This document shows positions 1 to 64,000 of a DNA stretch of 64,000 bases, one piece after another; the stretch's first letter is position 1; the number at the start of each line of letters is the position of its first letter. Below the pieces are notes generated by a model that was not told where the DNA came from, ran no database searches, and saw only the letters and a program-made list of their open reading frames with translations. The position numbers were made by a program, and so were the translations under genes. The DNA comes from a virus (Duplodnaviria > Caudoviricetes). The stretch spans positions 64,001 to 128,000 of IMG/VR virus record IMGVR_UViG_3300029288_007060. One strand, 5' to 3'.

Positions 1-773
1 GTCATATCTTTGTGTGTTATTTTTATCTTATTATTCTCCGAAACTTGTTTTGCGAACAAGTGCCTAATTGATCCGTTAGACCCGTAAACATTTCCGTATC
101 TTGTTGCCGTAAATATACAATTTCTATTTGTATAATTATTGCCATTTATGAATATTTGCTCAGATACGAATTTTGTTCCACCGTATAGAGTTGCCGGCTC
201 ACAACTCTTATCGGTCGACACCAACAACGCTTTTTTAACATTGTTGGTGATACATGATTCTAAAACATTCATACTTCCTATTACGTTGTTTTTTATAGCT
301 TCCAGGGGATTATAGGTGCACGTTTCCACTCTTTTCATACACGCTGCATGAATACAAATATCTACTCCCTTCAGCGCCATGTCTAATCTGGCCCGGTCTC
401 GTATATCTCCGACCAAATATCTTATATTCTTTTTGCTTTCAAACTTTTGCTTCATGTTAGCTTGTTTTAATTCGCATCTGCTAAATACTATTACTTTTTT
501 TGCATAATCACAAATTTTTGACGTAAGAGCTTGGCCCAAAGATCCTGTACCACCTGTTATTAACACTATCTTCCCCAATATGGCGTCCGTATCCGTACCG
601 CTGCGCTTATATTTCTCTTTTCCACTCGTGTCTAAATATTGCTCATGAGTATAATACCTTCTTCCTGAAGGATTCCGCTGAGCTTTTAGTTTGTTATTCC
701 TATCCCAATTTTGTAGAGTTCTGATAGAAACGCCTAATTTTTTTGACATTTCTCCAATTGTATAAGTCGTCAT
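1..773 (-). CDS. pseB: MerR/IS607-type HTH fused to UDP-N-acetylglucosamine 4,6-dehydratase (PseB/FlaA1/CapD family); 3' end runs off the window
   Basis: Absent from the ORF track. Hand translation from ATG 773 (GAGG at 781-784) gives MTTYTIGEMSKKLGVSIRTLQNWDRNNKLKAQRNPSGRRYYTHEQYL...KIVLITGGTGSLG...GDIRD...HAACMKRV...STDK...LYGGTK...TRYGNVYGSNGS, one open frame to base 1. Rossmann GxxGxxG, TDK and YxxxK motifs are intact. Confidence 0.85.
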   Translation of the reverse strand, partial: MTTYTIGEMSKKLGVSIRTLQNWDRNNKLKAQRNPSGRRYYTHEQYLDTSGKEKYKRSGTDTDAILGKIVLITGGTGSLGQALTSKICDYAKKVIVFSRCELKQANMKQKFESKKNIRYLVGDIRDRARLDMALKGVDICIHAACMKRVETCTYNPLEAIKNNVIGSMNVLESCITNNVKKALLVSTDKSCEPATLYGGTKFVSEQIFINGNNYTNRNCIFTATRYGNVYGSNGSIRHLFAKQVSENNKIKITHKDM

Positions 774-831
774 GCACATGCCTCATTTTATAACATTGGA
801 ACACAACATACGTATGCCCTACCAATAAAAG

Positions 832-849
832 AAAATATTGATAGATTTT
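832..849 (-). promoter_or_regulatory. Conserved 18-bp intergenic motif, copy 1 (AAAATATTGATAGATTTT on +); candidate phage promoter/operator
   Basis: Exact copies at 832-849, 43329-43346 and 59290-59307, all intergenic and upstream of minus-strand genes. Confidence 0.6.
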
Positions 850-888
850 TAAAATTATTTTGGTATTTTTGTGGTAATATGTGGAAAA

Positions 889-1968
889 TTATGACAACAA
901 GATATCATTAACTATAGATTCTGTCCCATTATAATGTGCGCCTATATATTTGTTCATCCAACTCTCTCTTTGCGCCCTATCTATACACTTTTTCTCAAAA
1001 GCCCATTTTGAAGATAGTATTGTTGCCGGCGAAATAGTTTCGACCACACCATTGAAATTATAAAGACTGTTGTCAGCCGTAGAAAAATACTTTATTAGCA
1101 TGTCTTTTTGCCACTTCCATCTTCCTAATGGTAATGGTATATTTAAAACATAATTCCCACCGCATACAGACTCATAAATCCCGCTTGAATAAAACATTAC
1201 GGTCGTACAACATCTATCTAATAATGAAGAAATTTTAGTAGGATACATAATGTCCCCATCCTCTATTACCTCTTTCGCAAACTCTTTAATTTCTGTTGGC
1301 ATCCATTGTTTTTTTCTTGTTTTTATAATAATCTTGTCATTGGATGCAATTTTTGCTATTATATTGATAAAATTCTTTGGTTTTCCAAAACACACCCCTA
1401 CGTGTTCTGGTCTAATATTAGGCAACAACACCAAGGTTTCTGTCCCATTTGAGGGACCTTCTTTTATACAATCGAATAACGGGGATCCTATATATCTGCT
1501 ATATGGATTCTCAGAAAATAATCCCAAAAAATTATGTTTGGTTTCCATTAAGAATTTTGTAGAATTATAAGTCCTATATATGGAATTTACACAAGCTTGT
1601 TTTGTCTGCCACAATGAATCTGTTAAGTATGATATCGAGTATGTTTTTATATTAAGAGATTTAAGAGAGTCTAGGTATTTTCTGGCCCACATCCAAATTT
1701 CAACACTTACCATTTTTGTAATATGGTCGGCTGCCATCAGCCTTCTAAGCTCTTTGTCGTTTGTGAATCGTCTTATATTTTTCGCACCAATCACATTTAA
1801 TTCGGATGATTTCGTAATACGAGATAAACTCGGTCTATTATACTCTTTTTCTTGTTTGCCACAATCCATGTAGTATAAAATATATCCTACATGCCTAGCT
1901 TGCAGCTCTGTCATAATTGGGGATAGGAGTTTTAAATATGGCAAATCTCTAACAACTATAGCTATCAT
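889..1968 (-). CDS. Putative GT-B fold sugar transferase (capsule/nonulosonate- or glycerophosphotransferase-like)
   Basis: 359 aa; motifs IGSPLFD, IIIKTRKK, TTVMFYSSGIYESV resemble the C-terminal GT-B domain of capsule-type transferases; lies next to pseB. Confidence 0.45.
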   Translation of the reverse strand: MIAIVVRDLPYLKLLSPIMTELQARHVGYILYYMDCGKQEKEYNRPSLSRITKSSELNVIGAKNIRRFTNDKELRRLMAADHITKMVSVEIWMWARKYLDSLKSLNIKTYSISYLTDSLWQTKQACVNSIYRTYNSTKFLMETKHNFLGLFSENPYSRYIGSPLFDCIKEGPSNGTETLVLLPNIRPEHVGVCFGKPKNFINIIAKIASNDKIIIKTRKKQWMPTEIKEFAKEVIEDGDIMYPTKISSLLDRCCTTVMFYSSGIYESVCGGNYVLNIPLPLGRWKWQKDMLIKYFSTADNSLYNFNGVVETISPATILSSKWAFEKKCIDRAQRESWMNKYIGAHYNGTESIVNDILLS

Positions 1969-2492
1969 ACATTCTTCTTATTATGGTAACATACACTACA
2001 TAACGCAGTATATGTTTCGTTTCCGCCTACAGTCACCTTTTCTTTTTTATTTCCAGCAAGATAGTATGTGTAATTTCCATCTTCTGAGCCGCATTCTGTA
2101 CATATGGCGTTTAGTTTTGTTATCTTCTCGCAATATGGCACTAGTCCAATAATTTCTTCGAACATTTCTGACTCGGAAGTGGCATGTAGCGCGCTTACAA
2201 TAACATGTTTTCCCATCAGGGAGTATTTGTTGCAAAAATCTTTGAGACCTTTGTGGAATTGCCCTTCATCTATGCCTATAACATCATACTTCGTGGCATC
2301 AAACTGATTTATATTCACAAATTGTTCTTCTAACCACGATGTGTCTTTTATGGAATGACTCAAAAAAGGCCTAGAGTCTATTTCTGGCCTAAGCATTATC
2401 ACCTTTTTATTTGCTATTTTGGCTCTTTCTAACAATCTTATTAACTCTGTTGTTTTGCCACTATACATAGACCCAAAAATTAATGTTATCAT
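1965..2492 (-). CDS. tdk: Thymidine kinase
   Basis: GSMYSGKTTEL P-loop, IGIDEGQF, KLNAICTECG and terminal CSVC zinc motifs of type II thymidine kinase. Confidence 0.95.
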   Translation of the reverse strand: MITLIFGSMYSGKTTELIRLLERAKIANKKVIMLRPEIDSRPFLSHSIKDTSWLEEQFVNINQFDATKYDVIGIDEGQFHKGLKDFCNKYSLMGKHVIVSALHATSESEMFEEIIGLVPYCEKITKLNAICTECGSEDGNYTYYLAGNKKEKVTVGGNETYTALCSVCYHNKKNV

Positions 2493-2956
2493 AACAAATC
2501 TCCGTTCATTGGACGATATAATCTTTTCCCATCCACATATAAATCCTTTGGGCTAATATAATACATTTCTGGTTTATAATCAGCGTATGCCACGACTGCC
2601 TTTTGATAATATATTTTTGTTTGCAATATATCATTTGTCTGCATCCATATATACTTTACCGGACGTGTTGGAGTTCCTGCCCATCTATTTCTTATGTTTT
2701 CTAATTTCATTTGTGACTCATAAAATTCTAAATAGGCTCCGTAATCTCCGATTACTATTCTGCTGTATCCTGCAGCAATTTCGGTTCCTATTTTGTTGAG
2801 AAATATTGATTTATCCGTGCAATGATCAATATCTAATCTTTTTAAATACTCGCCTCTAATTAATTCAGACTCGTGTTCTGGTAATTTTGAATACCACCCA
2901 TTGCTTATATTTCTTGTAACCTTGTCTATTATTTTTACTAATTCTTGATTGATCAT
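2489..2956 (-). CDS. Hypothetical protein
   Basis: 155-aa ORF with 4-bp overlaps to both neighbours; no recognised family. Confidence 0.7.
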   Translation of the reverse strand: MINQELVKIIDKVTRNISNGWYSKLPEHESELIRGEYLKRLDIDHCTDKSIFLNKIGTEIAAGYSRIVIGDYGAYLEFYESQMKLENIRNRWAGTPTRPVKYIWMQTNDILQTKIYYQKAVVAYADYKPEMYYISPKDLYVDGKRLYRPMNGDLL

Positions 2957-3666
2957 TTTATAATATTTTCAGAAATTTGTTTCCACTTTATAAGTTGTTT
3001 GTGTGGAGAACAAAAATTTTTCTTGATGGCTTTTCCGACAAGATTAGACCCTCTTCCAAAATGAGCCGCGATGGGTTCTCCGTCTAACCAATATTCATCT
3101 GACTGAAATCCGCTATCGAATATCTTACCTTTTCCACTTTTGCAGTCTACAAAATCAATTGTCTTTATTTCATTTTGAGAAACAAACTTTGCTATTCTCC
3201 ATCCAACATCTTCTTGTGGTTGGTATGACCTATTTATAATGTTGGTTTTTCCTGGTCTAAAATCTATCTTATGTAATAATTCCGTTTCAAAAACCATAAA
3301 ACACACATGATATAGGCCATTTGCTTTTAAAGCAGCCATCATCTTGTAATTATTGATAGAGTTCCATTTATTAGATAAAACCACACAATCTGATTCAATG
3401 ATGGCCGTATACTGCGTATTTGACAGTGATATTATTTTATTTAAACTTTCTCCGTGTTGCAGGCTTCCCTTAGAACTTGAGATATTTTTCACAATATTAA
3501 AATTATTTAGGCCTGAGTATTTTCCCATATCGCTCATTCCATTATCACAAACGATGAACTGGGGCGCATCCTGTGTGTACTTTAATACCGACCTTACCAT
3601 TAAATCAAACAAATTGGTTTTATTATCATTATACACAACAGAACATATAGTTGTGCTATTAGTCAA
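2953..3666 (-). CDS. Glycosyltransferase family 2-like protein
   Basis: IVCDNG, HGESLN and IIESDC (DxD-like) GT-A motifs. Confidence 0.7.
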   Translation of the reverse strand: MTNSTTICSVVYNDNKTNLFDLMVRSVLKYTQDAPQFIVCDNGMSDMGKYSGLNNFNIVKNISSSKGSLQHGESLNKIISLSNTQYTAIIESDCVVLSNKWNSINNYKMMAALKANGLYHVCFMVFETELLHKIDFRPGKTNIINRSYQPQEDVGWRIAKFVSQNEIKTIDFVDCKSGKGKIFDSGFQSDEYWLDGEPIAAHFGRGSNLVGKAIKKNFCSPHKQLIKWKQISENIIK

Positions 3667-4060
3667 AAAGCTCCCCCTTAACGTTCCTAATAAATATTTT
3701 TAAGTAATATAAGAAACTTCTTTCGTATTTTAATGTACTGTATTCTTTAAAAACTTCTCTTTCCTCTTCAGAAACAGGCCGTGTAGCAAAAGCTGTATTT
3801 TGCTCTAAATCATTTTCAAAGAACATGACTGATTTTATACGAGAGCTTATTTTATCGAATGCTGTATTTAACTCTTGCTCGTTTTTAACACTCAGAATAA
3901 CTAGTGTGTGAGAGTATAGCAGAGAATAATTGGCCCTGTCACAAAACAAAATTCCGCTCTCTAAAGCGGCATGGCAGGCTTGCACCAACCTTCTTTCTGG
4001 CGACAAGTCTTTTCTTACGAATATATACACATATTCTTTTCCTAGCTGTTTAGTTATCAT
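3659..4060 (-). CDS. Peptidyl-tRNA hydrolase PTH2-like protein (phage type)
   Basis: YIFVRKDLS...VQACHAALE...LVILSV...FFENDL...TAFAT pattern of PTH2-family proteins. Confidence 0.75.
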   Translation of the reverse strand: MITKQLGKEYVYIFVRKDLSPERRLVQACHAALESGILFCDRANYSLLYSHTLVILSVKNEQELNTAFDKISSRIKSVMFFENDLEQNTAFATRPVSEEEREVFKEYSTLKYERSFLYYLKIFIRNVKGELFD

Positions 4061-4061
4061 T

Positions 4062-4394
4062 TTATTTGTCCAGTTGTTTTATCTTAAAGGTTAGTTTTAA
4101 ATATTCGTATGAGGCATGGAGAAAAATTGCCATTCCTATAATTTCATTAACAATTTTGGAGCTTTGGTGATATGATAAATTATCTCTTAAAGACTCGTAA
4201 CATGCTTTCTTTGTTTTGTTTCCTATAGCATATTTTAAAACGGTATTTAAAGTATCATTATTGGCCCCAAAGCCAGCATACTTGGTAAACTTCTTACCAA
4301 AAAAATATCTGTAACAAGATTTTGGGAGTCTATTGATGGTGGATTCGTCAACATATTCTTTTTCACAAACTTGATATTGTCCATATAAACTCAT
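4062..4394 (-). CDS. Hypothetical protein
   Basis: 110-aa ORF with GGAG RBS, in operon-like packing. Confidence 0.6.
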   Translation of the reverse strand: MSLYGQYQVCEKEYVDESTINRLPKSCYRYFFGKKFTKYAGFGANNDTLNTVLKYAIGNKTKKACYESLRDNLSYHQSSKIVNEIIGMAIFLHASYEYLKLTFKIKQLDK

Positions 4395-4403
4395 TCTCTC
4401 TCC

Positions 4404-5399
4404 TTATAAGCCCATCGCTTTCAAATATCTATTTATCATCTTGTCTAATGTTAGCTCTTTAACTGCGTATCCTCTTGCTTGCTGTTTGAACTCTGCCAAA
4501 TTAGGAATCACGCTCTCTATACCATCTGCTAACTTTTTTATATATGCGCTACCATAATTCCAATGACCACCACTGTCTACAATTATACCCTGTTTCCTAT
4601 CAGAAATCAATTCTGAGTTGCCACCCCACAAGGGAATTATAACAGGTATTCCAGAACTAATTGATTCTATTACGGAATTATCGCAACTTGACCCCATACG
4701 AGGATACAAACCTATATCTGCATTTTCAAAATATTTAGAAATTTTTGAATTGGGGATAGAGCCGTGATAGATGATATTTTTATCCAACTTGTATTTGTTG
4801 TATATATGTTGACATTGAGAATCCATTACCCCGACCATTATCAATTTAACCTTATGATTGCGAGACTTTAACTCTTCATATGCTCCTATTAAACTTTCCA
4901 TTATATAATCATTTCTCATAACACCATGAGAAAAAATATTAACAAATCCATCAAATTTTCTTTGTTTTGGACAAAATGTATTGATGTCTGCTCCATTATG
5001 TATAATTGAAAAATTTTCTTTTCTCTCCGCTATTTCAGAATCGATCAGTCGTTTAGAAAATTCTGATTGGTATATCATATGGTCTACATTTGCTACGTCT
5101 CTTTTAATGGCATTATGAAGCGCGTCCATATCCGACCTACGCTCTCTTCCGGGTCCGCCGTGCCAATATTCTCTAAAATAAGCCCCGTCTAATCTAACAT
5201 ATATTTTCGTTTTCTTTCTATCCACCTGTCTTAGGGCCTTTCCACTTTCAATTATACAAAGACATTTGTCTGCCCTGTGAGGCTTATCATATGATATAGA
5301 GTGTCCCTTTTTGGCAAACCCATTAGCCAAACGATATGCGCTCACGGTAGGGCCACCAGAGGTGGCAGAACCACGCAAATTAAAATAAATCATGGCCAT
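4404..5399 (-). CDS. Glycosyltransferase family 4
   Basis: SGGP, YQSEFS, IIHNGAD, and DNSVIESISSGIPVI (GT4 C-terminal region). Confidence 0.9.
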   Translation of the reverse strand: MAMIYFNLRGSATSGGPTVSAYRLANGFAKKGHSISYDKPHRADKCLCIIESGKALRQVDRKKTKIYVRLDGAYFREYWHGGPGRERRSDMDALHNAIKRDVANVDHMIYQSEFSKRLIDSEIAERKENFSIIHNGADINTFCPKQRKFDGFVNIFSHGVMRNDYIMESLIGAYEELKSRNHKVKLIMVGVMDSQCQHIYNKYKLDKNIIYHGSIPNSKISKYFENADIGLYPRMGSSCDNSVIESISSGIPVIIPLWGGNSELISDRKQGIIVDSGGHWNYGSAYIKKLADGIESVIPNLAEFKQQARGYAVKELTLDKMINRYLKAMGL

Positions 5400-6112
5400 T
5401 AAAATAACTTCCTATCGCTAATAACCACCAATCCTTCGTCCTTTTCTTTTCTGCCATTATCAAATAAGTGTCCACGCATTTCTATAAGCAAAGAGTTGTA
5501 TTTTTTGTCGTTTAATAGATTATCAACAATCTTTTTAACAGAAAATTTGTTCAAACAATAATCGTCGAAGATAAAAACGGCCCCTTCCTTTGATACCTTT
5601 TGTGCCAACCTAATATCTTCGGATATGACCGATTCTTTATCATGTTCCCCGTCGATAAAGCATAAATCGAATTTGTTTGAAAAATTTGATATAGTTTTGG
5701 AAAAGTGCTTTCTCTCCAAGAACTTAATCTTTTTCTTTTCTTCTCCGCCAATTTTTTCATATAGTTCTTTGTTAGAAACTGTTGCCGCACGGTGTCCCAC
5801 AGAGGTTGACTGTTTTTGAGAAAACCCAACTATATCTATGGTAACAATTTCTTTGATGTTGCTATTTAAGGCAACGGAATAACTGGCCGTTCCTCTTCCG
5901 GTTCCCATTTCAAAAAAATTATCGGATTTGAAGAACTCAGAAATTGCTTTTATAACAAACGGTTGTTCCATGCCATATAAAAGAGAAAATTTGGTGATAT
6001 TATTATCGACGCGAGTCTTTGTCAAATAACATATTTTTTCTATTTTATCTTTATCCTTTGTCCAATCATAGCCTATTTTCTCAAAAAAATCAACAAGCGC
6101 TATAGTCTCCAT
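5399..6112 (-). CDS. Class I SAM-dependent methyltransferase (Methyltransf_24-like), probably glycan-modifying
   Basis: FEMGTGRG motif I, FDLCFIDGEH, FIFDDY. Confidence 0.85.
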   Translation of the reverse strand: METIALVDFFEKIGYDWTKDKDKIEKICYLTKTRVDNNITKFSLLYGMEQPFVIKAISEFFKSDNFFEMGTGRGTASYSVALNSNIKEIVTIDIVGFSQKQSTSVGHRAATVSNKELYEKIGGEEKKKIKFLERKHFSKTISNFSNKFDLCFIDGEHDKESVISEDIRLAQKVSKEGAVFIFDDYCLNKFSVKKIVDNLLNDKKYNSLLIEMRGHLFDNGRKEKDEGLVVISDRKLF

Positions 6113-6880
6113 TTATATTAATCCTTCTTTTGTAAATATTTCTTTAAATTCTTTTTGCATGTCCTGCCAATCCTTAGTCTGCTGGGGACTATGTTGCCTT
6201 TCGACTTGTTGGTCGTGCTGCCTCCAAAGATACAACACTTTATCTATTTTGACAACCGGATGCCTCATTAGCATTCTGCCGGCTATATTATAATCTGTGG
6301 CATATTGATATTGTGTATTAAAACCGCCAATATCTCTCAAGCATGGTATATTGAAACATCTCATGTGGCCAATGGGGTTTTGAGATATAAATATTTTTCT
6401 AAGTTGTTTTTGGCCCTCGACAGTAAATTGGTTCTGCACAAGTTTGGCTTTAGCGTGATTCTTGACAACAACCCTGTTCTTTTTATCGATTATAGAAAAC
6501 CCCGAATAAGTCTGCCCTACTTCTGGGTGAGTATTAAACATATTGTCTGCCTCAGAAAGCGCATTCGGGGCAAGCATATCATCGGAATCTAAAACACAAA
6601 ACAAACCGGCATCCTTATAGTTATTTGGTAGCCACTCATTCAAAACGAAATTATACGCCTTTTGTTGTCCTATGTTTTCGTTCATTTTAATAAAAAACAT
6701 ATTAGTGCATTTTTTCTTAAAGGCGTCACAAACCAAATCAGCCCCGTCACTTGATTTGTTGTCTATCACCAAGTGCACCCACTTGTCCTTTGGCAATGAT
6801 TGATTAATAGCGGATTGTAATGATAAACCAACCAAATGTTTTCTATTATGCACAAGCGTAACCAATATTATTTTAGGCAT
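6113..6880 (-). CDS. Glycosyltransferase family 2
   Basis: VHNR, IDNKSSDG, LDSDD, ATDY, LYLWRQH. Confidence 0.9.
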   Translation of the reverse strand: MPKIILVTLVHNRKHLVGLSLQSAINQSLPKDKWVHLVIDNKSSDGADLVCDAFKKKCTNMFFIKMNENIGQQKAYNFVLNEWLPNNYKDAGLFCVLDSDDMLAPNALSEADNMFNTHPEVGQTYSGFSIIDKKNRVVVKNHAKAKLVQNQFTVEGQKQLRKIFISQNPIGHMRCFNIPCLRDIGGFNTQYQYATDYNIAGRMLMRHPVVKIDKVLYLWRQHDQQVERQHSPQQTKDWQDMQKEFKEIFTKEGLI

Positions 6881-7674
6881 TATTTTCTGTCCTTTAATAT
6901 CAAATCGTTTGTGAATATTTTTTGGTCACAAGGCTCAAAATTAGGATCAAACGTCACAAAGACATTTCCCGTATTTCTCATGTTTGTTAGATATCTTGAT
7001 AATGCAGATAGTTGCGATGAGCCTTTTTGATGCGCTTTATTTTTTTCTTTTCTATATGCTTTATCCTTATCTGTATCAAGGTGAATGCCCTTTGGAAGTA
7101 TGTATGCGCTAATCAGCCCCAAATATGACAGCCTGTAATACATACAAGCATCCTCGTGCCCATATGTTGAAAAATAATTATAGAACCCTACCTTCTCAAA
7201 AACTCTTCTTGGTAAACATAGACAGGCTCCACCCAAATTGCCGTTTTTCGGCCTACACCTCACTCCATTTATTATTTTGTCCGAGTATTTATCTGGCTCT
7301 ACACAAACGCCCGTTATTCCTAATTTTGGAATTTTATCGCAGGCCTCTGCAAATAATTTATCATATGAGTCGGGAACAATTATATCGTCGTCAATTGTCA
7401 TAAGATAATCTCCTGATGCTTTGACTAGTCCACTATTTCGTCCCCCAGCAACGCCCAAATTCTTGTAATTAAATACATGCTGAATCTTTGTGGTGTTTTC
7501 ATTCCCCTTAACCTCAAGTAAATAATCCCTTAACCCTGGCTCAGATGAATTATTGTCCACCAAAATCAGCTCGTGTTTTAGTGTAGTTTTTTTAATTAAA
7601 TTTTCTATTGTTTGAATAGAATAATGCTTTCTGTTCCAGTTAAGGATAATAATGCTAAGTAGTTTTTCACTCAT
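6880..7674 (-). CDS. Glycosyltransferase family 2
   Basis: SIIILNWNR, VDNNSS, NLGVAGGRN, IDDD, GHED. Confidence 0.9.
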   Translation of the reverse strand: MSEKLLSIIILNWNRKHYSIQTIENLIKKTTLKHELILVDNNSSEPGLRDYLLEVKGNENTTKIQHVFNYKNLGVAGGRNSGLVKASGDYLMTIDDDIIVPDSYDKLFAEACDKIPKLGITGVCVEPDKYSDKIINGVRCRPKNGNLGGACLCLPRRVFEKVGFYNYFSTYGHEDACMYYRLSYLGLISAYILPKGIHLDTDKDKAYRKEKNKAHQKGSSQLSALSRYLTNMRNTGNVFVTFDPNFEPCDQKIFTNDLILKDRK

Positions 7675-7677
7675 CTT

Positions 7678-9732
7678 TTATCTCCCGTCTTCCTTAAATT
7701 TTATAAATGTCCTCGCTTTTCCGTGGTCTATAATAGATGTTGGAGTCCTTATCAATTTAAATTTATTTTGCCATTTTTTTGATAGCGCGTTTAATAACCT
7801 CATAAATTCATCTTTTCCAGAAAATAGACTTCCAGAGGATTCGTGCACGAGAGGGCATAATATTCCATAATTAAGCATTCCTTTGTCTAATGCAGAAAGA
7901 GCAATGTCTGCTCCATAAAAATGAAACCCGTCAAAGGTTTTCTCATCAAATTTTAATCCACTATTTTTTCTTATAACCATACAATGTTCGTCTAATGTTT
8001 GGGACAGATAGACTTTGGCAGATTTTGTAGACTGCCATTGTATTTTTCCTTTCATGTTATGAACTACACCAATCGTGTCATCATTTTGGTTAATTCCCGC
8101 AGTACCCAGAACACCCCATTTTTTATTAGTTTTCTCTATCTCTGATATTCTATCAAACAACATATCTATCCACTTTTCGTAAAAAAGAACGTCTTGGTGA
8201 CACAAGACTACCACATTTCCTCTTGCTTTTGATATTCCTATATTTAATGCTTGAGACGCAGAATATTGATTATTCATATTATAAATTGGAACTATCTCGT
8301 ATTTTTTATTTGTTATATTCTTATATAAGGAGTGTATTACGTATTCATTATATTGCTCTATATTATTCACACAAGTAACAAAGGAAATGTCTGTTTGATA
8401 AATATCTTTGTTTATATTTTTTTTGAATTCTGTGAAATCGGTGTCCACGCGATGCATCCATCGGGTTTTGAATATCTTAATTCCATTTTGTTGTAAGGTT
8501 CCCGATGTTTTAAATTTATTTTGTGATACGCTTTCTGAATGAATCACTACGGCATTCGCAGCATAAAGTATCTTTTTCCCCAATTCGTGTACAACTTTAA
8601 GACATAAATCTACATCTTCGTAACAAAAATAATAGGCTTCGTCGAAACCCCCAACCTTATAAAAATCTTCTTTGTTTATTAGAAGACAAGCCCCGGTAAC
8701 CGCCTGAAAAAATCTATCGTGATTCGCAAACCCTTCCGGAAAATACTTTAAAACCGATTTTCCTAAATTGGCTGGCCCATCTGGTATAAAAACTATACCG
8801 GCATGCTGAACAGCATCTTTGCAATATTCAAGTCTGGCTCCCACAATTCCTATTTTTTTATTATTCTTTATATTTGACATCATCTCGGTCATCCAAAATG
8901 GCTGTGGTTCGGTATCGTCGTTTAAAAACAAAAGAAATTCTCCGGAAGACAAATCTGCTAACTCGTTATTAATCGATGAAAATGACCCCTCAGAAGTCCC
9001 TCTGCTTATTATTTTAATTCTACTGTCGTTAAGTTGTTTTATATACTCCGCCGTCTCATCCGAAGACGAACTATCTCCTATTACCCATTCCCAATTTGGA
9101 TAATGCGTATTTTTTATAATAGCAAGATGGCATTTTTTAAGAACCTCTAAATTATCTCTCGTTGGTGTTATAATACTAACCATCGATACGTCTTCTGGTT
9201 TCTTAATTAAGACTTTGTCTGCGAATTCATTATGCCTGCGCTTTTTAATCCTCTTGAATTGAACCTTAACTCCGTCTTTATCAAAAATGATAGATTGCGG
9301 CGCAAACTTTCTGGCGGGAGCAGTATTCTCAGCTTTTTCTATCGAAACAATTTTTATAGACTTTACAAAAATACACCCAGTTGAGTTATCTGGACGACAA
9401 ATTCTAATATACATAGGGGTTGTGTTTGACACATCTGGCGTACATAATGTAACAGCATACTCTCTTATATCTGACGAGCTTATTATAAGAGGTATTTGAT
9501 TTCCGTCATAATTTTTCCCAGAATAGAAATTAACTGTAATGTTTCCATTACCCGCCATTCTTGAAGCATTTATTATTATTTTATATCTAGTTTTGGGACT
9601 TAATAGGCATTGAGACATTATAATCGAGTCTTTTCTTGGCATAGAGACGCATAACCCTCCATGCTTTATGAGTGTGCGTATAGACCTTCCCCTCCAACTA
9701 TACTTATCTCCGCCGATTGTTATAACACTCAT
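7678..9732 (-). CDS. Multidomain glycosyltransferase: N-terminal beta-sandwich (CBM-like) plus two GT2-type domains
   Basis: VSIITPT...FLNDD...AVTGAC...YEDVDLC domain followed by a second ISFVTC...CHQDV...FHFYGAD domain. Confidence 0.85.
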   Translation of the reverse strand: MSVITIGGDKYSWRGRSIRTLIKHGGLCVSMPRKDSIIMSQCLLSPKTRYKIIINASRMAGNGNITVNFYSGKNYDGNQIPLIISSSDIREYAVTLCTPDVSNTTPMYIRICRPDNSTGCIFVKSIKIVSIEKAENTAPARKFAPQSIIFDKDGVKVQFKRIKKRRHNEFADKVLIKKPEDVSMVSIITPTRDNLEVLKKCHLAIIKNTHYPNWEWVIGDSSSSDETAEYIKQLNDSRIKIISRGTSEGSFSSINNELADLSSGEFLLFLNDDTEPQPFWMTEMMSNIKNNKKIGIVGARLEYCKDAVQHAGIVFIPDGPANLGKSVLKYFPEGFANHDRFFQAVTGACLLINKEDFYKVGGFDEAYYFCYEDVDLCLKVVHELGKKILYAANAVVIHSESVSQNKFKTSGTLQQNGIKIFKTRWMHRVDTDFTEFKKNINKDIYQTDISFVTCVNNIEQYNEYVIHSLYKNITNKKYEIVPIYNMNNQYSASQALNIGISKARGNVVVLCHQDVLFYEKWIDMLFDRISEIEKTNKKWGVLGTAGINQNDDTIGVVHNMKGKIQWQSTKSAKVYLSQTLDEHCMVIRKNSGLKFDEKTFDGFHFYGADIALSALDKGMLNYGILCPLVHESSGSLFSGKDEFMRLLNALSKKWQNKFKLIRTPTSIIDHGKARTFIKFKEDGR

Positions 9733-9736
9733 GTTT

Positions 9737-10567
9737 TCATCCTTTATATTTATAAATCATGTGATTCGGATTATTTTGATAAAACTCCAAATCATTAAAA
9801 TATTTTCCTGACCAAATGTTTTTAAACAAATTTATATTTTCGCTAAACTTAGGGTTGTTTTTCCCATCTTTTGATATGCCTTCATCATGAATCAATATAG
9901 AATCTGGACAATAGACACAATTTTTCTTCAACATTGATTTCATCTTTAAGCACAAATCAATGTCCTCATATTGATAAAAATAATCTTCACAAAAACGCCC
10001 CACGTCCTCAAAATCTTTTCTCCTTAGCAGCATGCATGCCCCTGTTACCGCCTGGTAATATCTTGGAACAGAAATAAAGGGCTTGACACTATCGTAAGGT
10101 TGCCTGTAACACATATGGTATGGGAGATTATTTGTTTTGTGGCTAAAAAACACACCGCAATGCTGTATCTTTTTATCGGGATACAATAGTAATGACCCAA
10201 CAATGCCAGCATTAGTATCTGTGTCTAGTATTGTCTGCATATTGTAGAGCCAGTTGTCGTTAACTGGTATAGTATCGTCATTAAGAAACATTATATAGTC
10301 TCCGGAGCCCAATAGAGATGCTTCGTTATTATTCGAAGCAAACGATCCGTCATTTTTCTCCTTAGATGTAACCTCTATTCTGTCTGTAAAAAGTATATCG
10401 TCGATATACATAGAGTCATATATTACGTTGTTTACCTCTTCGTTGGGGTCGTTGGCCAATAAGTAGATGTGATAATCTACTCTCTTCGTTTTTTCTATTA
10501 TTGAAGAAAGACATAATTTTAGTTTGTCGCAATTTCTGTATGTTGTGATAACAATATCTATCGACAT
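9737..10567 (-). CDS. Glycosyltransferase family 2
   Basis: FLNDD, AVTGAC, YEDIDLC; paralog of the first GT domain of 7678-9732. Confidence 0.9.
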   Translation of the reverse strand: MSIDIVITTYRNCDKLKLCLSSIIEKTKRVDYHIYLLANDPNEEVNNVIYDSMYIDDILFTDRIEVTSKEKNDGSFASNNNEASLLGSGDYIMFLNDDTIPVNDNWLYNMQTILDTDTNAGIVGSLLLYPDKKIQHCGVFFSHKTNNLPYHMCYRQPYDSVKPFISVPRYYQAVTGACMLLRRKDFEDVGRFCEDYFYQYEDIDLCLKMKSMLKKNCVYCPDSILIHDEGISKDGKNNPKFSENINLFKNIWSGKYFNDLEFYQNNPNHMIYKYKG

Positions 10568-10869
10568 CGGCTTCTCTTATAATAATATCTGTAATAATCG
10601 TTTAAGTTACTTCCAGGAAGAAATTGTTTAATTTCATATTGTCTAGACAACAAATCCAACACTATATGCCCAGAGTCTATGAGGACACAGAGCAATGTAT
10701 TTATACAATATTCAATGGCACAAATTGTGTCTTGCGCTATACGCTCGCCGACAAATCTATCTTGAACCTTTTCCAATACAAACAACTGAATGAGTTCGGT
10801 GGCAGGAATCGATATACTAATCGCATTAGTTGTGTCACTTCTTTTAACTATAATATCTTTAATCATCAT
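10558..10869 (-). CDS. Hypothetical protein
   Basis: 103-aa ORF filling the gap between two GT genes. Confidence 0.5.
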   Translation of the reverse strand: MMIKDIIVKRSDTTNAISISIPATELIQLFVLEKVQDRFVGERIAQDTICAIEYCINTLLCVLIDSGHIVLDLLSRQYEIKQFLPGSNLNDYYRYYYKRSRCR

Positions 10870-10877
10870 TTTGTAGT

Positions 10878-11612
10878 CTACGCAATCTTAGGGAGAGAAT
10901 ATGGCTGTATGTGTTTTATTATCTCGCCATACTTCTTACGATTTTTGTTATATTGTTTTGGTATATCTATTCTTGATTCAGAAAATGTTGTGTGATTAAA
11001 ATGTGCTATACCGAGATTTGGAGAGACGCCCATTTTAAATCTTCCGTCTTCTTGCACAATCTTACAAAATAATGCGTCTTCAAAAAACCCAGACCCAAAC
11101 TCTGTGGGAAATAGACCGACAAATTCATACACTCGCCTTTTAGATAACAGACACCAAGCCTCTAGGTATTGAAATCTAAAACGTCCATACTTATTTTTGT
11201 TATTATTAGGAACATATTCATTATTGCTGTCTAACTCTCCTGCTTTCGGGGACGTTAAATCCCAATTGTTTGTTTTTAAGCTTTCGGTTAAGTTTATTAG
11301 CCACTTTCTGTCCAATATCTTAACATCATTGTTTAGTAGCAAAACCAATTCTTTGCTTGACTTAATAATCCCAGCATTAATAGCTCCGGCAAATCCGATA
11401 TTTTTATCATTATCTAGCCATTTTATGCTTTTGTACTTGTTTTTCAGAATTGAAACCATATTATCGTTTGGGGACCCGTCATTCACAACTATTATTTCTG
11501 TATTGTTATCTATTCCGTCTGTCCCTATAATTAAATCATCAAGACAGTTTTTCGTCATCGCCAACAATTTGGCACTGGTTATATAAATCGGTATAATTAT
11601 AGATATATCCAT
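10878..11612 (-). CDS. Glycosyltransferase family 2
   Basis: ISIIIP, VNDGS, NIGFAGAINAG, LLNND, FFED. Confidence 0.9.
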   Translation of the reverse strand: MDISIIIPIYITSAKLLAMTKNCLDDLIIGTDGIDNNTEIIVVNDGSPNDNMVSILKNKYKSIKWLDNDKNIGFAGAINAGIIKSSKELVLLLNNDVKILDRKWLINLTESLKTNNWDLTSPKAGELDSNNEYVPNNNKNKYGRFRFQYLEAWCLLSKRRVYEFVGLFPTEFGSGFFEDALFCKIVQEDGRFKMGVSPNLGIAHFNHTTFSESRIDIPKQYNKNRKKYGEIIKHIQPYSLPKIA

Positions 11613-11613
11613 A

Positions 11614-12828
11614 TTATATCATTCCTTTATAGGTGCCAAGAACGTAAGGGTTTTCTTTTCCTTCGATTACATTGATTATTTTCTTAGCTGCATTCTTCCA
11701 ACTAAATTCGTCTACCATTTTGTCCATTTCCGGTTTGAGTTTTTCTAATATCTCATCGTATTTTTTAAATGACTTCTGCATTAGTTCAGACGTATGATTG
11801 ATATCGGGCTCACCAGATTTATTTCTTTCATCATAGTGCCAATATTGCTCGTTTAACTCGGCCTTTACTAATTTGGTATCAATCAACAGGGAATTCTTTT
11901 CATTCATAAATTGCAAATTACCAGAGTAATTCGGGGCTATATTAATCATTCCTCTTCCAGTTGCCCCTCCGCTTGCCATTGCCTCGATCATTGGTATACC
12001 CCAGCATTCGCTTGCTGTAGTGGTAACATGAGTATGACAAGAATTATATAGAGCGCCCATATTGTCTATTCTCTTATCTATTATTTCGATTTCTGGAATA
12101 TTTTTCCCGTATTTTTTAACCAAATCAATAAAAATATCTCCTAAAATTACTTCAAAAATTTTTCTTCCGCCTGTATTTTTAGAAGCATCCCACATACCAT
12201 CTGAATGTTTGTATATTTTACTTTTGAGCACCAAACACACATCATCATTTTTTGTGAATGTTTGACAATATGCATTTAATAGTATATGGAGTTTTTTTCT
12301 ATAATGCGGCGCGCATACAGATAAAAATCTATAAGATTTGTTAGTTTTTAATCTTATCGGAGAAATGGAAGGATTGAATTTTTCTACATCTACCCCATGA
12401 GGAATAACAAATATTTTTTCCAATGGAACGCCATTATTATAGAAAATTTCGGCTGCGAAATCTGATGGAGGAAAAAACAAATCAACATACTTGTAGAACT
12501 TCTTCCAATGTGCCGGCCACCATTTATACTCGTATGCATAAATTGCGCCTTTTAATTTAGAATTAGAAAGAAATCTGGATGGTAAATTTTGAGGGACAGT
12601 ATAACAAAAATCTAAATCTAATTTCCTCTTCCCCGGGCCGAACTCCTGTAAGGCTAAAACAGAATCTATCATCTTATTTTTCTTTTTGAATAGGTTCTCA
12701 TTTATACCATTAGTTGACACTACATATGTATTATGTCCCAACTCGTCGAAAGCATTGAACAATTCTGTCATAACAGACGACCACGATAAGTTGTCTGCCC
12801 ACCAAGTGTTTGATCTTATATTAAGCAT
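11614..12828 (-). CDS. Glycosyltransferase family 4
   Basis: FPPSDF, VIPHGVD, RKKL, SECWGIPMIEAMASG (E-x7-E), FSWKNAA. Confidence 0.9.
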   Translation of the reverse strand: MLNIRSNTWWADNLSWSSVMTELFNAFDELGHNTYVVSTNGINENLFKKKNKMIDSVLALQEFGPGKRKLDLDFCYTVPQNLPSRFLSNSKLKGAIYAYEYKWWPAHWKKFYKYVDLFFPPSDFAAEIFYNNGVPLEKIFVIPHGVDVEKFNPSISPIRLKTNKSYRFLSVCAPHYRKKLHILLNAYCQTFTKNDDVCLVLKSKIYKHSDGMWDASKNTGGRKIFEVILGDIFIDLVKKYGKNIPEIEIIDKRIDNMGALYNSCHTHVTTTASECWGIPMIEAMASGGATGRGMINIAPNYSGNLQFMNEKNSLLIDTKLVKAELNEQYWHYDERNKSGEPDINHTSELMQKSFKKYDEILEKLKPEMDKMVDEFSWKNAAKKIINVIEGKENPYVLGTYKGMI

Positions 12829-12842
12829 ATAATACTTTCCTT

Positions 12843-12886
12843 AACAAAATGCCGTATAGCATAATTATATTATACACTATACGGCA
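12843..12886 (-). terminator. Probable intrinsic terminator between the structural and glycan modules
   Basis: 10-bp inverted repeat TGCCGTATAG (12850-12859) / CTATACGGCA (12877-12886) with an inner ATAAT/ATTAT stem, followed on the minus strand by TTTTGTT. Confidence 0.55.
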
Positions 12887-12904
12887 CAAAAATATTAATT
12901 ATTT

Positions 12905-15658
12905 TTAAAATGGAACTATTGCATCTGCCAATTCGGCTCCGGTCATGTTGGCCTCAGTGTTTAAAAATCCCGCCTTTTTCAAATATACAGTCAGAATTAT
13001 CTTGGTTCTCAATTCTGGACTTATACTAGAATAATTAGCATCTATTATGTTTATCCTCAACAAACCAGTGGACTGTGTATATAATAATCCACATGTCGTA
13101 ACATATGCGGGCGAATCCGCTGATAGGGATTGCAGGCCTACAGACACTCTAACCTGATTATCATTTAATGCATCAGCACCAACATATGTTCCGTCATAAA
13201 ATTTCATTTTGTCTTTTATAAATGTGTCAAATATGTCTATATCTCCTTGGGTATCCGCCGCAGGCAAATCTATAATAATTTGGCCTACCTCAAAATCTAC
13301 CGAATAGTCCGTTCCGTCCTCATTTAATAGATTTCCTCCTAACAACAAATCCCCGGATATAGACGATGTGTTTTCTCCACCGTTCTTATCAGACCCTGTG
13401 ATGTCATCTGATACTAATGTTGTAAACGATTTAGAAATAAATCTTCTCATATCCTCTATTATTATATTTTCTGGTACCCAGATAGACAGTAATTCTATCT
13501 CGTACTCTATAGCGGAAAATGGGACATCATTAAATGATGCATCATCTGCTATCATATCTGGCGTGGTATCATCTATATTTTCTACGGTTAAAACCAATCT
13601 TGTTAAAGTACTTCCTACGTCGAATGGTACTCCACCCGAGGACACATAATCTTGAATATCTACTGCGTCTGCTACACTTATTATAGAATCTCCAGTAACA
13701 TCCGCTCTTATAATTTCTTCTATATCAACTGTTCCATTGACAATTGCGTTCTTTTGATCTGCTGACGCAACAGTTCCCAACACTAGCCCTGTTGAATATC
13801 CGTCTAATTCTATCGCTCGTGTAACATCCGCCGCATCTATTGTTCCATCGGCATCGACATCTCCGTATGCATCTTCAAAAATTTCAGATTTTATTATTCT
13901 ATATTTCAAATTGGGCAGGCTTGTATTTGGTGTTAAAATAGACCCCACCAAATTATTAAGTGTCAAATCCGAGTCCGGCTGTATGATGGTGAAAGTATTT
14001 GTCCTCAATAATCCAGGAAAATCTGTCATTCCTGTTATTGATATACTTCTCGACGGATTTGTGTCTCTTACATTTGCCAGCACGATTGTTTCATCTCCAG
14101 AATCTACCAGTGCCGTTAATGAGCTTTCAGACACAATAGAAAAGGATGGTACATCGTCAATTCTGGTAAAAACTTGATTTCCAGTCGCCGGATGGGGAAC
14201 TGGGGTGCTATAATCCTTAATTGCCTGCACTATCATATAATTATATACAGTAGGGGATGTGCTTAAGAGACTGTGGGCTCCTTCGCTATACGGCACCTCT
14301 ATTCCTGTTATATCGTCTTTGACAATTTTTTGAGAAATTATTTGAATTCCATTGTCATAAGCAGTTCCGCTAGTAACTCTAACGGCACTAGTGTACACTC
14401 TAAACCACAGATTGCTTCCATCGATATCTGTCCATTTATTTTGAGAAAATATGGAGAGAATCATATTAGAGTCTGCGCTTATGTTTGTGGCTTCTGGTAA
14501 AATAAATGTTCCTGAGCTTGTATCTCCAGTTCTTCGTATTGTTAGAATATAATATTGTCCATCTGTTATTGTGGAAGTGCTTGGATTTGAAATCGCCGAT
14601 CTCGTAAATACAAAATCCACCACCTTAGGGGACGAATCTAGAACAATGCCCAAGTCTTCTAATTCTGCCTGCGAAAATGACATTTCGGCCAATGATGATG
14701 GCTCTGGGTCAAATTCTATTGCAGACTCTGGGGTAATATCAGTAGGACATGCGGTAGTGGTCTGTAATTTTCTTATTTCTAATGTTATATTTCCTGTCCA
14801 GTCATATTCATGTCCAGCAACCGCCAATGTATCTTCTTCTACAGAAAGCAGAACTGACACTTTTTGTATATTGTTTGTTTTTGCAAGAAATTTTTCTCCT
14901 ATTATATCTGTAGAGTATTCAGACAAACTCCTGCTTTGGGCCGCGGTTATATTTATTTGCAAATCTTCAACATTTAACGTGTCGACTGCGGCTATTTCGT
15001 CCAATATCTCCCCCAACGTAACAGACATATTAGATGGTTTGAAATCGATAAAGTCCATGCTTGGCTCTATAATCTGCTCTGCCATAATAACATCGCGCAC
15101 AACCGTCATAGGCACAGACTCGTATATTTTTAAAACTCCGCCATTATCTATGCAGGCCGTCCCGGTGATTAAGGTATTGCCATTTCCTCTAAAATCTTGT
15201 GTCATAAATGCAAGTATTTTGGTGAAATAATTTTTGGTCGTTTGAGTTTCATTTTTGGTAAATGTCAAGACTTCGTATACGAACGTTCCTCCGAAAATTT
15301 CTCCAAAAATGAATACCTTCGTGGACAAGTACCCTAAAAGATTTGAGCCCGAGATTTCTACATCTAACATGTTTCCTTTAGAAGTATCTGATGGTTGTAT
15401 AAATACCACATTCCCCAGGTCGTCTTCTTCATAAATAGGGGTCCCGTCGAAGTCAATGTCAGTTATCAAACTTGATATAGACGCTGGCGCATCAGATGAA
15501 TCAAACAATATTGTTTGAACCGCTGTCTCTTTTTCGACGCCGCTCCCTATAGAAATATTTGTTGTATTTGCAATGGTATTGTGCCAAGCTTCTTGTTCCA
15601 CATTTAAGTCTGTGTCCACCACTTGTTGTCCATCATACCAAGAATTTCTTAAAACCAT
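12905..15658 (-). CDS. Virion structural (baseplate/appendage) protein with dockerin-like duplicated EF-hand
   Basis: Acidic beta-rich 917 aa; N-terminal WYDGQQV..DL..EQ baseplate-attachment-like motif; GDVDADGTIDAADV...ADVTGDSIISVADAV pair. Confidence 0.65.
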   Translation of the reverse strand: MVLRNSWYDGQQVVDTDLNVEQEAWHNTIANTTNISIGSGVEKETAVQTILFDSSDAPASISSLITDIDFDGTPIYEEDDLGNVVFIQPSDTSKGNMLDVEISGSNLLGYLSTKVFIFGEIFGGTFVYEVLTFTKNETQTTKNYFTKILAFMTQDFRGNGNTLITGTACIDNGGVLKIYESVPMTVVRDVIMAEQIIEPSMDFIDFKPSNMSVTLGEILDEIAAVDTLNVEDLQINITAAQSRSLSEYSTDIIGEKFLAKTNNIQKVSVLLSVEEDTLAVAGHEYDWTGNITLEIRKLQTTTACPTDITPESAIEFDPEPSSLAEMSFSQAELEDLGIVLDSSPKVVDFVFTRSAISNPSTSTITDGQYYILTIRRTGDTSSGTFILPEATNISADSNMILSIFSQNKWTDIDGSNLWFRVYTSAVRVTSGTAYDNGIQIISQKIVKDDITGIEVPYSEGAHSLLSTSPTVYNYMIVQAIKDYSTPVPHPATGNQVFTRIDDVPSFSIVSESSLTALVDSGDETIVLANVRDTNPSRSISITGMTDFPGLLRTNTFTIIQPDSDLTLNNLVGSILTPNTSLPNLKYRIIKSEIFEDAYGDVDADGTIDAADVTRAIELDGYSTGLVLGTVASADQKNAIVNGTVDIEEIIRADVTGDSIISVADAVDIQDYVSSGGVPFDVGSTLTRLVLTVENIDDTTPDMIADDASFNDVPFSAIEYEIELLSIWVPENIIIEDMRRFISKSFTTLVSDDITGSDKNGGENTSSISGDLLLGGNLLNEDGTDYSVDFEVGQIIIDLPAADTQGDIDIFDTFIKDKMKFYDGTYVGADALNDNQVRVSVGLQSLSADSPAYVTTCGLLYTQSTGLLRINIIDANYSSISPELRTKIILTVYLKKAGFLNTEANMTGAELADAIVPF

Positions 15659-15746
15659 TTTTTTCTCCTTTTTTTCATTTTCTACTTGACAATTTCACAA
15701 ACCGTCTTGATAGATATCATTGTATGTGTTAAGCAGGAAAACATAT

Positions 15747-18700
15747 TTATTTACTAAATTTAATAATAGCAGTTGTATTAGCTGGCTTTATTACATTTAT
15801 CAGTGATTTTAATAAATTTGTTAAATAATCATTTCCTATTACTTTATCAAATGAATCTATAACATCTACACTAAATTTAAATATACCGTTAGATGCGTTT
15901 GTTACTTCTGAAAAATCTTGTATCTTGAAAAGCAAAGCATCAAAATCATACAAGGCCGTTGTATTTAAATCTTGTATTACCGGTAGAGCAAAGTCTGTAT
16001 TTTGCTGATAATTAACATCAACGAATACGCCTGATACATTTTTTATTGATTGCAGTCTTTGAATGTCAGAGAATCTAATATTGTCCATAATAGCATTTGC
16101 TCCATTAACACTAAAAATATCAGCCCCTATAAAAATACTTGAAAATACATCTGACATATCAATATTATCTACCAAAAACCTATTAGTCCCTGGTCTTATT
16201 TCTGCTTGTCCGTATACAATTCCTGTTCCATATATAAGGCCTGTTCCGTATTTTATCGTACCTCTTTCATCTCCATCGACAAATAATCGTAGCCTGTCCA
16301 AACCGTTGCTACTGTTTGTTTTCCACATAATCATTATCCTGTGCCACGTATTCCTTTGCCAATCGACATGAACACTTAGTAAATGTTCTATGCTGGATGC
16401 TTTCACAAAGAAATTAACAAAACCGTAAGGATCGAGGAATAGACTAACTCTGTCGCCGCTGTTATTTATTGGAATATACGTCACTTTGACTAAAGTGTTC
16501 TGAGACGGAAGAGGTATACCGAGAGTAATTGTTTTATTATCAATCGTCGATATACCCCCACCATCAAAATAATTTGTGCCTGCATTATAAATATCACTAG
16601 CAAGCCTTACGCTTTTTACAGAGCTGGCCTTCTGGTTTAATAAAACTGATATCTTTGTGATTGAACTTACTGTTTCGTCCACAGAAGATAGCATGTCTAA
16701 ATAATAATGATATTTAGAATTGTTATTTGAATCATCTAATGGGCTAACCCAAAACTCAATAGTCCCCTCATCATTATCGAAAATCGAACCGGCATTGTTT
16801 ATTATAAAGGGATGATTTTCTTTTAATTTAATACCGTATTTGAAATTATCATTAACACTTTTTGCTATTTCAAACCCAGAATCAAATCTGTCAATAAATT
16901 CAGAGGAGTCCGTATTTTCTTTGTCCCAATGAAGCAATAATAATGTATTATCGTCAGCAGTGAATTCAAAATCATAATTATAATCAGTGGTTATTGTTCT
17001 GTCCAATGTTCCTAATTCTTCTCCTACTCTTGTGTCGGTAGACATATAATCCAAAATTCTGACCTCATCAAGCACTGCGTCAACAACATTACTGCCGTTA
17101 AAATCGCTTCCTATTTGCATATAAGTTGGTTGCTCGTTTAAATTAATTCTTAAAAAAGTGGGGTAGTCTATTTCGTAGAAACAACCATTTAAAATAAATG
17201 GAATCCCTGCGCTTCCAAAAATTTCAAATCTAAAAAATCCATTGGAGTATTCTGCGATTTCTGCGTAATCCCCATTGTTTTCGGATTCTGTTATTGGTAA
17301 TTTCTCCCTAATAGTGAAAGTTCCCGCTGCCAATAAGGAATCTAGTGGAACAATATTAACGCTAATGTAATCAATATATCTCCAGTATTCAGAAGAATAT
17401 TTGATAGCATTAGAATCAAATGTTATAATTTCACTTGTATTTCCGGAATATGTTGTTCCATATATAGTGATAAAATTATAATCAACATTATAATTTATAT
17501 TATCTCCTATTAAAGTAATCGCTAATTTTCTGCCGTTTGTTCCATTGCTCGGCTGACAGTAGGCATCAAAGTTTCTTTGGAGCACATCCTCTAATGATAA
17601 ATCAACCAACACGCTGTTCAATGAAAATCCATTATTTTGTGATACTAATGAATTATCAAAAAGTATCTCAGTAACCTTAACTTCTCCTAAATTTACCGGA
17701 GGCATTGAGTTAGTTTTAATAGTATCAAAACCTCCATCATATATATATTTTTTCTCAAGAACCCTGCTGAACAAAAGCCCCAAAGTTTTAACAACAACGG
17801 AATCACCAACATTAACTCCATTTGTTATAGATAAAACATTTGTATAATTTGATCCGCGCGATATATAATAGTCTGGATATCTTGAATTAACGCCATTTAA
17901 TTCCGTCTCCGTTCCTTGAGAGTCAATAGTTATTACAATGAATCTTTGATTATTAGCTGGAGTTTCTATAGTATTGGTTGAAATATTAATACCATAATGA
18001 ATATTCCCAAGCGATAGTGTCAAATTTCTGTCTAATGTTAAAGAAGTATCACCTACTCCAGTAATATTATAATAAGTGCCTAAATTTGGCGAGCCTATAC
18101 CGTCTGGTGTGTCATCAAGAATATATAATTTATCTCCTACTTGAATTCCATTAGAAATAAAGTCTCCTTCATTTGATATAAACATATTAGAAGAAGATGC
18201 TGATGATCCGTCGAACCCCCCTACTATTGCTACAGCAGACGAGGATGTGACTGTCTCAGAAGAAATATCTCCGAAATAAGAATTAGATGGCTCTGGACGG
18301 CCTCCGTATTTATATAAATTAGAAACCTCTTGTCCGTCGATGAATAAATGCATCTCATCTTTTTCAAAAGGAGTGTTTAATTTCCAGGACACAGCAATAT
18401 GATGTAATTGACCGAATTCCCAATCCTTTATATTTGTCGATAAATTATACTTATTAGACTCGGCATCAAAAATTCTGAAATTCAAAAAGCCTGTTCCGTC
18501 TTTAAATAACGAAAAACGATTAGTATCTGGAGACTTGGCCATATCCACTATATAATGAAAATCTCCAGAAGAAAATGACACGCCGTCTTCTGCAATATTA
18601 TCATCATTGATATCAACATCATATCCGTCTATGTTGGCAGAAAAATCTATTCTGTTAGTAAAGCTTGTAATGGTATCATTTATTTCATTTACAGAATAGC

Positions 18701-21700
18701 CGTCTTGACCAGATGGATAAGATATATTATAGAATTCTCCAGTTGTATTAATTGTTCCTGAAAATGTATGATCAGCGTCTCGTGTTTGCTTCCATGTAAT
18801 CACCCATTGGTTATTATCATTATCATACCATATAAAATATCCTACATCATCGTTGTCTTCTGGTTGACTCATACTAAGTTTATTATTTCCTAATTCTAAT
18901 GTGAACGGAATTGTTTCTGGATTTTCTCCAGAAAATCCAATATGCACATCTTCTATATTAGAATATCCGTCCATAGATAAATCGAATGTAATAGACGAAT
19001 CATTTTCATCACCATCCCATGAAGGAACTATCCATGTCTCAAATGTTCCTTCGTCTAATCTTATGTGTGATAGAGCAGGAACGTCAACTTTTTGCGACCC
19101 TGTGATTAACAACCCCTCGTCAAATTTTCCGAAATCATATGATTCTGTATTATTGTATTTTAAATTTTCCAAATACAAATTACTATTTCCTAACACCCAA
19201 CCATTTACATTTTCTGTTATATTGGGTTTAACTTCAGTGAAAGATTCAACAAGATTTTCTATAGACGGGATAGTTGGTCCTGTGATAAAAGATTGAAGCG
19301 TTCCACCCAAAATAGACCTGTACATCTCTCTTTCTATATTGGGAGAGAATGTGGTTAGCTCCTTTATCTGTGTTAATGATCCGAAATTAGATAATAACTG
19401 GTTTCTTAATGCTCCGTATCTATATGTTACGTAGTAATTTTGTCCAGAAACAAGAGAGTTGCTAATACTCCAATCTATACTATTATTTCCATATTCATAC
19501 GATACTAGAATTTCGTCTTTGAGATATTTATAATCTACAAATAATTCTCCGTAATTATAATCAATAACCACCGAGTCTCCATTTTGTAGGTCATTGTCAT
19601 CACCCAATGTGATTATATTTTCTGTGAATGAATCACTTGTTATATCAAAATAATTATTAAGAGATTCAAATGGCAATGTTTCTAATTGAGAGGATTTATA
19701 AATCCCTCTAACCGATATGATATCAAAATCAACCACTATAGTTTTTGGTGCCGATAAAGATGTGTCTACTAAGCTCCAAACTATATTTTTAGCATCAGAT
19801 AGAAAATTTTGGTCAACAATAACCTGCTGTGAATCAATAACACTAATTATGATAAATATTTGGGCCGGCGGATCGTTTGAAGACCCTACCACAAGGGTTT
19901 TCCCCACATCGCTGTCTGTAAAAATAGAGGAATTCGAAGAAAAAATGTTATCGCCTTGTACTGAGACTCCATCAATTCCACTTTGTGATGTCCCCACTAT
20001 CATAGGTCTATTGTTGTCGTTATTCAAAAATCTCTGACCAACGTATTCTATGCCTTCTGTATCAAATGTATTGTCAAAAGCATCGCCTATAGTGTAAGAT
20101 TTTGTGATGGAAACTAACGGATTAGGACTACGATATATATTATAGATATCAAGTATATGACTGTTTTTTGTTTTGACATATTTGTATTTGTAATTTATTT
20201 CGCCCACATCAACACTTTGGGCTGAGCTTACGGCTACATAGACTATCCCGTTATAATAGTCTATTAAAAAGTCGCCAACCGCTTGAAGTTTATCTAAATT
20301 GGCCGATAAATCAGTATATAATATATCTTCAAAAAAGAACTCTCTAGAAAATAACGTATTTGAAAATGAGACAGATGTATTAAAGTTTGAGCCGACAAAT
20401 CTTTCATAAAAATCAGAAATGCCGGAATTCTGTAGATTAATTTTGAAAATCCTTAGGCTTAAGGAATTAGTCAATTCGTCTGACACATATAAAGTTTCAT
20501 TATCAACAGATGAGAATGAAACTTTTTCTCTCAGAGAATCCAGCTGTGTTGGCGCATTTCTTCCAGAAAAACTAATGCTAGAGTCATCAAATCTAGAGAT
20601 GCTATAAATCTCGCCTGTTGTTTCGTTCATAACTTTGAAAACATCCGTTATGGGGTATTTTTTCGTTATTAATTTGAAATCAGATATTAGCCTATTTTCT
20701 ATCCTTTCATTTAAAGCCTCTTGGTGAGACAGCACTCTATAATCGGTATTTTCAGCAAAAGTTTCTTCGTAATAAAATGTTATTTTAGCTTCTAATCCAG
20801 ACAAATCTCTAGATGAGTTTATTGCTATTTCATTTTTGTCTTCATCTATGCTATAATCTAAATTTTTTGTAAAGATTTTTCTAAACAGGTATGTCATTGC
20901 CGGAGGATAATCTCCAGTTCCGTTATTATCTTTATCTTCACCAAACACATTAACTTCTCCCGTTGAATAATTAATGCTATAATCTCCTGGTCTAGAAGGA
21001 GAACGAGAAATACTAAAATCTATTTCTTTAGTAAAAGCGGGGTGTGTCGACACAAACGCTTGTAAGTCATCGGTTGTTATTGTGCTTAAAAATGTTATAC
21101 CGCCAGACTCTAATAATTGATCTAAATTATTTATAATAGGAGCATTATCAACAGAGAATCTATTTACTATGGCCGGAGCGACCTCGCGAGTAACTAATTC
21201 TATTGTCGATAACAATACATTGTCTATATCTATTGTTTTTCCTAATTTTTTGTATACATATGAAACTTTTAATTGATCACCAGCTTGAGGAAATAAAAAC
21301 CCGCCAGAAAGACCGGTTATTGAATTAGAAGATAATTCTATCTCATCATCGTTTAAGTTAACATTAATTCCTGCCAAAGAAGTATCATATCTATTATCTC
21401 TTAGTATATATCCGAATTGCGATATATCGTATTCTGTTGTGGCATTATTTCTTATAAGCCCAACTGAAATTAATTGAATTACATTATGATTACTAACTTT
21501 AATAGTTAATCCTGAAAAATGATTCGCTATATCAATATCGTCAGTAACCAATTCGTTTATTACATCTTCGGCCTGCAAACTAATAGGGTCTAATGTTAAA
21601 CTCTCAATTATAGGATTAATGTGCACATTTGGCCTAACAAGAAAAGATGCTTTTCTAGATTGATTAAATTCTATAAATCCGCTTATATTATTTCCTGATG

Positions 21701-22274
21701 GTGATGATGAAACTCGAGATATTTCAAATGCGCCCTGATTTAATAATTTGTCGGTTGGGCCATCTCCTCTGATAATTGATTCGTCTTCCACAAGAATAGA
21801 TAAATAATTTCCAGACTTGGTAATGTCTATAGAATCGGATACTTTTTGAAATTGATCCGCAGAAGAAGATATGAGTTTTCTTATAATAGTGGATTCACCA
21901 GAGTCATAAATGGACGGTATACTTTCTATAATAGAATCTCTAATGTTGTTTGTGGTTTCTCCGGGACTTACAATAAATACAGAATTTTTATGTCCGTCTT
22001 CTATAATTATCTCGTTCTCTGATGATTTAAATAAAACAGTTTCAGTACTAAAAAATTTAAGGTTATACTGAATGTTTGGGAACAAGGGGCTAAATGTTAT
22101 GTTTATTATATCGCTATCAATACTAAGAGATATTATATCGGGGTCATCTACACTATATATAGTGGATGAAATAGAAACATTATCTATTCCAATAGAGGTG
22201 TCGATATAGTCATTAAATAAAATACTTGCGCTAGAGGTTGTTAAATTAACAATCCTTAAAATTGAAAATGTCAT
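15747..22274 (-). CDS. Giant baseplate wedge protein with two LamG/concanavalin-like domains
   Basis: Follows the J-like gene; ends LINVIKPANT (gpI/gp7-like end). Two LamG motif sets: EGTFETW..HHIAVSW..LFIDG..LDEVRI and EGTIEFW..WHRI..LFVDG..MDNIRFS. Confidence 0.7.
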   Translation of the reverse strand: MTFSILRIVNLTTSSASILFNDYIDTSIGIDNVSISSTIYSVDDPDIISLSIDSDIINITFSPLFPNIQYNLKFFSTETVLFKSSENEIIIEDGHKNSVFIVSPGETTNNIRDSIIESIPSIYDSGESTIIRKLISSSADQFQKVSDSIDITKSGNYLSILVEDESIIRGDGPTDKLLNQGAFEISRVSSSPSGNNISGFIEFNQSRKASFLVRPNVHINPIIESLTLDPISLQAEDVINELVTDDIDIANHFSGLTIKVSNHNVIQLISVGLIRNNATTEYDISQFGYILRDNRYDTSLAGINVNLNDDEIELSSNSITGLSGGFLFPQAGDQLKVSYVYKKLGKTIDIDNVLLSTIELVTREVAPAIVNRFSVDNAPIINNLDQLLESGGITFLSTITTDDLQAFVSTHPAFTKEIDFSISRSPSRPGDYSINYSTGEVNVFGEDKDNNGTGDYPPAMTYLFRKIFTKNLDYSIDEDKNEIAINSSRDLSGLEAKITFYYEETFAENTDYRVLSHQEALNERIENRLISDFKLITKKYPITDVFKVMNETTGEIYSISRFDDSSISFSGRNAPTQLDSLREKVSFSSVDNETLYVSDELTNSLSLRIFKINLQNSGISDFYERFVGSNFNTSVSFSNTLFSREFFFEDILYTDLSANLDKLQAVGDFLIDYYNGIVYVAVSSAQSVDVGEINYKYKYVKTKNSHILDIYNIYRSPNPLVSITKSYTIGDAFDNTFDTEGIEYVGQRFLNNDNNRPMIVGTSQSGIDGVSVQGDNIFSSNSSIFTDSDVGKTLVVGSSNDPPAQIFIIISVIDSQQVIVDQNFLSDAKNIVWSLVDTSLSAPKTIVVDFDIISVRGIYKSSQLETLPFESLNNYFDITSDSFTENIITLGDDNDLQNGDSVVIDYNYGELFVDYKYLKDEILVSYEYGNNSIDWSISNSLVSGQNYYVTYRYGALRNQLLSNFGSLTQIKELTTFSPNIEREMYRSILGGTLQSFITGPTIPSIENLVESFTEVKPNITENVNGWVLGNSNLYLENLKYNNTESYDFGKFDEGLLITGSQKVDVPALSHIRLDEGTFETWIVPSWDGDENDSSITFDLSMDGYSNIEDVHIGFSGENPETIPFTLELGNNKLSMSQPEDNDDVGYFIWYDNDNNQWVITWKQTRDADHTFSGTINTTGEFYNISYPSGQDGYSVNEINDTITSFTNRIDFSANIDGYDVDINDDNIAEDGVSFSSGDFHYIVDMAKSPDTNRFSLFKDGTGFLNFRIFDAESNKYNLSTNIKDWEFGQLHHIAVSWKLNTPFEKDEMHLFIDGQEVSNLYKYGGRPEPSNSYFGDISSETVTSSSAVAIVGGFDGSSASSSNMFISNEGDFISNGIQVGDKLYILDDTPDGIGSPNLGTYYNITGVGDTSLTLDRNLTLSLGNIHYGINISTNTIETPANNQRFIVITIDSQGTETELNGVNSRYPDYYISRGSNYTNVLSITNGVNVGDSVVVKTLGLLFSRVLEKKYIYDGGFDTIKTNSMPPVNLGEVKVTEILFDNSLVSQNNGFSLNSVLVDLSLEDVLQRNFDAYCQPSNGTNGRKLAITLIGDNINYNVDYNFITIYGTTYSGNTSEIITFDSNAIKYSSEYWRYIDYISVNIVPLDSLLAAGTFTIREKLPITESENNGDYAEIAEYSNGFFRFEIFGSAGIPFILNGCFYEIDYPTFLRINLNEQPTYMQIGSDFNGSNVVDAVLDEVRILDYMSTDTRVGEELGTLDRTITTDYNYDFEFTADDNTLLLLHWDKENTDSSEFIDRFDSGFEIAKSVNDNFKYGIKLKENHPFIINNAGSIFDNDEGTIEFWVSPLDDSNNNSKYHYYLDMLSSVDETVSSITKISVLLNQKASSVKSVRLASDIYNAGTNYFDGGGISTIDNKTITLGIPLPSQNTLVKVTYIPINNSGDRVSLFLDPYGFVNFFVKASSIEHLLSVHVDWQRNTWHRIMIMWKTNSSNGLDRLRLFVDGDERGTIKYGTGLIYGTGIVYGQAEIRPGTNRFLVDNIDMSDVFSSIFIGADIFSVNGANAIMDNIRFSDIQRLQSIKNVSGVFVDVNYQQNTDFALPVIQDLNTTALYDFDALLFKIQDFSEVTNASNGIFKFSVDVIDSFDKVIGNDYLTNLLKSLINVIKPANTTAIIKFSK

Positions 22275-22277
22275 TAA

Positions 22278-25200
22278 TTATCTCTCCTCAGCCTGTATGC
22301 TAACCGTTCCAGCGATTAAATATTCATTTTTGTTTGCAGAAATACTTAATAAATTTCCCGAATCCTCATAACTAAAATTCAATATTCTTACTCTATCTAT
22401 TCCTTGAACAGAATATAATACATTTATAATGTCAGATGCATCAATGGTAGTCCCAAGGCTGGCAGACGATAGTAGTGATACAACCATATTGTTGGCGTTT
22501 TGAATCACGGTTTGTTCTTGATCATGAAATTCTGGAAATAATACTATCAAGATAGATGCGTCTATTATTTTTTGTTGCGCCGATTTCACTAAAATATCTG
22601 CCGTTATAGGACGAACGTTTTCAATGGCAAGAGTGGCATCATCTATTATAGAATTATAATTGTACGTTATTGTTATTCTTTCATTTTCTTTTGGTGCAAC
22701 ATAATTATAATCTACATTATATACTGTATTATCACTTGGCTGATTAAAATTATTTATATAAAATACACCAGACACCACATTCGATATATTTTTAAAACCA
22801 GAGCTAACAAATATTCTATCTACAGATAAAAATACTTTACTTGTAATTTGTTCTCCATTTTTTGAGAAGTATACTGATTCAGAATCGTCGGTGTTGATAT
22901 AATAAAATGTTACTCTTAGGATATCTCCAGTAGACAATTCGTTGTCAATGTTATTAGACGTTTCCGGCAAACAAATTTCTGTTTCAGATAAACTATTGTC
23001 AGACAGAGATGTATCCATATCATTAGAATTATCTTTCATTTTGTAATTAATAATATCATATACGTTATCAACAGACACAACTTCGTTATTTGTGTCAACA
23101 CTAACCTTTTCCACAGAATACAATCTGGACATTCTTATTGTTGATGGCAGCGAGGACAGCGCAGAATCTTCTTTTATCAATGTTTCTAAATCAATATCAA
23201 ATCCAGATGTTGATGTGACTGTCATTAACTTATCTTTCACAGCATGAATGGTCGATCCTAATATAGATAATGTGCCACCCGACGGAATAGAACCGACATT
23301 TATTCTTAAGTTACTTCCAGGCAAACGAAGATTTTTTGTTATCGCCGTGCCACTATATAAATTAGAGGATGGTTGTTCTCCAACCACAGCAGAATCTAAA
23401 ACAAATTTATTTCCGCTTTTTATTGCTGGAAGAGACGAAATATTATTTTCGGGCATCAATGACGAAACATTAGCGATATAATTAACCAAGACATTGGTTC
23501 CGTTGCCAATAGTGCCACTCACAAGAGTTATTGTGTCATTTGAGAAAGAACCGGTACCATAAGCATCAGAGGAGAAAATATTTGTATAATTATATTTAAT
23601 CGTTGCTAAGTCTCCATCAACTGCTATTGTATCTGTGGGAAGCGCTATATTGTTCGTTCCAAAAAGAACCCCGTCCATAGCGTCTGTATTGTAAAGTTCA
23701 GCATCATCTGACAATCTCTTAATATTAAGTATCGTTGTCACAACACTTCCAGAAGTTAGACTTATTGCGCCATCAGCAACATAGGCTGTTTGCTCGCTAT
23801 GATCAAGCACAGATAGAACTTTAAAAATTGGGTGAGATAATACTATAGTAAGATTTCCATATCCATCATCGGACACGACAGCTGGTTCATTTTCTATTAA
23901 GTTGGAAAAACTCCAATCTATAGAATCCTGAACTGTTCTATTGGTATTATTAACGGTAAGGTTGTCAAAATCAAATACATTGTCAAAAGACTTTACCCAA
24001 ACATAATCCACTTGTAATATATCATTTCCCGTTGGCAAGGTGTTGCCGCTGATAGTTATATTTCCTGTGAGGTTTAATTCCCCCGCATTTCCATCAGGAT
24101 TTTGGTCCGAAACCACATATCTCTCTCCGGTGGTTAAGTTAATAATTCTATTTACATTTCTTATAGGGTAATGTTTTAAATAAACAGAGCTTCTGCTGTC
24201 GGAATTAACATATGCACTCTCATTTGTTATTGTGAAATCTTGAGACGCAGATTTTATTTCGTCAATTCCAGAAAATTTAAGGGCATCAAAACCATTAAAT
24301 ATACCTTTGGTTGTGTTTTCGTCTTCTAATTCTATCGTATCAGAAATCCATCTTAAACGATCAAAACCAAATGGACTTCCGCCAAAATCACCAGAATCTT
24401 TTAGTAATTCATAATTTCCATGAACCACCCCAGCAGAATCTTCATATTTTTGTATAAAATTAGCGCCAGATGAACTTCCTATAACCGAAATTATACTGTC
24501 TATTGGTTGAAATGGTAAAGTATCATTCGCTATAAGATTTACCCGTCTTTGAGAGATGTTGGTTCCAGCCACCTCGCCTCTTTGGCCGATTACAAAATCA
24601 TTTGTAGGATTAGTAGGGTCATGAACGCCACTAGCATCGTTGTAAATAAAGGAGTCTATTTGCGATACTTCATTGCTGCCAAGCACATAAATATCTACCT
24701 TGCCGCCAGTTCCCTCTGATATAATGGTTGTTTCTCCGCTCGAATCCGTTGATACTTGTGTTCCATCTCGAATAAGAAGCGTGTCCCCGGGAACAATAAC
24801 TACAGAATCAGTTACGCCTGGAACAGAATCAATCACAGAAGAGTATCCCAGAGCTGTTCCGGTATTACTTCCAGAAAACACACCTAAAATTCTAGCTCTA
24901 AATGCATCGTCACTTTCTGGGTCGCTGCCGCCAGAGAACGACTGAAGATTTGTAACATTTGATATTCCTGAGATGTTATGTGACAGTAAAGAATATGGGC
25001 CAATATTTCCAGCAGACCCAGATGTAAGAGCCTCTACATTAACCTCAATCGCATATATATCAGTTATTGACGCAAGATTTAATTCGTCTCTTAATCGTGT
25101 AGCCGTGGCCTTATACACATTTGAGCTTGTAGCGCTCATTAAATAGTTATCTGATACCCTATAACTTATACCATTATTAGCAACAATAATATCTCCCACA

Positions 25201-25508
25201 GAAATAAAAACGTCAGACTCGAGACTATTAGTTGTTAATACTGCTAACCCACCGGAATTACCGCCAGAGTTTTTTTTGACACCAAAATTAGAAGCCAATT
25301 TTACCAAATCTGTTCCATTTGACGAGAAAAAGGACGAGAGATTTGAGATATTTCTTAACTGTATATACAACTCAGATATTTGCTGAGCAGGCGCGTCAAT
25401 AAACAAGTCTCTTGCCACAGTTCCTGGTTTAGTGTCAAGATCATTTTGAACCAATCTCAAATAGTCTATTAGTGATATCACTATATCATTAAACGATTTA
25501 AAAATCAT
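22278..25508 (-). CDS. Baseplate wedge protein, J-like (T4 gp6/P2 gpJ) with large insertion
   Basis: KSFNDIV..PGTVARDLFID, VEALTSGSAGN, GGSDPESDDAFRARI, GKVDIYV; C-terminus SDIINVLYSVQGIDRV. Confidence 0.9.
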   Translation of the reverse strand: MIFKSFNDIVISLIDYLRLVQNDLDTKPGTVARDLFIDAPAQQISELYIQLRNISNLSSFFSSNGTDLVKLASNFGVKKNSGGNSGGLAVLTTNSLESDVFISVGDIIVANNGISYRVSDNYLMSATSSNVYKATATRLRDELNLASITDIYAIEVNVEALTSGSAGNIGPYSLLSHNISGISNVTNLQSFSGGSDPESDDAFRARILGVFSGSNTGTALGYSSVIDSVPGVTDSVVIVPGDTLLIRDGTQVSTDSSGETTIISEGTGGKVDIYVLGSNEVSQIDSFIYNDASGVHDPTNPTNDFVIGQRGEVAGTNISQRRVNLIANDTLPFQPIDSIISVIGSSSGANFIQKYEDSAGVVHGNYELLKDSGDFGGSPFGFDRLRWISDTIELEDENTTKGIFNGFDALKFSGIDEIKSASQDFTITNESAYVNSDSRSSVYLKHYPIRNVNRIINLTTGERYVVSDQNPDGNAGELNLTGNITISGNTLPTGNDILQVDYVWVKSFDNVFDFDNLTVNNTNRTVQDSIDWSFSNLIENEPAVVSDDGYGNLTIVLSHPIFKVLSVLDHSEQTAYVADGAISLTSGSVVTTILNIKRLSDDAELYNTDAMDGVLFGTNNIALPTDTIAVDGDLATIKYNYTNIFSSDAYGTGSFSNDTITLVSGTIGNGTNVLVNYIANVSSLMPENNISSLPAIKSGNKFVLDSAVVGEQPSSNLYSGTAITKNLRLPGSNLRINVGSIPSGGTLSILGSTIHAVKDKLMTVTSTSGFDIDLETLIKEDSALSSLPSTIRMSRLYSVEKVSVDTNNEVVSVDNVYDIINYKMKDNSNDMDTSLSDNSLSETEICLPETSNNIDNELSTGDILRVTFYYINTDDSESVYFSKNGEQITSKVFLSVDRIFVSSGFKNISNVVSGVFYINNFNQPSDNTVYNVDYNYVAPKENERITITYNYNSIIDDATLAIENVRPITADILVKSAQQKIIDASILIVLFPEFHDQEQTVIQNANNMVVSLLSSASLGTTIDASDIINVLYSVQGIDRVRILNFSYEDSGNLLSISANKNEYLIAGTVSIQAEER

Positions 25509-25524
25509 TTTTATCTCCCGGTTG

Positions 25525-25950
25525 TTAAGAAATAATAGTAAACAACTCTTCTAATTTTGTGAGTCTCTTACTAAACACTGTTATTAAAATATTTAATTGG
25601 CGGCCATCGGACAAATCTCTTTCTACATCAATGCCGCCAACACTCTCTATTAATTCGGACAAAGAAACTCTTTGAACTGAAGATTGTGATATTTGTAATG
25701 CCTTAAGTCTATCCAAACTCTTGCTTATGTTGTTTTGTATGCGTGATAATTGAAGCAAATCAGAAAAATTTCTTCCTATATCATCAGATATAGAACACCC
25801 ATACCACGGGTGATTTTTAACAGAACCCATGGGAGTAATGATAATTTTAATTATGTCCTGCCTTAATTTAGGCGTATCTGTAACAATTTTAACTGCACCA
25901 TTTGGTTGCACAGACAGATCATTATTAATTAAAGATATATCAAATGACAT
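25525..25950 (-). CDS. gp25-like baseplate wedge/sheath initiator
   Basis: KLRQDIIKIIITPMGS..HPWYG pattern; size and position upstream of the J-like gene. Confidence 0.8.
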   Translation of the reverse strand: MSFDISLINNDLSVQPNGAVKIVTDTPKLRQDIIKIIITPMGSVKNHPWYGCSISDDIGRNFSDLLQLSRIQNNISKSLDRLKALQISQSSVQRVSLSELIESVGGIDVERDLSDGRQLNILITVFSKRLTKLEELFTIIS

Positions 25951-25962
25951 TATGTTCTCCGT

Positions 25963-27285
25963 TTAATTCTTTTGCATTGTTCTATTGGTTTTATGTCTAG
26001 ACGATTTATCTATATCAATAGCGAGATTGTTTATTATTTTTTGTGTTTGTGTCTGAAGAGCACCGATAGAATTAAGAATATTGGCCTCATCAATGGAGTT
26101 AACATAGTCTATTCCCGTTTGCTTTTTTAATCTAATTCTGCCTTCTTTATTAAGCAAAGAAATTACTGTTTCTATATCAACTTGAAATAATGCAAGAATA
26201 ACCGACACCGCATCCGTTCCAGATAATCCGCTAAATGTCCCCAATAACAAATCTAAATTTCTAAATGTTTGTTTTATTTCATTCTCTAGCCGTATTTTTT
26301 TATCGGTAGTATTTTTTGTTGATTTAGAGATAAGTCCAGCATCACTGAAAACAGCCTGTAATAAGCATGAAGACAGAATACATTCTTTAAGATTTCTAGA
26401 CGCCTTGTCTGCCTCAGAAAGCACATCATCAAAATTAAATAAGGACAGTCTGGCTTCTTTAATAGCCAAATATTGTTTTTGCTTTATATCTTGATTATCT
26501 AAATCGCCCTCATTTTCGCCATTATTAAATATTTCTGGGTTTTGTTCTGGTGTTCCTGAAGGTATAACAATTGATGAGGTTTCTTTTGTTATTTTATCAA
26601 TTCTGTTTTTAACGCTAGACATCTCTACAATTATATTCCCTAATGCTTGATAAAGACTAAACTCTATATCTTCAGATTGTTGCTGAAAGTCACTATACAT
26701 ATCTTCCATAATTTTAGCTTTCTTTGTTGAATTAAATGCCCCAGCCTGACTTAATCTCAAATAAATTATCATTTCTATAAGAGGCCTTTTGTATTTTGTT
26801 GTGCTATTTGAGCTATCATCCTGTAATTGAGTGTCAGTCATAAAAGCTCCGCCAATTCTTCTTCCCTGAGGAAAAATCTCTAAATTAGCATCAACAATCA
26901 TGGGAAACAGCTGTAATGTTTGGGCATTTCCATTGATATGATCTTTGATTGTTGATGTATTAAATTTGAAGGCGTTTAATACTTTGGGATTATTGGAATT
27001 CATCTTCTTGCTCATAGACTTAGAGATGTTTTCTCTATTGATTAATTGTATCGATAAAGTAGAATCGTCTATATCCTTGAAAACATTGCCATTATTTTTA
27101 TTTAATGGCGGTGTTTTTTCGTTTGTTATAATTGCAGGCAAACCAATAGCACGATAAAAGGCATTTATTCTGGATTCTGTTGATTCTTCTGATCCTGCTC
27201 GGCTGCTTGATCGTATGCCATCAATATCTTTAATAATATTAGTAGAAAATTCTGTGAAATCCAGGTCTTTATTAAAATTTGCCAT
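25963..27285 (-). CDS. Hypothetical protein in the baseplate module (helical)
   Basis: 440-aa ORF between the spike region and gp25-like gene. Confidence 0.7.
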   Translation of the reverse strand: MANFNKDLDFTEFSTNIIKDIDGIRSSSRAGSEESTESRINAFYRAIGLPAIITNEKTPPLNKNNGNVFKDIDDSTLSIQLINRENISKSMSKKMNSNNPKVLNAFKFNTSTIKDHINGNAQTLQLFPMIVDANLEIFPQGRRIGGAFMTDTQLQDDSSNSTTKYKRPLIEMIIYLRLSQAGAFNSTKKAKIMEDMYSDFQQQSEDIEFSLYQALGNIIVEMSSVKNRIDKITKETSSIVIPSGTPEQNPEIFNNGENEGDLDNQDIKQKQYLAIKEARLSLFNFDDVLSEADKASRNLKECILSSCLLQAVFSDAGLISKSTKNTTDKKIRLENEIKQTFRNLDLLLGTFSGLSGTDAVSVILALFQVDIETVISLLNKEGRIRLKKQTGIDYVNSIDEANILNSIGALQTQTQKIINNLAIDIDKSSRHKTNRTMQKN

Positions 27286-29141
27286 TATTTTCCTCCCGGC
27301 TCTCTGTCAACATTATCAAGTATAGTATGTGCTGTATTATTAGTGCTTTGTTTTGAAGTAAGTCTTCGTTTTGGCAAAACTGCGCCAGACACGAACTTAA
27401 TCTCGATTTCTTTTGTTACAACAGAATTATTATCGAGTTCTTCTATGAATTCTCCGTTTATTCTGGCGGTAACCGTGGCCGTCCCAGAAAGTAAAGATCT
27501 AATCTCTGCTGTAACTATACCCGTACTATTATTAAGTGTTTGGTTTGTTATAACACCAAAATCAGTAAAAATATCTACAGTAATACCGACTCCGTCAGGT
27601 AGATTACTGGCAAGCAAGGCGCCAGTTGAATCTCTCGGAATAACGGATATTACAGCCAGGTCACTACCGCCAGCTTTTACAAAATTCTTATTGACATTAA
27701 GTTCGCTATTTAAAGTGTTTGATATGTGAGACAATATGGTGTTCATTATTCTTTTCATATTGTTTCCAAAAGCATTTAAATCGTTTGTTATATTTTCTTC
27801 TTCTGCGTTTATTCCTGACACATCATTATTTGCCACCGAGTCTCTGGTTCTGGATATTGAATCGTTTAATCCCGATAACATGTCATCAAATTGGTCCCCA
27901 ATATCAGCTAATTCTGGAATTTGTTCTGCAGCTGGGGTTTCTGTATCTCCGAACTGATTATCTAACGAATCTTTGGCATCGATAACGGATGGATGGCATC
28001 CCAAACCAACAATATTATGCGCCACCAACATGTCCCAATTTGGAACTATTTCATATCGCACAGCACCTATCATCTCAGAAAGAGTGGGGTCTACCACTAT
28101 AATGTCTGGATTTTTTATTTTTAAGATAGGAATAATCTTCTCATTTCCTCTATTATTTGTAACACGCACGCTAAAATGAGAAGAGTTTCCGGTTTGTCCA
28201 GCCGACACAGCCTCGTCCACAGGCTCATCTAGTTGAGAATCTAATTGCTGTTTTAAACTTTGCATATATGGAGTAATTTTATAAAGTTGGCTGTTTCCAG
28301 TTAATGTTTTAATCTTCCACGCCATTAAAGGAAGAGAGTCGGAAAAAGAATATTTTAAAATTGCGCCGATTCCCTTGGGGGGATTGGTTAAAACCGGAGG
28401 ACATGTATCATCTCCACAACAAGTTTCGTCTCCATTGCCTTTTTTACAAGGTCTTCCGCCAGCAAGTCGTAATATGGCCATAATCGTTTCTAATATTGGT
28501 TTTAATACATTAAGCACACCTATTTGATTCAGAATCTCTACCAAAAGAGCCTCTATCTTTCTTCTCTCTGCTTTTATTTGTGCTCTATTACTGTCCGTGT
28601 CATTAAGCAGGGCGATTAAAGCACTAACATCATGTTTTATCAGTTCATATATTGGGATTATTGTCGTTAACACAAACAATATGGCGGCCAATATTAACTT
28701 TATAATGCCCAATACCAGCAGGATTCCAGCGAGTGGCGGGAACAAAGCAATAAATGGAGGCAACCATTTTCTAAACAGTCTTATTACCGCTCTTATAACA
28801 GCAAACCAATTAGGCATCGCACATATAATTTCTATCAAGCCTCTTATAACTCCCATTATGGGTAAAAGCAACATGTATGCTGACATAAAGGGAGATAATA
28901 ATGAAAGCAAATTATTAATAGCCGTCCCCATGGATTTCGTAATTCCAGGCTCAGACATGCTTTGCATTATTGAGCCACCTGGCAATTTATACTTTAAAAG
29001 ATCATCAGATATCATAGAAACGCCGTCTGGAAGAGGCAACGATGAATCGTAGGGTAACGTAAAATTCGGTCCGGCGGAGGTCACAAGAACCTGAAGGACG
29101 CCTAATACAGTAGGATTATTTATAAACCAAGGATTTGACAT
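27285..29141 (-). CDS. Baseplate-module protein with long hydrophobic segment, Cys cluster and C-terminal invasin-like Ig domain
   Basis: ~90-aa hydrophobic stretch; PCKK..TCCGDDTCPP; AVISVIPRD..GTATVTARING. Likely start MSNPWF at 29141 (ORF track gives 29171). Confidence 0.6.
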   Translation of the reverse strand: MSNPWFINNPTVLGVLQVLVTSAGPNFTLPYDSSLPLPDGVSMISDDLLKYKLPGGSIMQSMSEPGITKSMGTAINNLLSLLSPFMSAYMLLLPIMGVIRGLIEIICAMPNWFAVIRAVIRLFRKWLPPFIALFPPLAGILLVLGIIKLILAAILFVLTTIIPIYELIKHDVSALIALLNDTDSNRAQIKAERRKIEALLVEILNQIGVLNVLKPILETIMAILRLAGGRPCKKGNGDETCCGDDTCPPVLTNPPKGIGAILKYSFSDSLPLMAWKIKTLTGNSQLYKITPYMQSLKQQLDSQLDEPVDEAVSAGQTGNSSHFSVRVTNNRGNEKIIPILKIKNPDIIVVDPTLSEMIGAVRYEIVPNWDMLVAHNIVGLGCHPSVIDAKDSLDNQFGDTETPAAEQIPELADIGDQFDDMLSGLNDSISRTRDSVANNDVSGINAEEENITNDLNAFGNNMKRIMNTILSHISNTLNSELNVNKNFVKAGGSDLAVISVIPRDSTGALLASNLPDGVGITVDIFTDFGVITNQTLNNSTGIVTAEIRSLLSGTATVTARINGEFIEELDNNSVVTKEIEIKFVSGAVLPKRRLTSKQSTNNTAHTILDNVDREPGGK

Positions 29142-29151
29142 AATATTTCCT

Positions 29152-31164
29152 TTATGGAGTATTTCTTCCATTTCTTGATATAGTTTTTTCTGTGGCAGTT
29201 ATATTTCTTAGCCCTTCTGAATCAGCCGTGCCATACATGTTAATATTTCTTCCATCTAACAATAAATCTGCACCAGCGATAATCGAAAAGTCTCCGCTCG
29301 AAGACATTACGACGTTCCCTTTTATATCTATCTGCATACCATTTTCATCAATTATAATTCTGTGACTATCTCCAGTAGGGCGGTTTAAATGTATTTCTAT
29401 TCTGCCCGGCCTGTCTTCCTTATCTTCTGAAGAGGTAAATCTTTCGTCTGTCCCTATGCCAGCCCCGCCTATTTGTATAATAACGTCTCCGTCTGTTTGA
29501 TGTATTATACTGCGACCATTTTTATCTCTGCCATAATGGGAAACAAGACCACCGGCCAAGTCAAGCACTAAAGATTTTCTATCGGATGTATCTGCACCAA
29601 TAGAAATTTCTGCGCTTCCATCTAAATTTAAATTTAAACTCCTGCCACCAGCATTGGCATCAGAATTGGTGTGGTAATTTTTAATTCCATTATCATCTGT
29701 CTGTAAATCTAATATTTTATTGTTTATGTGGGTGTTGATGGGACCGATACGATTCCCGTTAAACACCGACGGAGCTATTTCCAAGATGTTGTGGTGAGCG
29801 GTCCCGACAGAAACCGGATTTTTAATACTTGCTGGAATATAATTAGAATCATCTACAACCACGCCAGTCGCTGGGCCAAACGGAAGAATCCGCACATCTT
29901 TTTGTTCTGGATCTTTAAATTGTCCTTGATTTGCTAAATTTTTATCTGGATTTCTGGACACAACGTATCTTCCCAAAACCGGTATATTTCCCGTTTCAGA
30001 AGAGGCAGGGATATTGATTTTTGTTAATCCCTCGCCATCCACATCTACGCTCCATCTGCTGTGTTCTTTTGCATTATTAGAGACTTTTTCGGTAGAAAAA
30101 TCCACATCCGACGACTCTTTTCTTGAATTAATCTCATAATGGTATTTAATAGACCTTCTTAAATAACTATACATTCTTCTCAGACTCTGAGAGCTATTAT
30201 TTCCTGTATTAAAATCATTATCGGGTATCTGAATTTTATTTCTATTTATATCTAGTATATTGCCATAAATATCTACAACAGTTCCCTCTACCTTTTCAAT
30301 CAGATGATTAAAATTCCTAGGGTTTAAATCAAGGATATCAGTTCTTCTATTTTCCCTAAACGAAGGATCGGTAGATATATTAGGTTGGTCTGTATTATTT
30401 TCTCTAACCAAGGTGGAAGCCTCGGATTCATTTTTCAAATCTCTGACGCCAAAACTATCTGCAAACTCGTACGTCAAATTTCTTTTTTCTACCAATGCAG
30501 GGTTTCTGATAGTTAACTTTGATATCTGATTGCTTCTGAGACTTACTTCCTGTTCACTTAATCTTCCTATATCTGCTAACAACGAATCATAAGCCTCACC
30601 ACTTAAGAAATTAACAGTAGATGTATCGTTAGGATCTTCGTATTCGCTTTTGTCTCTCCTTATAACCCCTTCTATATTTCTGCCTGCTTCTGTGAATCTA
30701 TAAATGTTGTTGGTGCGAAGAAAAAGGGCCTTAGAAAACTTGGAAAGTTCCAAATCTGTTTCTAATTCTCCCGCACCAGACTCGAAAGCTATATTTCCAT
30801 TTTTAGAAAAATAGATAGCTGAATTTAAAGGTCCTTTTAAATATATTTCTCCGCTCGAAACATCTGGATATGAAGATGTATCAACCGAGCTATCAAGAAC
30901 GCCGCTTTGTGAAAAATAATAACTTCTCTCAGGAACAACTGACACTATATAAGCTTGTTCCTGTGGAGCCATAGCTATTAATACACGAGTATTTTTCTTA
31001 ATGCCTACAAAAATACCTCCTCCTACACCTGCGTGAGGGTGGGGTATAGGACAACGAATATTATGCTCGCCTTCTCTATCGATGAACATACATTCAACTT
31101 GTGTTTTAAACACGTTGACCACTATAGCTAATCTTACGGCATATCCGCCGGGAACTCTACTCAT
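29152..31164 (-). CDS. Baseplate central spike protein (gp5/gpV-like)
   Basis: N-terminal OB-fold-like region (GGGIFVG...VLIAM), C-terminal beta-strand repeats (IIIDENGMQIDIKGNVVMSSSGDFSI); directly after the hub gene. Confidence 0.65.
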   Translation of the reverse strand: MSRVPGGYAVRLAIVVNVFKTQVECMFIDREGEHNIRCPIPHPHAGVGGGIFVGIKKNTRVLIAMAPQEQAYIVSVVPERSYYFSQSGVLDSSVDTSSYPDVSSGEIYLKGPLNSAIYFSKNGNIAFESGAGELETDLELSKFSKALFLRTNNIYRFTEAGRNIEGVIRRDKSEYEDPNDTSTVNFLSGEAYDSLLADIGRLSEQEVSLRSNQISKLTIRNPALVEKRNLTYEFADSFGVRDLKNESEASTLVRENNTDQPNISTDPSFRENRRTDILDLNPRNFNHLIEKVEGTVVDIYGNILDINRNKIQIPDNDFNTGNNSSQSLRRMYSYLRRSIKYHYEINSRKESSDVDFSTEKVSNNAKEHSRWSVDVDGEGLTKINIPASSETGNIPVLGRYVVSRNPDKNLANQGQFKDPEQKDVRILPFGPATGVVVDDSNYIPASIKNPVSVGTAHHNILEIAPSVFNGNRIGPINTHINNKILDLQTDDNGIKNYHTNSDANAGGRSLNLNLDGSAEISIGADTSDRKSLVLDLAGGLVSHYGRDKNGRSIIHQTDGDVIIQIGGAGIGTDERFTSSEDKEDRPGRIEIHLNRPTGDSHRIIIDENGMQIDIKGNVVMSSSGDFSIIAGADLLLDGRNINMYGTADSEGLRNITATEKTISRNGRNTP

Positions 31165-34100
31165 TTTCTTGGTCCTTAAATATCAACACTATTTCAATTA
31201 TATTTTCAATTTTGCTGGTATCTTGTCCTATAAGATTAAACACCTCTTCTTTTGGAGCTCTAAGAGAGTTGTTTGTTTCTTTTAAACTATCTGCCGTTAT
31301 CAATATTGGCTCACTTAAACTACCTATTTGATTTGCTTGCAATGACATGTAAATATATTTTTCAGAAATCTTGGCAAATTTATCATTGTCTTGATCATAT
31401 TTTCCAGTAGGGGCGGACAAAAATTTCTTAACCGCTGCTATTCTCTTTTCAACTTTTGGCTTGTTGTCTTCATCAACTAAAAATCCTCTAACCTCTACTT
31501 TGGGATAAGAATCAGAAGAATTGTCTGTTATGTGTGCCGAGGAAATAGATAATGCGTTTTTAAATTCATTTATATTATAATTAGCCATATCTCCAGAAAG
31601 CATAGAAATTCTTTCGTCATCGGATTCTTTGGAAGGAAATATGATAGACGCGAGATGTCGGCCCAAACTAAAGCCTGCTGTTTGTCTGGAAGTGGTTATT
31701 TTATTAAATACTCTTTGCGTTTTTATTAGACCCTTTCCTATCACATCGAGTGGCGTAGGAATATACTCCCCTAGTGGATGTCCATATTCTAATGTTAGCG
31801 TGGTGGTAAAAGAACCCCCATATGAAAAATTATGAGAAACAGAGCTTACATAAAATAATGTGTCTCTAGAATTAATATATACAACATCCCCTAGTTGATA
31901 GTATTCATTACCATATAACGTCAAACTTCCCCTGACTGCTTTTTTTCTATTTTGATTAAGAAGCATTAATGCATATGGAGCACATTGAGTCTCGGCATCT
32001 TTAAAATAAGGCCTGCTAATTCCGCCATCAGATTTATATCCGTATTGTCTCCACAAATCAAAATCTGTGGCTCCCGCCCACAAAACAGGGATTTGTCCAA
32101 TACTTCCTGGACCCTCCCCTATTAAATCTTGTTCTCCATTAACATCAACTCTACATATAACATTTTCGCAACTTTCTGTAAAATTAGAATGTATTATTTG
32201 ATCATCATATATTATAAAGCGTTTTGCCGAATTTGGTCCGAGAAAATCATTATAGTCGTCTTCTATTAAATCTGAAAATTGACTAAGCATATCTGGAACA
32301 GAAATATTTCCCATATTTGCAGGAACGGTAGTTTCATATTTTCCTGCTTGTTTTAATAGTTTTTGGTTGCAGTCTTCTAATTTTTGTCTTCTGCTGATTA
32401 ATTGTGCCAGCTTATTCGTGTGGTGGTATCTGTTCACAAACATGTTTGGATAATGCGAATCATTTATAGACTTTATCTCTTCTGCAACTTTTAATATAGA
32501 TTCTTCTGATTCTGTATCTACCGACTGACCACCAACTTTTGAAACTAAACTTTTTCTATTTAATAAAACAATGCTGGCCAAATCTTCTGCAAGAGACGAA
32601 TTGAAGTTGGTGGTGAGTTTAATGATTTCTTCACTACCGACCGCCCCGATAATCGTAGAAATATCTTCAACCGAGCCCAGAAGGGCAGATTCTATTTTGA
32701 TATTCAAATCAACTATATCTAACTCATCTTGTACATTTTTGCTTCTCGATTTAAATAACTGAATTAAAAATGAAGGATATAGCTTTTTGCCCTCTCTCTT
32801 ATCTAATAAAAACATTTTTAGAAGCAATGATAATGGAACTTTGTTGTATCTGGGTGGCCTAAATTGAATGTGACCATGATTATCGCAAAAAAACTCAAAA
32901 TCCAAAGTTTTTGCCACCAAAGAACATATATCTCTTGGGCTTTTATACTGGCTATTCCATAAGTCAATTTTTTGGGACATATTAGCAACAAACGCTCTTA
33001 TATCCAAGTCTTTATCATATTCTTCTCCAACAATAAATAAATTCGAATCTACATTAAACTTACAGTCATATTGTGGTCTGAATTGTAATATTGTGTTTCT
33101 GAATCCCAATTTTTTATATTTTTCTTTCATATTCTCACTGTCTGATTCTGTTGATGCACCACCAAAATCAAGAGCAAAATCTGTTCCGTATATTCTCAAT
33201 CCCACCCCAGTCGTTTTGGCCTTATCTTTCCATTTAGACGATTCTTTATTAATTTCATCTTTGATATCACTAATTCTGGACGAAAGACTAAATTTGATAC
33301 TTCTAAGGTCCTCGCTATCTTCGAATTTATCATTAGATAATGCCAATTGTTGATCTTGAAGAGAAGCTAACTGCTCTCTAAGAGAATTTAAGTTGTTTGA
33401 TATTCCTTGTAAATCAGTCCTATTCGCCAAGCGCTCATGAGTTGCGCGAGGGTCGGTATGAATAGACGTAAACGGCTGAAAATTTCCTAATGTTCTATTT
33501 TGAGAGCGCTGTATATCAAAAAACGAGTGAAAATAACTCTCTGGAGAATTCGATTGAACACTATTATGAAATGTTCCAAATGACATAGAGTTTTCATAAA
33601 AAGACTCATAATTGTGGGGGTATCCCGTTACTAAAGAACTAACTATATCGGCAGCATCTTGACCAGCGAAAGGGTCGCTAATTACTGTAATCCCCATCTC
33701 TCTACGGAGCTTTTGTGTCTGGTCCTCTTGATTTCCAAGAGCAGTTTTGAGGTTTACATTTCGGGTTGCGGCTATAATTCCTTGCTTCCATTTATAAACA
33801 ATTCCTGGAGCATGTTTATATTGCATAATGGATGTACCGTCTCCATTGGTTAAATAATCTTGAACAAAATTATTCTTTTCGTCAAACTTTTCTCCAACAT
33901 AAGACCCGTTGTTAAAATTAATTATTTTAGCATTCACTCTGTCTTGATTGTCCTGATTTAGTTCAGGCTCATCGTCAACTAGGCCGGTTGCTTCACTAAC
34001 CTTAATATCAAATGGGGTCAGAGGGTCTTCCAATAGCCCTTGAGTTTGGTCTAAACTTGGAGCAACATTCACCCTAGATTGTTCCAGCCACTGCATATTA

Positions 34101-35809
34101 CTACAACCAGACGCCCTTGTTGTATAAACGCCACTGTCGGCACTGTAATCTTCTGATACCGTCTGAATTATTCCACCAAAAACATGGGTTCCGGCATTTC
34201 TCATTAGGCTGTCTGTTCGCAGAGTTCTATATATTTCCACGGGTATATCCAAATTATCAATACCCATTATTTTCATTTCCTCTTCCAATAAAGCATCGGA
34301 TGTGTCTTGATTCTGATTAACGAAATTTTTTATAAATAGCGAGTTATTTAGAAGCGTGCTCAGCGGACCAACCAACTCATTTTGTTTAAATGTATTTCCC
34401 CTAATATAGACATTAACAGAGTCCATAGGCTGAACTATTGATTTTCCAAGATAATGCACTCTTAAATTTCTCCTAGCGTGCTCGACATCAGGTTTTTTAT
34501 TACTAATTATGTAATTTTTATTTACCTCCATAATGGCGGAAGCGTATCTTTCTAGTAAATCAAAAATGGCGGTAATTTTGCTATTTTCGTCCGTGGTTGT
34601 TTGTTGCTCCGGTGGCAGTTGTAATAAGGATATTAAAAAATTATTTTTATTGAAAGCCACCCCGTCACCTATACTTGCGGTAATTTTATTTGATGCCGTA
34701 GATGAAGGGTTAACTTCGAAAATTATCTCCGTATTATCCGTATTGCTGAGCGCTCCTATAGAATTCGGACCAGTTGACCATGCATTGAAAATACGATTTT
34801 TTCTCATATGAGCAAGCTCTCGTTCAAGCTCTTTGGCTGATTCCAATAACATTTGAGGACTTGCATACATATTTTCTGTTTGCCAAGGATCAGATGCTAT
34901 TTCCATATTAGCGGCAGCCAAAGCGTATTCAATTTCGTCGGTGGTTATTTTAGATAGATTATATGGATCTTGCATAGTAAAGTCAATATTTCCAACCGAC
35001 CCGTCTAGAGATAATGATGTGCTTAACTCATTCACAAGTGTTAACTCTATAACGCCATTTCCTCGGCCAACAGAAAAAATATCTGGTTGATTTGTTTCCA
35101 CCGTCCAAGTTGTCTGCGTCGCGTGTCTCAAATTACTCGATTTGTATTTTAATTCTTCTAATGCAACCACCCATGAAGACAACAACTCAGAGTCTGATTT
35201 TGATTGGTCTAATAATTTTTTGTATTCGGCTATGACTTCTGGCTGACTAATCGAAGAATGCAAAACCGCAAGAGCAGAGTCAGATATTATTCCAATCTTC
35301 TCATTGTACTCCTGCAAGAAAGCTATACATGCCGATATTCTATCTGAATCTAGGTCTGCTTCCTCATTTAACAGTCTGCCAGCCTTGGACAATGCTTCAT
35401 AAGCGGCGAGCTGCTGGCATTTTTTTTCAAATAATATTTTTGTTGCTCTAAGAAATAATTTTTCTCCACTGTCTAAAAATTTTAAGTCGTTCTCATTTCT
35501 CAAAGAACGAAAAGCTCTTTTCTTAATATAGACTGTTAAGATTGGTTCCTGAGAAGTTATCGTTCTTTGTTGTATATCGTCCACATTATCAATACTCGAA
35601 CCAATAAAAGCTGTCCCTGGAACATTTGTGAATCCCGTATCAACATGCACATTTTCCTTTGGTGCCATAGGTGGCCGCGTAGCACGGAGAGATGTAAACG
35701 CATTAGAAAGCCCATTTTTTATAGACGTATATTGCTGATTAAAGTTACTAATCACATTATCATAACTGTTTTGTCTAAGTCCAGTATCACTTCCAAAAAT
35801 AATAGCCAT
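31157..35809 (-). CDS. Baseplate hub protein (gp27/late control D-like) with large helical insertions
   Basis: FEFFCDNHGHIQFRPP, GSLTLYGN..YQLGD, FYVSSVSHNFSYGGSFTTTLTLEYG. Confidence 0.75.
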   Translation of the reverse strand: MAIIFGSDTGLRQNSYDNVISNFNQQYTSIKNGLSNAFTSLRATRPPMAPKENVHVDTGFTNVPGTAFIGSSIDNVDDIQQRTITSQEPILTVYIKKRAFRSLRNENDLKFLDSGEKLFLRATKILFEKKCQQLAAYEALSKAGRLLNEEADLDSDRISACIAFLQEYNEKIGIISDSALAVLHSSISQPEVIAEYKKLLDQSKSDSELLSSWVVALEELKYKSSNLRHATQTTWTVETNQPDIFSVGRGNGVIELTLVNELSTSLSLDGSVGNIDFTMQDPYNLSKITTDEIEYALAAANMEIASDPWQTENMYASPQMLLESAKELERELAHMRKNRIFNAWSTGPNSIGALSNTDNTEIIFEVNPSSTASNKITASIGDGVAFNKNNFLISLLQLPPEQQTTTDENSKITAIFDLLERYASAIMEVNKNYIISNKKPDVEHARRNLRVHYLGKSIVQPMDSVNVYIRGNTFKQNELVGPLSTLLNNSLFIKNFVNQNQDTSDALLEEEMKIMGIDNLDIPVEIYRTLRTDSLMRNAGTHVFGGIIQTVSEDYSADSGVYTTRASGCSNMQWLEQSRVNVAPSLDQTQGLLEDPLTPFDIKVSEATGLVDDEPELNQDNQDRVNAKIINFNNGSYVGEKFDEKNNFVQDYLTNGDGTSIMQYKHAPGIVYKWKQGIIAATRNVNLKTALGNQEDQTQKLRREMGITVISDPFAGQDAADIVSSLVTGYPHNYESFYENSMSFGTFHNSVQSNSPESYFHSFFDIQRSQNRTLGNFQPFTSIHTDPRATHERLANRTDLQGISNNLNSLREQLASLQDQQLALSNDKFEDSEDLRSIKFSLSSRISDIKDEINKESSKWKDKAKTTGVGLRIYGTDFALDFGGASTESDSENMKEKYKKLGFRNTILQFRPQYDCKFNVDSNLFIVGEEYDKDLDIRAFVANMSQKIDLWNSQYKSPRDICSLVAKTLDFEFFCDNHGHIQFRPPRYNKVPLSLLLKMFLLDKREGKKLYPSFLIQLFKSRSKNVQDELDIVDLNIKIESALLGSVEDISTIIGAVGSEEIIKLTTNFNSSLAEDLASIVLLNRKSLVSKVGGQSVDTESEESILKVAEEIKSINDSHYPNMFVNRYHHTNKLAQLISRRQKLEDCNQKLLKQAGKYETTVPANMGNISVPDMLSQFSDLIEDDYNDFLGPNSAKRFIIYDDQIIHSNFTESCENVICRVDVNGEQDLIGEGPGSIGQIPVLWAGATDFDLWRQYGYKSDGGISRPYFKDAETQCAPYALMLLNQNRKKAVRGSLTLYGNEYYQLGDVVYINSRDTLFYVSSVSHNFSYGGSFTTTLTLEYGHPLGEYIPTPLDVIGKGLIKTQRVFNKITTSRQTAGFSLGRHLASIIFPSKESDDERISMLSGDMANYNINEFKNALSISSAHITDNSSDSYPKVEVRGFLVDEDNKPKVEKRIAAVKKFLSAPTGKYDQDNDKFAKISEKYIYMSLQANQIGSLSEPILITADSLKETNNSLRAPKEEVFNLIGQDTSKIENIIEIVLIFKDQENE

Positions 35810-35831
35810 TATTTACTTCCAATTTTTATAT

Positions 35832-36698
35832 TTATCCGTTATTAATTCCAAAGGTAGAAGACAAACTATTTCCACCATATGATAGTGGAGCCGATTCCGG
35901 ATGTCTAAAATCTACATTATTCTGTTGCGGGCTAAGGCCAAATAATCCTCTAATTGCGTTCCCCGCACTAGATGCCATAGCATTAACAAATTGGCCCGTG
36001 ACATCATCTGCTATCGGGTCTTTATGCCAAGCCATAAAATTAACTCTTTTGCCTCTTGTTTCTGTTACCATAAATTCTATATTGTATTGAAATAATCCCA
36101 AACGATTTACATCTTCGGTGGTAGTCATGGATGTAAAAAATCCGCGGTATTCTATTCCTTGATAAAATAAAGTAATTCCTAAGGCCAAAGATGCTAAAGA
36201 AGGCCTTAATATAAAATTATTGTTTCTTAATTGCTCTGCCATAACTGGAACTATAGCGTCTCCCAAAGAAGCATCCTGTAGCGTCGTTTGTTGCAAAGCA
36301 TTCAATAACTCGTTTGTTTGGCTCGCGGCAACAACCTCAAAAATTCTATTCTCAGACCTATACACATCTCTTAGTACATTTATTCCTTTGACCCCGGCAG
36401 AGCCTGTTGTTCCATTAAGAGTTAGTCTTGTAAGATTATCTCCCCAATATTGCACAACAAAACCACCCTTTGTACGAGTTTGCTGTATTTGTTTGCTCTC
36501 AGCAACCACAAAGTTTTCTGGGTTGATGTACATTTGTACGCTTGTTCCATTTGGAAGAAGCCAGGTCATAATTTGTTTGTCGCGATTTGTGATACCGGCG
36601 CCGAGGCGAGTATTTGGAAGGTCGGATGTAGCACTAAGAACATCACCCAAATTTTTGACTGCATCTACACGAAAATCATCAAAGTTTTTATATGCCAT
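35832..36698 (-). CDS. Tail tube initiator/baseplate protein
   Basis: MYINPEN, RTKGGFVVQYWG, LTLNGTTG, YRGFF; located between tape measure and hub. Confidence 0.65.
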   Translation of the reverse strand: MAYKNFDDFRVDAVKNLGDVLSATSDLPNTRLGAGITNRDKQIMTWLLPNGTSVQMYINPENFVVAESKQIQQTRTKGGFVVQYWGDNLTRLTLNGTTGSAGVKGINVLRDVYRSENRIFEVVAASQTNELLNALQQTTLQDASLGDAIVPVMAEQLRNNNFILRPSLASLALGITLFYQGIEYRGFFTSMTTTEDVNRLGLFQYNIEFMVTETRGKRVNFMAWHKDPIADDVTGQFVNAMASSAGNAIRGLFGLSPQQNNVDFRHPESAPLSYGGNSLSSTFGINNG

Positions 36699-36710
36699 AA
36701 AGTACCTCTA

Positions 36711-38873
36711 TTATTTTCCTGGATGTGCCTTAGATATTGCGGCATCTGCATATTTTTGTATCATGTCTCCTAGAAATATCTTAATCGTCCCATCTTGTGC
36801 GCTGGCTTTAAGGTGAACATCTGCAATAACATCAATATTTTTGGTTATTTTTTGATTAGTAAAAGACTCCGATGTGGTGTTGTGAGTTTCTCTTATATTT
36901 TTTACGTTTTCGATATTTTCCTTGGTTGGTAGAATTGGCGCAAGCGCAGTAGTAATTTGACCCCTTGCATTTTCCTCATTATTCATCTGTTTCCTAACAT
37001 TGGCCGGGGACATAGCTTTGGTATTATGAGTGTCATTTCGTATCCTGGCGGCTAATCGTTCGCCAGCCTTCAAAGAGGCGGCATTTAATTTGGCTAGTTC
37101 CAAGGCTTGTTTATTTTCATCAGGCTCTTCGGACACCTTTTCTCTTATACGATTCCTTTTCGTTCGCTCCTCTCTTTTTTGCCCAAGCATCCCCATTATT
37201 TCATTAGCATAACTCATTATATTGGTTCCGCTTTTTGGGTCGGCAGCAGCTTTTTTTAAAATATTTTCCATGTTTTGAGCAAAATCTGACAGCCCCAAAT
37301 CTTCCGCCAAGTCACCAATCGCGTCTACTATTTTATCTCCATTGTTTATTGTGGCCTGTTTAATTAGACTAAGATTTTTGTCCATAATGCTTTGGGTTGA
37401 TTCTTGTGTTCGTTGGCCAGAACCTAACAGCTCGTCCAATTTAGAAGCAGTATTATTCCCGACATCGAGACCGCTCTTATCTATATTTTGCAACATCGCA
37501 AGAGTTTTATTTGCTGTCGCTTGGTCTATATTCATTGTTTGCATTAATAATTGTCTCTGTATAACAAAATTATTAAGTAGGGCCGGATCTGTACGAGCTT
37601 CTTCTCGTGTCAAAATCTTTTCTCCACCGCCAAACTGTTTTAATGTTTGAATAAGACTTTCGCTTACTTTCTTCATACCTTCCGGGCCCTCTTCTAATGC
37701 GGCTTCTATATCCAGACCCGCACCCAGAGCACCTTTTGCTGCACCACCGGGTGCTTGCATTCCCAACAAAGCCCTGGTTCCAAAAGCCATCCCCTCGAGC
37801 CCTCTAACAAACGATCGTAGCAATTGCGGGGTTAGTCCCTTTTGTCCTGTCCCGGAAAGACTATCCGCAAAAGCTTTATACAATGGGGTGACTGAAGATA
37901 CAGTTCCGCCCCACATTTTTAACATGTCTGTTGCCCCCATAATAGATTCGCCAACTTTTTCGAATCCAAGACCAGAGCCTTTAGTTGCCCAACTTATTCT
38001 TCCGAAATTTAAAATTGCTTCTGTTTGAGAGGCGCCTAACTCCGTCATAGCTTTTGATAACCACCCAGCAGTTGTGGCCGCATCTGTATTTGTTGCTGCG
38101 GAGACCAGGATAGCCGCGTTAGCAGATGTAACGGGCCCTTTCAGGCCGGTCATACTGCTGGTTAAACTTCCTATATTCTTAACTTGGTCTTCTACAGAAA
38201 CCAAATTTTTAAATGCCTTCTGGACGCTTACTAGCTGTTCTGGCGTAGCTCTTATTGTTTGCAGGGATTCCGTATACCGCATTTTAAATTCTTCAATGTC
38301 TTTTTGTGCTTCCTCAAAAGTGGTTCCAAAACTCATCCCGGCCTGTAATACGTCTTTATTAAAATTCATCAGTTCTTGTTCTACTTCTACCATACCGCTA
38401 GACAATCTATTTAATTCGTTTGTCATAGATTGTTGCATTTTTGCAGCAGCAAGAGGAATTGATGCGCCAAGAACTTTTCCCAAGTCTTGTGTAACTTTTT
38501 TACTATTATTGAGAGCAAACACAATAGAACTTTCTACAGCGCCAAAGACAGTCCCGGCAGCAGAGGCAAATGATTTAAAACCAGACATAAGCGAAGAAAT
38601 TTTCTTTTCGCCCTCTGCGGCCGTTATTGCTCCGGCCTTGACTTGCTGTTCAACACCTACCATCTGGGCTTTCAATCCGTCCCAGGCACGGGTCGCTGCT
38701 TCAATGCCCTTCACTGTGCTGTCAGTAAAAGAGCCTTGGGCTCCTTGAGCCCCCTTTAAAGCGACCGCCACGCCATTTATTTTATCTCTTTGGCTGTCCA
38801 AAGAACTAATGGCGTTGCTGGCATCTTGTGTGTCTTGAGATATAATATTAGTATCAGGAACTATTTCGGGCAT
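36711..38873 (-). CDS. Tape measure protein
   Basis: 720-aa Ala/Gly-rich helical protein immediately after the chaperone pair. Confidence 0.7.
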   Translation of the reverse strand: MPEIVPDTNIISQDTQDASNAISSLDSQRDKINGVAVALKGAQGAQGSFTDSTVKGIEAATRAWDGLKAQMVGVEQQVKAGAITAAEGEKKISSLMSGFKSFASAAGTVFGAVESSIVFALNNSKKVTQDLGKVLGASIPLAAAKMQQSMTNELNRLSSGMVEVEQELMNFNKDVLQAGMSFGTTFEEAQKDIEEFKMRYTESLQTIRATPEQLVSVQKAFKNLVSVEDQVKNIGSLTSSMTGLKGPVTSANAAILVSAATNTDAATTAGWLSKAMTELGASQTEAILNFGRISWATKGSGLGFEKVGESIMGATDMLKMWGGTVSSVTPLYKAFADSLSGTGQKGLTPQLLRSFVRGLEGMAFGTRALLGMQAPGGAAKGALGAGLDIEAALEEGPEGMKKVSESLIQTLKQFGGGEKILTREEARTDPALLNNFVIQRQLLMQTMNIDQATANKTLAMLQNIDKSGLDVGNNTASKLDELLGSGQRTQESTQSIMDKNLSLIKQATINNGDKIVDAIGDLAEDLGLSDFAQNMENILKKAAADPKSGTNIMSYANEIMGMLGQKREERTKRNRIREKVSEEPDENKQALELAKLNAASLKAGERLAARIRNDTHNTKAMSPANVRKQMNNEENARGQITTALAPILPTKENIENVKNIRETHNTTSESFTNQKITKNIDVIADVHLKASAQDGTIKIFLGDMIQKYADAAISKAHPGK

Positions 38874-38874
38874 A

Positions 38875-39318
38875 TTATTTCTCCAAATCCATATTCAACC
38901 AGTCTTTATAGCTTATTTCTTTCGGTACATCTGATTTTTTTATATTATTGTAATTATCTAATACCTTTCCTATATCAACCTTGTGCATCTCTTTTTCTTG
39001 TTGATTTTTAACAGACGGAAGCGACCTACCAAACATTTGCTCAATTCCACTTATAAATTGTTCGTCAGGAACTTCTACAGCCTGTTCTCTAGCTTCTTTA
39101 ATTTTCCTTACAGCCTCAGGCTCTATAAAGCTAGCGTGATATTCCACCATATCCCTATTTTCTTCAAATTTCTCGTCTCTGTCTTTTATAAAATTATGAT
39201 AGTACCATAGCCATTGAGATGAGCTAATCTCTCTAAACATCTCGTGGTCTACTGGCACACCCCACATTTTACAGAGCTTCCATCGGAGCCTGTGCCAAGG
39301 CTCCTTTATTAATTTTTT
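38875..39318 (-). CDS. Tail assembly chaperone, frameshift extension (gpGT-like T portion)
   Basis: The frame of the 130-aa ORF (38875-39267) is open upstream to the slippery site: KKLIKEPWHRLRWKLCKMWGVP. Confidence 0.7.
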   Translation of the reverse strand, partial: KKLIKEPWHRLRWKLCKMWGVPVDHEMFREISSSQWLWYYHNFIKDRDEKFEENRDMVEYHASFIEPEAVRKIKEAREQAVEVPDEQFISGIEQMFGRSLPSVKNQQEKEMHKVDIGKVLDNYNNIKKSDVPKEISYKDWLNMDLEK

Positions 39319-39866
39319 ATTTTGTCGCCGTAAATTATTTCATCGGATTCCTTGATCATAGATTCATAGGCAGAGTATAGTCTTTCCACTAATGCAAGCT
39401 GCATCTGATCAATCACGAATGATTTTTTCTCAAAATCGCTAAGCGCGCCCTCATTACAAAAAGATACTAATGGCGCTCCGTCTATAGTTCTTATGGCGTT
39501 GGCCAAAGTCAACACTCTTATATTAAATAAATTAGCAGATTCCCCTATTTTCATAAGGGCTAAAACTATATCGTTATTTTCTTTGTGGGTTAGTGTACTT
39601 AACTCAAACTTATGCCCGGCGATATCAAACTCTTTTGTGAATTTTCCCATAAATATTAGGCTTTCGAGTTTCTTCTGAGATTCTGTATCTATGAAACGCG
39701 GAGCAACCGGTTGGCCCTGTTCAGGCTCACTCTCAAACTCCGCTAATCTTTGGTCAACAGAGTCTTGCGTGCTAGAAAAATCCTCCACTACATAGTTTGT
39801 AGTTTGAGGAACAGTTGTGGGCACAGGGCTACCACCCCTCATATTTGAGTGAGTAATCTTAGTCAT
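39309..39866 (-). CDS. Tail assembly chaperone (gpG-like)
   Basis: Between tube and tape measure genes; ends in A AAA AAT TAA. Confidence 0.75.
   Translation of the reverse strand: MTKITHSNMRGGSPVPTTVPQTTNYVVEDFSSTQDSVDQRLAEFESEPEQGQPVAPRFIDTESQKKLESLIFMGKFTKEFDIAGHKFELSTLTHKENNDIVLALMKIGESANLFNIRVLTLANAIRTIDGAPLVSFCNEGALSDFEKKSFVIDQMQLALVERLYSAYESMIKESDEIIYGDKIKN
39312..39318 (-). other. -1 programmed ribosomal frameshift slippery heptamer A_AAA_AAU
   Basis: X_XXY_YYZ heptamer immediately before the stop; the -1 frame joins the downstream ORF. Confidence 0.75.
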
Positions 39867-39928
39867 GGTCTTTCTCCTTATGTAATTTGGATAAAAATGT
39901 GTGTCAATGGAGGGAGCTTAAACTTACA

Positions 39929-39948
39929 GGGGCGTGCCAGGACGCCCC
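39929..39948 (-). terminator. GC-rich hairpin after the tail tube gene (terminator or mRNA stabiliser)
   Basis: GGGGCGT-6 nt-ACGCCCC about 10 nt past the tube stop; weak U-tract (TGTAAGTTT). Confidence 0.45.
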
Positions 39949-39957
39949 CTTCATGCA

Positions 39958-40611
39958 TTATTTGTTAAATACCGAATTTACTAATCCGGCAACATCTAGT
40001 GAGCCTCTACGAGACCCACTATTAACTGAGTGTTCTATTGTGCTTGTGTCGGTCTGAGATTGCAATCCTCTAGCGCCACCGCTATTCGGAATATCAAACT
40101 CTCCTGTTGGCGATGAAATATATGCCGTTTCGCACCACATAGTCGCTTCTTCTGTAATAACATAATTATCAGCAGTATAGGGAGTGGAGTAAGTAGTGAA
40201 CCAACAATTTTTATATGTTGCTACGACTATTTCTGGCGCATTAGAAATATCTGTCCCCGGGGTTTTTACAGAGCTCATATCTAATATTTCTATATCAAAT
40301 GGAAGTCTTTGGGCATTAATAAATCTAAACCCACGCAAAAACGCCTCTGGCAATCTTACCTGATCAAATACTATACGAGAGGCAGACAACTCAAAGGTGG
40401 TTGGGCCATTCGGAACTATTTCTATAACACCGTCTGTTCCTACTTCCTTAATTCGTTCAAGCGGCCTATTTTGTGTTACTGTTAGTCTCTGTAATGCTCC
40501 AACAGCAGTGCCAGACACCTTTATTATAATCTGAGTAGATAACCCAGTATTTGGTGCCCGCACATTAACGGCCGATCCCGTATTCGGGAAGGTTTGTTCA
40601 ATACCTGGCAT
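39958..40611 (-). CDS. Tail tube protein
   Basis: Follows sheath; VGALQRLTVTQNR..IKEVGTDG..EIVP, TYKNCWF. Confidence 0.85.
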   Translation of the reverse strand: MPGIEQTFPNTGSAVNVRAPNTGLSTQIIIKVSGTAVGALQRLTVTQNRPLERIKEVGTDGVIEIVPNGPTTFELSASRIVFDQVRLPEAFLRGFRFINAQRLPFDIEILDMSSVKTPGTDISNAPEIVVATYKNCWFTTYSTPYTADNYVITEEATMWCETAYISSPTGEFDIPNSGGARGLQSQTDTSTIEHSVNSGSRRGSLDVAGLVNSVFNK

Positions 40612-40650
40612 GTTTGTAATCTCCTATTATTTAATTTTCAAATCTTTATA

Positions 40651-43206
40651 TTATAGAATTCCTACGCTAATATCAACATAAATCCAATCAAGGGGCAAAA
40701 TGGGCTCTACTTCAACTGATACATTGATCTGACGTGGATCCACCTCATCTCTCACCACATTTATGTTTCTGTAAGCGGCCAAATAACCCTTGGCTGTTAA
40801 TGATTGTAACACTTTGACAACCACTGATGTGATAGAGGCAGTCAATGTGGGGTCTTGTGGCTGTCCAATAAACCCACTCAACGCATCGCGCAAAGACTGA
40901 GCGGTGTTATCTCTAATAAACACAACTGAGGGCTCTTCTTCTAAAGGATCACCGCTTGATGTGGTGGTCTTGCAATGCAATATTTGTCCGCCACCAGTAA
41001 CCGGTTGTACGACAGAAATGCCACGATCACCCAGTTCATTCAAAGTGAATGGTCGACGAACCTTGCTTCTTAAAATACTAAACCCTGTCAAAACTTTGTG
41101 TGTCAGTGGTATAGAAACGTTTGCGGTTGCAGCCAACAGTCCGCCAGCCGCAGCAGCCATATAAAATCCATCAATAGTGGTATTTGTTCCGTTAATAACC
41201 CTAACTATTTCGTCAGGCCAGAAATAAATGGCTCGGAAAGTATCCCCAAAATTAACTCGCACATCGTAATTAGCCAAATCTTCGATATTTCCGGCTAATA
41301 CTTCCTCAACATCATCTCCCTGAACACCTTCTAATATTCCGATGTCTTCAACAGCCACCAGCTCTCTTCCAACTAATGCTTCAGTAGTTATCCCACTAAT
41401 AGCGCCAATAAGAGCAACGCGCTCATGTTGGTTAGCAGTGTTACTCATAAGCTCACAATGGGCAATAGCAGCGCGTTGGATAATACTTATGGTATCTGTG
41501 GGTAGAGGCACAACTATTTGACAGCTAACGGCTTCCAAAGCCTCAAAAGCAGTAGCCCAACTGGTATCATAAAAATCTGCGTCATCGGCATCAATAAAGG
41601 TTGCGCGTAAGCCGTCGCCTCTAGCAATAGTTCCACTTGTATATAAGTCACTAGTAAGAAGCAAATAGGCTGATGTGTCAGCAGAATCAACTAACTCCCA
41701 ACGCAAATCTGTATGAGAGGATGCCCAATTGGCACCGGATAATGTCACAACAGTGTCATCACCGAAACCGTCTCCAACGGCAGATATATCGTATGTGCCT
41801 GCAACATCGCTAGCATCAACTCCGTATAAATCTGTAGGCAAGATTCTTATTTGCTTGCTTGTGTCTACTTCTCCCAAGTCTAGATTGTTGGCACTAAACG
41901 ATGCGGAGTCTGCGGTAAAAGTACTGCCGCCTATAGTAACTTCTCCATCAGTACCCTCGTCCTCAACCTGACTCTTTTCAACAACCGTGTAACTGAACGT
42001 ATACCCGGCATTGTTTATAAAGTCATTATATATGTCTGCGGTAATAACAGCATTGTAAAAATCAACCTTTGTGGGAGAAATTTGTGTTTCTTCTCCAGTT
42101 GTTTTGTCTATTACAAAAATATGAACATCTGTGTCTGCATCTGGTGTTCCGCTTGCAATAGGGTATTGGAACGCATCAACGTCAGCTGACGTAACTGGGT
42201 TTCCAACAGGTGGAAATCCTTCAGTACTTGCGGTCAAAGGATCATTGGCAGTAAGTAATACTGTGCTTGTTCGTCTGGCAATAGACGGTTTTGTTTGTAC
42301 CGCCATCACACCAAAAGCACCATTCTCAAAAGCCATAGATGCCCCTAGGGACAAGGTGTTAGATTCTGACGGAAATCCATGCTTCTGATACAGAGCGTTA
42401 GAATCAACAAAGAATTCTGGATCATTAAGGTCAGCGCTAGCGATATAGTTGGCCTCGAGCGTTTGCCCAACAGTCAACACTTTGCTCGCAACCTTTACAG
42501 TAAATCTATCGCCCCTGTCGAAAGGAGTAGCGCCCTCTGTTATTGCGATTTGTAGAATTCCATTATCTCTAGTGATACCATCACTAATAAATACTATTGG
42601 AGAGCCGTATGCATCGAGGATTTGTCCAGAAACAGACCCTATTGCAGAAAACGTAGTTTCTTCAGAGATTGGGTCACCGTAAGCGTCTCTAATTACGCTT
42701 GTTGCTTTTATAGTCCAAGTCTCGGTTGGTGCGTCTATATCTAAAAGACTCACTGTAGATATCGACCCGTTGCCCACATTAGATGTTCCGGGAGGAGCAT
42801 ATAAGCCGCCCTGGTCAACCAAATGTGCTCTCTGAAGTTCAATGCGGCCTGTTGCAGGCTCCAATCTATAATCGTATTGGCTGTCAAAAGCACTGGTAGT
42901 AATTGCTTCCTCGACTCCGGTGAGAGGGATGCCGTCTAACGTTAAAGCTGTTCGTTTTGCAACCAAGGGGAATTTAGACAGAATAAAATGTCTGCCGTCA
43001 GGTGCATCTGAGCCACTAAAATCGGGATTTACTCCGTCAAGCCCACCGCCTTCGGCGTCTAAAACTACAGTCTCTTCTGCTTGCCCTAGACCCATAATAG
43101 CCAAAACTCTAAGGCCACCAGGAATACTGATGGACCTTCGAATAGATCTAACCCGACTGTAAACGCCAGGTTGAACGTAGTTTGGAACTCCTGCTATATT
43201 CGGCAT
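40651..43206 (-). CDS. Contractile tail sheath protein with inserted domains
   Basis: YVQPGVYSRV N-terminus; HCELMS...ERVALIG; C-terminal VEPILPLDWIYVDI. Confidence 0.92.
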   Translation of the reverse strand: MPNIAGVPNYVQPGVYSRVRSIRRSISIPGGLRVLAIMGLGQAEETVVLDAEGGGLDGVNPDFSGSDAPDGRHFILSKFPLVAKRTALTLDGIPLTGVEEAITTSAFDSQYDYRLEPATGRIELQRAHLVDQGGLYAPPGTSNVGNGSISTVSLLDIDAPTETWTIKATSVIRDAYGDPISEETTFSAIGSVSGQILDAYGSPIVFISDGITRDNGILQIAITEGATPFDRGDRFTVKVASKVLTVGQTLEANYIASADLNDPEFFVDSNALYQKHGFPSESNTLSLGASMAFENGAFGVMAVQTKPSIARRTSTVLLTANDPLTASTEGFPPVGNPVTSADVDAFQYPIASGTPDADTDVHIFVIDKTTGEETQISPTKVDFYNAVITADIYNDFINNAGYTFSYTVVEKSQVEDEGTDGEVTIGGSTFTADSASFSANNLDLGEVDTSKQIRILPTDLYGVDASDVAGTYDISAVGDGFGDDTVVTLSGANWASSHTDLRWELVDSADTSAYLLLTSDLYTSGTIARGDGLRATFIDADDADFYDTSWATAFEALEAVSCQIVVPLPTDTISIIQRAAIAHCELMSNTANQHERVALIGAISGITTEALVGRELVAVEDIGILEGVQGDDVEEVLAGNIEDLANYDVRVNFGDTFRAIYFWPDEIVRVINGTNTTIDGFYMAAAAGGLLAATANVSIPLTHKVLTGFSILRSKVRRPFTLNELGDRGISVVQPVTGGGQILHCKTTTSSGDPLEEEPSVVFIRDNTAQSLRDALSGFIGQPQDPTLTASITSVVVKVLQSLTAKGYLAAYRNINVVRDEVDPRQINVSVEVEPILPLDWIYVDISVGIL

Positions 43207-43328
43207 TGTTTATTCTCCTATTAAATAATCTCGTTCTTAAAAAGTCTTTATTTTTCAATATATTACATTATATAACGTATATAATAAAATGAATATTAAA
43301 ACACACACATGTGTCCTATCTATAAAAT

Positions 43329-43346
43329 AAAATATTGATAGATTTT
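43329..43346 (-). promoter_or_regulatory. Conserved 18-bp intergenic motif, copy 2, upstream of the sheath gene
   Basis: Exact match to 832-849 and 59290-59307. Confidence 0.6.
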
Positions 43347-43355
43347 ATCTCCCAA

Positions 43356-44132
43356 TTATATTAAATCTTCGTGCGTTAATTGCATGTTAACTGCCAACGC
43401 ATCGGATGCCTCTCCATCTAATGTTTTGAATGTCAAACAGAGCCCAATTCTCTCACACACATCACTTATAGGAACGTGAATTCTCCATTCTGTTCTTATC
43501 TCTAAATTGACAGACGTCATGTATAGATAATCGTTAGCGTACGGAACCTCTGTCTCGCCCGAAGTAGCCAACGTTTTCACAAAAACACCAGCATTCTGTA
43601 AATCTTGTCGTCTGGAACCCATTAATACAATTTGAACGATATCAGCAATTTCTTCTCTATCAATTTCTGATTCGGCAATAACTTTAACTTCTATGGTTTG
43701 ATCAAAAGCCCCGACCCTAGTAAAATAAGCCGGAGTGTATATTTGCGTTTGATTGCCATACGCGTCGGTTAAAATCTCTTTTCTGTTTATGGTTCCAAGA
43801 TAATCCTGATTAAATGATATCGGAGAATATCTCGACCCAGTGTTTCTTACTATTATAGACGGATTGAATTTGACATCATAACGATACGAACTGCCTATAA
43901 AAATTCTAGTTGTCTCTTCATCATCCAGGCCAGCTGAAGGGTCGGTGCCCAACAAAGAAGGCGTTTTAGGGAAGCCAAAAACGTCTTGTACGTATTTGAA
44001 CTGCCTGTCTATTGAAAAAACATCCCTAAGAGTATCTATAATGACATTTTTGGTATATACTATTCCGGCAGACTCTATTATGTTCTCGAGGTTAAAGATG
44101 TCGCTTATGGCATTATAAGTTGTAAAACCCAT
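43356..44132 (-). CDS. Putative tail completion/terminator protein
   Basis: Position just upstream of the sheath; PSIIVRN...EVKVIAES..DREEIAD..VNLEIRTEW alpha/beta pattern. Confidence 0.55.
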   Translation of the reverse strand: MGFTTYNAISDIFNLENIIESAGIVYTKNVIIDTLRDVFSIDRQFKYVQDVFGFPKTPSLLGTDPSAGLDDEETTRIFIGSSYRYDVKFNPSIIVRNTGSRYSPISFNQDYLGTINRKEILTDAYGNQTQIYTPAYFTRVGAFDQTIEVKVIAESEIDREEIADIVQIVLMGSRRQDLQNAGVFVKTLATSGETEVPYANDYLYMTSVNLEIRTEWRIHVPISDVCERIGLCLTFKTLDGEASDALAVNMQLTHEDLI

Positions 44133-44707
44133 TATACAATCTCCAATTCCGTCTTACCCGCAGGCAATTTTTCTGGAACTACAAAATTTCTATTTTGAGG
44201 AACCAATTTTTTCCCATTCAAAACACCCTCAAACAGAGCGACATAATTACCTGGGGCTAAATGTGACACCCAATGCCCACTTCTGTTTGTTTTCGTTTCT
44301 TTAATTAAAATATCTTTATCATTAAATATCTTAACTGTGACGCCAGATAAGTTAGTTAATTTGCCATCCAGATTAGCCACCATTTTTCCAGTCACAACTA
44401 TAAAATTAGAAGCATTTCTGTTTTTCTGTATAAGTGGCGCCTCTTGTTTCATTTTAGAGGCATCACTTGATTGAAAACTAAAATTCTTAAACCCTTTGTG
44501 CTCTTCTGTTTCTGGTTTTTTCGCAATACCGGGCGACGGTTTGGGCTCAGGACGAATATCTGATTTTTGTATAACCACACCAGACGACCTTGAATTATTG
44601 ATAATAACTTTTATATTTTTATCAATTAGGTCTATTTTCTTTTCTAGCATATCTAGTCTATTTAATATTTCTTGTAAAATCTCTAAGCCTGTTTTTTCTT
44701 CTGTCAT
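44132..44707 (-). CDS. Hypothetical protein: N-terminal coiled coil plus prealbumin-like beta-sandwich
   Basis: LSGVTVKIF...TKTNRSGHW...LAPGNY. Likely start MTEEK at 44707 (GAGG RBS); ORF track gives 44746. Confidence 0.6.
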   Translation of the reverse strand: MTEEKTGLEILQEILNRLDMLEKKIDLIDKNIKVIINNSRSSGVVIQKSDIRPEPKPSPGIAKKPETEEHKGFKNFSFQSSDASKMKQEAPLIQKNRNASNFIVVTGKMVANLDGKLTNLSGVTVKIFNDKDILIKETKTNRSGHWVSHLAPGNYVALFEGVLNGKKLVPQNRNFVVPEKLPAGKTELEIV

Positions 44708-44717
44708 GATAAACCTC

Positions 44718-47700
44718 TTAATAAGTAAACACCACTGTCGCTCCATAAACTGTGGCGCTGTAATTTATTACTGAATTAGCACGTATCTTTAAAAAGTAAT
44801 TATATTTAGAGTAATCTATTATTTCTCCGCCTGCTGTTGTGACCGTAACCAATCCAACGCTTCCAGAGTTTCCAAAAATTGCTCCGGCACCAGACATATC
44901 TAACATGTCACTAATAGCTGTAGTACCCATAGTTGTTAAAACATCTTGTTTATATAATTGTGCGGTAAATGCTGATGCCCCAGCACCAACATCAATGTAT
45001 CCTTGTACCTTAGCATAATTTAGTTTTGCTCCATTCGGTATATTATCAATAGGAAAATATAAAGTTCTTACATAAGTACCAACAGAGCTATTTAAATTTT
45101 CATCCCACTGGCCAGCAGTTGAAGTAAGTTTCCATTGTGGCAGCCCATCTTCATCAAAGCTTGTCTGGGCCGCGGAAGCTGGAACGCTTAATGTGTCCTG
45201 GAACCCTTTGTTTATTCCAAGTATGTTAACATCATAGTCTCCAGAAACAGAGTAGGTAAAAGACCCACCAAAAAAATTAGAGGTAACAATCGATTCTGTT
45301 ACGCCATCTAATGAAATACATTCAGTAACAAAATTTATAGAATTGTAAATTCTATTTGATACAACAATGTGGTCGCTACCATACAAACTAATAGCCTTCG
45401 ATATTTCACTTCCCGAAATAGTATTTCCGGAAATTTTAACTCTTCCACTGCCAGAGCTAACATTTGTGATTCCTATACACCCAGAACTAACCATTCCGGT
45501 TATAATATTATTGCTTATATCCAAATCACTAGCATAGGCATAAATTGCCTGTGTTGAAAAAGCATAGTCTGTTACAGATAGGTCACCGGGCTGACTTATG
45601 TTGTTACCAGATATTTTAGAATTAGAGCCATTCCATCTTATTCCTGTCACTCCAGGCCCAACTAAAATATTATCGGTTATACTAGAATACAACACTGCTC
45701 CATATATGTAAGCAGAAGAGGCCATGATGCCAAGATTAATCAAACTATTATTTGATATTTTAACCCTGCTAGTTGTATCCGTCTGAGCATCAATTAAAAT
45801 ACCTCTATACAAATCACAGTCTTTGATAGTGTTGTAGGAAATATCAGCAAACTTTAGCCCATCCAAAATACGAATGGCTATATCATTATTGTTTCCAGTA
45901 CCCATGTTCATAATAGTATTTCTGTGTATATGAACATGATAGGTGTTTGCAACATAGATGCCGTATATTTCATTATCGTCTAATTTAATTCCGTCGATTA
46001 AATTATCATTTATAAATAGCTGGTCTACAATTCCTGTCACCGAATTATCTAACAAATCTATTCTGATACCATTTGTTATAGTATTTTGAGCAGCATGCAC
46101 AATATTATTATCACATATTCTTAATGTGCTTATATTATTTTCTATTTCTACCATTACTGCTCGCAAATCTGTCGCAGATACTATACTGGGAATATCAATA
46201 TTGTTTTTTAAAATAGAGATATTTTTAACGGTCCTGTCTGCACTACTCACTTTTATTGCATATGAAAGTCCTCCAGTGCCTGACACATTCGTTATATTAT
46301 TATCCTCAATCAATAGGTTTTCTACCCCGGCATTAGACACAATTCCAGAATACACTGTGTCAATATAGTTGTTCACTATCTTAATATTTTCTGTCGCCAA
46401 AGTAGAGATTTCAATAGCAATATCATTTTCATATGTGGTTACGCTTTCTCCGAATTTAAAATAGCATTTCTCAATTGTAACATTAGACCCCGTTATATAA
46501 ACCAAAGAGGAGTCTAGGCTGGCGATATCGCTATTTATCTCGATATTCTCTAATCTATTATTTCCCTCCAAAGTTATGAAATGGCTTCCTTGTATTGATG
46601 CATTGCTTATTTTTTGTTTTCCTGCACCATAAGGACCCGCCCCAAGTATAGAGACTCCGTTTGGAACAACGATTGGTTTCGCTGGTATAATGTCATTGAT
46701 TATTTTGATAATTATTTTTTCGTCATTAGGGTATTTCTCAGCATATGCCAACGCACCCTCTAGTGTTTTAAAATTACCAGACAAATTGTTTGCACTACCA
46801 TCAACGACTAATTCGATTTTATTATCAATATTGTTTATGAACTTTCTGATGTCTGTTATATCTGTGGTTGTATTATTTATTCCCCCATCGGTAAGATAAA
46901 CGTAATATAACGGAAGTACTCTTCCATATATTGAGTCATACCCATCTACTAATAATGTTCCCAAATCATCGTCAAATGTTTGCAACGTTCCGAGCCCATT
47001 AACACCTATAATTTTATTGCCAGTTATCAGTTGGCCAGAGTCGGATGATGGGATTACCACCCTTTGTGTTTCTATCGCTATTCTGACACCATCAATATAG
47101 GCGACCCCGCCAGTAAGTGGAACAGCCACCATATTGGTCATAGAGTCAGAGAATTGTTCAGACGTGATGATATCAAACCCTCTTATAACGCCATCGGCGC
47201 GGAGTTCGGATATAGGACGCTGAGTCATGGCCGAAACCACATCATCTCTAACATCCAGCATTCCCAAATTTCCAAATAATCTATTATCAAATATGTTGGT
47301 GGCCTTTAGCTCTCCATCAAAATGTACAGTTCCTAATAATAGAGCTTCGTCTTCCGGTATGTATGGAAACACACTTAGGTCCTCAATGCCACCCAATATA
47401 GTTCCCGGCAAAATATTTAATAATAAATAATCTATGTTATTAGGATGATAAAGTTTAAAAGACCCAACAAAGGTATTACTAATCGATGATACGGATCCTG
47501 TCAGAGAACTATTTATAAGATAAAAATTGACAGTATCTGCAACGCCAGTATCCACAAAGACATTGAACTCTCCGTTCGGAAAACCAGAAGACAAACCAAT
47601 TATTTCGATAGAGGAGCCTAAAGTAGAACCGTATATCAAACGCTGATGCAATAATGCATTTTGATTAGAATCAACATATATTTCAACTAGCCCTTTGTCA

Positions 47701-49601
47701 GTTTCGCTATTGTTCAACAAATTCAAAGACAAATCCGCAGAAGTGAATCTAACATAAAATCTCGTCGGATTTGTGACAACAGGGATTTCTTCCGAAGCAA
47801 ATACGGACACAGTGCTTGTTGTAGATGTCATAACAGTATAGCTACCATTAACGGTGCCTGTTGGGTGTCCCATCACATGCATTACAGAACCGGATACTAT
47901 ATTGTAATCTAATGGATTTATAATTTGGCCGGAGGCAGAATATAATGTAAATGTACTACTATCTGATGTGATATCAATATATGCTTCTAGTGTTATAGTT
48001 AATCCACCTAAAGACTTTCCGCTCACAGAATAATTTAATCCTTCATTTCCATATATAACTTTGCCAACAACGTCTGCGCCATAGGCGTCTAAACCTAGCG
48101 CATAATTTCCATTGTATCCATCTTCAATTGTGATGGTATATCCATCGCCAACCCAATTATGGGCTATGGCCAACTCATCTCCTATTCTGTAGGCCGTAAT
48201 GGGAAAATGAAGCTGCCCAACAGGATCAGACACATAAGCGTTTATTCTGTCTGCAACAGATTTTGCGTTTACAGGAGAGGCAGCAGATAAGGATAATCTG
48301 TCTAAACTCAAATCGGGTATTGTGACACTTCTGTAGTTACCGGCGCCTATTCCGACCGTAACACATACCTCATACCCATCAAGAGCTAAAATAGGGGCAT
48401 TAAAACCAATACTTTTAACTCTGGCTGTCTGTGGATTTAAAACCGATACGCTATCCACTATTGTTTCATTATTTCTTATTGCGCAGGCCAGAGGACAAGA
48501 CTCATTAGATATAAAAATTGGCTTATATATTTCCGCAATTATATTGTCCCCAGCAACAACTGTTTCCGAAAATGTATGAAATATTGCTAATTGATTTGAT
48601 AATAATATTGGAAAATTGCCAAGACTCTCAGAATCACTCAAGGGGCCAATTGCCCGAATTTGATATGTGCCTGCATCATCAGCATTACCCTGGATATATA
48701 TTATATCTCCGACTTCTATATTATAATTTGAAAAATTACTCAATGCTGTAAAAGTAACTATGCCGGTGTCTTCGGCATAAGTGATTGCAGAAGAAGACAA
48801 GACTTTTTGTTTCTCATTAAATAAATCTCCAGACGCAATCGTTTTAAAAACACCATTAGAGTGAAAGTCAATGGTATGGGTAATTCCTAAGGCCCCAGCA
48901 CTAGAATCTATATCTTCTAGTGCAGACTGAACGTCTGTCGACGTTTTGTCTATAATTGATGTGAAAGAGGATGTATCAACTTCGATATTTGATGCCTCAT
49001 GTCTAAAGGGAAAATCTAAACCAGACTCAATATGCGGGGTTATTGTATTATCTCCGCCAAACAGATAAGATGCTATTTCATTGATAGCGTCTCCAATAGT
49101 GGCGGTACTGGGCGACAAACCACCTATCACACCAATATTATTGACGTCTATTTTAATCTGATACCCGTCATGAAAGTTTGAGACGCCAAGGGTATGTTCA
49201 TTTAGGGTGTTTGATAGAGACGTATAACCAGTTTGCAATCCTAAAATATCCGTCTTAGAGGAGTCTATCCAAGTCTTTAATGTCACCGTGTCATAATCTA
49301 AACTTAATTTAGATTCTTTAATTCCTGCATTAGCCCCGACATGTCTGTCTAAAACTGGCAATCCTACCAAACCAATGCCATCCAACGCCGCACTTTTAAT
49401 TGCTCCATTTTCATCTATAGATACATTAATACGATCCGCAAGACTATCTTCGTTTCCTTGTAAATTAATGCCAAGCGTATCCTCAATTGCCAAAACAGCA
49501 TCACGAATACTGTTAATACTGTCTGCCGTTATCTCTGTAACATTATCGTCGGCCAATGGCAACTCGAGGTCGCTGTCTATTTGATTTGGAAATAAAGTCA
49601 T
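44718..49601 (-). CDS. Large tail fibre/appendage protein with C-terminal parallel beta-helix
   Basis: Shared N-terminal anchor FPNQIDSDLELP..INSIRDAVLAIE; many IxxNxI beta-helix repeats. Start at 49601 has a GGAG RBS (ORF track gives 49646). Confidence 0.75.
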   Translation of the reverse strand: MTLFPNQIDSDLELPLADDNVTEITADSINSIRDAVLAIEDTLGINLQGNEDSLADRINVSIDENGAIKSAALDGIGLVGLPVLDRHVGANAGIKESKLSLDYDTVTLKTWIDSSKTDILGLQTGYTSLSNTLNEHTLGVSNFHDGYQIKIDVNNIGVIGGLSPSTATIGDAINEIASYLFGGDNTITPHIESGLDFPFRHEASNIEVDTSSFTSIIDKTSTDVQSALEDIDSSAGALGITHTIDFHSNGVFKTIASGDLFNEKQKVLSSSAITYAEDTGIVTFTALSNFSNYNIEVGDIIYIQGNADDAGTYQIRAIGPLSDSESLGNFPILLSNQLAIFHTFSETVVAGDNIIAEIYKPIFISNESCPLACAIRNNETIVDSVSVLNPQTARVKSIGFNAPILALDGYEVCVTVGIGAGNYRSVTIPDLSLDRLSLSAASPVNAKSVADRINAYVSDPVGQLHFPITAYRIGDELAIAHNWVGDGYTITIEDGYNGNYALGLDAYGADVVGKVIYGNEGLNYSVSGKSLGGLTITLEAYIDITSDSSTFTLYSASGQIINPLDYNIVSGSVMHVMGHPTGTVNGSYTVMTSTTSTVSVFASEEIPVVTNPTRFYVRFTSADLSLNLLNNSETDKGLVEIYVDSNQNALLHQRLIYGSTLGSSIEIIGLSSGFPNGEFNVFVDTGVADTVNFYLINSSLTGSVSSISNTFVGSFKLYHPNNIDYLLLNILPGTILGGIEDLSVFPYIPEDEALLLGTVHFDGELKATNIFDNRLFGNLGMLDVRDDVVSAMTQRPISELRADGVIRGFDIITSEQFSDSMTNMVAVPLTGGVAYIDGVRIAIETQRVVIPSSDSGQLITGNKIIGVNGLGTLQTFDDDLGTLLVDGYDSIYGRVLPLYYVYLTDGGINNTTTDITDIRKFINNIDNKIELVVDGSANNLSGNFKTLEGALAYAEKYPNDEKIIIKIINDIIPAKPIVVPNGVSILGAGPYGAGKQKISNASIQGSHFITLEGNNRLENIEINSDIASLDSSLVYITGSNVTIEKCYFKFGESVTTYENDIAIEISTLATENIKIVNNYIDTVYSGIVSNAGVENLLIEDNNITNVSGTGGLSYAIKVSSADRTVKNISILKNNIDIPSIVSATDLRAVMVEIENNISTLRICDNNIVHAAQNTITNGIRIDLLDNSVTGIVDQLFINDNLIDGIKLDDNEIYGIYVANTYHVHIHRNTIMNMGTGNNNDIAIRILDGLKFADISYNTIKDCDLYRGILIDAQTDTTSRVKISNNSLINLGIMASSAYIYGAVLYSSITDNILVGPGVTGIRWNGSNSKISGNNISQPGDLSVTDYAFSTQAIYAYASDLDISNNIITGMVSSGCIGITNVSSGSGRVKISGNTISGSEISKAISLYGSDHIVVSNRIYNSINFVTECISLDGVTESIVTSNFFGGSFTYSVSGDYDVNILGINKGFQDTLSVPASAAQTSFDEDGLPQWKLTSTAGQWDENLNSSVGTYVRTLYFPIDNIPNGAKLNYAKVQGYIDVGAGASAFTAQLYKQDVLTTMGTTAISDMLDMSGAGAIFGNSGSVGLVTVTTAGGEIIDYSKYNYFLKIRANSVINYSATVYGATVVFTY

Positions 49602-49620
49602 TTCTGTCTCCGTAAAAGTT

Positions 49621-52600
49621 TTATAGTACGTCGCCCAAGAGAGCAAATTGTGATGTATCTGAAGAAATCTGATTTATATGTCCAGCTATTGAATAGCTGC
49701 TTGTAACAACCCTCACATTATTGAAAGCAATAACTGGCTCAGGATCATCTCCTGTGCCACCATCAATAAGAGTAGAGTTAACAATCTTTATTCTAGGAAC
49801 CAACTTAAACATTATGTCGTTGTCAATATCCAATAGGGATAATGGTATCGACACTACATATTTTTCAACTACTGAGTCAGACGGCAAAACCCCTAATGTT
49901 AATGTTTTAACTATACAATACTCATCATATGTACTCACGGAATCTATTCCAATCTTGGCCGCTATTCCAACCTCTATATATGCAGTTCCGCTTGCGCCAA
50001 AGGGGCCACCTAGCCCACCAGTATATTCTGTCTCAACAAAAATATTTGCGTAAGTTAATCCTGGCGCAAAGAATATCGGGTATGCAATTAGAGAAGCTGA
50101 GTTGAATTCAAATACTCTTGTGGTAGAATTATTTCCTGCCATAAAACCAACGACACCGTAAGTTACAGCATCAAAGCCATTGTGAGCGCCGGGGTCTAGT
50201 TCGGCAATATATCCATCGGCACTAGCAATAGTTATTCCCCACATACTTCCGGACACTGTGTTTTGCACTTGTTCTATTTTATTATTCAAGTCCGTTTCTA
50301 TATCTAATAATTGCTTATCTATTTTGGAAACTATCAACCTCTTATCTACAAGATATCCATCTACCTCTACTCCGTCTGTTTCGAACTGCAATATAGGGAC
50401 AACATTTATATTATCTCCATAATTATTTCCGCTTGTTAAATCATCGAAAGTATAACCTGCATCGAACTCATTTTTTACAATAAAATGTCCTGCACTATCT
50501 ACCATAAGAATATTGTTAGCGAATGTAAAGTCATCTATCACCACATCAGTGGTGGGAACAGACAATATATTTCCAGAAACTAAAACTCTTCCGCCTCGTA
50601 TTTTTATAGTACTGGTCGTATTTGAAATCACATCCAAGCCTTCCAAGACGCCGTTGTTTCTTAAAGAATCAAGGGCGTTAGTTAGAGGCACAGTATTTAA
50701 AATATCTTGCGACAAATTTTCTATTGAATTGCCAATTTTGCGTTTGTCTGTTACATATTTTAAGGTATCAAAACCCAGATTGCCACAAAAATGCACTGAT
50801 GATAAATACAATAGATCACTGGATTCTGCGCATGCATATACAGTCATATCCTCTCGACTATGTGATGGAGAGCCGTATGTCTCAAAAATAGCAGAACTAA
50901 TATTGTCCGGCGCGAACACTTTAAGATTTCCAGAAAACCCGGCCGGAATTTGAACGGGCAACCCAGCCACATTGTCTTCATAGAGAATAATATAATCATC
51001 ACTAGTGACTTCCCATTCTATATTGTTTATCGGGAACTCTTTATTAATTGTTCGCAAAACCACATTAGATATAGAATCATATTGTACGCGTGTTTGTTTT
51101 GATATAATTCCGTATCCATCGGCATCTCTTTCTAGAAAAATATCATATATGTTTCCTTTTGTATTATTTATAAAACTCAATGAGTCTGCAGCTATCTCCA
51201 AATCAAAATCTCCCAGAGCGATATTTGTGTTTAACAAAAATGTAGAGACAGAGGGAAATGAAGCAATATAGTATGTTCCATTAGCTGACGATGCACTTGA
51301 GTGATTTGTAATATTACAAAGAATTCTTCCGTTATTGGTTATGTCTAACCCAAGAGACGATAAATCTCCCAACGCCGGGTCAATCTTATTAGGATTAACA
51401 GAGTCCGCATGGGTATATTGTATTTTTAATAATGACTTAAGCCCAACAATACGATTTCCATTAATATATGCCGCATGCTTCTCTTCTGGCCAATAAAATG
51501 TGGTTGTTATCACATCTTCGAAACCTAATGCTGTTGCGGCCGAAAGCGAAACTGTATCCAGTATGGCTATAGTAAAATTATACCCAGGTATGTTATGGGC
51601 GATAGTTAGTCTTCCGCCCGTATTATATGCGCTAATTGGATAATGGTTTGTGGCAGACTGAGCAACTGTATTTATCTTTGCTACAATTATATCTATATCT
51701 TGGGTCGGAATAACAGAACTAATATCTATATCCAAATATGTTCTGTCCACGCCACCAGCCTGAATTCTTAATGTGGTAGCGACCCCTATCTTTAACGCCC
51801 TAAAGTCTATGCCCTTGCTAGTAACCCTTGCAACATTTGGGCGCATGACCTGAAGAATATTCGTAGCAACAGTTTTGTCTGTTTGAAAGATGGTGCTGGC
51901 CAAAGTTGTCACCACCAAATCACCCTGATCGCCACTTTCTGCAAAAATATTATTTTGAATAGCATTTGTGTGATGATTTGTTTGATGAGCCTCTATTTTT
52001 CCAGTGTAAACTAAATCTAATTCCTCTAAAGCATCCTGGACGTTAGTGGATGATATGTTTTCAAAAACATTATCTACTGATACCGTACTTGCTGTATGCG
52101 ACACGATATTCAAATCAGTTTCATGGTCAGTTAAAGCATTGTTGATATTATGCAAAACTTCTTCTACTGTGCTTACTCCCCTGATTGTTTCGGTTGTGTC
52201 TATATCATAACCGTCGTGTTTATCTGATGTGCCAGCATAATGATTGATCATTCTAACAGAAAATGTGGATAAGCTAGCATTTGTTGCATCTATATTTGTT
52301 TGTTTGTCGTCTATTAAAGCCTTAAGAGTGGTGGTAGAATAATCTAGGTCGATTTTGCTTTCAGATATATTTGCATTAGTGGCTATCTGCGAATTTGATA
52401 TTGGCAATGTTACCAACCCAAGCGTCGAAAGCGCCGAAGACTTCAAATGACCGTCTTCATCAATTACTAAATTAATTCTTGTGACTAAGTCTTGCATATT
52501 TCCAGCTGGACTTGTTCCTATGGCCTTTTCAATTGCCATAACAGCGTCTCGAACCGAGTTTATTGTATCGGCAGTGAGTTCAGTAACTCCATTTTCTGAT

Positions 52601-52647
52601 AATGGAAGTTCTAAATTAGAATCTAATGCCAGTGGATATGAAGTCAT
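49621..52647 (-). CDS. Tail fibre/appendage protein, paralog of 44718-49601
   Basis: Shared blocks: YPLALDSNLELP, ESKIDLDY, HDGY, VQDALEELD, HYPISAY..LTIAHN, LRNNGVLEG. Confidence 0.75.
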   Translation of the reverse strand: MTSYPLALDSNLELPLSENGVTELTADTINSVRDAVMAIEKAIGTSPAGNMQDLVTRINLVIDEDGHLKSSALSTLGLVTLPISNSQIATNANISESKIDLDYSTTTLKALIDDKQTNIDATNASLSTFSVRMINHYAGTSDKHDGYDIDTTETIRGVSTVEEVLHNINNALTDHETDLNIVSHTASTVSVDNVFENISSTNVQDALEELDLVYTGKIEAHQTNHHTNAIQNNIFAESGDQGDLVVTTLASTIFQTDKTVATNILQVMRPNVARVTSKGIDFRALKIGVATTLRIQAGGVDRTYLDIDISSVIPTQDIDIIVAKINTVAQSATNHYPISAYNTGGRLTIAHNIPGYNFTIAILDTVSLSAATALGFEDVITTTFYWPEEKHAAYINGNRIVGLKSLLKIQYTHADSVNPNKIDPALGDLSSLGLDITNNGRILCNITNHSSASSANGTYYIASFPSVSTFLLNTNIALGDFDLEIAADSLSFINNTKGNIYDIFLERDADGYGIISKQTRVQYDSISNVVLRTINKEFPINNIEWEVTSDDYIILYEDNVAGLPVQIPAGFSGNLKVFAPDNISSAIFETYGSPSHSREDMTVYACAESSDLLYLSSVHFCGNLGFDTLKYVTDKRKIGNSIENLSQDILNTVPLTNALDSLRNNGVLEGLDVISNTTSTIKIRGGRVLVSGNILSVPTTDVVIDDFTFANNILMVDSAGHFIVKNEFDAGYTFDDLTSGNNYGDNINVVPILQFETDGVEVDGYLVDKRLIVSKIDKQLLDIETDLNNKIEQVQNTVSGSMWGITIASADGYIAELDPGAHNGFDAVTYGVVGFMAGNNSTTRVFEFNSASLIAYPIFFAPGLTYANIFVETEYTGGLGGPFGASGTAYIEVGIAAKIGIDSVSTYDEYCIVKTLTLGVLPSDSVVEKYVVSIPLSLLDIDNDIMFKLVPRIKIVNSTLIDGGTGDDPEPVIAFNNVRVVTSSYSIAGHINQISSDTSQFALLGDVL

Positions 52648-52656
52648 ATTGTCCTC

Positions 52657-53640
52657 TTAGTTATTTAAATAAAAAGCTAAATCTACAGACAGACTATATT
52701 GTTTTAAAAGATTCGTATAGGGAGTTCCTACAGAAGCACCTACAGCAGCATTCAACTCAACATTGCCAAAAATCTTAGGAGAATACAGAATTCCTAGCTT
52801 TTGTTCAGCGCCTTTCCAATTTTTGGTATCAACAGACACATGCGTGTTGATTCCGAAATTTTTATAATTCATAAACTCTGCTCCCAACCCGGCACGTAGA
52901 TTAGTAAAGTCATATCCAAACAAGCCTATTACGCGAGGCCTGAACAATCTATTGTCTGGAGAGTTTGGTTCGTTAGTATAAATGAAGGAGGCATCAATAA
53001 TGTCGGTCTTACTACCAGGAATTGGTTTATATACGTCTTTGCCATTCTCTACTGTCTTATAAACCTCATTTAATTGGACACGTCTCGTCTCCAAAAATCC
53101 ATTTTTTTGTTTATAAACCTCGCCCTTAATAACAAAAGTCTGTTTGCCAGAAAATATTTCATTGTCTTTAACAAAAATATTAGGGTCCTTTAATTGGAAT
53201 CTATTGTATATGTCGGCCCAACTATAAGAAATAACGCAATCTTTTGATAATATGCAACCCGAAGCATCTGTATCAGACTGTCCGCCGATTATTTGTTGTC
53301 TAAGTTCAGCAATAGTTTCGTCTTTAGATTTAATAATCAGGTCGTGCTCTTTCTTAAATTTTTCAAAATCGGCATTTATAGAATCTTTATCGGCCTGAAG
53401 TTTTTTATTAAGTTCCTTTTGAGTAACTAGTTGTGATTGAGAGATTCCAAGAGTTGTATTTAATCCTTGAAGCTCTCTTTCTTTATCAGAAAGTTGGCCG
53501 GCAACTTGTCTTTGGTATGTGGCCAACCGCTGTTCATATTGCGACTTGGCATAACTATTTAGCCCAAACGCTCCCGCGACCCCCAATCCTATCACTAACC
53601 ACAAAAAATACTTATTTCCTAGCAAACTTGCAAACTTCAT
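52657..53640 (-). CDS. Membrane-anchored coiled-coil protein with C-terminal beta-strand domain (possible spanin-like lysis protein)
   Basis: N-terminal TM/signal segment (FLWLVIGLGVAGAFGL), ~85-aa coiled coil, amphipathic beta C-terminus ending LSVDLAFYLNN. Confidence 0.55.
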   Translation of the reverse strand: MKFASLLGNKYFLWLVIGLGVAGAFGLNSYAKSQYEQRLATYQRQVAGQLSDKERELQGLNTTLGISQSQLVTQKELNKKLQADKDSINADFEKFKKEHDLIIKSKDETIAELRQQIIGGQSDTDASGCILSKDCVISYSWADIYNRFQLKDPNIFVKDNEIFSGKQTFVIKGEVYKQKNGFLETRRVQLNEVYKTVENGKDVYKPIPGSKTDIIDASFIYTNEPNSPDNRLFRPRVIGLFGYDFTNLRAGLGAEFMNYKNFGINTHVSVDTKNWKGAEQKLGILYSPKIFGNVELNAAVGASVGTPYTNLLKQYSLSVDLAFYLNN

Positions 53641-53651
53641 GTCTTTCTCCT

Positions 53652-56600
53652 TTATTTGTTTTTCTTTTCTAACTCATCAATTCTGTTTGTTAATTCTTGG
53701 ACCGCCTTAACTAATACTGCCACCAAACAACTGTCACCAACCATATACATACCATTGCTTCCCACCGAAACCATGTTGGGATATATATCTTTGACTTGTT
53801 GAGCAACATATCCTATATTGACATGAGGCAATGATGCGTCCTTCCAATCAAATTCTTTTAATTCTATTTTGTTTATAATATCTAAACCATTTATTTTAGT
53901 AGGCTCAATATTTTTCTTTAATCTTTCATCTGATGATCCAGCAAAGGCAGCATTGATACCCGACCATTTCATGATTGCTTTCTCGTTGCCACCACCGTCA
54001 CGCAATGAGGCCCAAACAATATCTCCGTCCATTGTGGGAGACACTAAGCCCGCGTCGATTCTGAGGCCGACAGAAGCAATACTGTTGTTAAGATTTTGAA
54101 TCCAGGCACCATAAGCAGCGGCCGTTGTGGCCTTACACAGGATACCAACCCCACCAGTTCCGCCGCTTACAAAATATCCTCCGCTTCCGTTGTTGGAACC
54201 GCCACCATAGACACCATATCCATCATCTCCACTATGTATGCCCAGAACACCATAACTACTGGCGCCGCCGAACCCATAGCCAAAAACACCATGATTAGAT
54301 GACGATGTGCTAAGACCATAGACACCAGCTCCGCCACCGCTTCCCCCAGTGCCATATACACCATGTCCAGCACCAACGCCAAGGCCTTTAATACCTATAC
54401 CATTTGTGGGCCCGCCTTGTGCAAATATACCAGCGGAATTAGAATTTCCGCCTTGTGCGTATAGCCCAACGCCAGACTTTTTACCTATGGCAAACAGACC
54501 TATGCCATTATTATCTCCACCCTGTGCATAGACGCCATATCCATCTGAATTACCACCAATGCCACTAACGCCATATCCTGACCCAGACCCAAGTCCCTCT
54601 ACTCCAACCCCGTTTATGAGACCGCCAACGCCAGTTACACCAGTGCTATTACCTCCACTATAAGTAGTTCCACCAAATCCTATAACTCCGCTCACTCCAC
54701 CGACGCCCTTAACACCATAAGAATAACCATCTTCATTATATCCAATTACCCCTATGCCGTAATGACCATCAGCCTTGCCAACAACACCAGCACCATCATA
54801 TTTTCCAATTCCAACCAGACCGGCGTTTGAGTGTTTGCTGTGGGCTACAGACAAAATGTTGGCTGTTCCAAAACTACTAGTTTGTGACGTCCAAGTGGTA
54901 CCATCTGGAGATGTGGCCAAACTGCCACTGTTTCCTACCATAACCCATGTGTCTTCTCCATTATAAGCAATAGCGTTATTTACTGAGAAAGGGGCTGCCA
55001 CTGGAGCCCAAGTTATACCATCAGTAGATGAAGATTTAATAGAATTATTGCATACAGCTATCCATAGATCTTTTCCATTATGTATTACATCAAGTCCATT
55101 CGCTCCTGATAAAGAAAAAGTAGACGAAGCCCAATTTATTCCATCAGAGGATGTGTGAAGACTGCCACCCGCGCCCACAGTAACCCATAAATCTTTGCCA
55201 TTATGTGCCACCTTGGTAACACCAAATGTAGCGTCTCTAACTGTCCAGGTCATACCGTCTGAAGAAGAAGCGACTATGATTGTCCCCACAGCAATCCACA
55301 AATCTTTTCCATCATGATCTATTCCAGTTATATCATAAGCACCAAAGATACTAGAAGCACTAGTTTGACTAACCCAATCAATTCCGTTTGATGATGTGGC
55401 TAACGTTCCAGCATCACCAACGGCAACCCATAAATCTCTGTCGTTATATGCTATTCCATTAATATTATTAGCACCAAATACAGCTAAGGCGTCTGCTTGT
55501 AGGGTCCAGATAATGCCATCAGTAGAAGTAGCTAGTTTTCCAGCATCACCAACAGCAATCCACAAATCTTTGTTATTATAGGCCACTTCGTTTATATTGC
55601 TAGAGTCGAAGGTAGAATAAGCATCTGCCTGCTGAACCCAGTTTATACCATTATACGATGTGGCTAGCATTCCATACTCTCCAGCTGCCACAAATAATCC
55701 ATTTCCTCCGACTCCATACGTACCAGGAGAAAATCCTCTTCCAACTGACATAACACCCATGCCATTGATGTTTCCGCCAATGCCTATCACACCAGTGCCA
55801 GAGCCATTTCCAGATGAAGTGCCAAGACCTATAACTCCGCCTATTCCTCCGATTCCCTTAACGCCATAAGAATAACCGTCTTCATTATATCCTATAACGC
55901 CAATGCCAGAGCTCCCTTCAGCTTTACCAATAACGCCTGCTCCGTCATATTTGCCAATCCCAACTAGACCTGCGTGTGATTGTTTTGTATGAACCACAGC
56001 ATACAACGTTTTTGAAGAAAAACCACTAGTCCTTTGCGTCCAATCAGTACCATTTGGGGATGTGGCTAATTTATCAGAAGCGCCTACCGCTATCCACAAA
56101 TCTCTCCCATTATAATTAACATAGGAGATTTGAGTTGCCCCAAAACTGCTAGTGCGCTGTGTCCAATTTATTCCGTCTGTCGATGTCGCCAATTTGCCGG
56201 ACCCGCCAACAGCAATCCATAAATCTCTTCCATTATGTGAGACACCCAAAATACCAGTTGTTCCAAAACTGCTAGTTTGCGGAGTCCAATTTATACCATC
56301 CGGAGATATTGTTAATTTTCCTGCGTCACCCACAGCAACAAATAAGTCTTTACCATCATAACCAACAGCCATGAGCCAATCTGTACCAGTAAGCCCACTG
56401 TCTTGTTGGGTCCAATTTATTCCATCTGGTGACGTTGCTATTTTGACATCTTGCGCCACCGCTACCCATAAATCTTTACCATTATGCACAACGCCAGCGA
56501 CAAAGCTACTGCCAAAGCCACTAGTACGCTGTGTCCAATTTATTCCGTCTGGCGATGTCGCCAATTTGCCCGCTGCACCAACAGCAACCCACAAATCTTT

Positions 56601-58439
56601 TCCATTATATGCTATACTGGATATATCACTGGTGCCAAAGCCACTAGTGCGTTGCTGCCAGTCAATACCGTTAGTGGATGTTGCTAATGTGCCAGCATCT
56701 CCGCCGGCAACCCATAATCCCTTTCCGTCATAGGCAACGCAATAAATGGAAGTCGATCCAAAGCTACTAGTTCTTTGAGTCCAAGATAGTCCGTCATAAG
56801 ATGTGGCGAGACCGCCACCAGAAGATACCGCAACAAAGATGCCATTGCCACCAGTGCTAAAAACACCAGACGAGGGTCCTCTCCCTATAGAGAAAACGCC
56901 AGTTCCACTATTTCCTCCGCCAATAGACAATATTCCATATCCGTCATATCCGTCGGTATCGCCGCCGCAGGCAATAACTCCGTATCCGGTTCCGGTTCCT
57001 ACTGCGCGAATACCGCATGCGCCGAGGCCACCCACGGATACAATTCCGTGTTTACTGGGACCACCGGTTGCTTCAATTGCGTACCCGCCAGTTGTATTGC
57101 TTCCGCCCCTAACAACAATTCCTGTTCCACCAGTATATGCTCCAGTGGCGTCAATTGCTGTTCCATTAACTCCAGAAGCATATACATATAATGCCGGCGA
57201 TGGCCCAGAGGAACCACCTCCTATAACCTTTACTCCATATCCGGTAGTAGAGGCTCTTGCCTCGATAGCCGTATTGGTATTGGTGGGCTGGGATAATATA
57301 TTGGTTGCATACAAAGCAGACGCAGTATTGACAGAATTTCCTATAATACTAACCGATGTACTATCAGGACCAACCATTGTGTCAAAGTTATTTCCTTCAA
57401 AAATTCCATTTGTAATAGGCCCATAATTTATAGTAGAATAGGGCATAGAGTTTTCGCATATATGAACATTGTTTATCGACACCGCACCAGCGTTTAGAAT
57501 GACACTTAAGTCATATGACGAGGATGTGGTATTTTTTCCTATATAAACATTATCCAAGGAAGATATTTCGTTGCCAACAAAACTGATGGCCTTACCATCC
57601 GCGCCGGCAGTAAACGTATTTCCATCGATAGATATGTTTCTATAAGAGGCCGTGTAACCAGAGTTAGGTTTCGTGGAAGTTGTACCAATAAAAACAGGCT
57701 CTCCTGTCGGAGAACCAAGCCCAAAAGAGCTATCTGACTCAAACACGTTGTCGCGTATTTTTATATTATCGAATGTTACAGCCGTATCGTCAGGATAAAT
57801 ACTAACACCATAAGCATCCGCGTGCGTAAAAAAGGTACAGTCTTGTATGTTTATATTTTTTATTAATTGACCCGACGTAGTTGTTGATATTTCGATAGCA
57901 GAAGATGGCACAGCAGTTGTTGAAACAACATCAAAGCTAATATTTTCTATAGATATATTGCTTCCTGCCAACCTGAAAATAGCCTCTTGCTCCGCGCTTT
58001 CTATAAACACATTTCCTAATCCAGCAATTCTTACGCCACTGGGTACTGTTACCAAACCGTCTGTATAGTTATAATATCCGTCTTTAACTAATATTGTTCC
58101 GCCATAAGCATCAATTACAGACTGAAGAGTGGCCGCAGTCGTACCGCTGGCTGTTCCAAAACTTTGAATTCCATCGCCAACCGTAATTAAAAATTGTTGT
58201 TGTATTTCAAATATATCAGCATTAACATCTGCTTGGAAACTTTCTACCGCAGTAATTCTATCTTTAACTGTTCCGAATATACCTGATGGGTTAGTTCCCA
58301 ATTCAGTCTCGACAGCCACGACAGCATTTCTAATGCGGTTCACGTCCTCGCTTCTTATTTCGTCAATCAAATTTCGACGTAAAGGTAAGCTGGAATAGCC
58401 ATCTATGCCAGCAGGATATAGGGAATTTTCATTTACCAT
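53652..58439 (-). CDS. Tail fibre/spike: anchor, beta-helix, Gly-rich shaft with two 7-repeat beta-propellers, and C-terminal peptidase S74 chaperone
   Basis: 14 LWxAVG..GxLATSxDGxxW repeats; SSDERLKKNI...GYVAQQV...LVKAVQEL S74 signature. Start MVNEN at 58439 has a GGAG RBS (ORF track gives 58451). Confidence 0.85.
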   Translation of the reverse strand: MVNENSLYPAGIDGYSSLPLRRNLIDEIRSEDVNRIRNAVVAVETELGTNPSGIFGTVKDRITAVESFQADVNADIFEIQQQFLITVGDGIQSFGTASGTTAATLQSVIDAYGGTILVKDGYYNYTDGLVTVPSGVRIAGLGNVFIESAEQEAIFRLAGSNISIENISFDVVSTTAVPSSAIEISTTTSGQLIKNINIQDCTFFTHADAYGVSIYPDDTAVTFDNIKIRDNVFESDSSFGLGSPTGEPVFIGTTSTKPNSGYTASYRNISIDGNTFTAGADGKAISFVGNEISSLDNVYIGKNTTSSSYDLSVILNAGAVSINNVHICENSMPYSTINYGPITNGIFEGNNFDTMVGPDSTSVSIIGNSVNTASALYATNILSQPTNTNTAIEARASTTGYGVKVIGGGSSGPSPALYVYASGVNGTAIDATGAYTGGTGIVVRGGSNTTGGYAIEATGGPSKHGIVSVGGLGACGIRAVGTGTGYGVIACGGDTDGYDGYGILSIGGGNSGTGVFSIGRGPSSGVFSTGGNGIFVAVSSGGGLATSYDGLSWTQRTSSFGSTSIYCVAYDGKGLWVAGGDAGTLATSTNGIDWQQRTSGFGTSDISSIAYNGKDLWVAVGAAGKLATSPDGINWTQRTSGFGSSFVAGVVHNGKDLWVAVAQDVKIATSPDGINWTQQDSGLTGTDWLMAVGYDGKDLFVAVGDAGKLTISPDGINWTPQTSSFGTTGILGVSHNGRDLWIAVGGSGKLATSTDGINWTQRTSSFGATQISYVNYNGRDLWIAVGASDKLATSPNGTDWTQRTSGFSSKTLYAVVHTKQSHAGLVGIGKYDGAGVIGKAEGSSGIGVIGYNEDGYSYGVKGIGGIGGVIGLGTSSGNGSGTGVIGIGGNINGMGVMSVGRGFSPGTYGVGGNGLFVAAGEYGMLATSYNGINWVQQADAYSTFDSSNINEVAYNNKDLWIAVGDAGKLATSTDGIIWTLQADALAVFGANNINGIAYNDRDLWVAVGDAGTLATSSNGIDWVSQTSASSIFGAYDITGIDHDGKDLWIAVGTIIVASSSDGMTWTVRDATFGVTKVAHNGKDLWVTVGAGGSLHTSSDGINWASSTFSLSGANGLDVIHNGKDLWIAVCNNSIKSSSTDGITWAPVAAPFSVNNAIAYNGEDTWVMVGNSGSLATSPDGTTWTSQTSSFGTANILSVAHSKHSNAGLVGIGKYDGAGVVGKADGHYGIGVIGYNEDGYSYGVKGVGGVSGVIGFGGTTYSGGNSTGVTGVGGLINGVGVEGLGSGSGYGVSGIGGNSDGYGVYAQGGDNNGIGLFAIGKKSGVGLYAQGGNSNSAGIFAQGGPTNGIGIKGLGVGAGHGVYGTGGSGGGAGVYGLSTSSSNHGVFGYGFGGASSYGVLGIHSGDDGYGVYGGGSNNGSGGYFVSGGTGGVGILCKATTAAAYGAWIQNLNNSIASVGLRIDAGLVSPTMDGDIVWASLRDGGGNEKAIMKWSGINAAFAGSSDERLKKNIEPTKINGLDIINKIELKEFDWKDASLPHVNIGYVAQQVKDIYPNMVSVGSNGMYMVGDSCLVAVLVKAVQELTNRIDELEKKNK
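54830..56850 (-). repeat. Two arrays of seven ~41-aa Asp-box-like propeller repeats with a duplicated linker
   Basis: Repeat units of about 123 bp; the linker AGLVGIGKYDGAGVxGKAxG..GYNEDGYSYGVKG occurs after each array. Coordinates approximate. Confidence 0.85.
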
Positions 58440-59251
58440 TTGAGTCTCCAAAAATCATTTTATCGTATTTTCTTTTCAAATATATGTTTGGTGTGGCATT
58501 CTTGTATATAAAGGCAGAAATTTTATTAATATTTCTTTTCCCACCATAAGCAATAGAAAAAATATTATCATTTTTATGAGAATAAACACTATTTTGATTT
58601 AATTCGCATTGTGATATTAATATATCTCTATACACATATAGAAACTTTTCTGTGCCAACTATAGTGAAATATGGACAATTGTATGCTGTATTATAAGAAA
58701 TACACCCATCTCCATCAAAATATCCGCGCATAAAATGATTAACTAGCGAGTGATTTATTACAAATTCAGGAAAAGTATAAACTAAAGATTTTTTTGGTAC
58801 AATATTAAATCTCGTCAAATCATTGAATATTTTGTTGCTGTGAATTTGAATATATACTGCTTTTCCTCCACACCCAAGATTGTCGTTTTTTTCAGAAATG
58901 GGCCCGTCATATTTCATATCTTGCTTAAATTTTTCCAAATGTTCTTTGTCTTTATAAGAAAGACCTATGCTCAATCTATCCATCCTTTCCTTTTGATGTC
59001 TTATGTTTCCATCAGCCGCGATAAATCCGGCCCAATAAAAAGATTCAGCGGTATCAGCAGAGAAAAAAAGATTCGTTGAAAATATATCTACATCTTCTTA
59101 AGTTATTAAATCCGTTTTCAATCTCCAATCTTTTTAAATGACGCCATATAGACGACGAACTAACATTAAAGGTTTTTGCTACGGCGAACACCGAGCCAAC
59201 TTTCAAATATTCAGCATACCACTTTTTAACATCTTCATCAGTATATATCAT
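58429..59251 (-). pseudogene. HTH plus double-motif LAGLIDADG homing endonuclease, split by a 1-nt frameshift in a T7 run
   Basis: The 65-aa HTH ORF ends FNESFFLC*. Skipping one T at 59063-59069 gives FNESFFSADTAESFYWAGFIAADGNI...RMDRLSIGL, joining the 184-aa ORF that contains FMRGYFDGDG. Confidence 0.8.
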
Positions 59252-59289
59252 ATAGTCCCCGACACGTAAAGAGCATCCAACTAATTGTT

Positions 59290-59307
59290 AAAATATTGAT
59301 AGATTTT
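59290..59307 (-). promoter_or_regulatory. Conserved 18-bp intergenic motif, copy 3
   Basis: Exact match to the other two copies; about 40 nt upstream of the endonuclease/fibre genes. Confidence 0.6.
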
Positions 59308-59350
59308 TTTGATTTGATTGTTAAAGAAAAATATTAATCTTATCATACAC

Positions 59351-61060
59351 TTATATTGTAACGAAGTAAGGCGAGTAATTTGTTGGATAGCTGTAGATGG
59401 GATCTGTTTTGTCTAATCTTCTCATTTTTATATCTTGTCTTCCGGTTTTATTAAATAATAATTTATTTCTTGTTACCTCGAGTACCGCATATCTGAATTC
59501 CTCTAAACCATCCTCAGTATATCGTATAATGATGTCTCTACTTTTAATGTTCGGCACCGTCAGTGTCCACATCACTATCTCATCGGGTTGGCGAAGGCCT
59601 TGGTCTTGAACTAGGTCCAAATCGTCAACATACGGAGAAGTTCTCATCATAAACATTCCTTGCGTATTAACAAACGTTTCGCTTATTGGGCGGCTGTTAA
59701 ATAACCTATCAAATCCTCCCTCAAACCCTGTGGCAAAACAATAAGGACACCTAACTCTCTGATGTTCTCTTCTCAAACTAATACATCTGCAACGTTTTCC
59801 TGTCCATCTTCGGCGCAACACCACCACATATTCACCAGTAACTTGCAACATCGAATCCAATTGGGACAATATTCTGTCTTGAAAATTAAATCCTCTGGAC
59901 CCATTATAATCTCCACCTAAATAACTCCCTACGCATTCTCCACTAAAGGAATCCTGCAAGCTGGGCCTATGATAGCCGCAATAATCATAACTAGCAAAAT
60001 CTTCCGCCGCGGTCTCGGAACCAATTAAATCTGTAGTAAGCACGTCTTCTAAAGCGGCCCGATATCCATCTTCGTCTACATTAGCTTGCCCTATAGCATC
60101 TGTATTTCTTGGTGTACCTATTGTATAGAACCAATCAGCTGTAGCTTGTACTATATTACTATTTCCGTCTTCAAACCCGTGCCACAAACTAACTGAGGCG
60201 CCTATATCGTGAGTGCTGGCAAATGTTCCTGATTGGGCTCGGTCAAGCTCTGCAACATAGAAAGTAGTAGCGTCTTTGCTGGAATATTTCATCAACTCGT
60301 AATCTACTAGTATCACTCCAGTATCTGGATATCCTTCCGTGCTTTCTACTTGAACGGAGGCTCCATATGCGTCTATACTATCAGTTAATGTTTGGTCAGT
60401 CGGATATGCGTATACATTTTCTCCAACTTGCTCTAATGCTGAGATTGTAATATCAGAAGTGTCCGCTTCTGCAGCTCTAACGGCCAAATAATATGCTTTT
60501 CCGGGATCAACGCTTATTACAGCTTCTGTTTCTGTAGTAAGATTTTTAGGCCCAACAGAAAAAACCCCAAAACGAGTCGTGGAATAATATATATTGTAAT
60601 ATAATTGCTTGGTCGTACTTGTTGCTAAGGCTTCTCTCCACGCCAAGTGTAACCCCATGCCGTTTCCAACATCATCCACCAACATTAACCCAACGCTTTG
60701 TGCCCATGTGGGATACGGACGACAAACAGGTATTTCTACCGTTTCAGGCTCTACTACTATTTCTCCTTCTTCTTGAACGCCAAAACTGAAACGTCTGGTA
60801 TTGGTAGACATTCCGTCAATTGCTATCCACGACCATTCATCGTAGAGAGTTGTGGGCAACATAGAAGAAGGAATATTATAAGTCACCCTATAAAATCCTT
60901 GAGAGATTTGCGATGGCGTGAGAGTGGCTAATAATGTTCCGCCAGCAGATGCGGTATAAATTTTAACCTGACCAACGAAAAATGGGTTAAAAAGCACACC
61001 ATTGTCATAAAATCGTGACCCGAGATTGATTGAAGTTCCTATTATTCCAGTACGGCTCAT
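59351..61060 (-). CDS. Neck/head-tail adaptor protein with N-terminal Ig/FN3-like domains
   Basis: C-terminal RRWTGKRCRC...RCPYCFATGFEGG Cys motif and head-closure-like region; FN3-like LAW..YNIYY..YYLAVRA. Confidence 0.6.
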   Translation of the reverse strand: MSRTGIIGTSINLGSRFYDNGVLFNPFFVGQVKIYTASAGGTLLATLTPSQISQGFYRVTYNIPSSMLPTTLYDEWSWIAIDGMSTNTRRFSFGVQEEGEIVVEPETVEIPVCRPYPTWAQSVGLMLVDDVGNGMGLHLAWREALATSTTKQLYYNIYYSTTRFGVFSVGPKNLTTETEAVISVDPGKAYYLAVRAAEADTSDITISALEQVGENVYAYPTDQTLTDSIDAYGASVQVESTEGYPDTGVILVDYELMKYSSKDATTFYVAELDRAQSGTFASTHDIGASVSLWHGFEDGNSNIVQATADWFYTIGTPRNTDAIGQANVDEDGYRAALEDVLTTDLIGSETAAEDFASYDYCGYHRPSLQDSFSGECVGSYLGGDYNGSRGFNFQDRILSQLDSMLQVTGEYVVVLRRRWTGKRCRCISLRREHQRVRCPYCFATGFEGGFDRLFNSRPISETFVNTQGMFMMRTSPYVDDLDLVQDQGLRQPDEIVMWTLTVPNIKSRDIIIRYTEDGLEEFRYAVLEVTRNKLLFNKTGRQDIKMRRLDKTDPIYSYPTNYSPYFVTI

Positions 61061-61074
61061 GTTATTTTCCTATA

Positions 61075-61455
61075 TTAAGCTTCCGGTATTATATCGTACA
61101 CATCTACCACTAAGTCTCTGCTTGCATGTATTTCATAACTATCGCCTTCTATTATAGGAGGATTGCTGATAGAAGCATGGGTAATATATTTGTTAGCGGA
61201 CGAATTTGCTATAGCAGACAAAGTATACAAATATCTTCCTGGTTGATTGGTTGAATCTACTTCTGAAAACGAAAGAGCGGTTAAAGTGGAGGACCACGCC
61301 GACCCCGTCCAATATTTGCTATCAGAAAATCTTTGTATTGTAAGAGTAATAAATCCGGCCTGACCAATTAAGCCCTTAGATGTATTCGGATCGGCCACAA
61401 ATAAATCTATCGGAATAGATTCAGATATGTTCCATATTAGAGGCGAATCGGACAT
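61075..61455 (-). CDS. Small beta-rich putative virion protein
   Basis: 126 aa with GGAG RBS; EVDSTNQPGRYLY Ig-like pattern. Confidence 0.6.
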   Translation of the reverse strand: MSDSPLIWNISESIPIDLFVADPNTSKGLIGQAGFITLTIQRFSDSKYWTGSAWSSTLTALSFSEVDSTNQPGRYLYTLSAIANSSANKYITHASISNPPIIEGDSYEIHASRDLVVDVYDIIPEA

Positions 61456-61509
61456 TTTTTCTCCTTAAATCATTTTAAAATAAAGTTTGTCGGTGGGCAC
61501 GTACAATCG

Positions 61510-61718
61510 ATAGTAAAATAATGCTAATATATCAACAGCATCTTGATGATTTATACTATTACCAATAGTTCTAATGCGTTTTGTATCGTCGCTAGGACAC
61601 TACCATCCGTATAACTCTGATGGTAGTGTCTGATTTTTATTCACTTATTTGAGATCCCCCACCAAATTTACATAATAACTACCGTCATAGTAAAATAATG
61701 ATAATATATCAACAGCAT
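61510..61718. repeat. 32-bp direct repeat (31/32 identical): fibre 3' end (61687-61718) and intergenic copy (61510-61541)
   Basis: atagtaaaataatg[c/a]taatatatcaacagcat at both positions. Confidence 0.85.
61596..61630. other. Perfect 12-bp inverted repeat (hairpin/cruciform)
   Basis: GACACTACCATC-11 nt-GATGGTAGTGTC, 14 nt past the fibre stop codon. Confidence 0.8.
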
Positions 61719-64000
61719 AGGCAGTTGCTGTCAAGGAACCTATGGTTCCGCCACTCCATCTAAAAGTATTAGGAAATGTTATAGTTTTGGCGCTAGAACC
61801 TTGAATAAACATAATATTGTAACTGCCACCATTGATTGGGTTAGTTAATGTTAGTACACAAGGCGAACTGACGTCCTGCAAACTTACAATCTGTGCGTTT
61901 CCAGCATTCCAGTTAATATTTGCATCACCAGTGGGTACTAAATATCCGTCACTAGCCAAATCGGGAGCAATTTGACCAGAAACTATCACATTAGCAGTGA
62001 AGTATCCATCGGCACCAACCGAAAGAGAGCTAGTTGCTGATAAGTCACCATAAACAGTTAAGCTTACTGGATTTGTATATGACCCAATGGATCCAGTGTT
62101 ATTTCCTGTTGCCGTGGCACCATTGCCTATTGCTAGAGCGTTAGTATATGCGGAAGTAGTCGCAAGATATCCGATTGCTATTGAACTAGCACCACTAGTG
62201 ACAGCATTAGAACCGATTGCGATACTAGTGGTAGCTTCGCATTTCGAGTCGGCACCAATTGCCACAGAATTATCAGCAAGCGTCTTACACGTAGCCCCAT
62301 TTCCTATAGCCACAGAATAACTACACGCTGAATGTAAAATTGTGGCGCTATTACCAATAGCAACACTGTTATAAGCCTGGATATTTGTAGAGGGTCCTAC
62401 TGCCGTGCCGTATTGAACTGCTGCATTGGCAGATCTACCAATGGCTACACAATAAGTAGATTGTGAAAGAGCAGAGATACCTATTGAAATAGCGCTATTT
62501 CCTGTTGCAGTAGTAGAATTTCCGATAGCGATTCCACCAACGCCACTAACTCCTGCGTTATATCCAATCGCGGTTCCGCCTGTTGTAATACAATTTGCAC
62601 TGGCACCAGCACCAAATGCTGTAGCCCCTGTGGCATTGCCTGCTGTAGCCCCCTTACCGACAGCAGTGCCACCGATAACGGTGGCAGAAGCCCCAGAACC
62701 AATAGCGGTATTATTAATATTTGTAGTAGCCTGAACATTATATCCGATAGCTGTGCAATCATTCTGCGTTGCTTGTGCGTCACGACCAATTGCAACAGAC
62801 GCTGTTCCTGTTGCATCAGTACCGTATCCAATAGCTGTTCCGCCAGCGCCCGAAGCAATCGCTGTAGAGCCAATGGCAACGGTAGCTATTTGACTAGTTG
62901 CAGCCTGATAGCCAATAGCCACAGCATTAGAAGAAACTGTTACAGACGCTGATCTACCTATAGCTACCGAATTAATTTGATTGCATGTTGCATTGTTTCC
63001 TATTACTACTGATTCTGTCGCAGAAACAATAGCAGTATCTCCAATAGCCAAAGATGTATTTACATTAGCTGTTGCGCCACTACCAAATGCTAATGCCGCA
63101 GTTCCCGTCGCTGATGAACTTGTTCCGATAGCTACCGATCGTGAACCAGATGAAATTGATGCATCCCCAATTGCTATTGCACCTGTGTTTGATTGTGCTG
63201 TGGCATTTGCGCCAAGAGCAACACCTGTACTAATTAATGCTCGTGCATTTTGTCCCAAAGCAACAGCATTTGTTTGTGTTGCTTGACTATTTTGACCAAT
63301 TGCCACAGCAACTAAAGCACTAGCGGTTGCAGAGTAACCAATAGCAACACCGCCTTGACCCGCACTGGCCGCAGAACTTCCGATAGCAACGGAATCCGAA
63401 TTACTGGCATTAGCACTCTTACCAAGAGCTGTAGATGCTTGTCCACCCGCAGATGCGGCATTACCGAAAGCAGAACCTTGTATGCCACCTGCAACAGAAG
63501 ACAAACCAACTGCTGTGGCACTCGCGGCGGAGGCATTTGCAGATTTTCCAAGTGCTGTAGTACCTGCTGCTGTTGCTGTAGAACTAGAACCAAACGCCGT
63601 GGCATTAGTGCCTGTAGTGGCTTGGGCATTATAGCCAACGGCGGTAGAATCTGTAGTAGATGCGGAGGACAACAGACCGAAATGCTCACTAGTTGCTCCT
63701 GTTCCAGGACTTGTTATTGTTCCTACCACATGTAATTCTGCACTAGGAGATGTGGTATGTATTCCTAATCTATTATTTGCTCTGTCCCAGAATAGGTCAT
63801 TATCCCCAGCTATTTTGTTGGTTCCTGTAAAGAAAGTTACATAACCGTCACCAGTGGAGCCTGTTGAGGCGGTATATCCATCTAACGCTGTTTTTAATGC
63901 TGTATTTATTATATTACCATTTATAGTTACATCTCCAGTAAAATCTCTGGTTCCGTTAATTAAAGCGTACTGTGGATGATCGTCGTTTAATAATCCGCTC
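61645..64000 (-). CDS. Tail fibre/adhesin with long YadA-head (Hep_Hag-like) repeat array; 5' end lies outside the window
   Basis: The frame stays open beyond 63729 to the edge (SGLLNDDHPQYALINGTRDFTGD...LFWDRANNRLGI). Dozens of 14-aa xxAIGxxAxA repeats; DHPQY fibre motif. Confidence 0.8.
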   Translation of the reverse strand, partial: SGLLNDDHPQYALINGTRDFTGDVTINGNIINTALKTALDGYTASTGSTGDGYVTFFTGTNKIAGDNDLFWDRANNRLGIHTTSPSAELHVVGTITSPGTGATSEHFGLLSSASTTDSTAVGYNAQATTGTNATAFGSSSTATAAGTTALGKSANASAASATAVGLSSVAGGIQGSAFGNAASAGGQASTALGKSANASNSDSVAIGSSAASAGQGGVAIGYSATASALVAVAIGQNSQATQTNAVALGQNARALISTGVALGANATAQSNTGAIAIGDASISSGSRSVAIGTSSSATGTAALAFGSGATANVNTSLAIGDTAIVSATESVVIGNNATCNQINSVAIGRSASVTVSSNAVAIGYQAATSQIATVAIGSTAIASGAGGTAIGYGTDATGTASVAIGRDAQATQNDCTAIGYNVQATTNINNTAIGSGASATVIGGTAVGKGATAGNATGATAFGAGASANCITTGGTAIGYNAGVSGVGGIAIGNSTTATGNSAISIGISALSQSTYCVAIGRSANAAVQYGTAVGPSTNIQAYNSVAIGNSATILHSACSYSVAIGNGATCKTLADNSVAIGADSKCEATTSIAIGSNAVTSGASSIAIGYLATTSAYTNALAIGNGATATGNNTGSIGSYTNPVSLTVYGDLSATSSLSVGADGYFTANVIVSGQIAPDLASDGYLVPTGDANINWNAGNAQIVSLQDVSSPCVLTLTNPINGGSYNIMFIQGSSAKTITFPNTFRWSGGTIGSLTATAYAVDILSLFYYDGSYYVNLVGDLK

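What the first reader, a model, noticed from the sequence alone, without database searches (positions are those of the whole stretch)
12905..64000. A D-[G/A]-Y(G) motif marks surface-exposed virion proteins: candidate sequon for phage-encoded virion glycosylation
Seen: a hand count from the translations gives about 27 DGY and 11 DAY (9 of them DAYG) in ten proteins totalling ~10,900 aa. Per protein: dockerin protein 2, LamG wedge 4, J wedge 2, sheath 2, completion protein 1, neck 2, and the four fibres 6, 4, 11 and 4 (e.g. GDGYTITIEDGYNGNYALGLDAYG; DTDGYDGYG). About 27 of ~100 DG dipeptides in these proteins are followed by Tyr; a rough compositional estimate predicts only ~3 DGY. I found none in the ~4,400 aa of tube, chaperones, tape measure, initiator, hub, spike, gp25 and neighbouring baseplate ORFs, nor in the GT enzymes. 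The codons vary synonymously (GACGGCTAT, GACGGGTAT, GACGGTTAT, GATGGATAC) and most host proteins are non-homologous, so this is a protein-level signal and not a DNA repeat. Established: some mycobacteriophages and giant viruses glycosylate their virions, and Tyr-O-glycosylation occurs in some Firmicutes S-layers. Inference: D[GA]Y is a recognition tag on the outer virion surface, most simply an acceptor sequon for the adjacent GT cluster (a glycan shield). Alternatively it could be a docking site for a decoration protein or another modification.
Basis: partly seen in the sequence, partly recalled or inferred. Interest (0 to 1): 0.92.

Follow-up and report, generated by a model that had tools for sequence, protein, structure and literature searches.

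The report
DGY tag on huge-phage outer proteins
The fibre, outer baseplate, sheath and neck proteins of this uncultured huge phage and its many relatives carry Asp-Gly-Tyr (or Asp-Ala-Tyr-Gly) about ten times more often than chance, on exposed turns where related phages have ordinary residues. It therefore looks like an undescribed surface tag, possibly a sugar-attachment site on tyrosine, but no modification has been shown.

Summary
The ten proteins hold 27 DGY and 11 DAY, against 2.8 and 2.0 in composition-preserving shuffles. DGY is the most over-represented of all 8000 tripeptides. It is in frame only and shows no strong synonymous-codon bias.

The second form is DAYG, not DAY. The motif is strict: NGY, EGY, DGF and DSY are not enriched.

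It is a family-wide trait. Four related IMG/VR genomes and 80 baseplate loci show 3.5- to 12-fold excess. In 50 fibre orthologues, four sites are nearly invariant DGY and 33 further columns show sporadic gains.

The folds do not need it. A sister lineage has KGK, DSNG or DGL at all 19 clade-conserved sites. Homologues from outside the clade have NGN or DANG hairpin turns there.

The glycosylation reading remains unproven. Every relative examined has a glycosyltransferase island next to the baseplate genes, so there is no negative control. No Tyr-directed enzyme was identified. In a trimer model, some Tyr sit in coiled-coil core positions.

My best reading, at about 0.4, is a surface tag read by a phage enzyme, most plausibly Tyr-O-glycosylation. 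A structural or assembly role is the main rival.

This scan has already reported the same tag on at least 15 other huge-phage genomes.

The parts
12905..15658 (-). Sites: DAYG596 at 13865-13873 and DGY619 at 13796-13804.
   Evidence: The orthologue group in 5 genomes has 8 DGY vs 0.5 expected. No Pfam or PHROG family is called.
15747..22274 (-). 2175-aa LamG-domain wedge protein. Sites: DGY1102, DGY1191, DGY1216 and DAY1570 (18963-18971, 18696-18704, 18621-18629, 17559-17567).
   Evidence: Laminin_G_3 hit. Its orthologues carry 21 DGY vs 2.6 expected. The sister-lineage orthologue carries a tandem DGYSDGYSDGYDDGYDGY array.
22278..25508 (-). 1076-aa Baseplate-J-like wedge protein. Sites: DGYG548 at 23859-23867 and DAYG648 at 23559-23567. 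Both lie outside the J domain (residues 67-279).
   Evidence: PF04865 and phrog_6. 80 IMG/VR relatives were found with it.
40651..43206 (-). 851-aa tail sheath. Sites: DAYG174 at 42679-42687 and DAYG198 at 42607-42615, one in each of two adjacent conserved D-x-x-G-x-P segments that I read as hairpin turns.
   Evidence: Translation checked. Both sites are conserved in all clade members, whereas the sister lineage has DSNG and DSFG. Sheath cluster representatives mostly have DANG or DSNG, and some have DGYG, DSYG or DTYG.
43356..44132 (-). Site: DAYG123 at 43758-43766.
   Evidence: At this site three orthologues have DGY and one DAY, and the sister lineage has TDYG.
44718..49646 (-). 1642-aa fibre with a beta-helix C-terminal part. 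Sites: DGY160, 423, 501, 509 and 901, and DAYG520.
   Evidence: Among 50 orthologues of 41-58% identity, DGY is kept in 48/50, 49/50, 44/50 and 50/50 at four sites, and 33 further columns show sporadic DGY. An AF2 model places D408 and D886 at helix C-termini followed by strands. P0121 numbering is this ORF's numbering minus 15.
49621..52647 (-). 1008-aa fibre, a paralogue of the 1642-aa fibre over its N-terminal part of about 260 aa. Sites: DGY145, 510, 763 and 811.
   Evidence: Its orthologues carry 19 DGY vs 1.1 expected.
53652..58451 (-). 1599-aa Gly-rich fibre with repeats of about 41 aa and a C-terminal Peptidase_S74 chaperone domain. It has 8 DGY and 3 DAY (2 of them DAYG), including the tandem DGYDGY at residues 500-505.
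59351..61060 (-). Sites: DAYG230 at 60365-60373 and DGY331 at 60062-60070.
   Evidence: Both sites are conserved in 4/4 clade orthologues.
61645..64000 (-). C-terminal 784 aa of the 1805-aa fibre with YadA-head repeats (whole gene G000 125645-131062). It has 4 DGY in the window and 11 in the whole protein.
   Evidence: Three copies of residues 1-250 model as a trimer.
1..12828 (-). Start of the glycan island directly downstream of the structural genes: GT4 (11614-12828 and 4404-5399), GT2 genes (10878-11612, 9737-10567, 7678-9732 with two GT domains, 6880-7674, 6113-6880), a methyltransferase (5399-6112) and the end of a PseB-like gene (3-779).
   Evidence: Pfam. The island continues upstream of the window with NeuB, WbuX plus HisH/HisF-like genes, an aminotransferase, cytidylyltransferases, a GNAT, a GDP-mannose dehydratase, an MptE/Maf-like gene and two weak BFO_1060-like paralogues.

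Best explanation
D-G-Y, with the minor form D-A-Y-G, is a selected short linear motif that a whole family of uncultured huge myophages has placed on solvent-exposed turns of its outer virion proteins. These are the fibres, peripheral baseplate proteins, the outer part of the sheath, the neck and three small head-region proteins. Because the folds do not need it, something probably reads it in trans. The most likely reader is a phage-encoded enzyme that acts on the Tyr hydroxyl in the cytoplasm before or during assembly. The most plausible candidate is a glycosyltransferase of the conserved glycan island that follows the baseplate genes, which would start an O-linked glycan on tyrosine.

Shown: the enrichment, its strictness, its conservation, its repeated gain, its independence from the fold, its position at turns, and the presence and content of the island.

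Inferred: that the motif is read in trans, that Tyr is the modified atom, that the modification is a sugar, and which enzyme does it.
For: 1. Size and strictness. The window has 27 DGY vs 2.8 in shuffles. Five genomes pooled have 378 vs 43. NGY (18 vs 40), EGY (25 vs 38), SGY (25 vs 48), DGF (45 vs 51) and DSY (25 vs 44) are not enriched. DAY is followed by G in 49 of 85 cases, and DAY without G is at expectation.

2. Selection.
- Four sites are kept as DGY in 44-50 of 50 fibre orthologues at 41-58% identity, with only 2 Y-to-F changes in about 200 cells.
- DGY also appears sporadically in 33 other columns, the highest rate among 3810 tripeptides. These gains include insertions and multi-substitution changes such as DSI, NAR or SGK to DGY.
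- Tandem DGYDGY arrays occur.

3. The folds do not need it.
- 0 of 19 clade-conserved sites in 10 virion proteins are D[GA]Y in the sister lineage G005, whose MCP is 72% and sheath 43% identical. G005 has KGK, DSN-G, DSF-G, DGL, KGL or DAN there.
- Module homologues outside the clade are bimodally DGY-poor: 76 proteins with 0-2 each (two carry 3 and 5), against 7-32 in clade members. At the same turn they carry NGN, SGN or DGN.
- 117 YadA-like homologues hold 4 DGY in total, against roughly 45 expected.

4. Exposure. In the sheath the Tyr replaces the Asn of a generic D-[AS]-N-G turn, which I read as an exposed hairpin apex. Lys replaces both D and Y at the invariant fibre site in the sister lineage.

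5. Context.
- A GT cluster directly follows the baseplate module in G000, G002 and G003, begins at the contig end in G001, and is present in all 20 further relatives searched.
- The island encodes a nonulosonic-acid route plus an MptE/Maf-like gene.
- No Wzy_C-type O-OTase is found, even in two relatives that are at least 96% complete. Any protein glycosylation would therefore be direct and cytoplasmic.
- Tyr-O-glycosylation exists in bacterial S-layers (PMC2943079), and phage virion glycosylation exists in mycobacteriophages (as cited in PMC12619734).
Against: - There is no chemical evidence of any modification.
- There is no negative control. All 25 relatives searched carry GT genes. The lineage with the weakest tag (3.5-fold, none in its two fibres) has 6-10 GT4 genes in the same place.
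- No family known to glycosylate Tyr was found. GT8 and Wzy_C are absent. The Maf-like hit sits exactly at the cut-off, and from my own knowledge Maf enzymes use Ser/Thr.
- The ESMFold2 trimer of fibre residues 1-250 scored 0.88, against 0.00 for the best of 3 controls. That mark was reached by 21 of 30 solved one-chain pairs and 0 of 23 single chains. The runs agree in at least 95% of their contacts, and the partner pLDDT is at least 88. In this model Y68, Y93 and Y107 lie at a/d-type interface positions of a coiled coil. The pass may be from memory of solved trimers of YadA-like adhesins, and the calibration used two copies, not three.
- Hydrophobic residues are enriched at Y-3 and Y-7. About 10-16% of sites may therefore be core residues that no enzyme could reach after assembly.
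- The island could instead serve DNA or host-surface modification.
Confidence: 0.4

Rival explanations
1. It is an intrinsic structural or assembly motif of trimeric fibres. D-G ends a helix or makes a turn, and the Tyr is the last core layer or an inter-chain clamp, perhaps an ion site on the three-fold axis. This would be comparable to YxD motifs in trimeric autotransporter stalks or HxH iron sites in T4 gp37. Both comparisons are from my own knowledge.
For: - In the trimer model, Y68, Y93 and Y107 are at interface a/d positions while D and G are not.
- In the AF2 monomer model, D408 and D886 are helix C-caps followed by strands.
- Hydrophobic residues are enriched at Y-3, Y-7 and Y-10.
- Most sites are in fibres.
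- Y is almost never replaced by F, so the hydroxyl matters.
Against: - Only about 10-16% of sites have the heptad context.
- The motif also occurs in the sheath and in small head-region proteins, none of which was tested for being a trimeric fibre.
- Orthologues and module homologues fold with KGK, NGN, DSNG or DGL at the same places.
- Tandem DGYDGY and a five-fold DGY array do not fit a cap or a clamp.
- Gly may sit on either side of the Tyr (DGY or DAYG), which does not fit one turn geometry.
Confidence: 0.25
2. It is a non-covalent docking or adhesion site. Exposed Asp-x-Tyr turns would be bound by another virion, decoration or chaperone protein, or would themselves stick to polysaccharide or particles.
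For: The motif is exposed, gained repeatedly, tandem and lineage-specific. Tyr-rich surfaces are typical of binding sites (my own knowledge). LamG, lectin-like and dockerin-like modules are present in the baseplate.
Against: No candidate reader protein was found. The conserved 327-aa gene between the fibres has no informative match. General stickiness would not need a strict Asp at -2 and a Gly next to the Tyr.
Confidence: 0.15
3. It is the target of another covalent change, not a sugar. Candidates are Tyr phosphorylation, sulfation, nucleotidylylation or cross-linking, or Asp-Gly isomerisation.
For: The same sequence evidence applies as for any tag read in trans. Asp-Gly is chemically prone to isoaspartate formation (my own knowledge).
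Against: No Sulfotransfer_3 hit was found in five genomes. No other candidate enzyme was identified. The conserved neighbours are sugar enzymes.
Confidence: 0.12
4. It is a by-product of composition, repeats or shared ancestry of shuffled fibre modules, with no function of its own.
For: Some sites are duplicated modules, such as GDGYVTFFTG...DND appearing twice, and paralogous fibre N-termini.
Against: Shuffles never exceed 10 against 27 observed. The signal is in frame only. There are 297 near-unique contexts in five genomes. Gains occur by point changes inside well-aligned orthologous regions. Nineteen sites in ten unrelated proteins are conserved across the clade.
Confidence: 0.02

Closest known systems
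Virion glycosylation of mycobacteriophages by phage-encoded glycosyltransferases (Freeman et al. 2023, as cited in PMC12619734)
   Same: The phage carries its own GT genes next to structural genes, and surface virion proteins are the presumed targets of a cytoplasmic, phage-directed modification.
   Different: In those phages the glycans sit on the C-termini of capsid and tail-tube subunits. No D-G-Y word and no Tyr linkage is described there. In this phage the modification itself is not shown. The putative targets are fibres, sheath and baseplate, while MCP and tube carry no motif.
Tyrosine O-glycosylation of Gram-positive S-layer proteins (Paenibacillus alvei SpaA, Thermoanaerobacter; PMC2943079)
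   Same: A sugar O-linked to Tyr on a surface array protein is chemically and biologically established.
   Different: That route builds the glycan on a lipid carrier and transfers it outside the membrane with an O-OTase, at 2-4 sites per protein. No Wzy_C-type O-OTase is found in this phage or in two relatives that are at least 96% complete. This phage has tens of sites per protein, and its virions assemble in the cytoplasm.
Bacteroidota general O-glycosylation sequon D-(S/T)-(A/I/L/V/M/T), with nonulosonic-acid-capped glycans in Tannerella (my own knowledge)
   Same: It is a three-residue sequon that starts with Asp. Two island genes weakly resemble the BFO_1060 transferase family of Tannerella.
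   Different: Its acceptor is Ser/Thr at position 2 and the reaction is periplasmic. In this phage position 2 is Gly or Ala, and DSY and DTY are depleted.
Maf-type flagellin glycosylation with pseudaminic or legionaminic acid (my own knowledge)
   Same: It is a cytoplasmic, direct transfer of a nonulosonic acid to many surface-exposed sites of a filament protein. This phage has the nonulosonic-acid pathway and an MptE/Maf-like gene.
   Different: Maf enzymes use Ser/Thr without a strict sequon. The phage protein has 263 aa and scores exactly at the Pfam cut-off.
HxH iron sites of the T4 gp37 fibre tip and YxD motifs of trimeric autotransporter stalks (my own knowledge)
   Same: These are short polar motifs with i/i+2 spacing that recur along a trimeric fibre. 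Some DGY Tyr are modelled at the trimer interface.
   Different: Those motifs are buried structural ligands within one fold. DGY also occurs at turns of the sheath and of small head-region proteins, in tandem arrays, and is dispensable in orthologues.

Membership tests
Protein glycosylation acceptor sequon (generic) | A short ordered motif that is over-represented and/or conserved on accessible parts of target proteins | tested here: met
   27 vs 2.8 in the window and 378 vs 43 in five genomes. Sites are invariant in orthologues. The motif sits where generic homologues have an N-G or x-G-N turn.
Protein glycosylation acceptor sequon (generic) | The acceptor residue carries a glycan | not testable with these tools
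   No cultured member of the family and no proteomic data are available. This needs mass spectrometry.
Protein glycosylation acceptor sequon (generic) | A transferase that recognises the motif is identified | tested here: inconclusive
   There are many GT2 and GT4 genes, an MptE/Maf-like gene and BFO_1060-like paralogues. None can be assigned to protein or Tyr acceptors. GT8 is absent.
Protein glycosylation acceptor sequon (generic) | The motif and the enzyme set are gained and lost together across relatives | tested here: inconclusive
   All 25 relatives searched have GT genes, so there is no negative control. Tag strength differs between three lineages (6.9-, 11.7- and 3.5-fold), with GT2-rich islands in the two stronger and GT4-rich islands in the weakest. 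Three related groups are not independent evidence.
S-layer-type Tyr O-glycosylation (lipid-linked glycan plus O-OTase) | An O-oligosaccharyltransferase with a Wzy_C domain, with transfer outside the membrane | tested here: not met
   PF04932 is absent from G000, G002 and G003 and from two relatives that are 96-100% complete.
Maf-type flagellin glycosylation | A MAF_flag10/MptE-like transferase together with a CMP-nonulosonic-acid pathway | tested here: met
   PF01973 scores 34.6 bits, which equals the cut-off. PseB-like, aminotransferase, NeuB, cytidylyltransferase, GNAT and WbuX genes are present. The Maf match is marginal, and it is weaker still in relatives.
Maf-type flagellin glycosylation | Ser/Thr acceptors on a flagellin-like substrate | tested here: not met
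   The conserved hydroxyl residue of the motif is Tyr. DSY and DTY are depleted, and DGT is at its Markov expectation.
Generic beta-turn or helix-cap motif (Asx-turn, N-G type turn, Schellman-like cap) | The same residues recur at the same structural position wherever the fold occurs | tested here: not met
   Gly, and partly Asp, are generic. The Tyr is not. Outside the clade the same turns read NGN, SGN, DANG, DSNG or KGK.
Trimer-axis clamp or metal site (gp37 HxH-like, TAA YxD-like) | Motif side chains face the three-fold axis in a trimeric fibre | tested here: inconclusive
   In the trimer model, Y68, Y93 and Y107 are interface a/d positions, while D and G are not in the interface. This context fits only about 10-16% of sites. 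The sheath and small head-region proteins also carry the motif.

The most novel reading that the evidence does not exclude
A large family of huge phages uses a dedicated tyrosine sequon, D-G-Y or D-A-Y-G. Phage-encoded cytoplasmic glycosyltransferases coat the fibres, sheath and baseplate with complex glycans capped by nonulosonic acid. This would be a virion-wide Tyr-O-glycan shield with its own code, gained repeatedly at new surface turns in a manner comparable to N-glycan sequons on animal-virus envelope proteins.
Probability: 0.3. Interest if true: 0.9.

Novelty: new variant of a known kind. Interest (0 to 1): 0.72.

Why it matters
If the tag is read by an enzyme, it would be the first defined acceptor code for phage virion modification. 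It would also be the first cytoplasmic Tyr-directed protein glycosylation in a virus of bacteria.

A three-letter word would then predict which surfaces of hundreds of uncultured huge phages are coated. That bears on host recognition, on escape from adsorption blocks or grazers, and on particle stability.

If the motif is structural instead, it is a new lineage-specific building rule for giant trimeric fibres.

Either way, the motif marks outer virion proteins in these poorly annotated genomes. It also gives a simple experiment: express a fibre fragment with the island genes and weigh it.

Tried and rejected
- Foldseek of the 985-residue fibre model against the PDB gave only meaningless multi-domain matches, with TM below 0.1.
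- phmmer of the 1642-aa fibre against PDB sequences found nothing. The 1805-aa fibre matched only YadA-like heads.
- A full-text search for 'DGY motif' returned no paper. Searches on Tyr-O-glycosylation with phage returned only S-layer work. Zarschler 2010 and Freeman 2023 are not held.
- The P0002 contig (233 kb) turned out not to be a clear relative.
- Records from the look-up of encoding contigs cannot be searched whole.
- G005 first looked like a GT-free, DGY-poor control. Its contig simply ends at the first island gene, and its twin G006 shows four GT4 genes there.
- I looked for a clade-specific reader among the small genes between the fibres. The 327-aa protein has no informative family or fold, and the 184-aa ORF is LAGLIDADG-like.
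- A DNA-level motif is rejected, because the signal is in frame only.
- A general property of YadA-like or fibre modules is rejected.
- Whether the phage is a 'moraphage' (PMC12619734) could not be checked.
Full report
**What is in the window.** All genes lie on the minus strand. The window is bases 64001-128000 of a 158,007-bp virus record that CheckV rates 39% complete. The same fibre gene sits on a 246,754-bp ENA contig.

From 12905 to the window end lies the tail and fibre module of a contractile-tailed phage:
- Baseplate-J-like protein (PF04865).
- Sheath.
- LamG-domain wedge protein.
- A fibre with a C-terminal Peptidase_S74 chaperone domain.
- A fibre with YadA-head repeats.

Bases 1-12828 begin a glycan island with GT4 genes, five GT2 genes and a methyltransferase. 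Upstream of the window the island continues with a PseB-like gene, an aminotransferase, WbuX plus HisH/HisF-like genes, NeuB, cytidylyltransferases, a GNAT, a GDP-mannose dehydratase, an MptE/Maf-like gene at the Pfam cut-off, and two paralogues with a weak likeness to BFO_1060-family transferases.

- Shuffles that keep each protein's composition give 2.83 +/- 1.68 DGY, never more than 10 in 3000, and 1.96 DAY.
- Among all tripeptides of the structural ORFs, DGY ranks first by composition and by a first-order Markov expectation.
- The DNA word GAYGGNTAY occurs 34 times in frame, 3 times out of frame and once on the other strand, with ordinary codon use. The signal is therefore at protein level.

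Two corrections apply. The zero count in inner tail proteins and in the enzymes is expected by chance (0.63 and 0.72 expected), so the contrast rests on the excess and not on an avoidance. The second form is DAYG. In five genomes DAY is followed by Gly in 49 of 85 cases (7.7-fold), and DAY without Gly is at expectation.

**It is a family trait, and it is strict.**
- Fifty orthologues of the 1642-aa fibre (41-58% identity) and 24 more distant fibres hold 396 DGY against 26 expected.
- Four related IMG/VR genomes, fetched whole, give 59 vs 8.8, 159 vs 13.9, 23 vs 5.6 and 95 vs 5.2. One 3634-aa protein has 57 DGY among 94 DG.
- Pooled with the window's genome, DGY is 378 vs 43 and DAY is 85 vs 37. 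NGY, EGY, SGY, DGF, DGW, DSY and DTY are at or below expectation.
- Eighty baseplate loci, found with the J protein, fall into three identity groups with 6.9-, 11.7- and 3.5-fold excess.
- By orthologue group, the motif is in the fibres, the 917-aa, LamG and J proteins, the 258-aa and 569-aa proteins, and three small head-region proteins with one conserved site each. The sheath has two conserved DAYG. It is absent from the major capsid protein, the tube, the 1550-aa inner protein and the enzymes.

**It behaves like a selected word, not like inherited structure.** In the fibre alignment, four sites are DGY in 48, 49, 44 and 50 of 50 sequences. Y-to-F occurs twice in about 200 cells. Another 33 columns carry DGY in at most six sequences, the highest such rate of 3810 tripeptides (1.83 against a median of 0.44). 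These include insertions and changes that need two or three substitutions. Tandem copies are common: DGYDGY occurs in the window, and the sister lineage's LamG protein has a five-fold array.

**The folds do not need it.**
- A sister lineage (G005, 211 kb) has the same gene order, with its MCP 72% and its sheath 43% identical. None of its residues at 19 clade-conserved sites in ten proteins is D[GA]Y. It has KGK or KAK at the invariant fibre site, DSN-G and DSF-G in the sheath, and DGL, KGL and DAN elsewhere.
- Homologues of the fibre's N-terminal modules from outside the clade are bimodally poor in DGY. At the same turn before VGIGT they read NGN, SGN, DGN or GGN.
- 117 YadA-like homologues hold four DGY in total, against roughly 45 expected.
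- Sheath representatives from across the wider family mostly read D-[AS]-N-G-x-P at both sites. Tagged lineages read DAYG, DGYG, DSYG or DTYG.

The Tyr thus replaces the Asn of a generic D-x-N-G turn, which I read as an exposed hairpin apex. That is about as exposed as a residue can be.

**Evidence pointing the other way.** In an AF2 model of the fibre's first 985 residues (pLDDT 70.5), D408 and D886 end helices and the Tyr leads into a strand.

Three copies of residues 1-250 of the 1805-aa fibre were folded by ESMFold2.
- The score was 0.88, against 0.00 for the best of three controls.
- That mark was reached by 21 of 30 solved one-chain pairs and by 0 of 23 single chains.
- The runs agree in at least 95% of contacts, and the partner pLDDT is at least 88.
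- The pass may reflect memory of solved trimers of YadA-like adhesins, and the calibration used two copies, not three.

In that model a coiled coil runs through three DGY. Y68, Y93 and Y107 lie at a/d-type interface positions, and D and G lie outside the interface. Across five genomes, hydrophobic residues are enriched at Y-3 (43 vs 23%) and Y-7 (40 vs 27%). About 10-16% of sites end heptad-like helices, against 1-5% of other Tyr. For this minority a structural role is plausible, and access by an enzyme after assembly is not.

**The link to the sugar genes is real but not discriminating.**
- GT2 clusters lie directly after the baseplate module in G000, G002 and G003, and one begins at the contig end in G001.
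- Twenty further relatives all have GT2 genes. These lie next to the baseplate in the strongly tagged group.
- The weakly tagged group has one GT2 and 6-10 GT4 genes there. This includes a complete 335-kb genome with terminal repeats.

The island's make-up differs between strongly and weakly tagged lineages, but three related groups are only a lead. No GT8, no Sulfotransfer_3 and no Wzy_C-type O-OTase was found. Any protein glycosylation would therefore be direct and cytoplasmic, unlike S-layer Tyr glycosylation.

**Verdict.** The motif is real, strict, old, still being gained, exposed at most informative sites, and dispensable for the folds. This is best explained by something that reads it.

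A phage glycosyltransferase acting on Tyr is the most economical reader, and I put it at about 0.4. A structural or assembly role is the main rival at about 0.25. Docking and other modifications follow.

No paper in the searchable library describes the motif. Earlier notes of this scan report the same tag on at least 15 other huge-phage genomes, with the same open question.

Noticed in passing
window 3-779, continuing to G000 63619-64779 (L048:15619-16779): The PseB-like dehydratase (Polysacc_synt_2) carries an N-terminal MerR-type HTH domain at residues 6-48. A sugar enzyme fused to a DNA-binding domain is unusual.
   Followed up: no
window 1965-2492: A thymidine kinase gene (PF00265, E 3e-40) sits inside the glycosyltransferase block.
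   Followed up: no
window 58429-58983: A 184-aa LAGLIDADG-like ORF lies between two fibre genes. It has a 46%-identical paralogue at G000 132455-133576, so it is probably a homing endonuclease inserted in the structural module.
   Followed up: partly
window 53652-58451: The 1599-aa fibre is 17.8% Gly. It holds about ten repeats of about 41 aa (ATSxDGINWTQ...DLWVAVG, propeller-like), which explains the DLW excess, and it ends in a Peptidase_S74 self-cleaving chaperone domain.
   Followed up: partly
G005 6616-16164 (L060), residues about 2058-2075 of the LamG wedge orthologue: A low-complexity array DGYSDGYSDGYDDGYDGY occurs in a lineage whose fibres have no DGY at all. The 917-aa orthologue there has DGYAVDGYADE.
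   Followed up: partly
G010-G029 and G000-G003, the islands after the baseplate module: The make-up of the island differs by lineage. The two strongly tagged lineages have 2-9 GT2 and 1-4 GT4 genes. The weakly tagged lineage has 1 GT2 and 6-10 GT4 genes.
   Followed up: partly
L048:7240-8337 and L048:8334-9431 (G000 55240-57431): Two adjacent 365-aa paralogues, plus a 390-aa relative, have no Pfam family. They weakly match NCBIfam BFO_1060-family glycosyltransferase and TIGR04396, and they lie beside the Maf-like gene. They may be nonulosonic-acid transferases.
   Followed up: partly
whole record G000: The 158-kb record is only part of the genome. The identical fibre gene lies on a 246,754-bp ENA contig, and complete relatives are 335-435 kb. 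IMG/VR labels the record 'provirus', although every annotated gene seen in the stretches examined is phage-like or a sugar-pathway enzyme.
   Followed up: no
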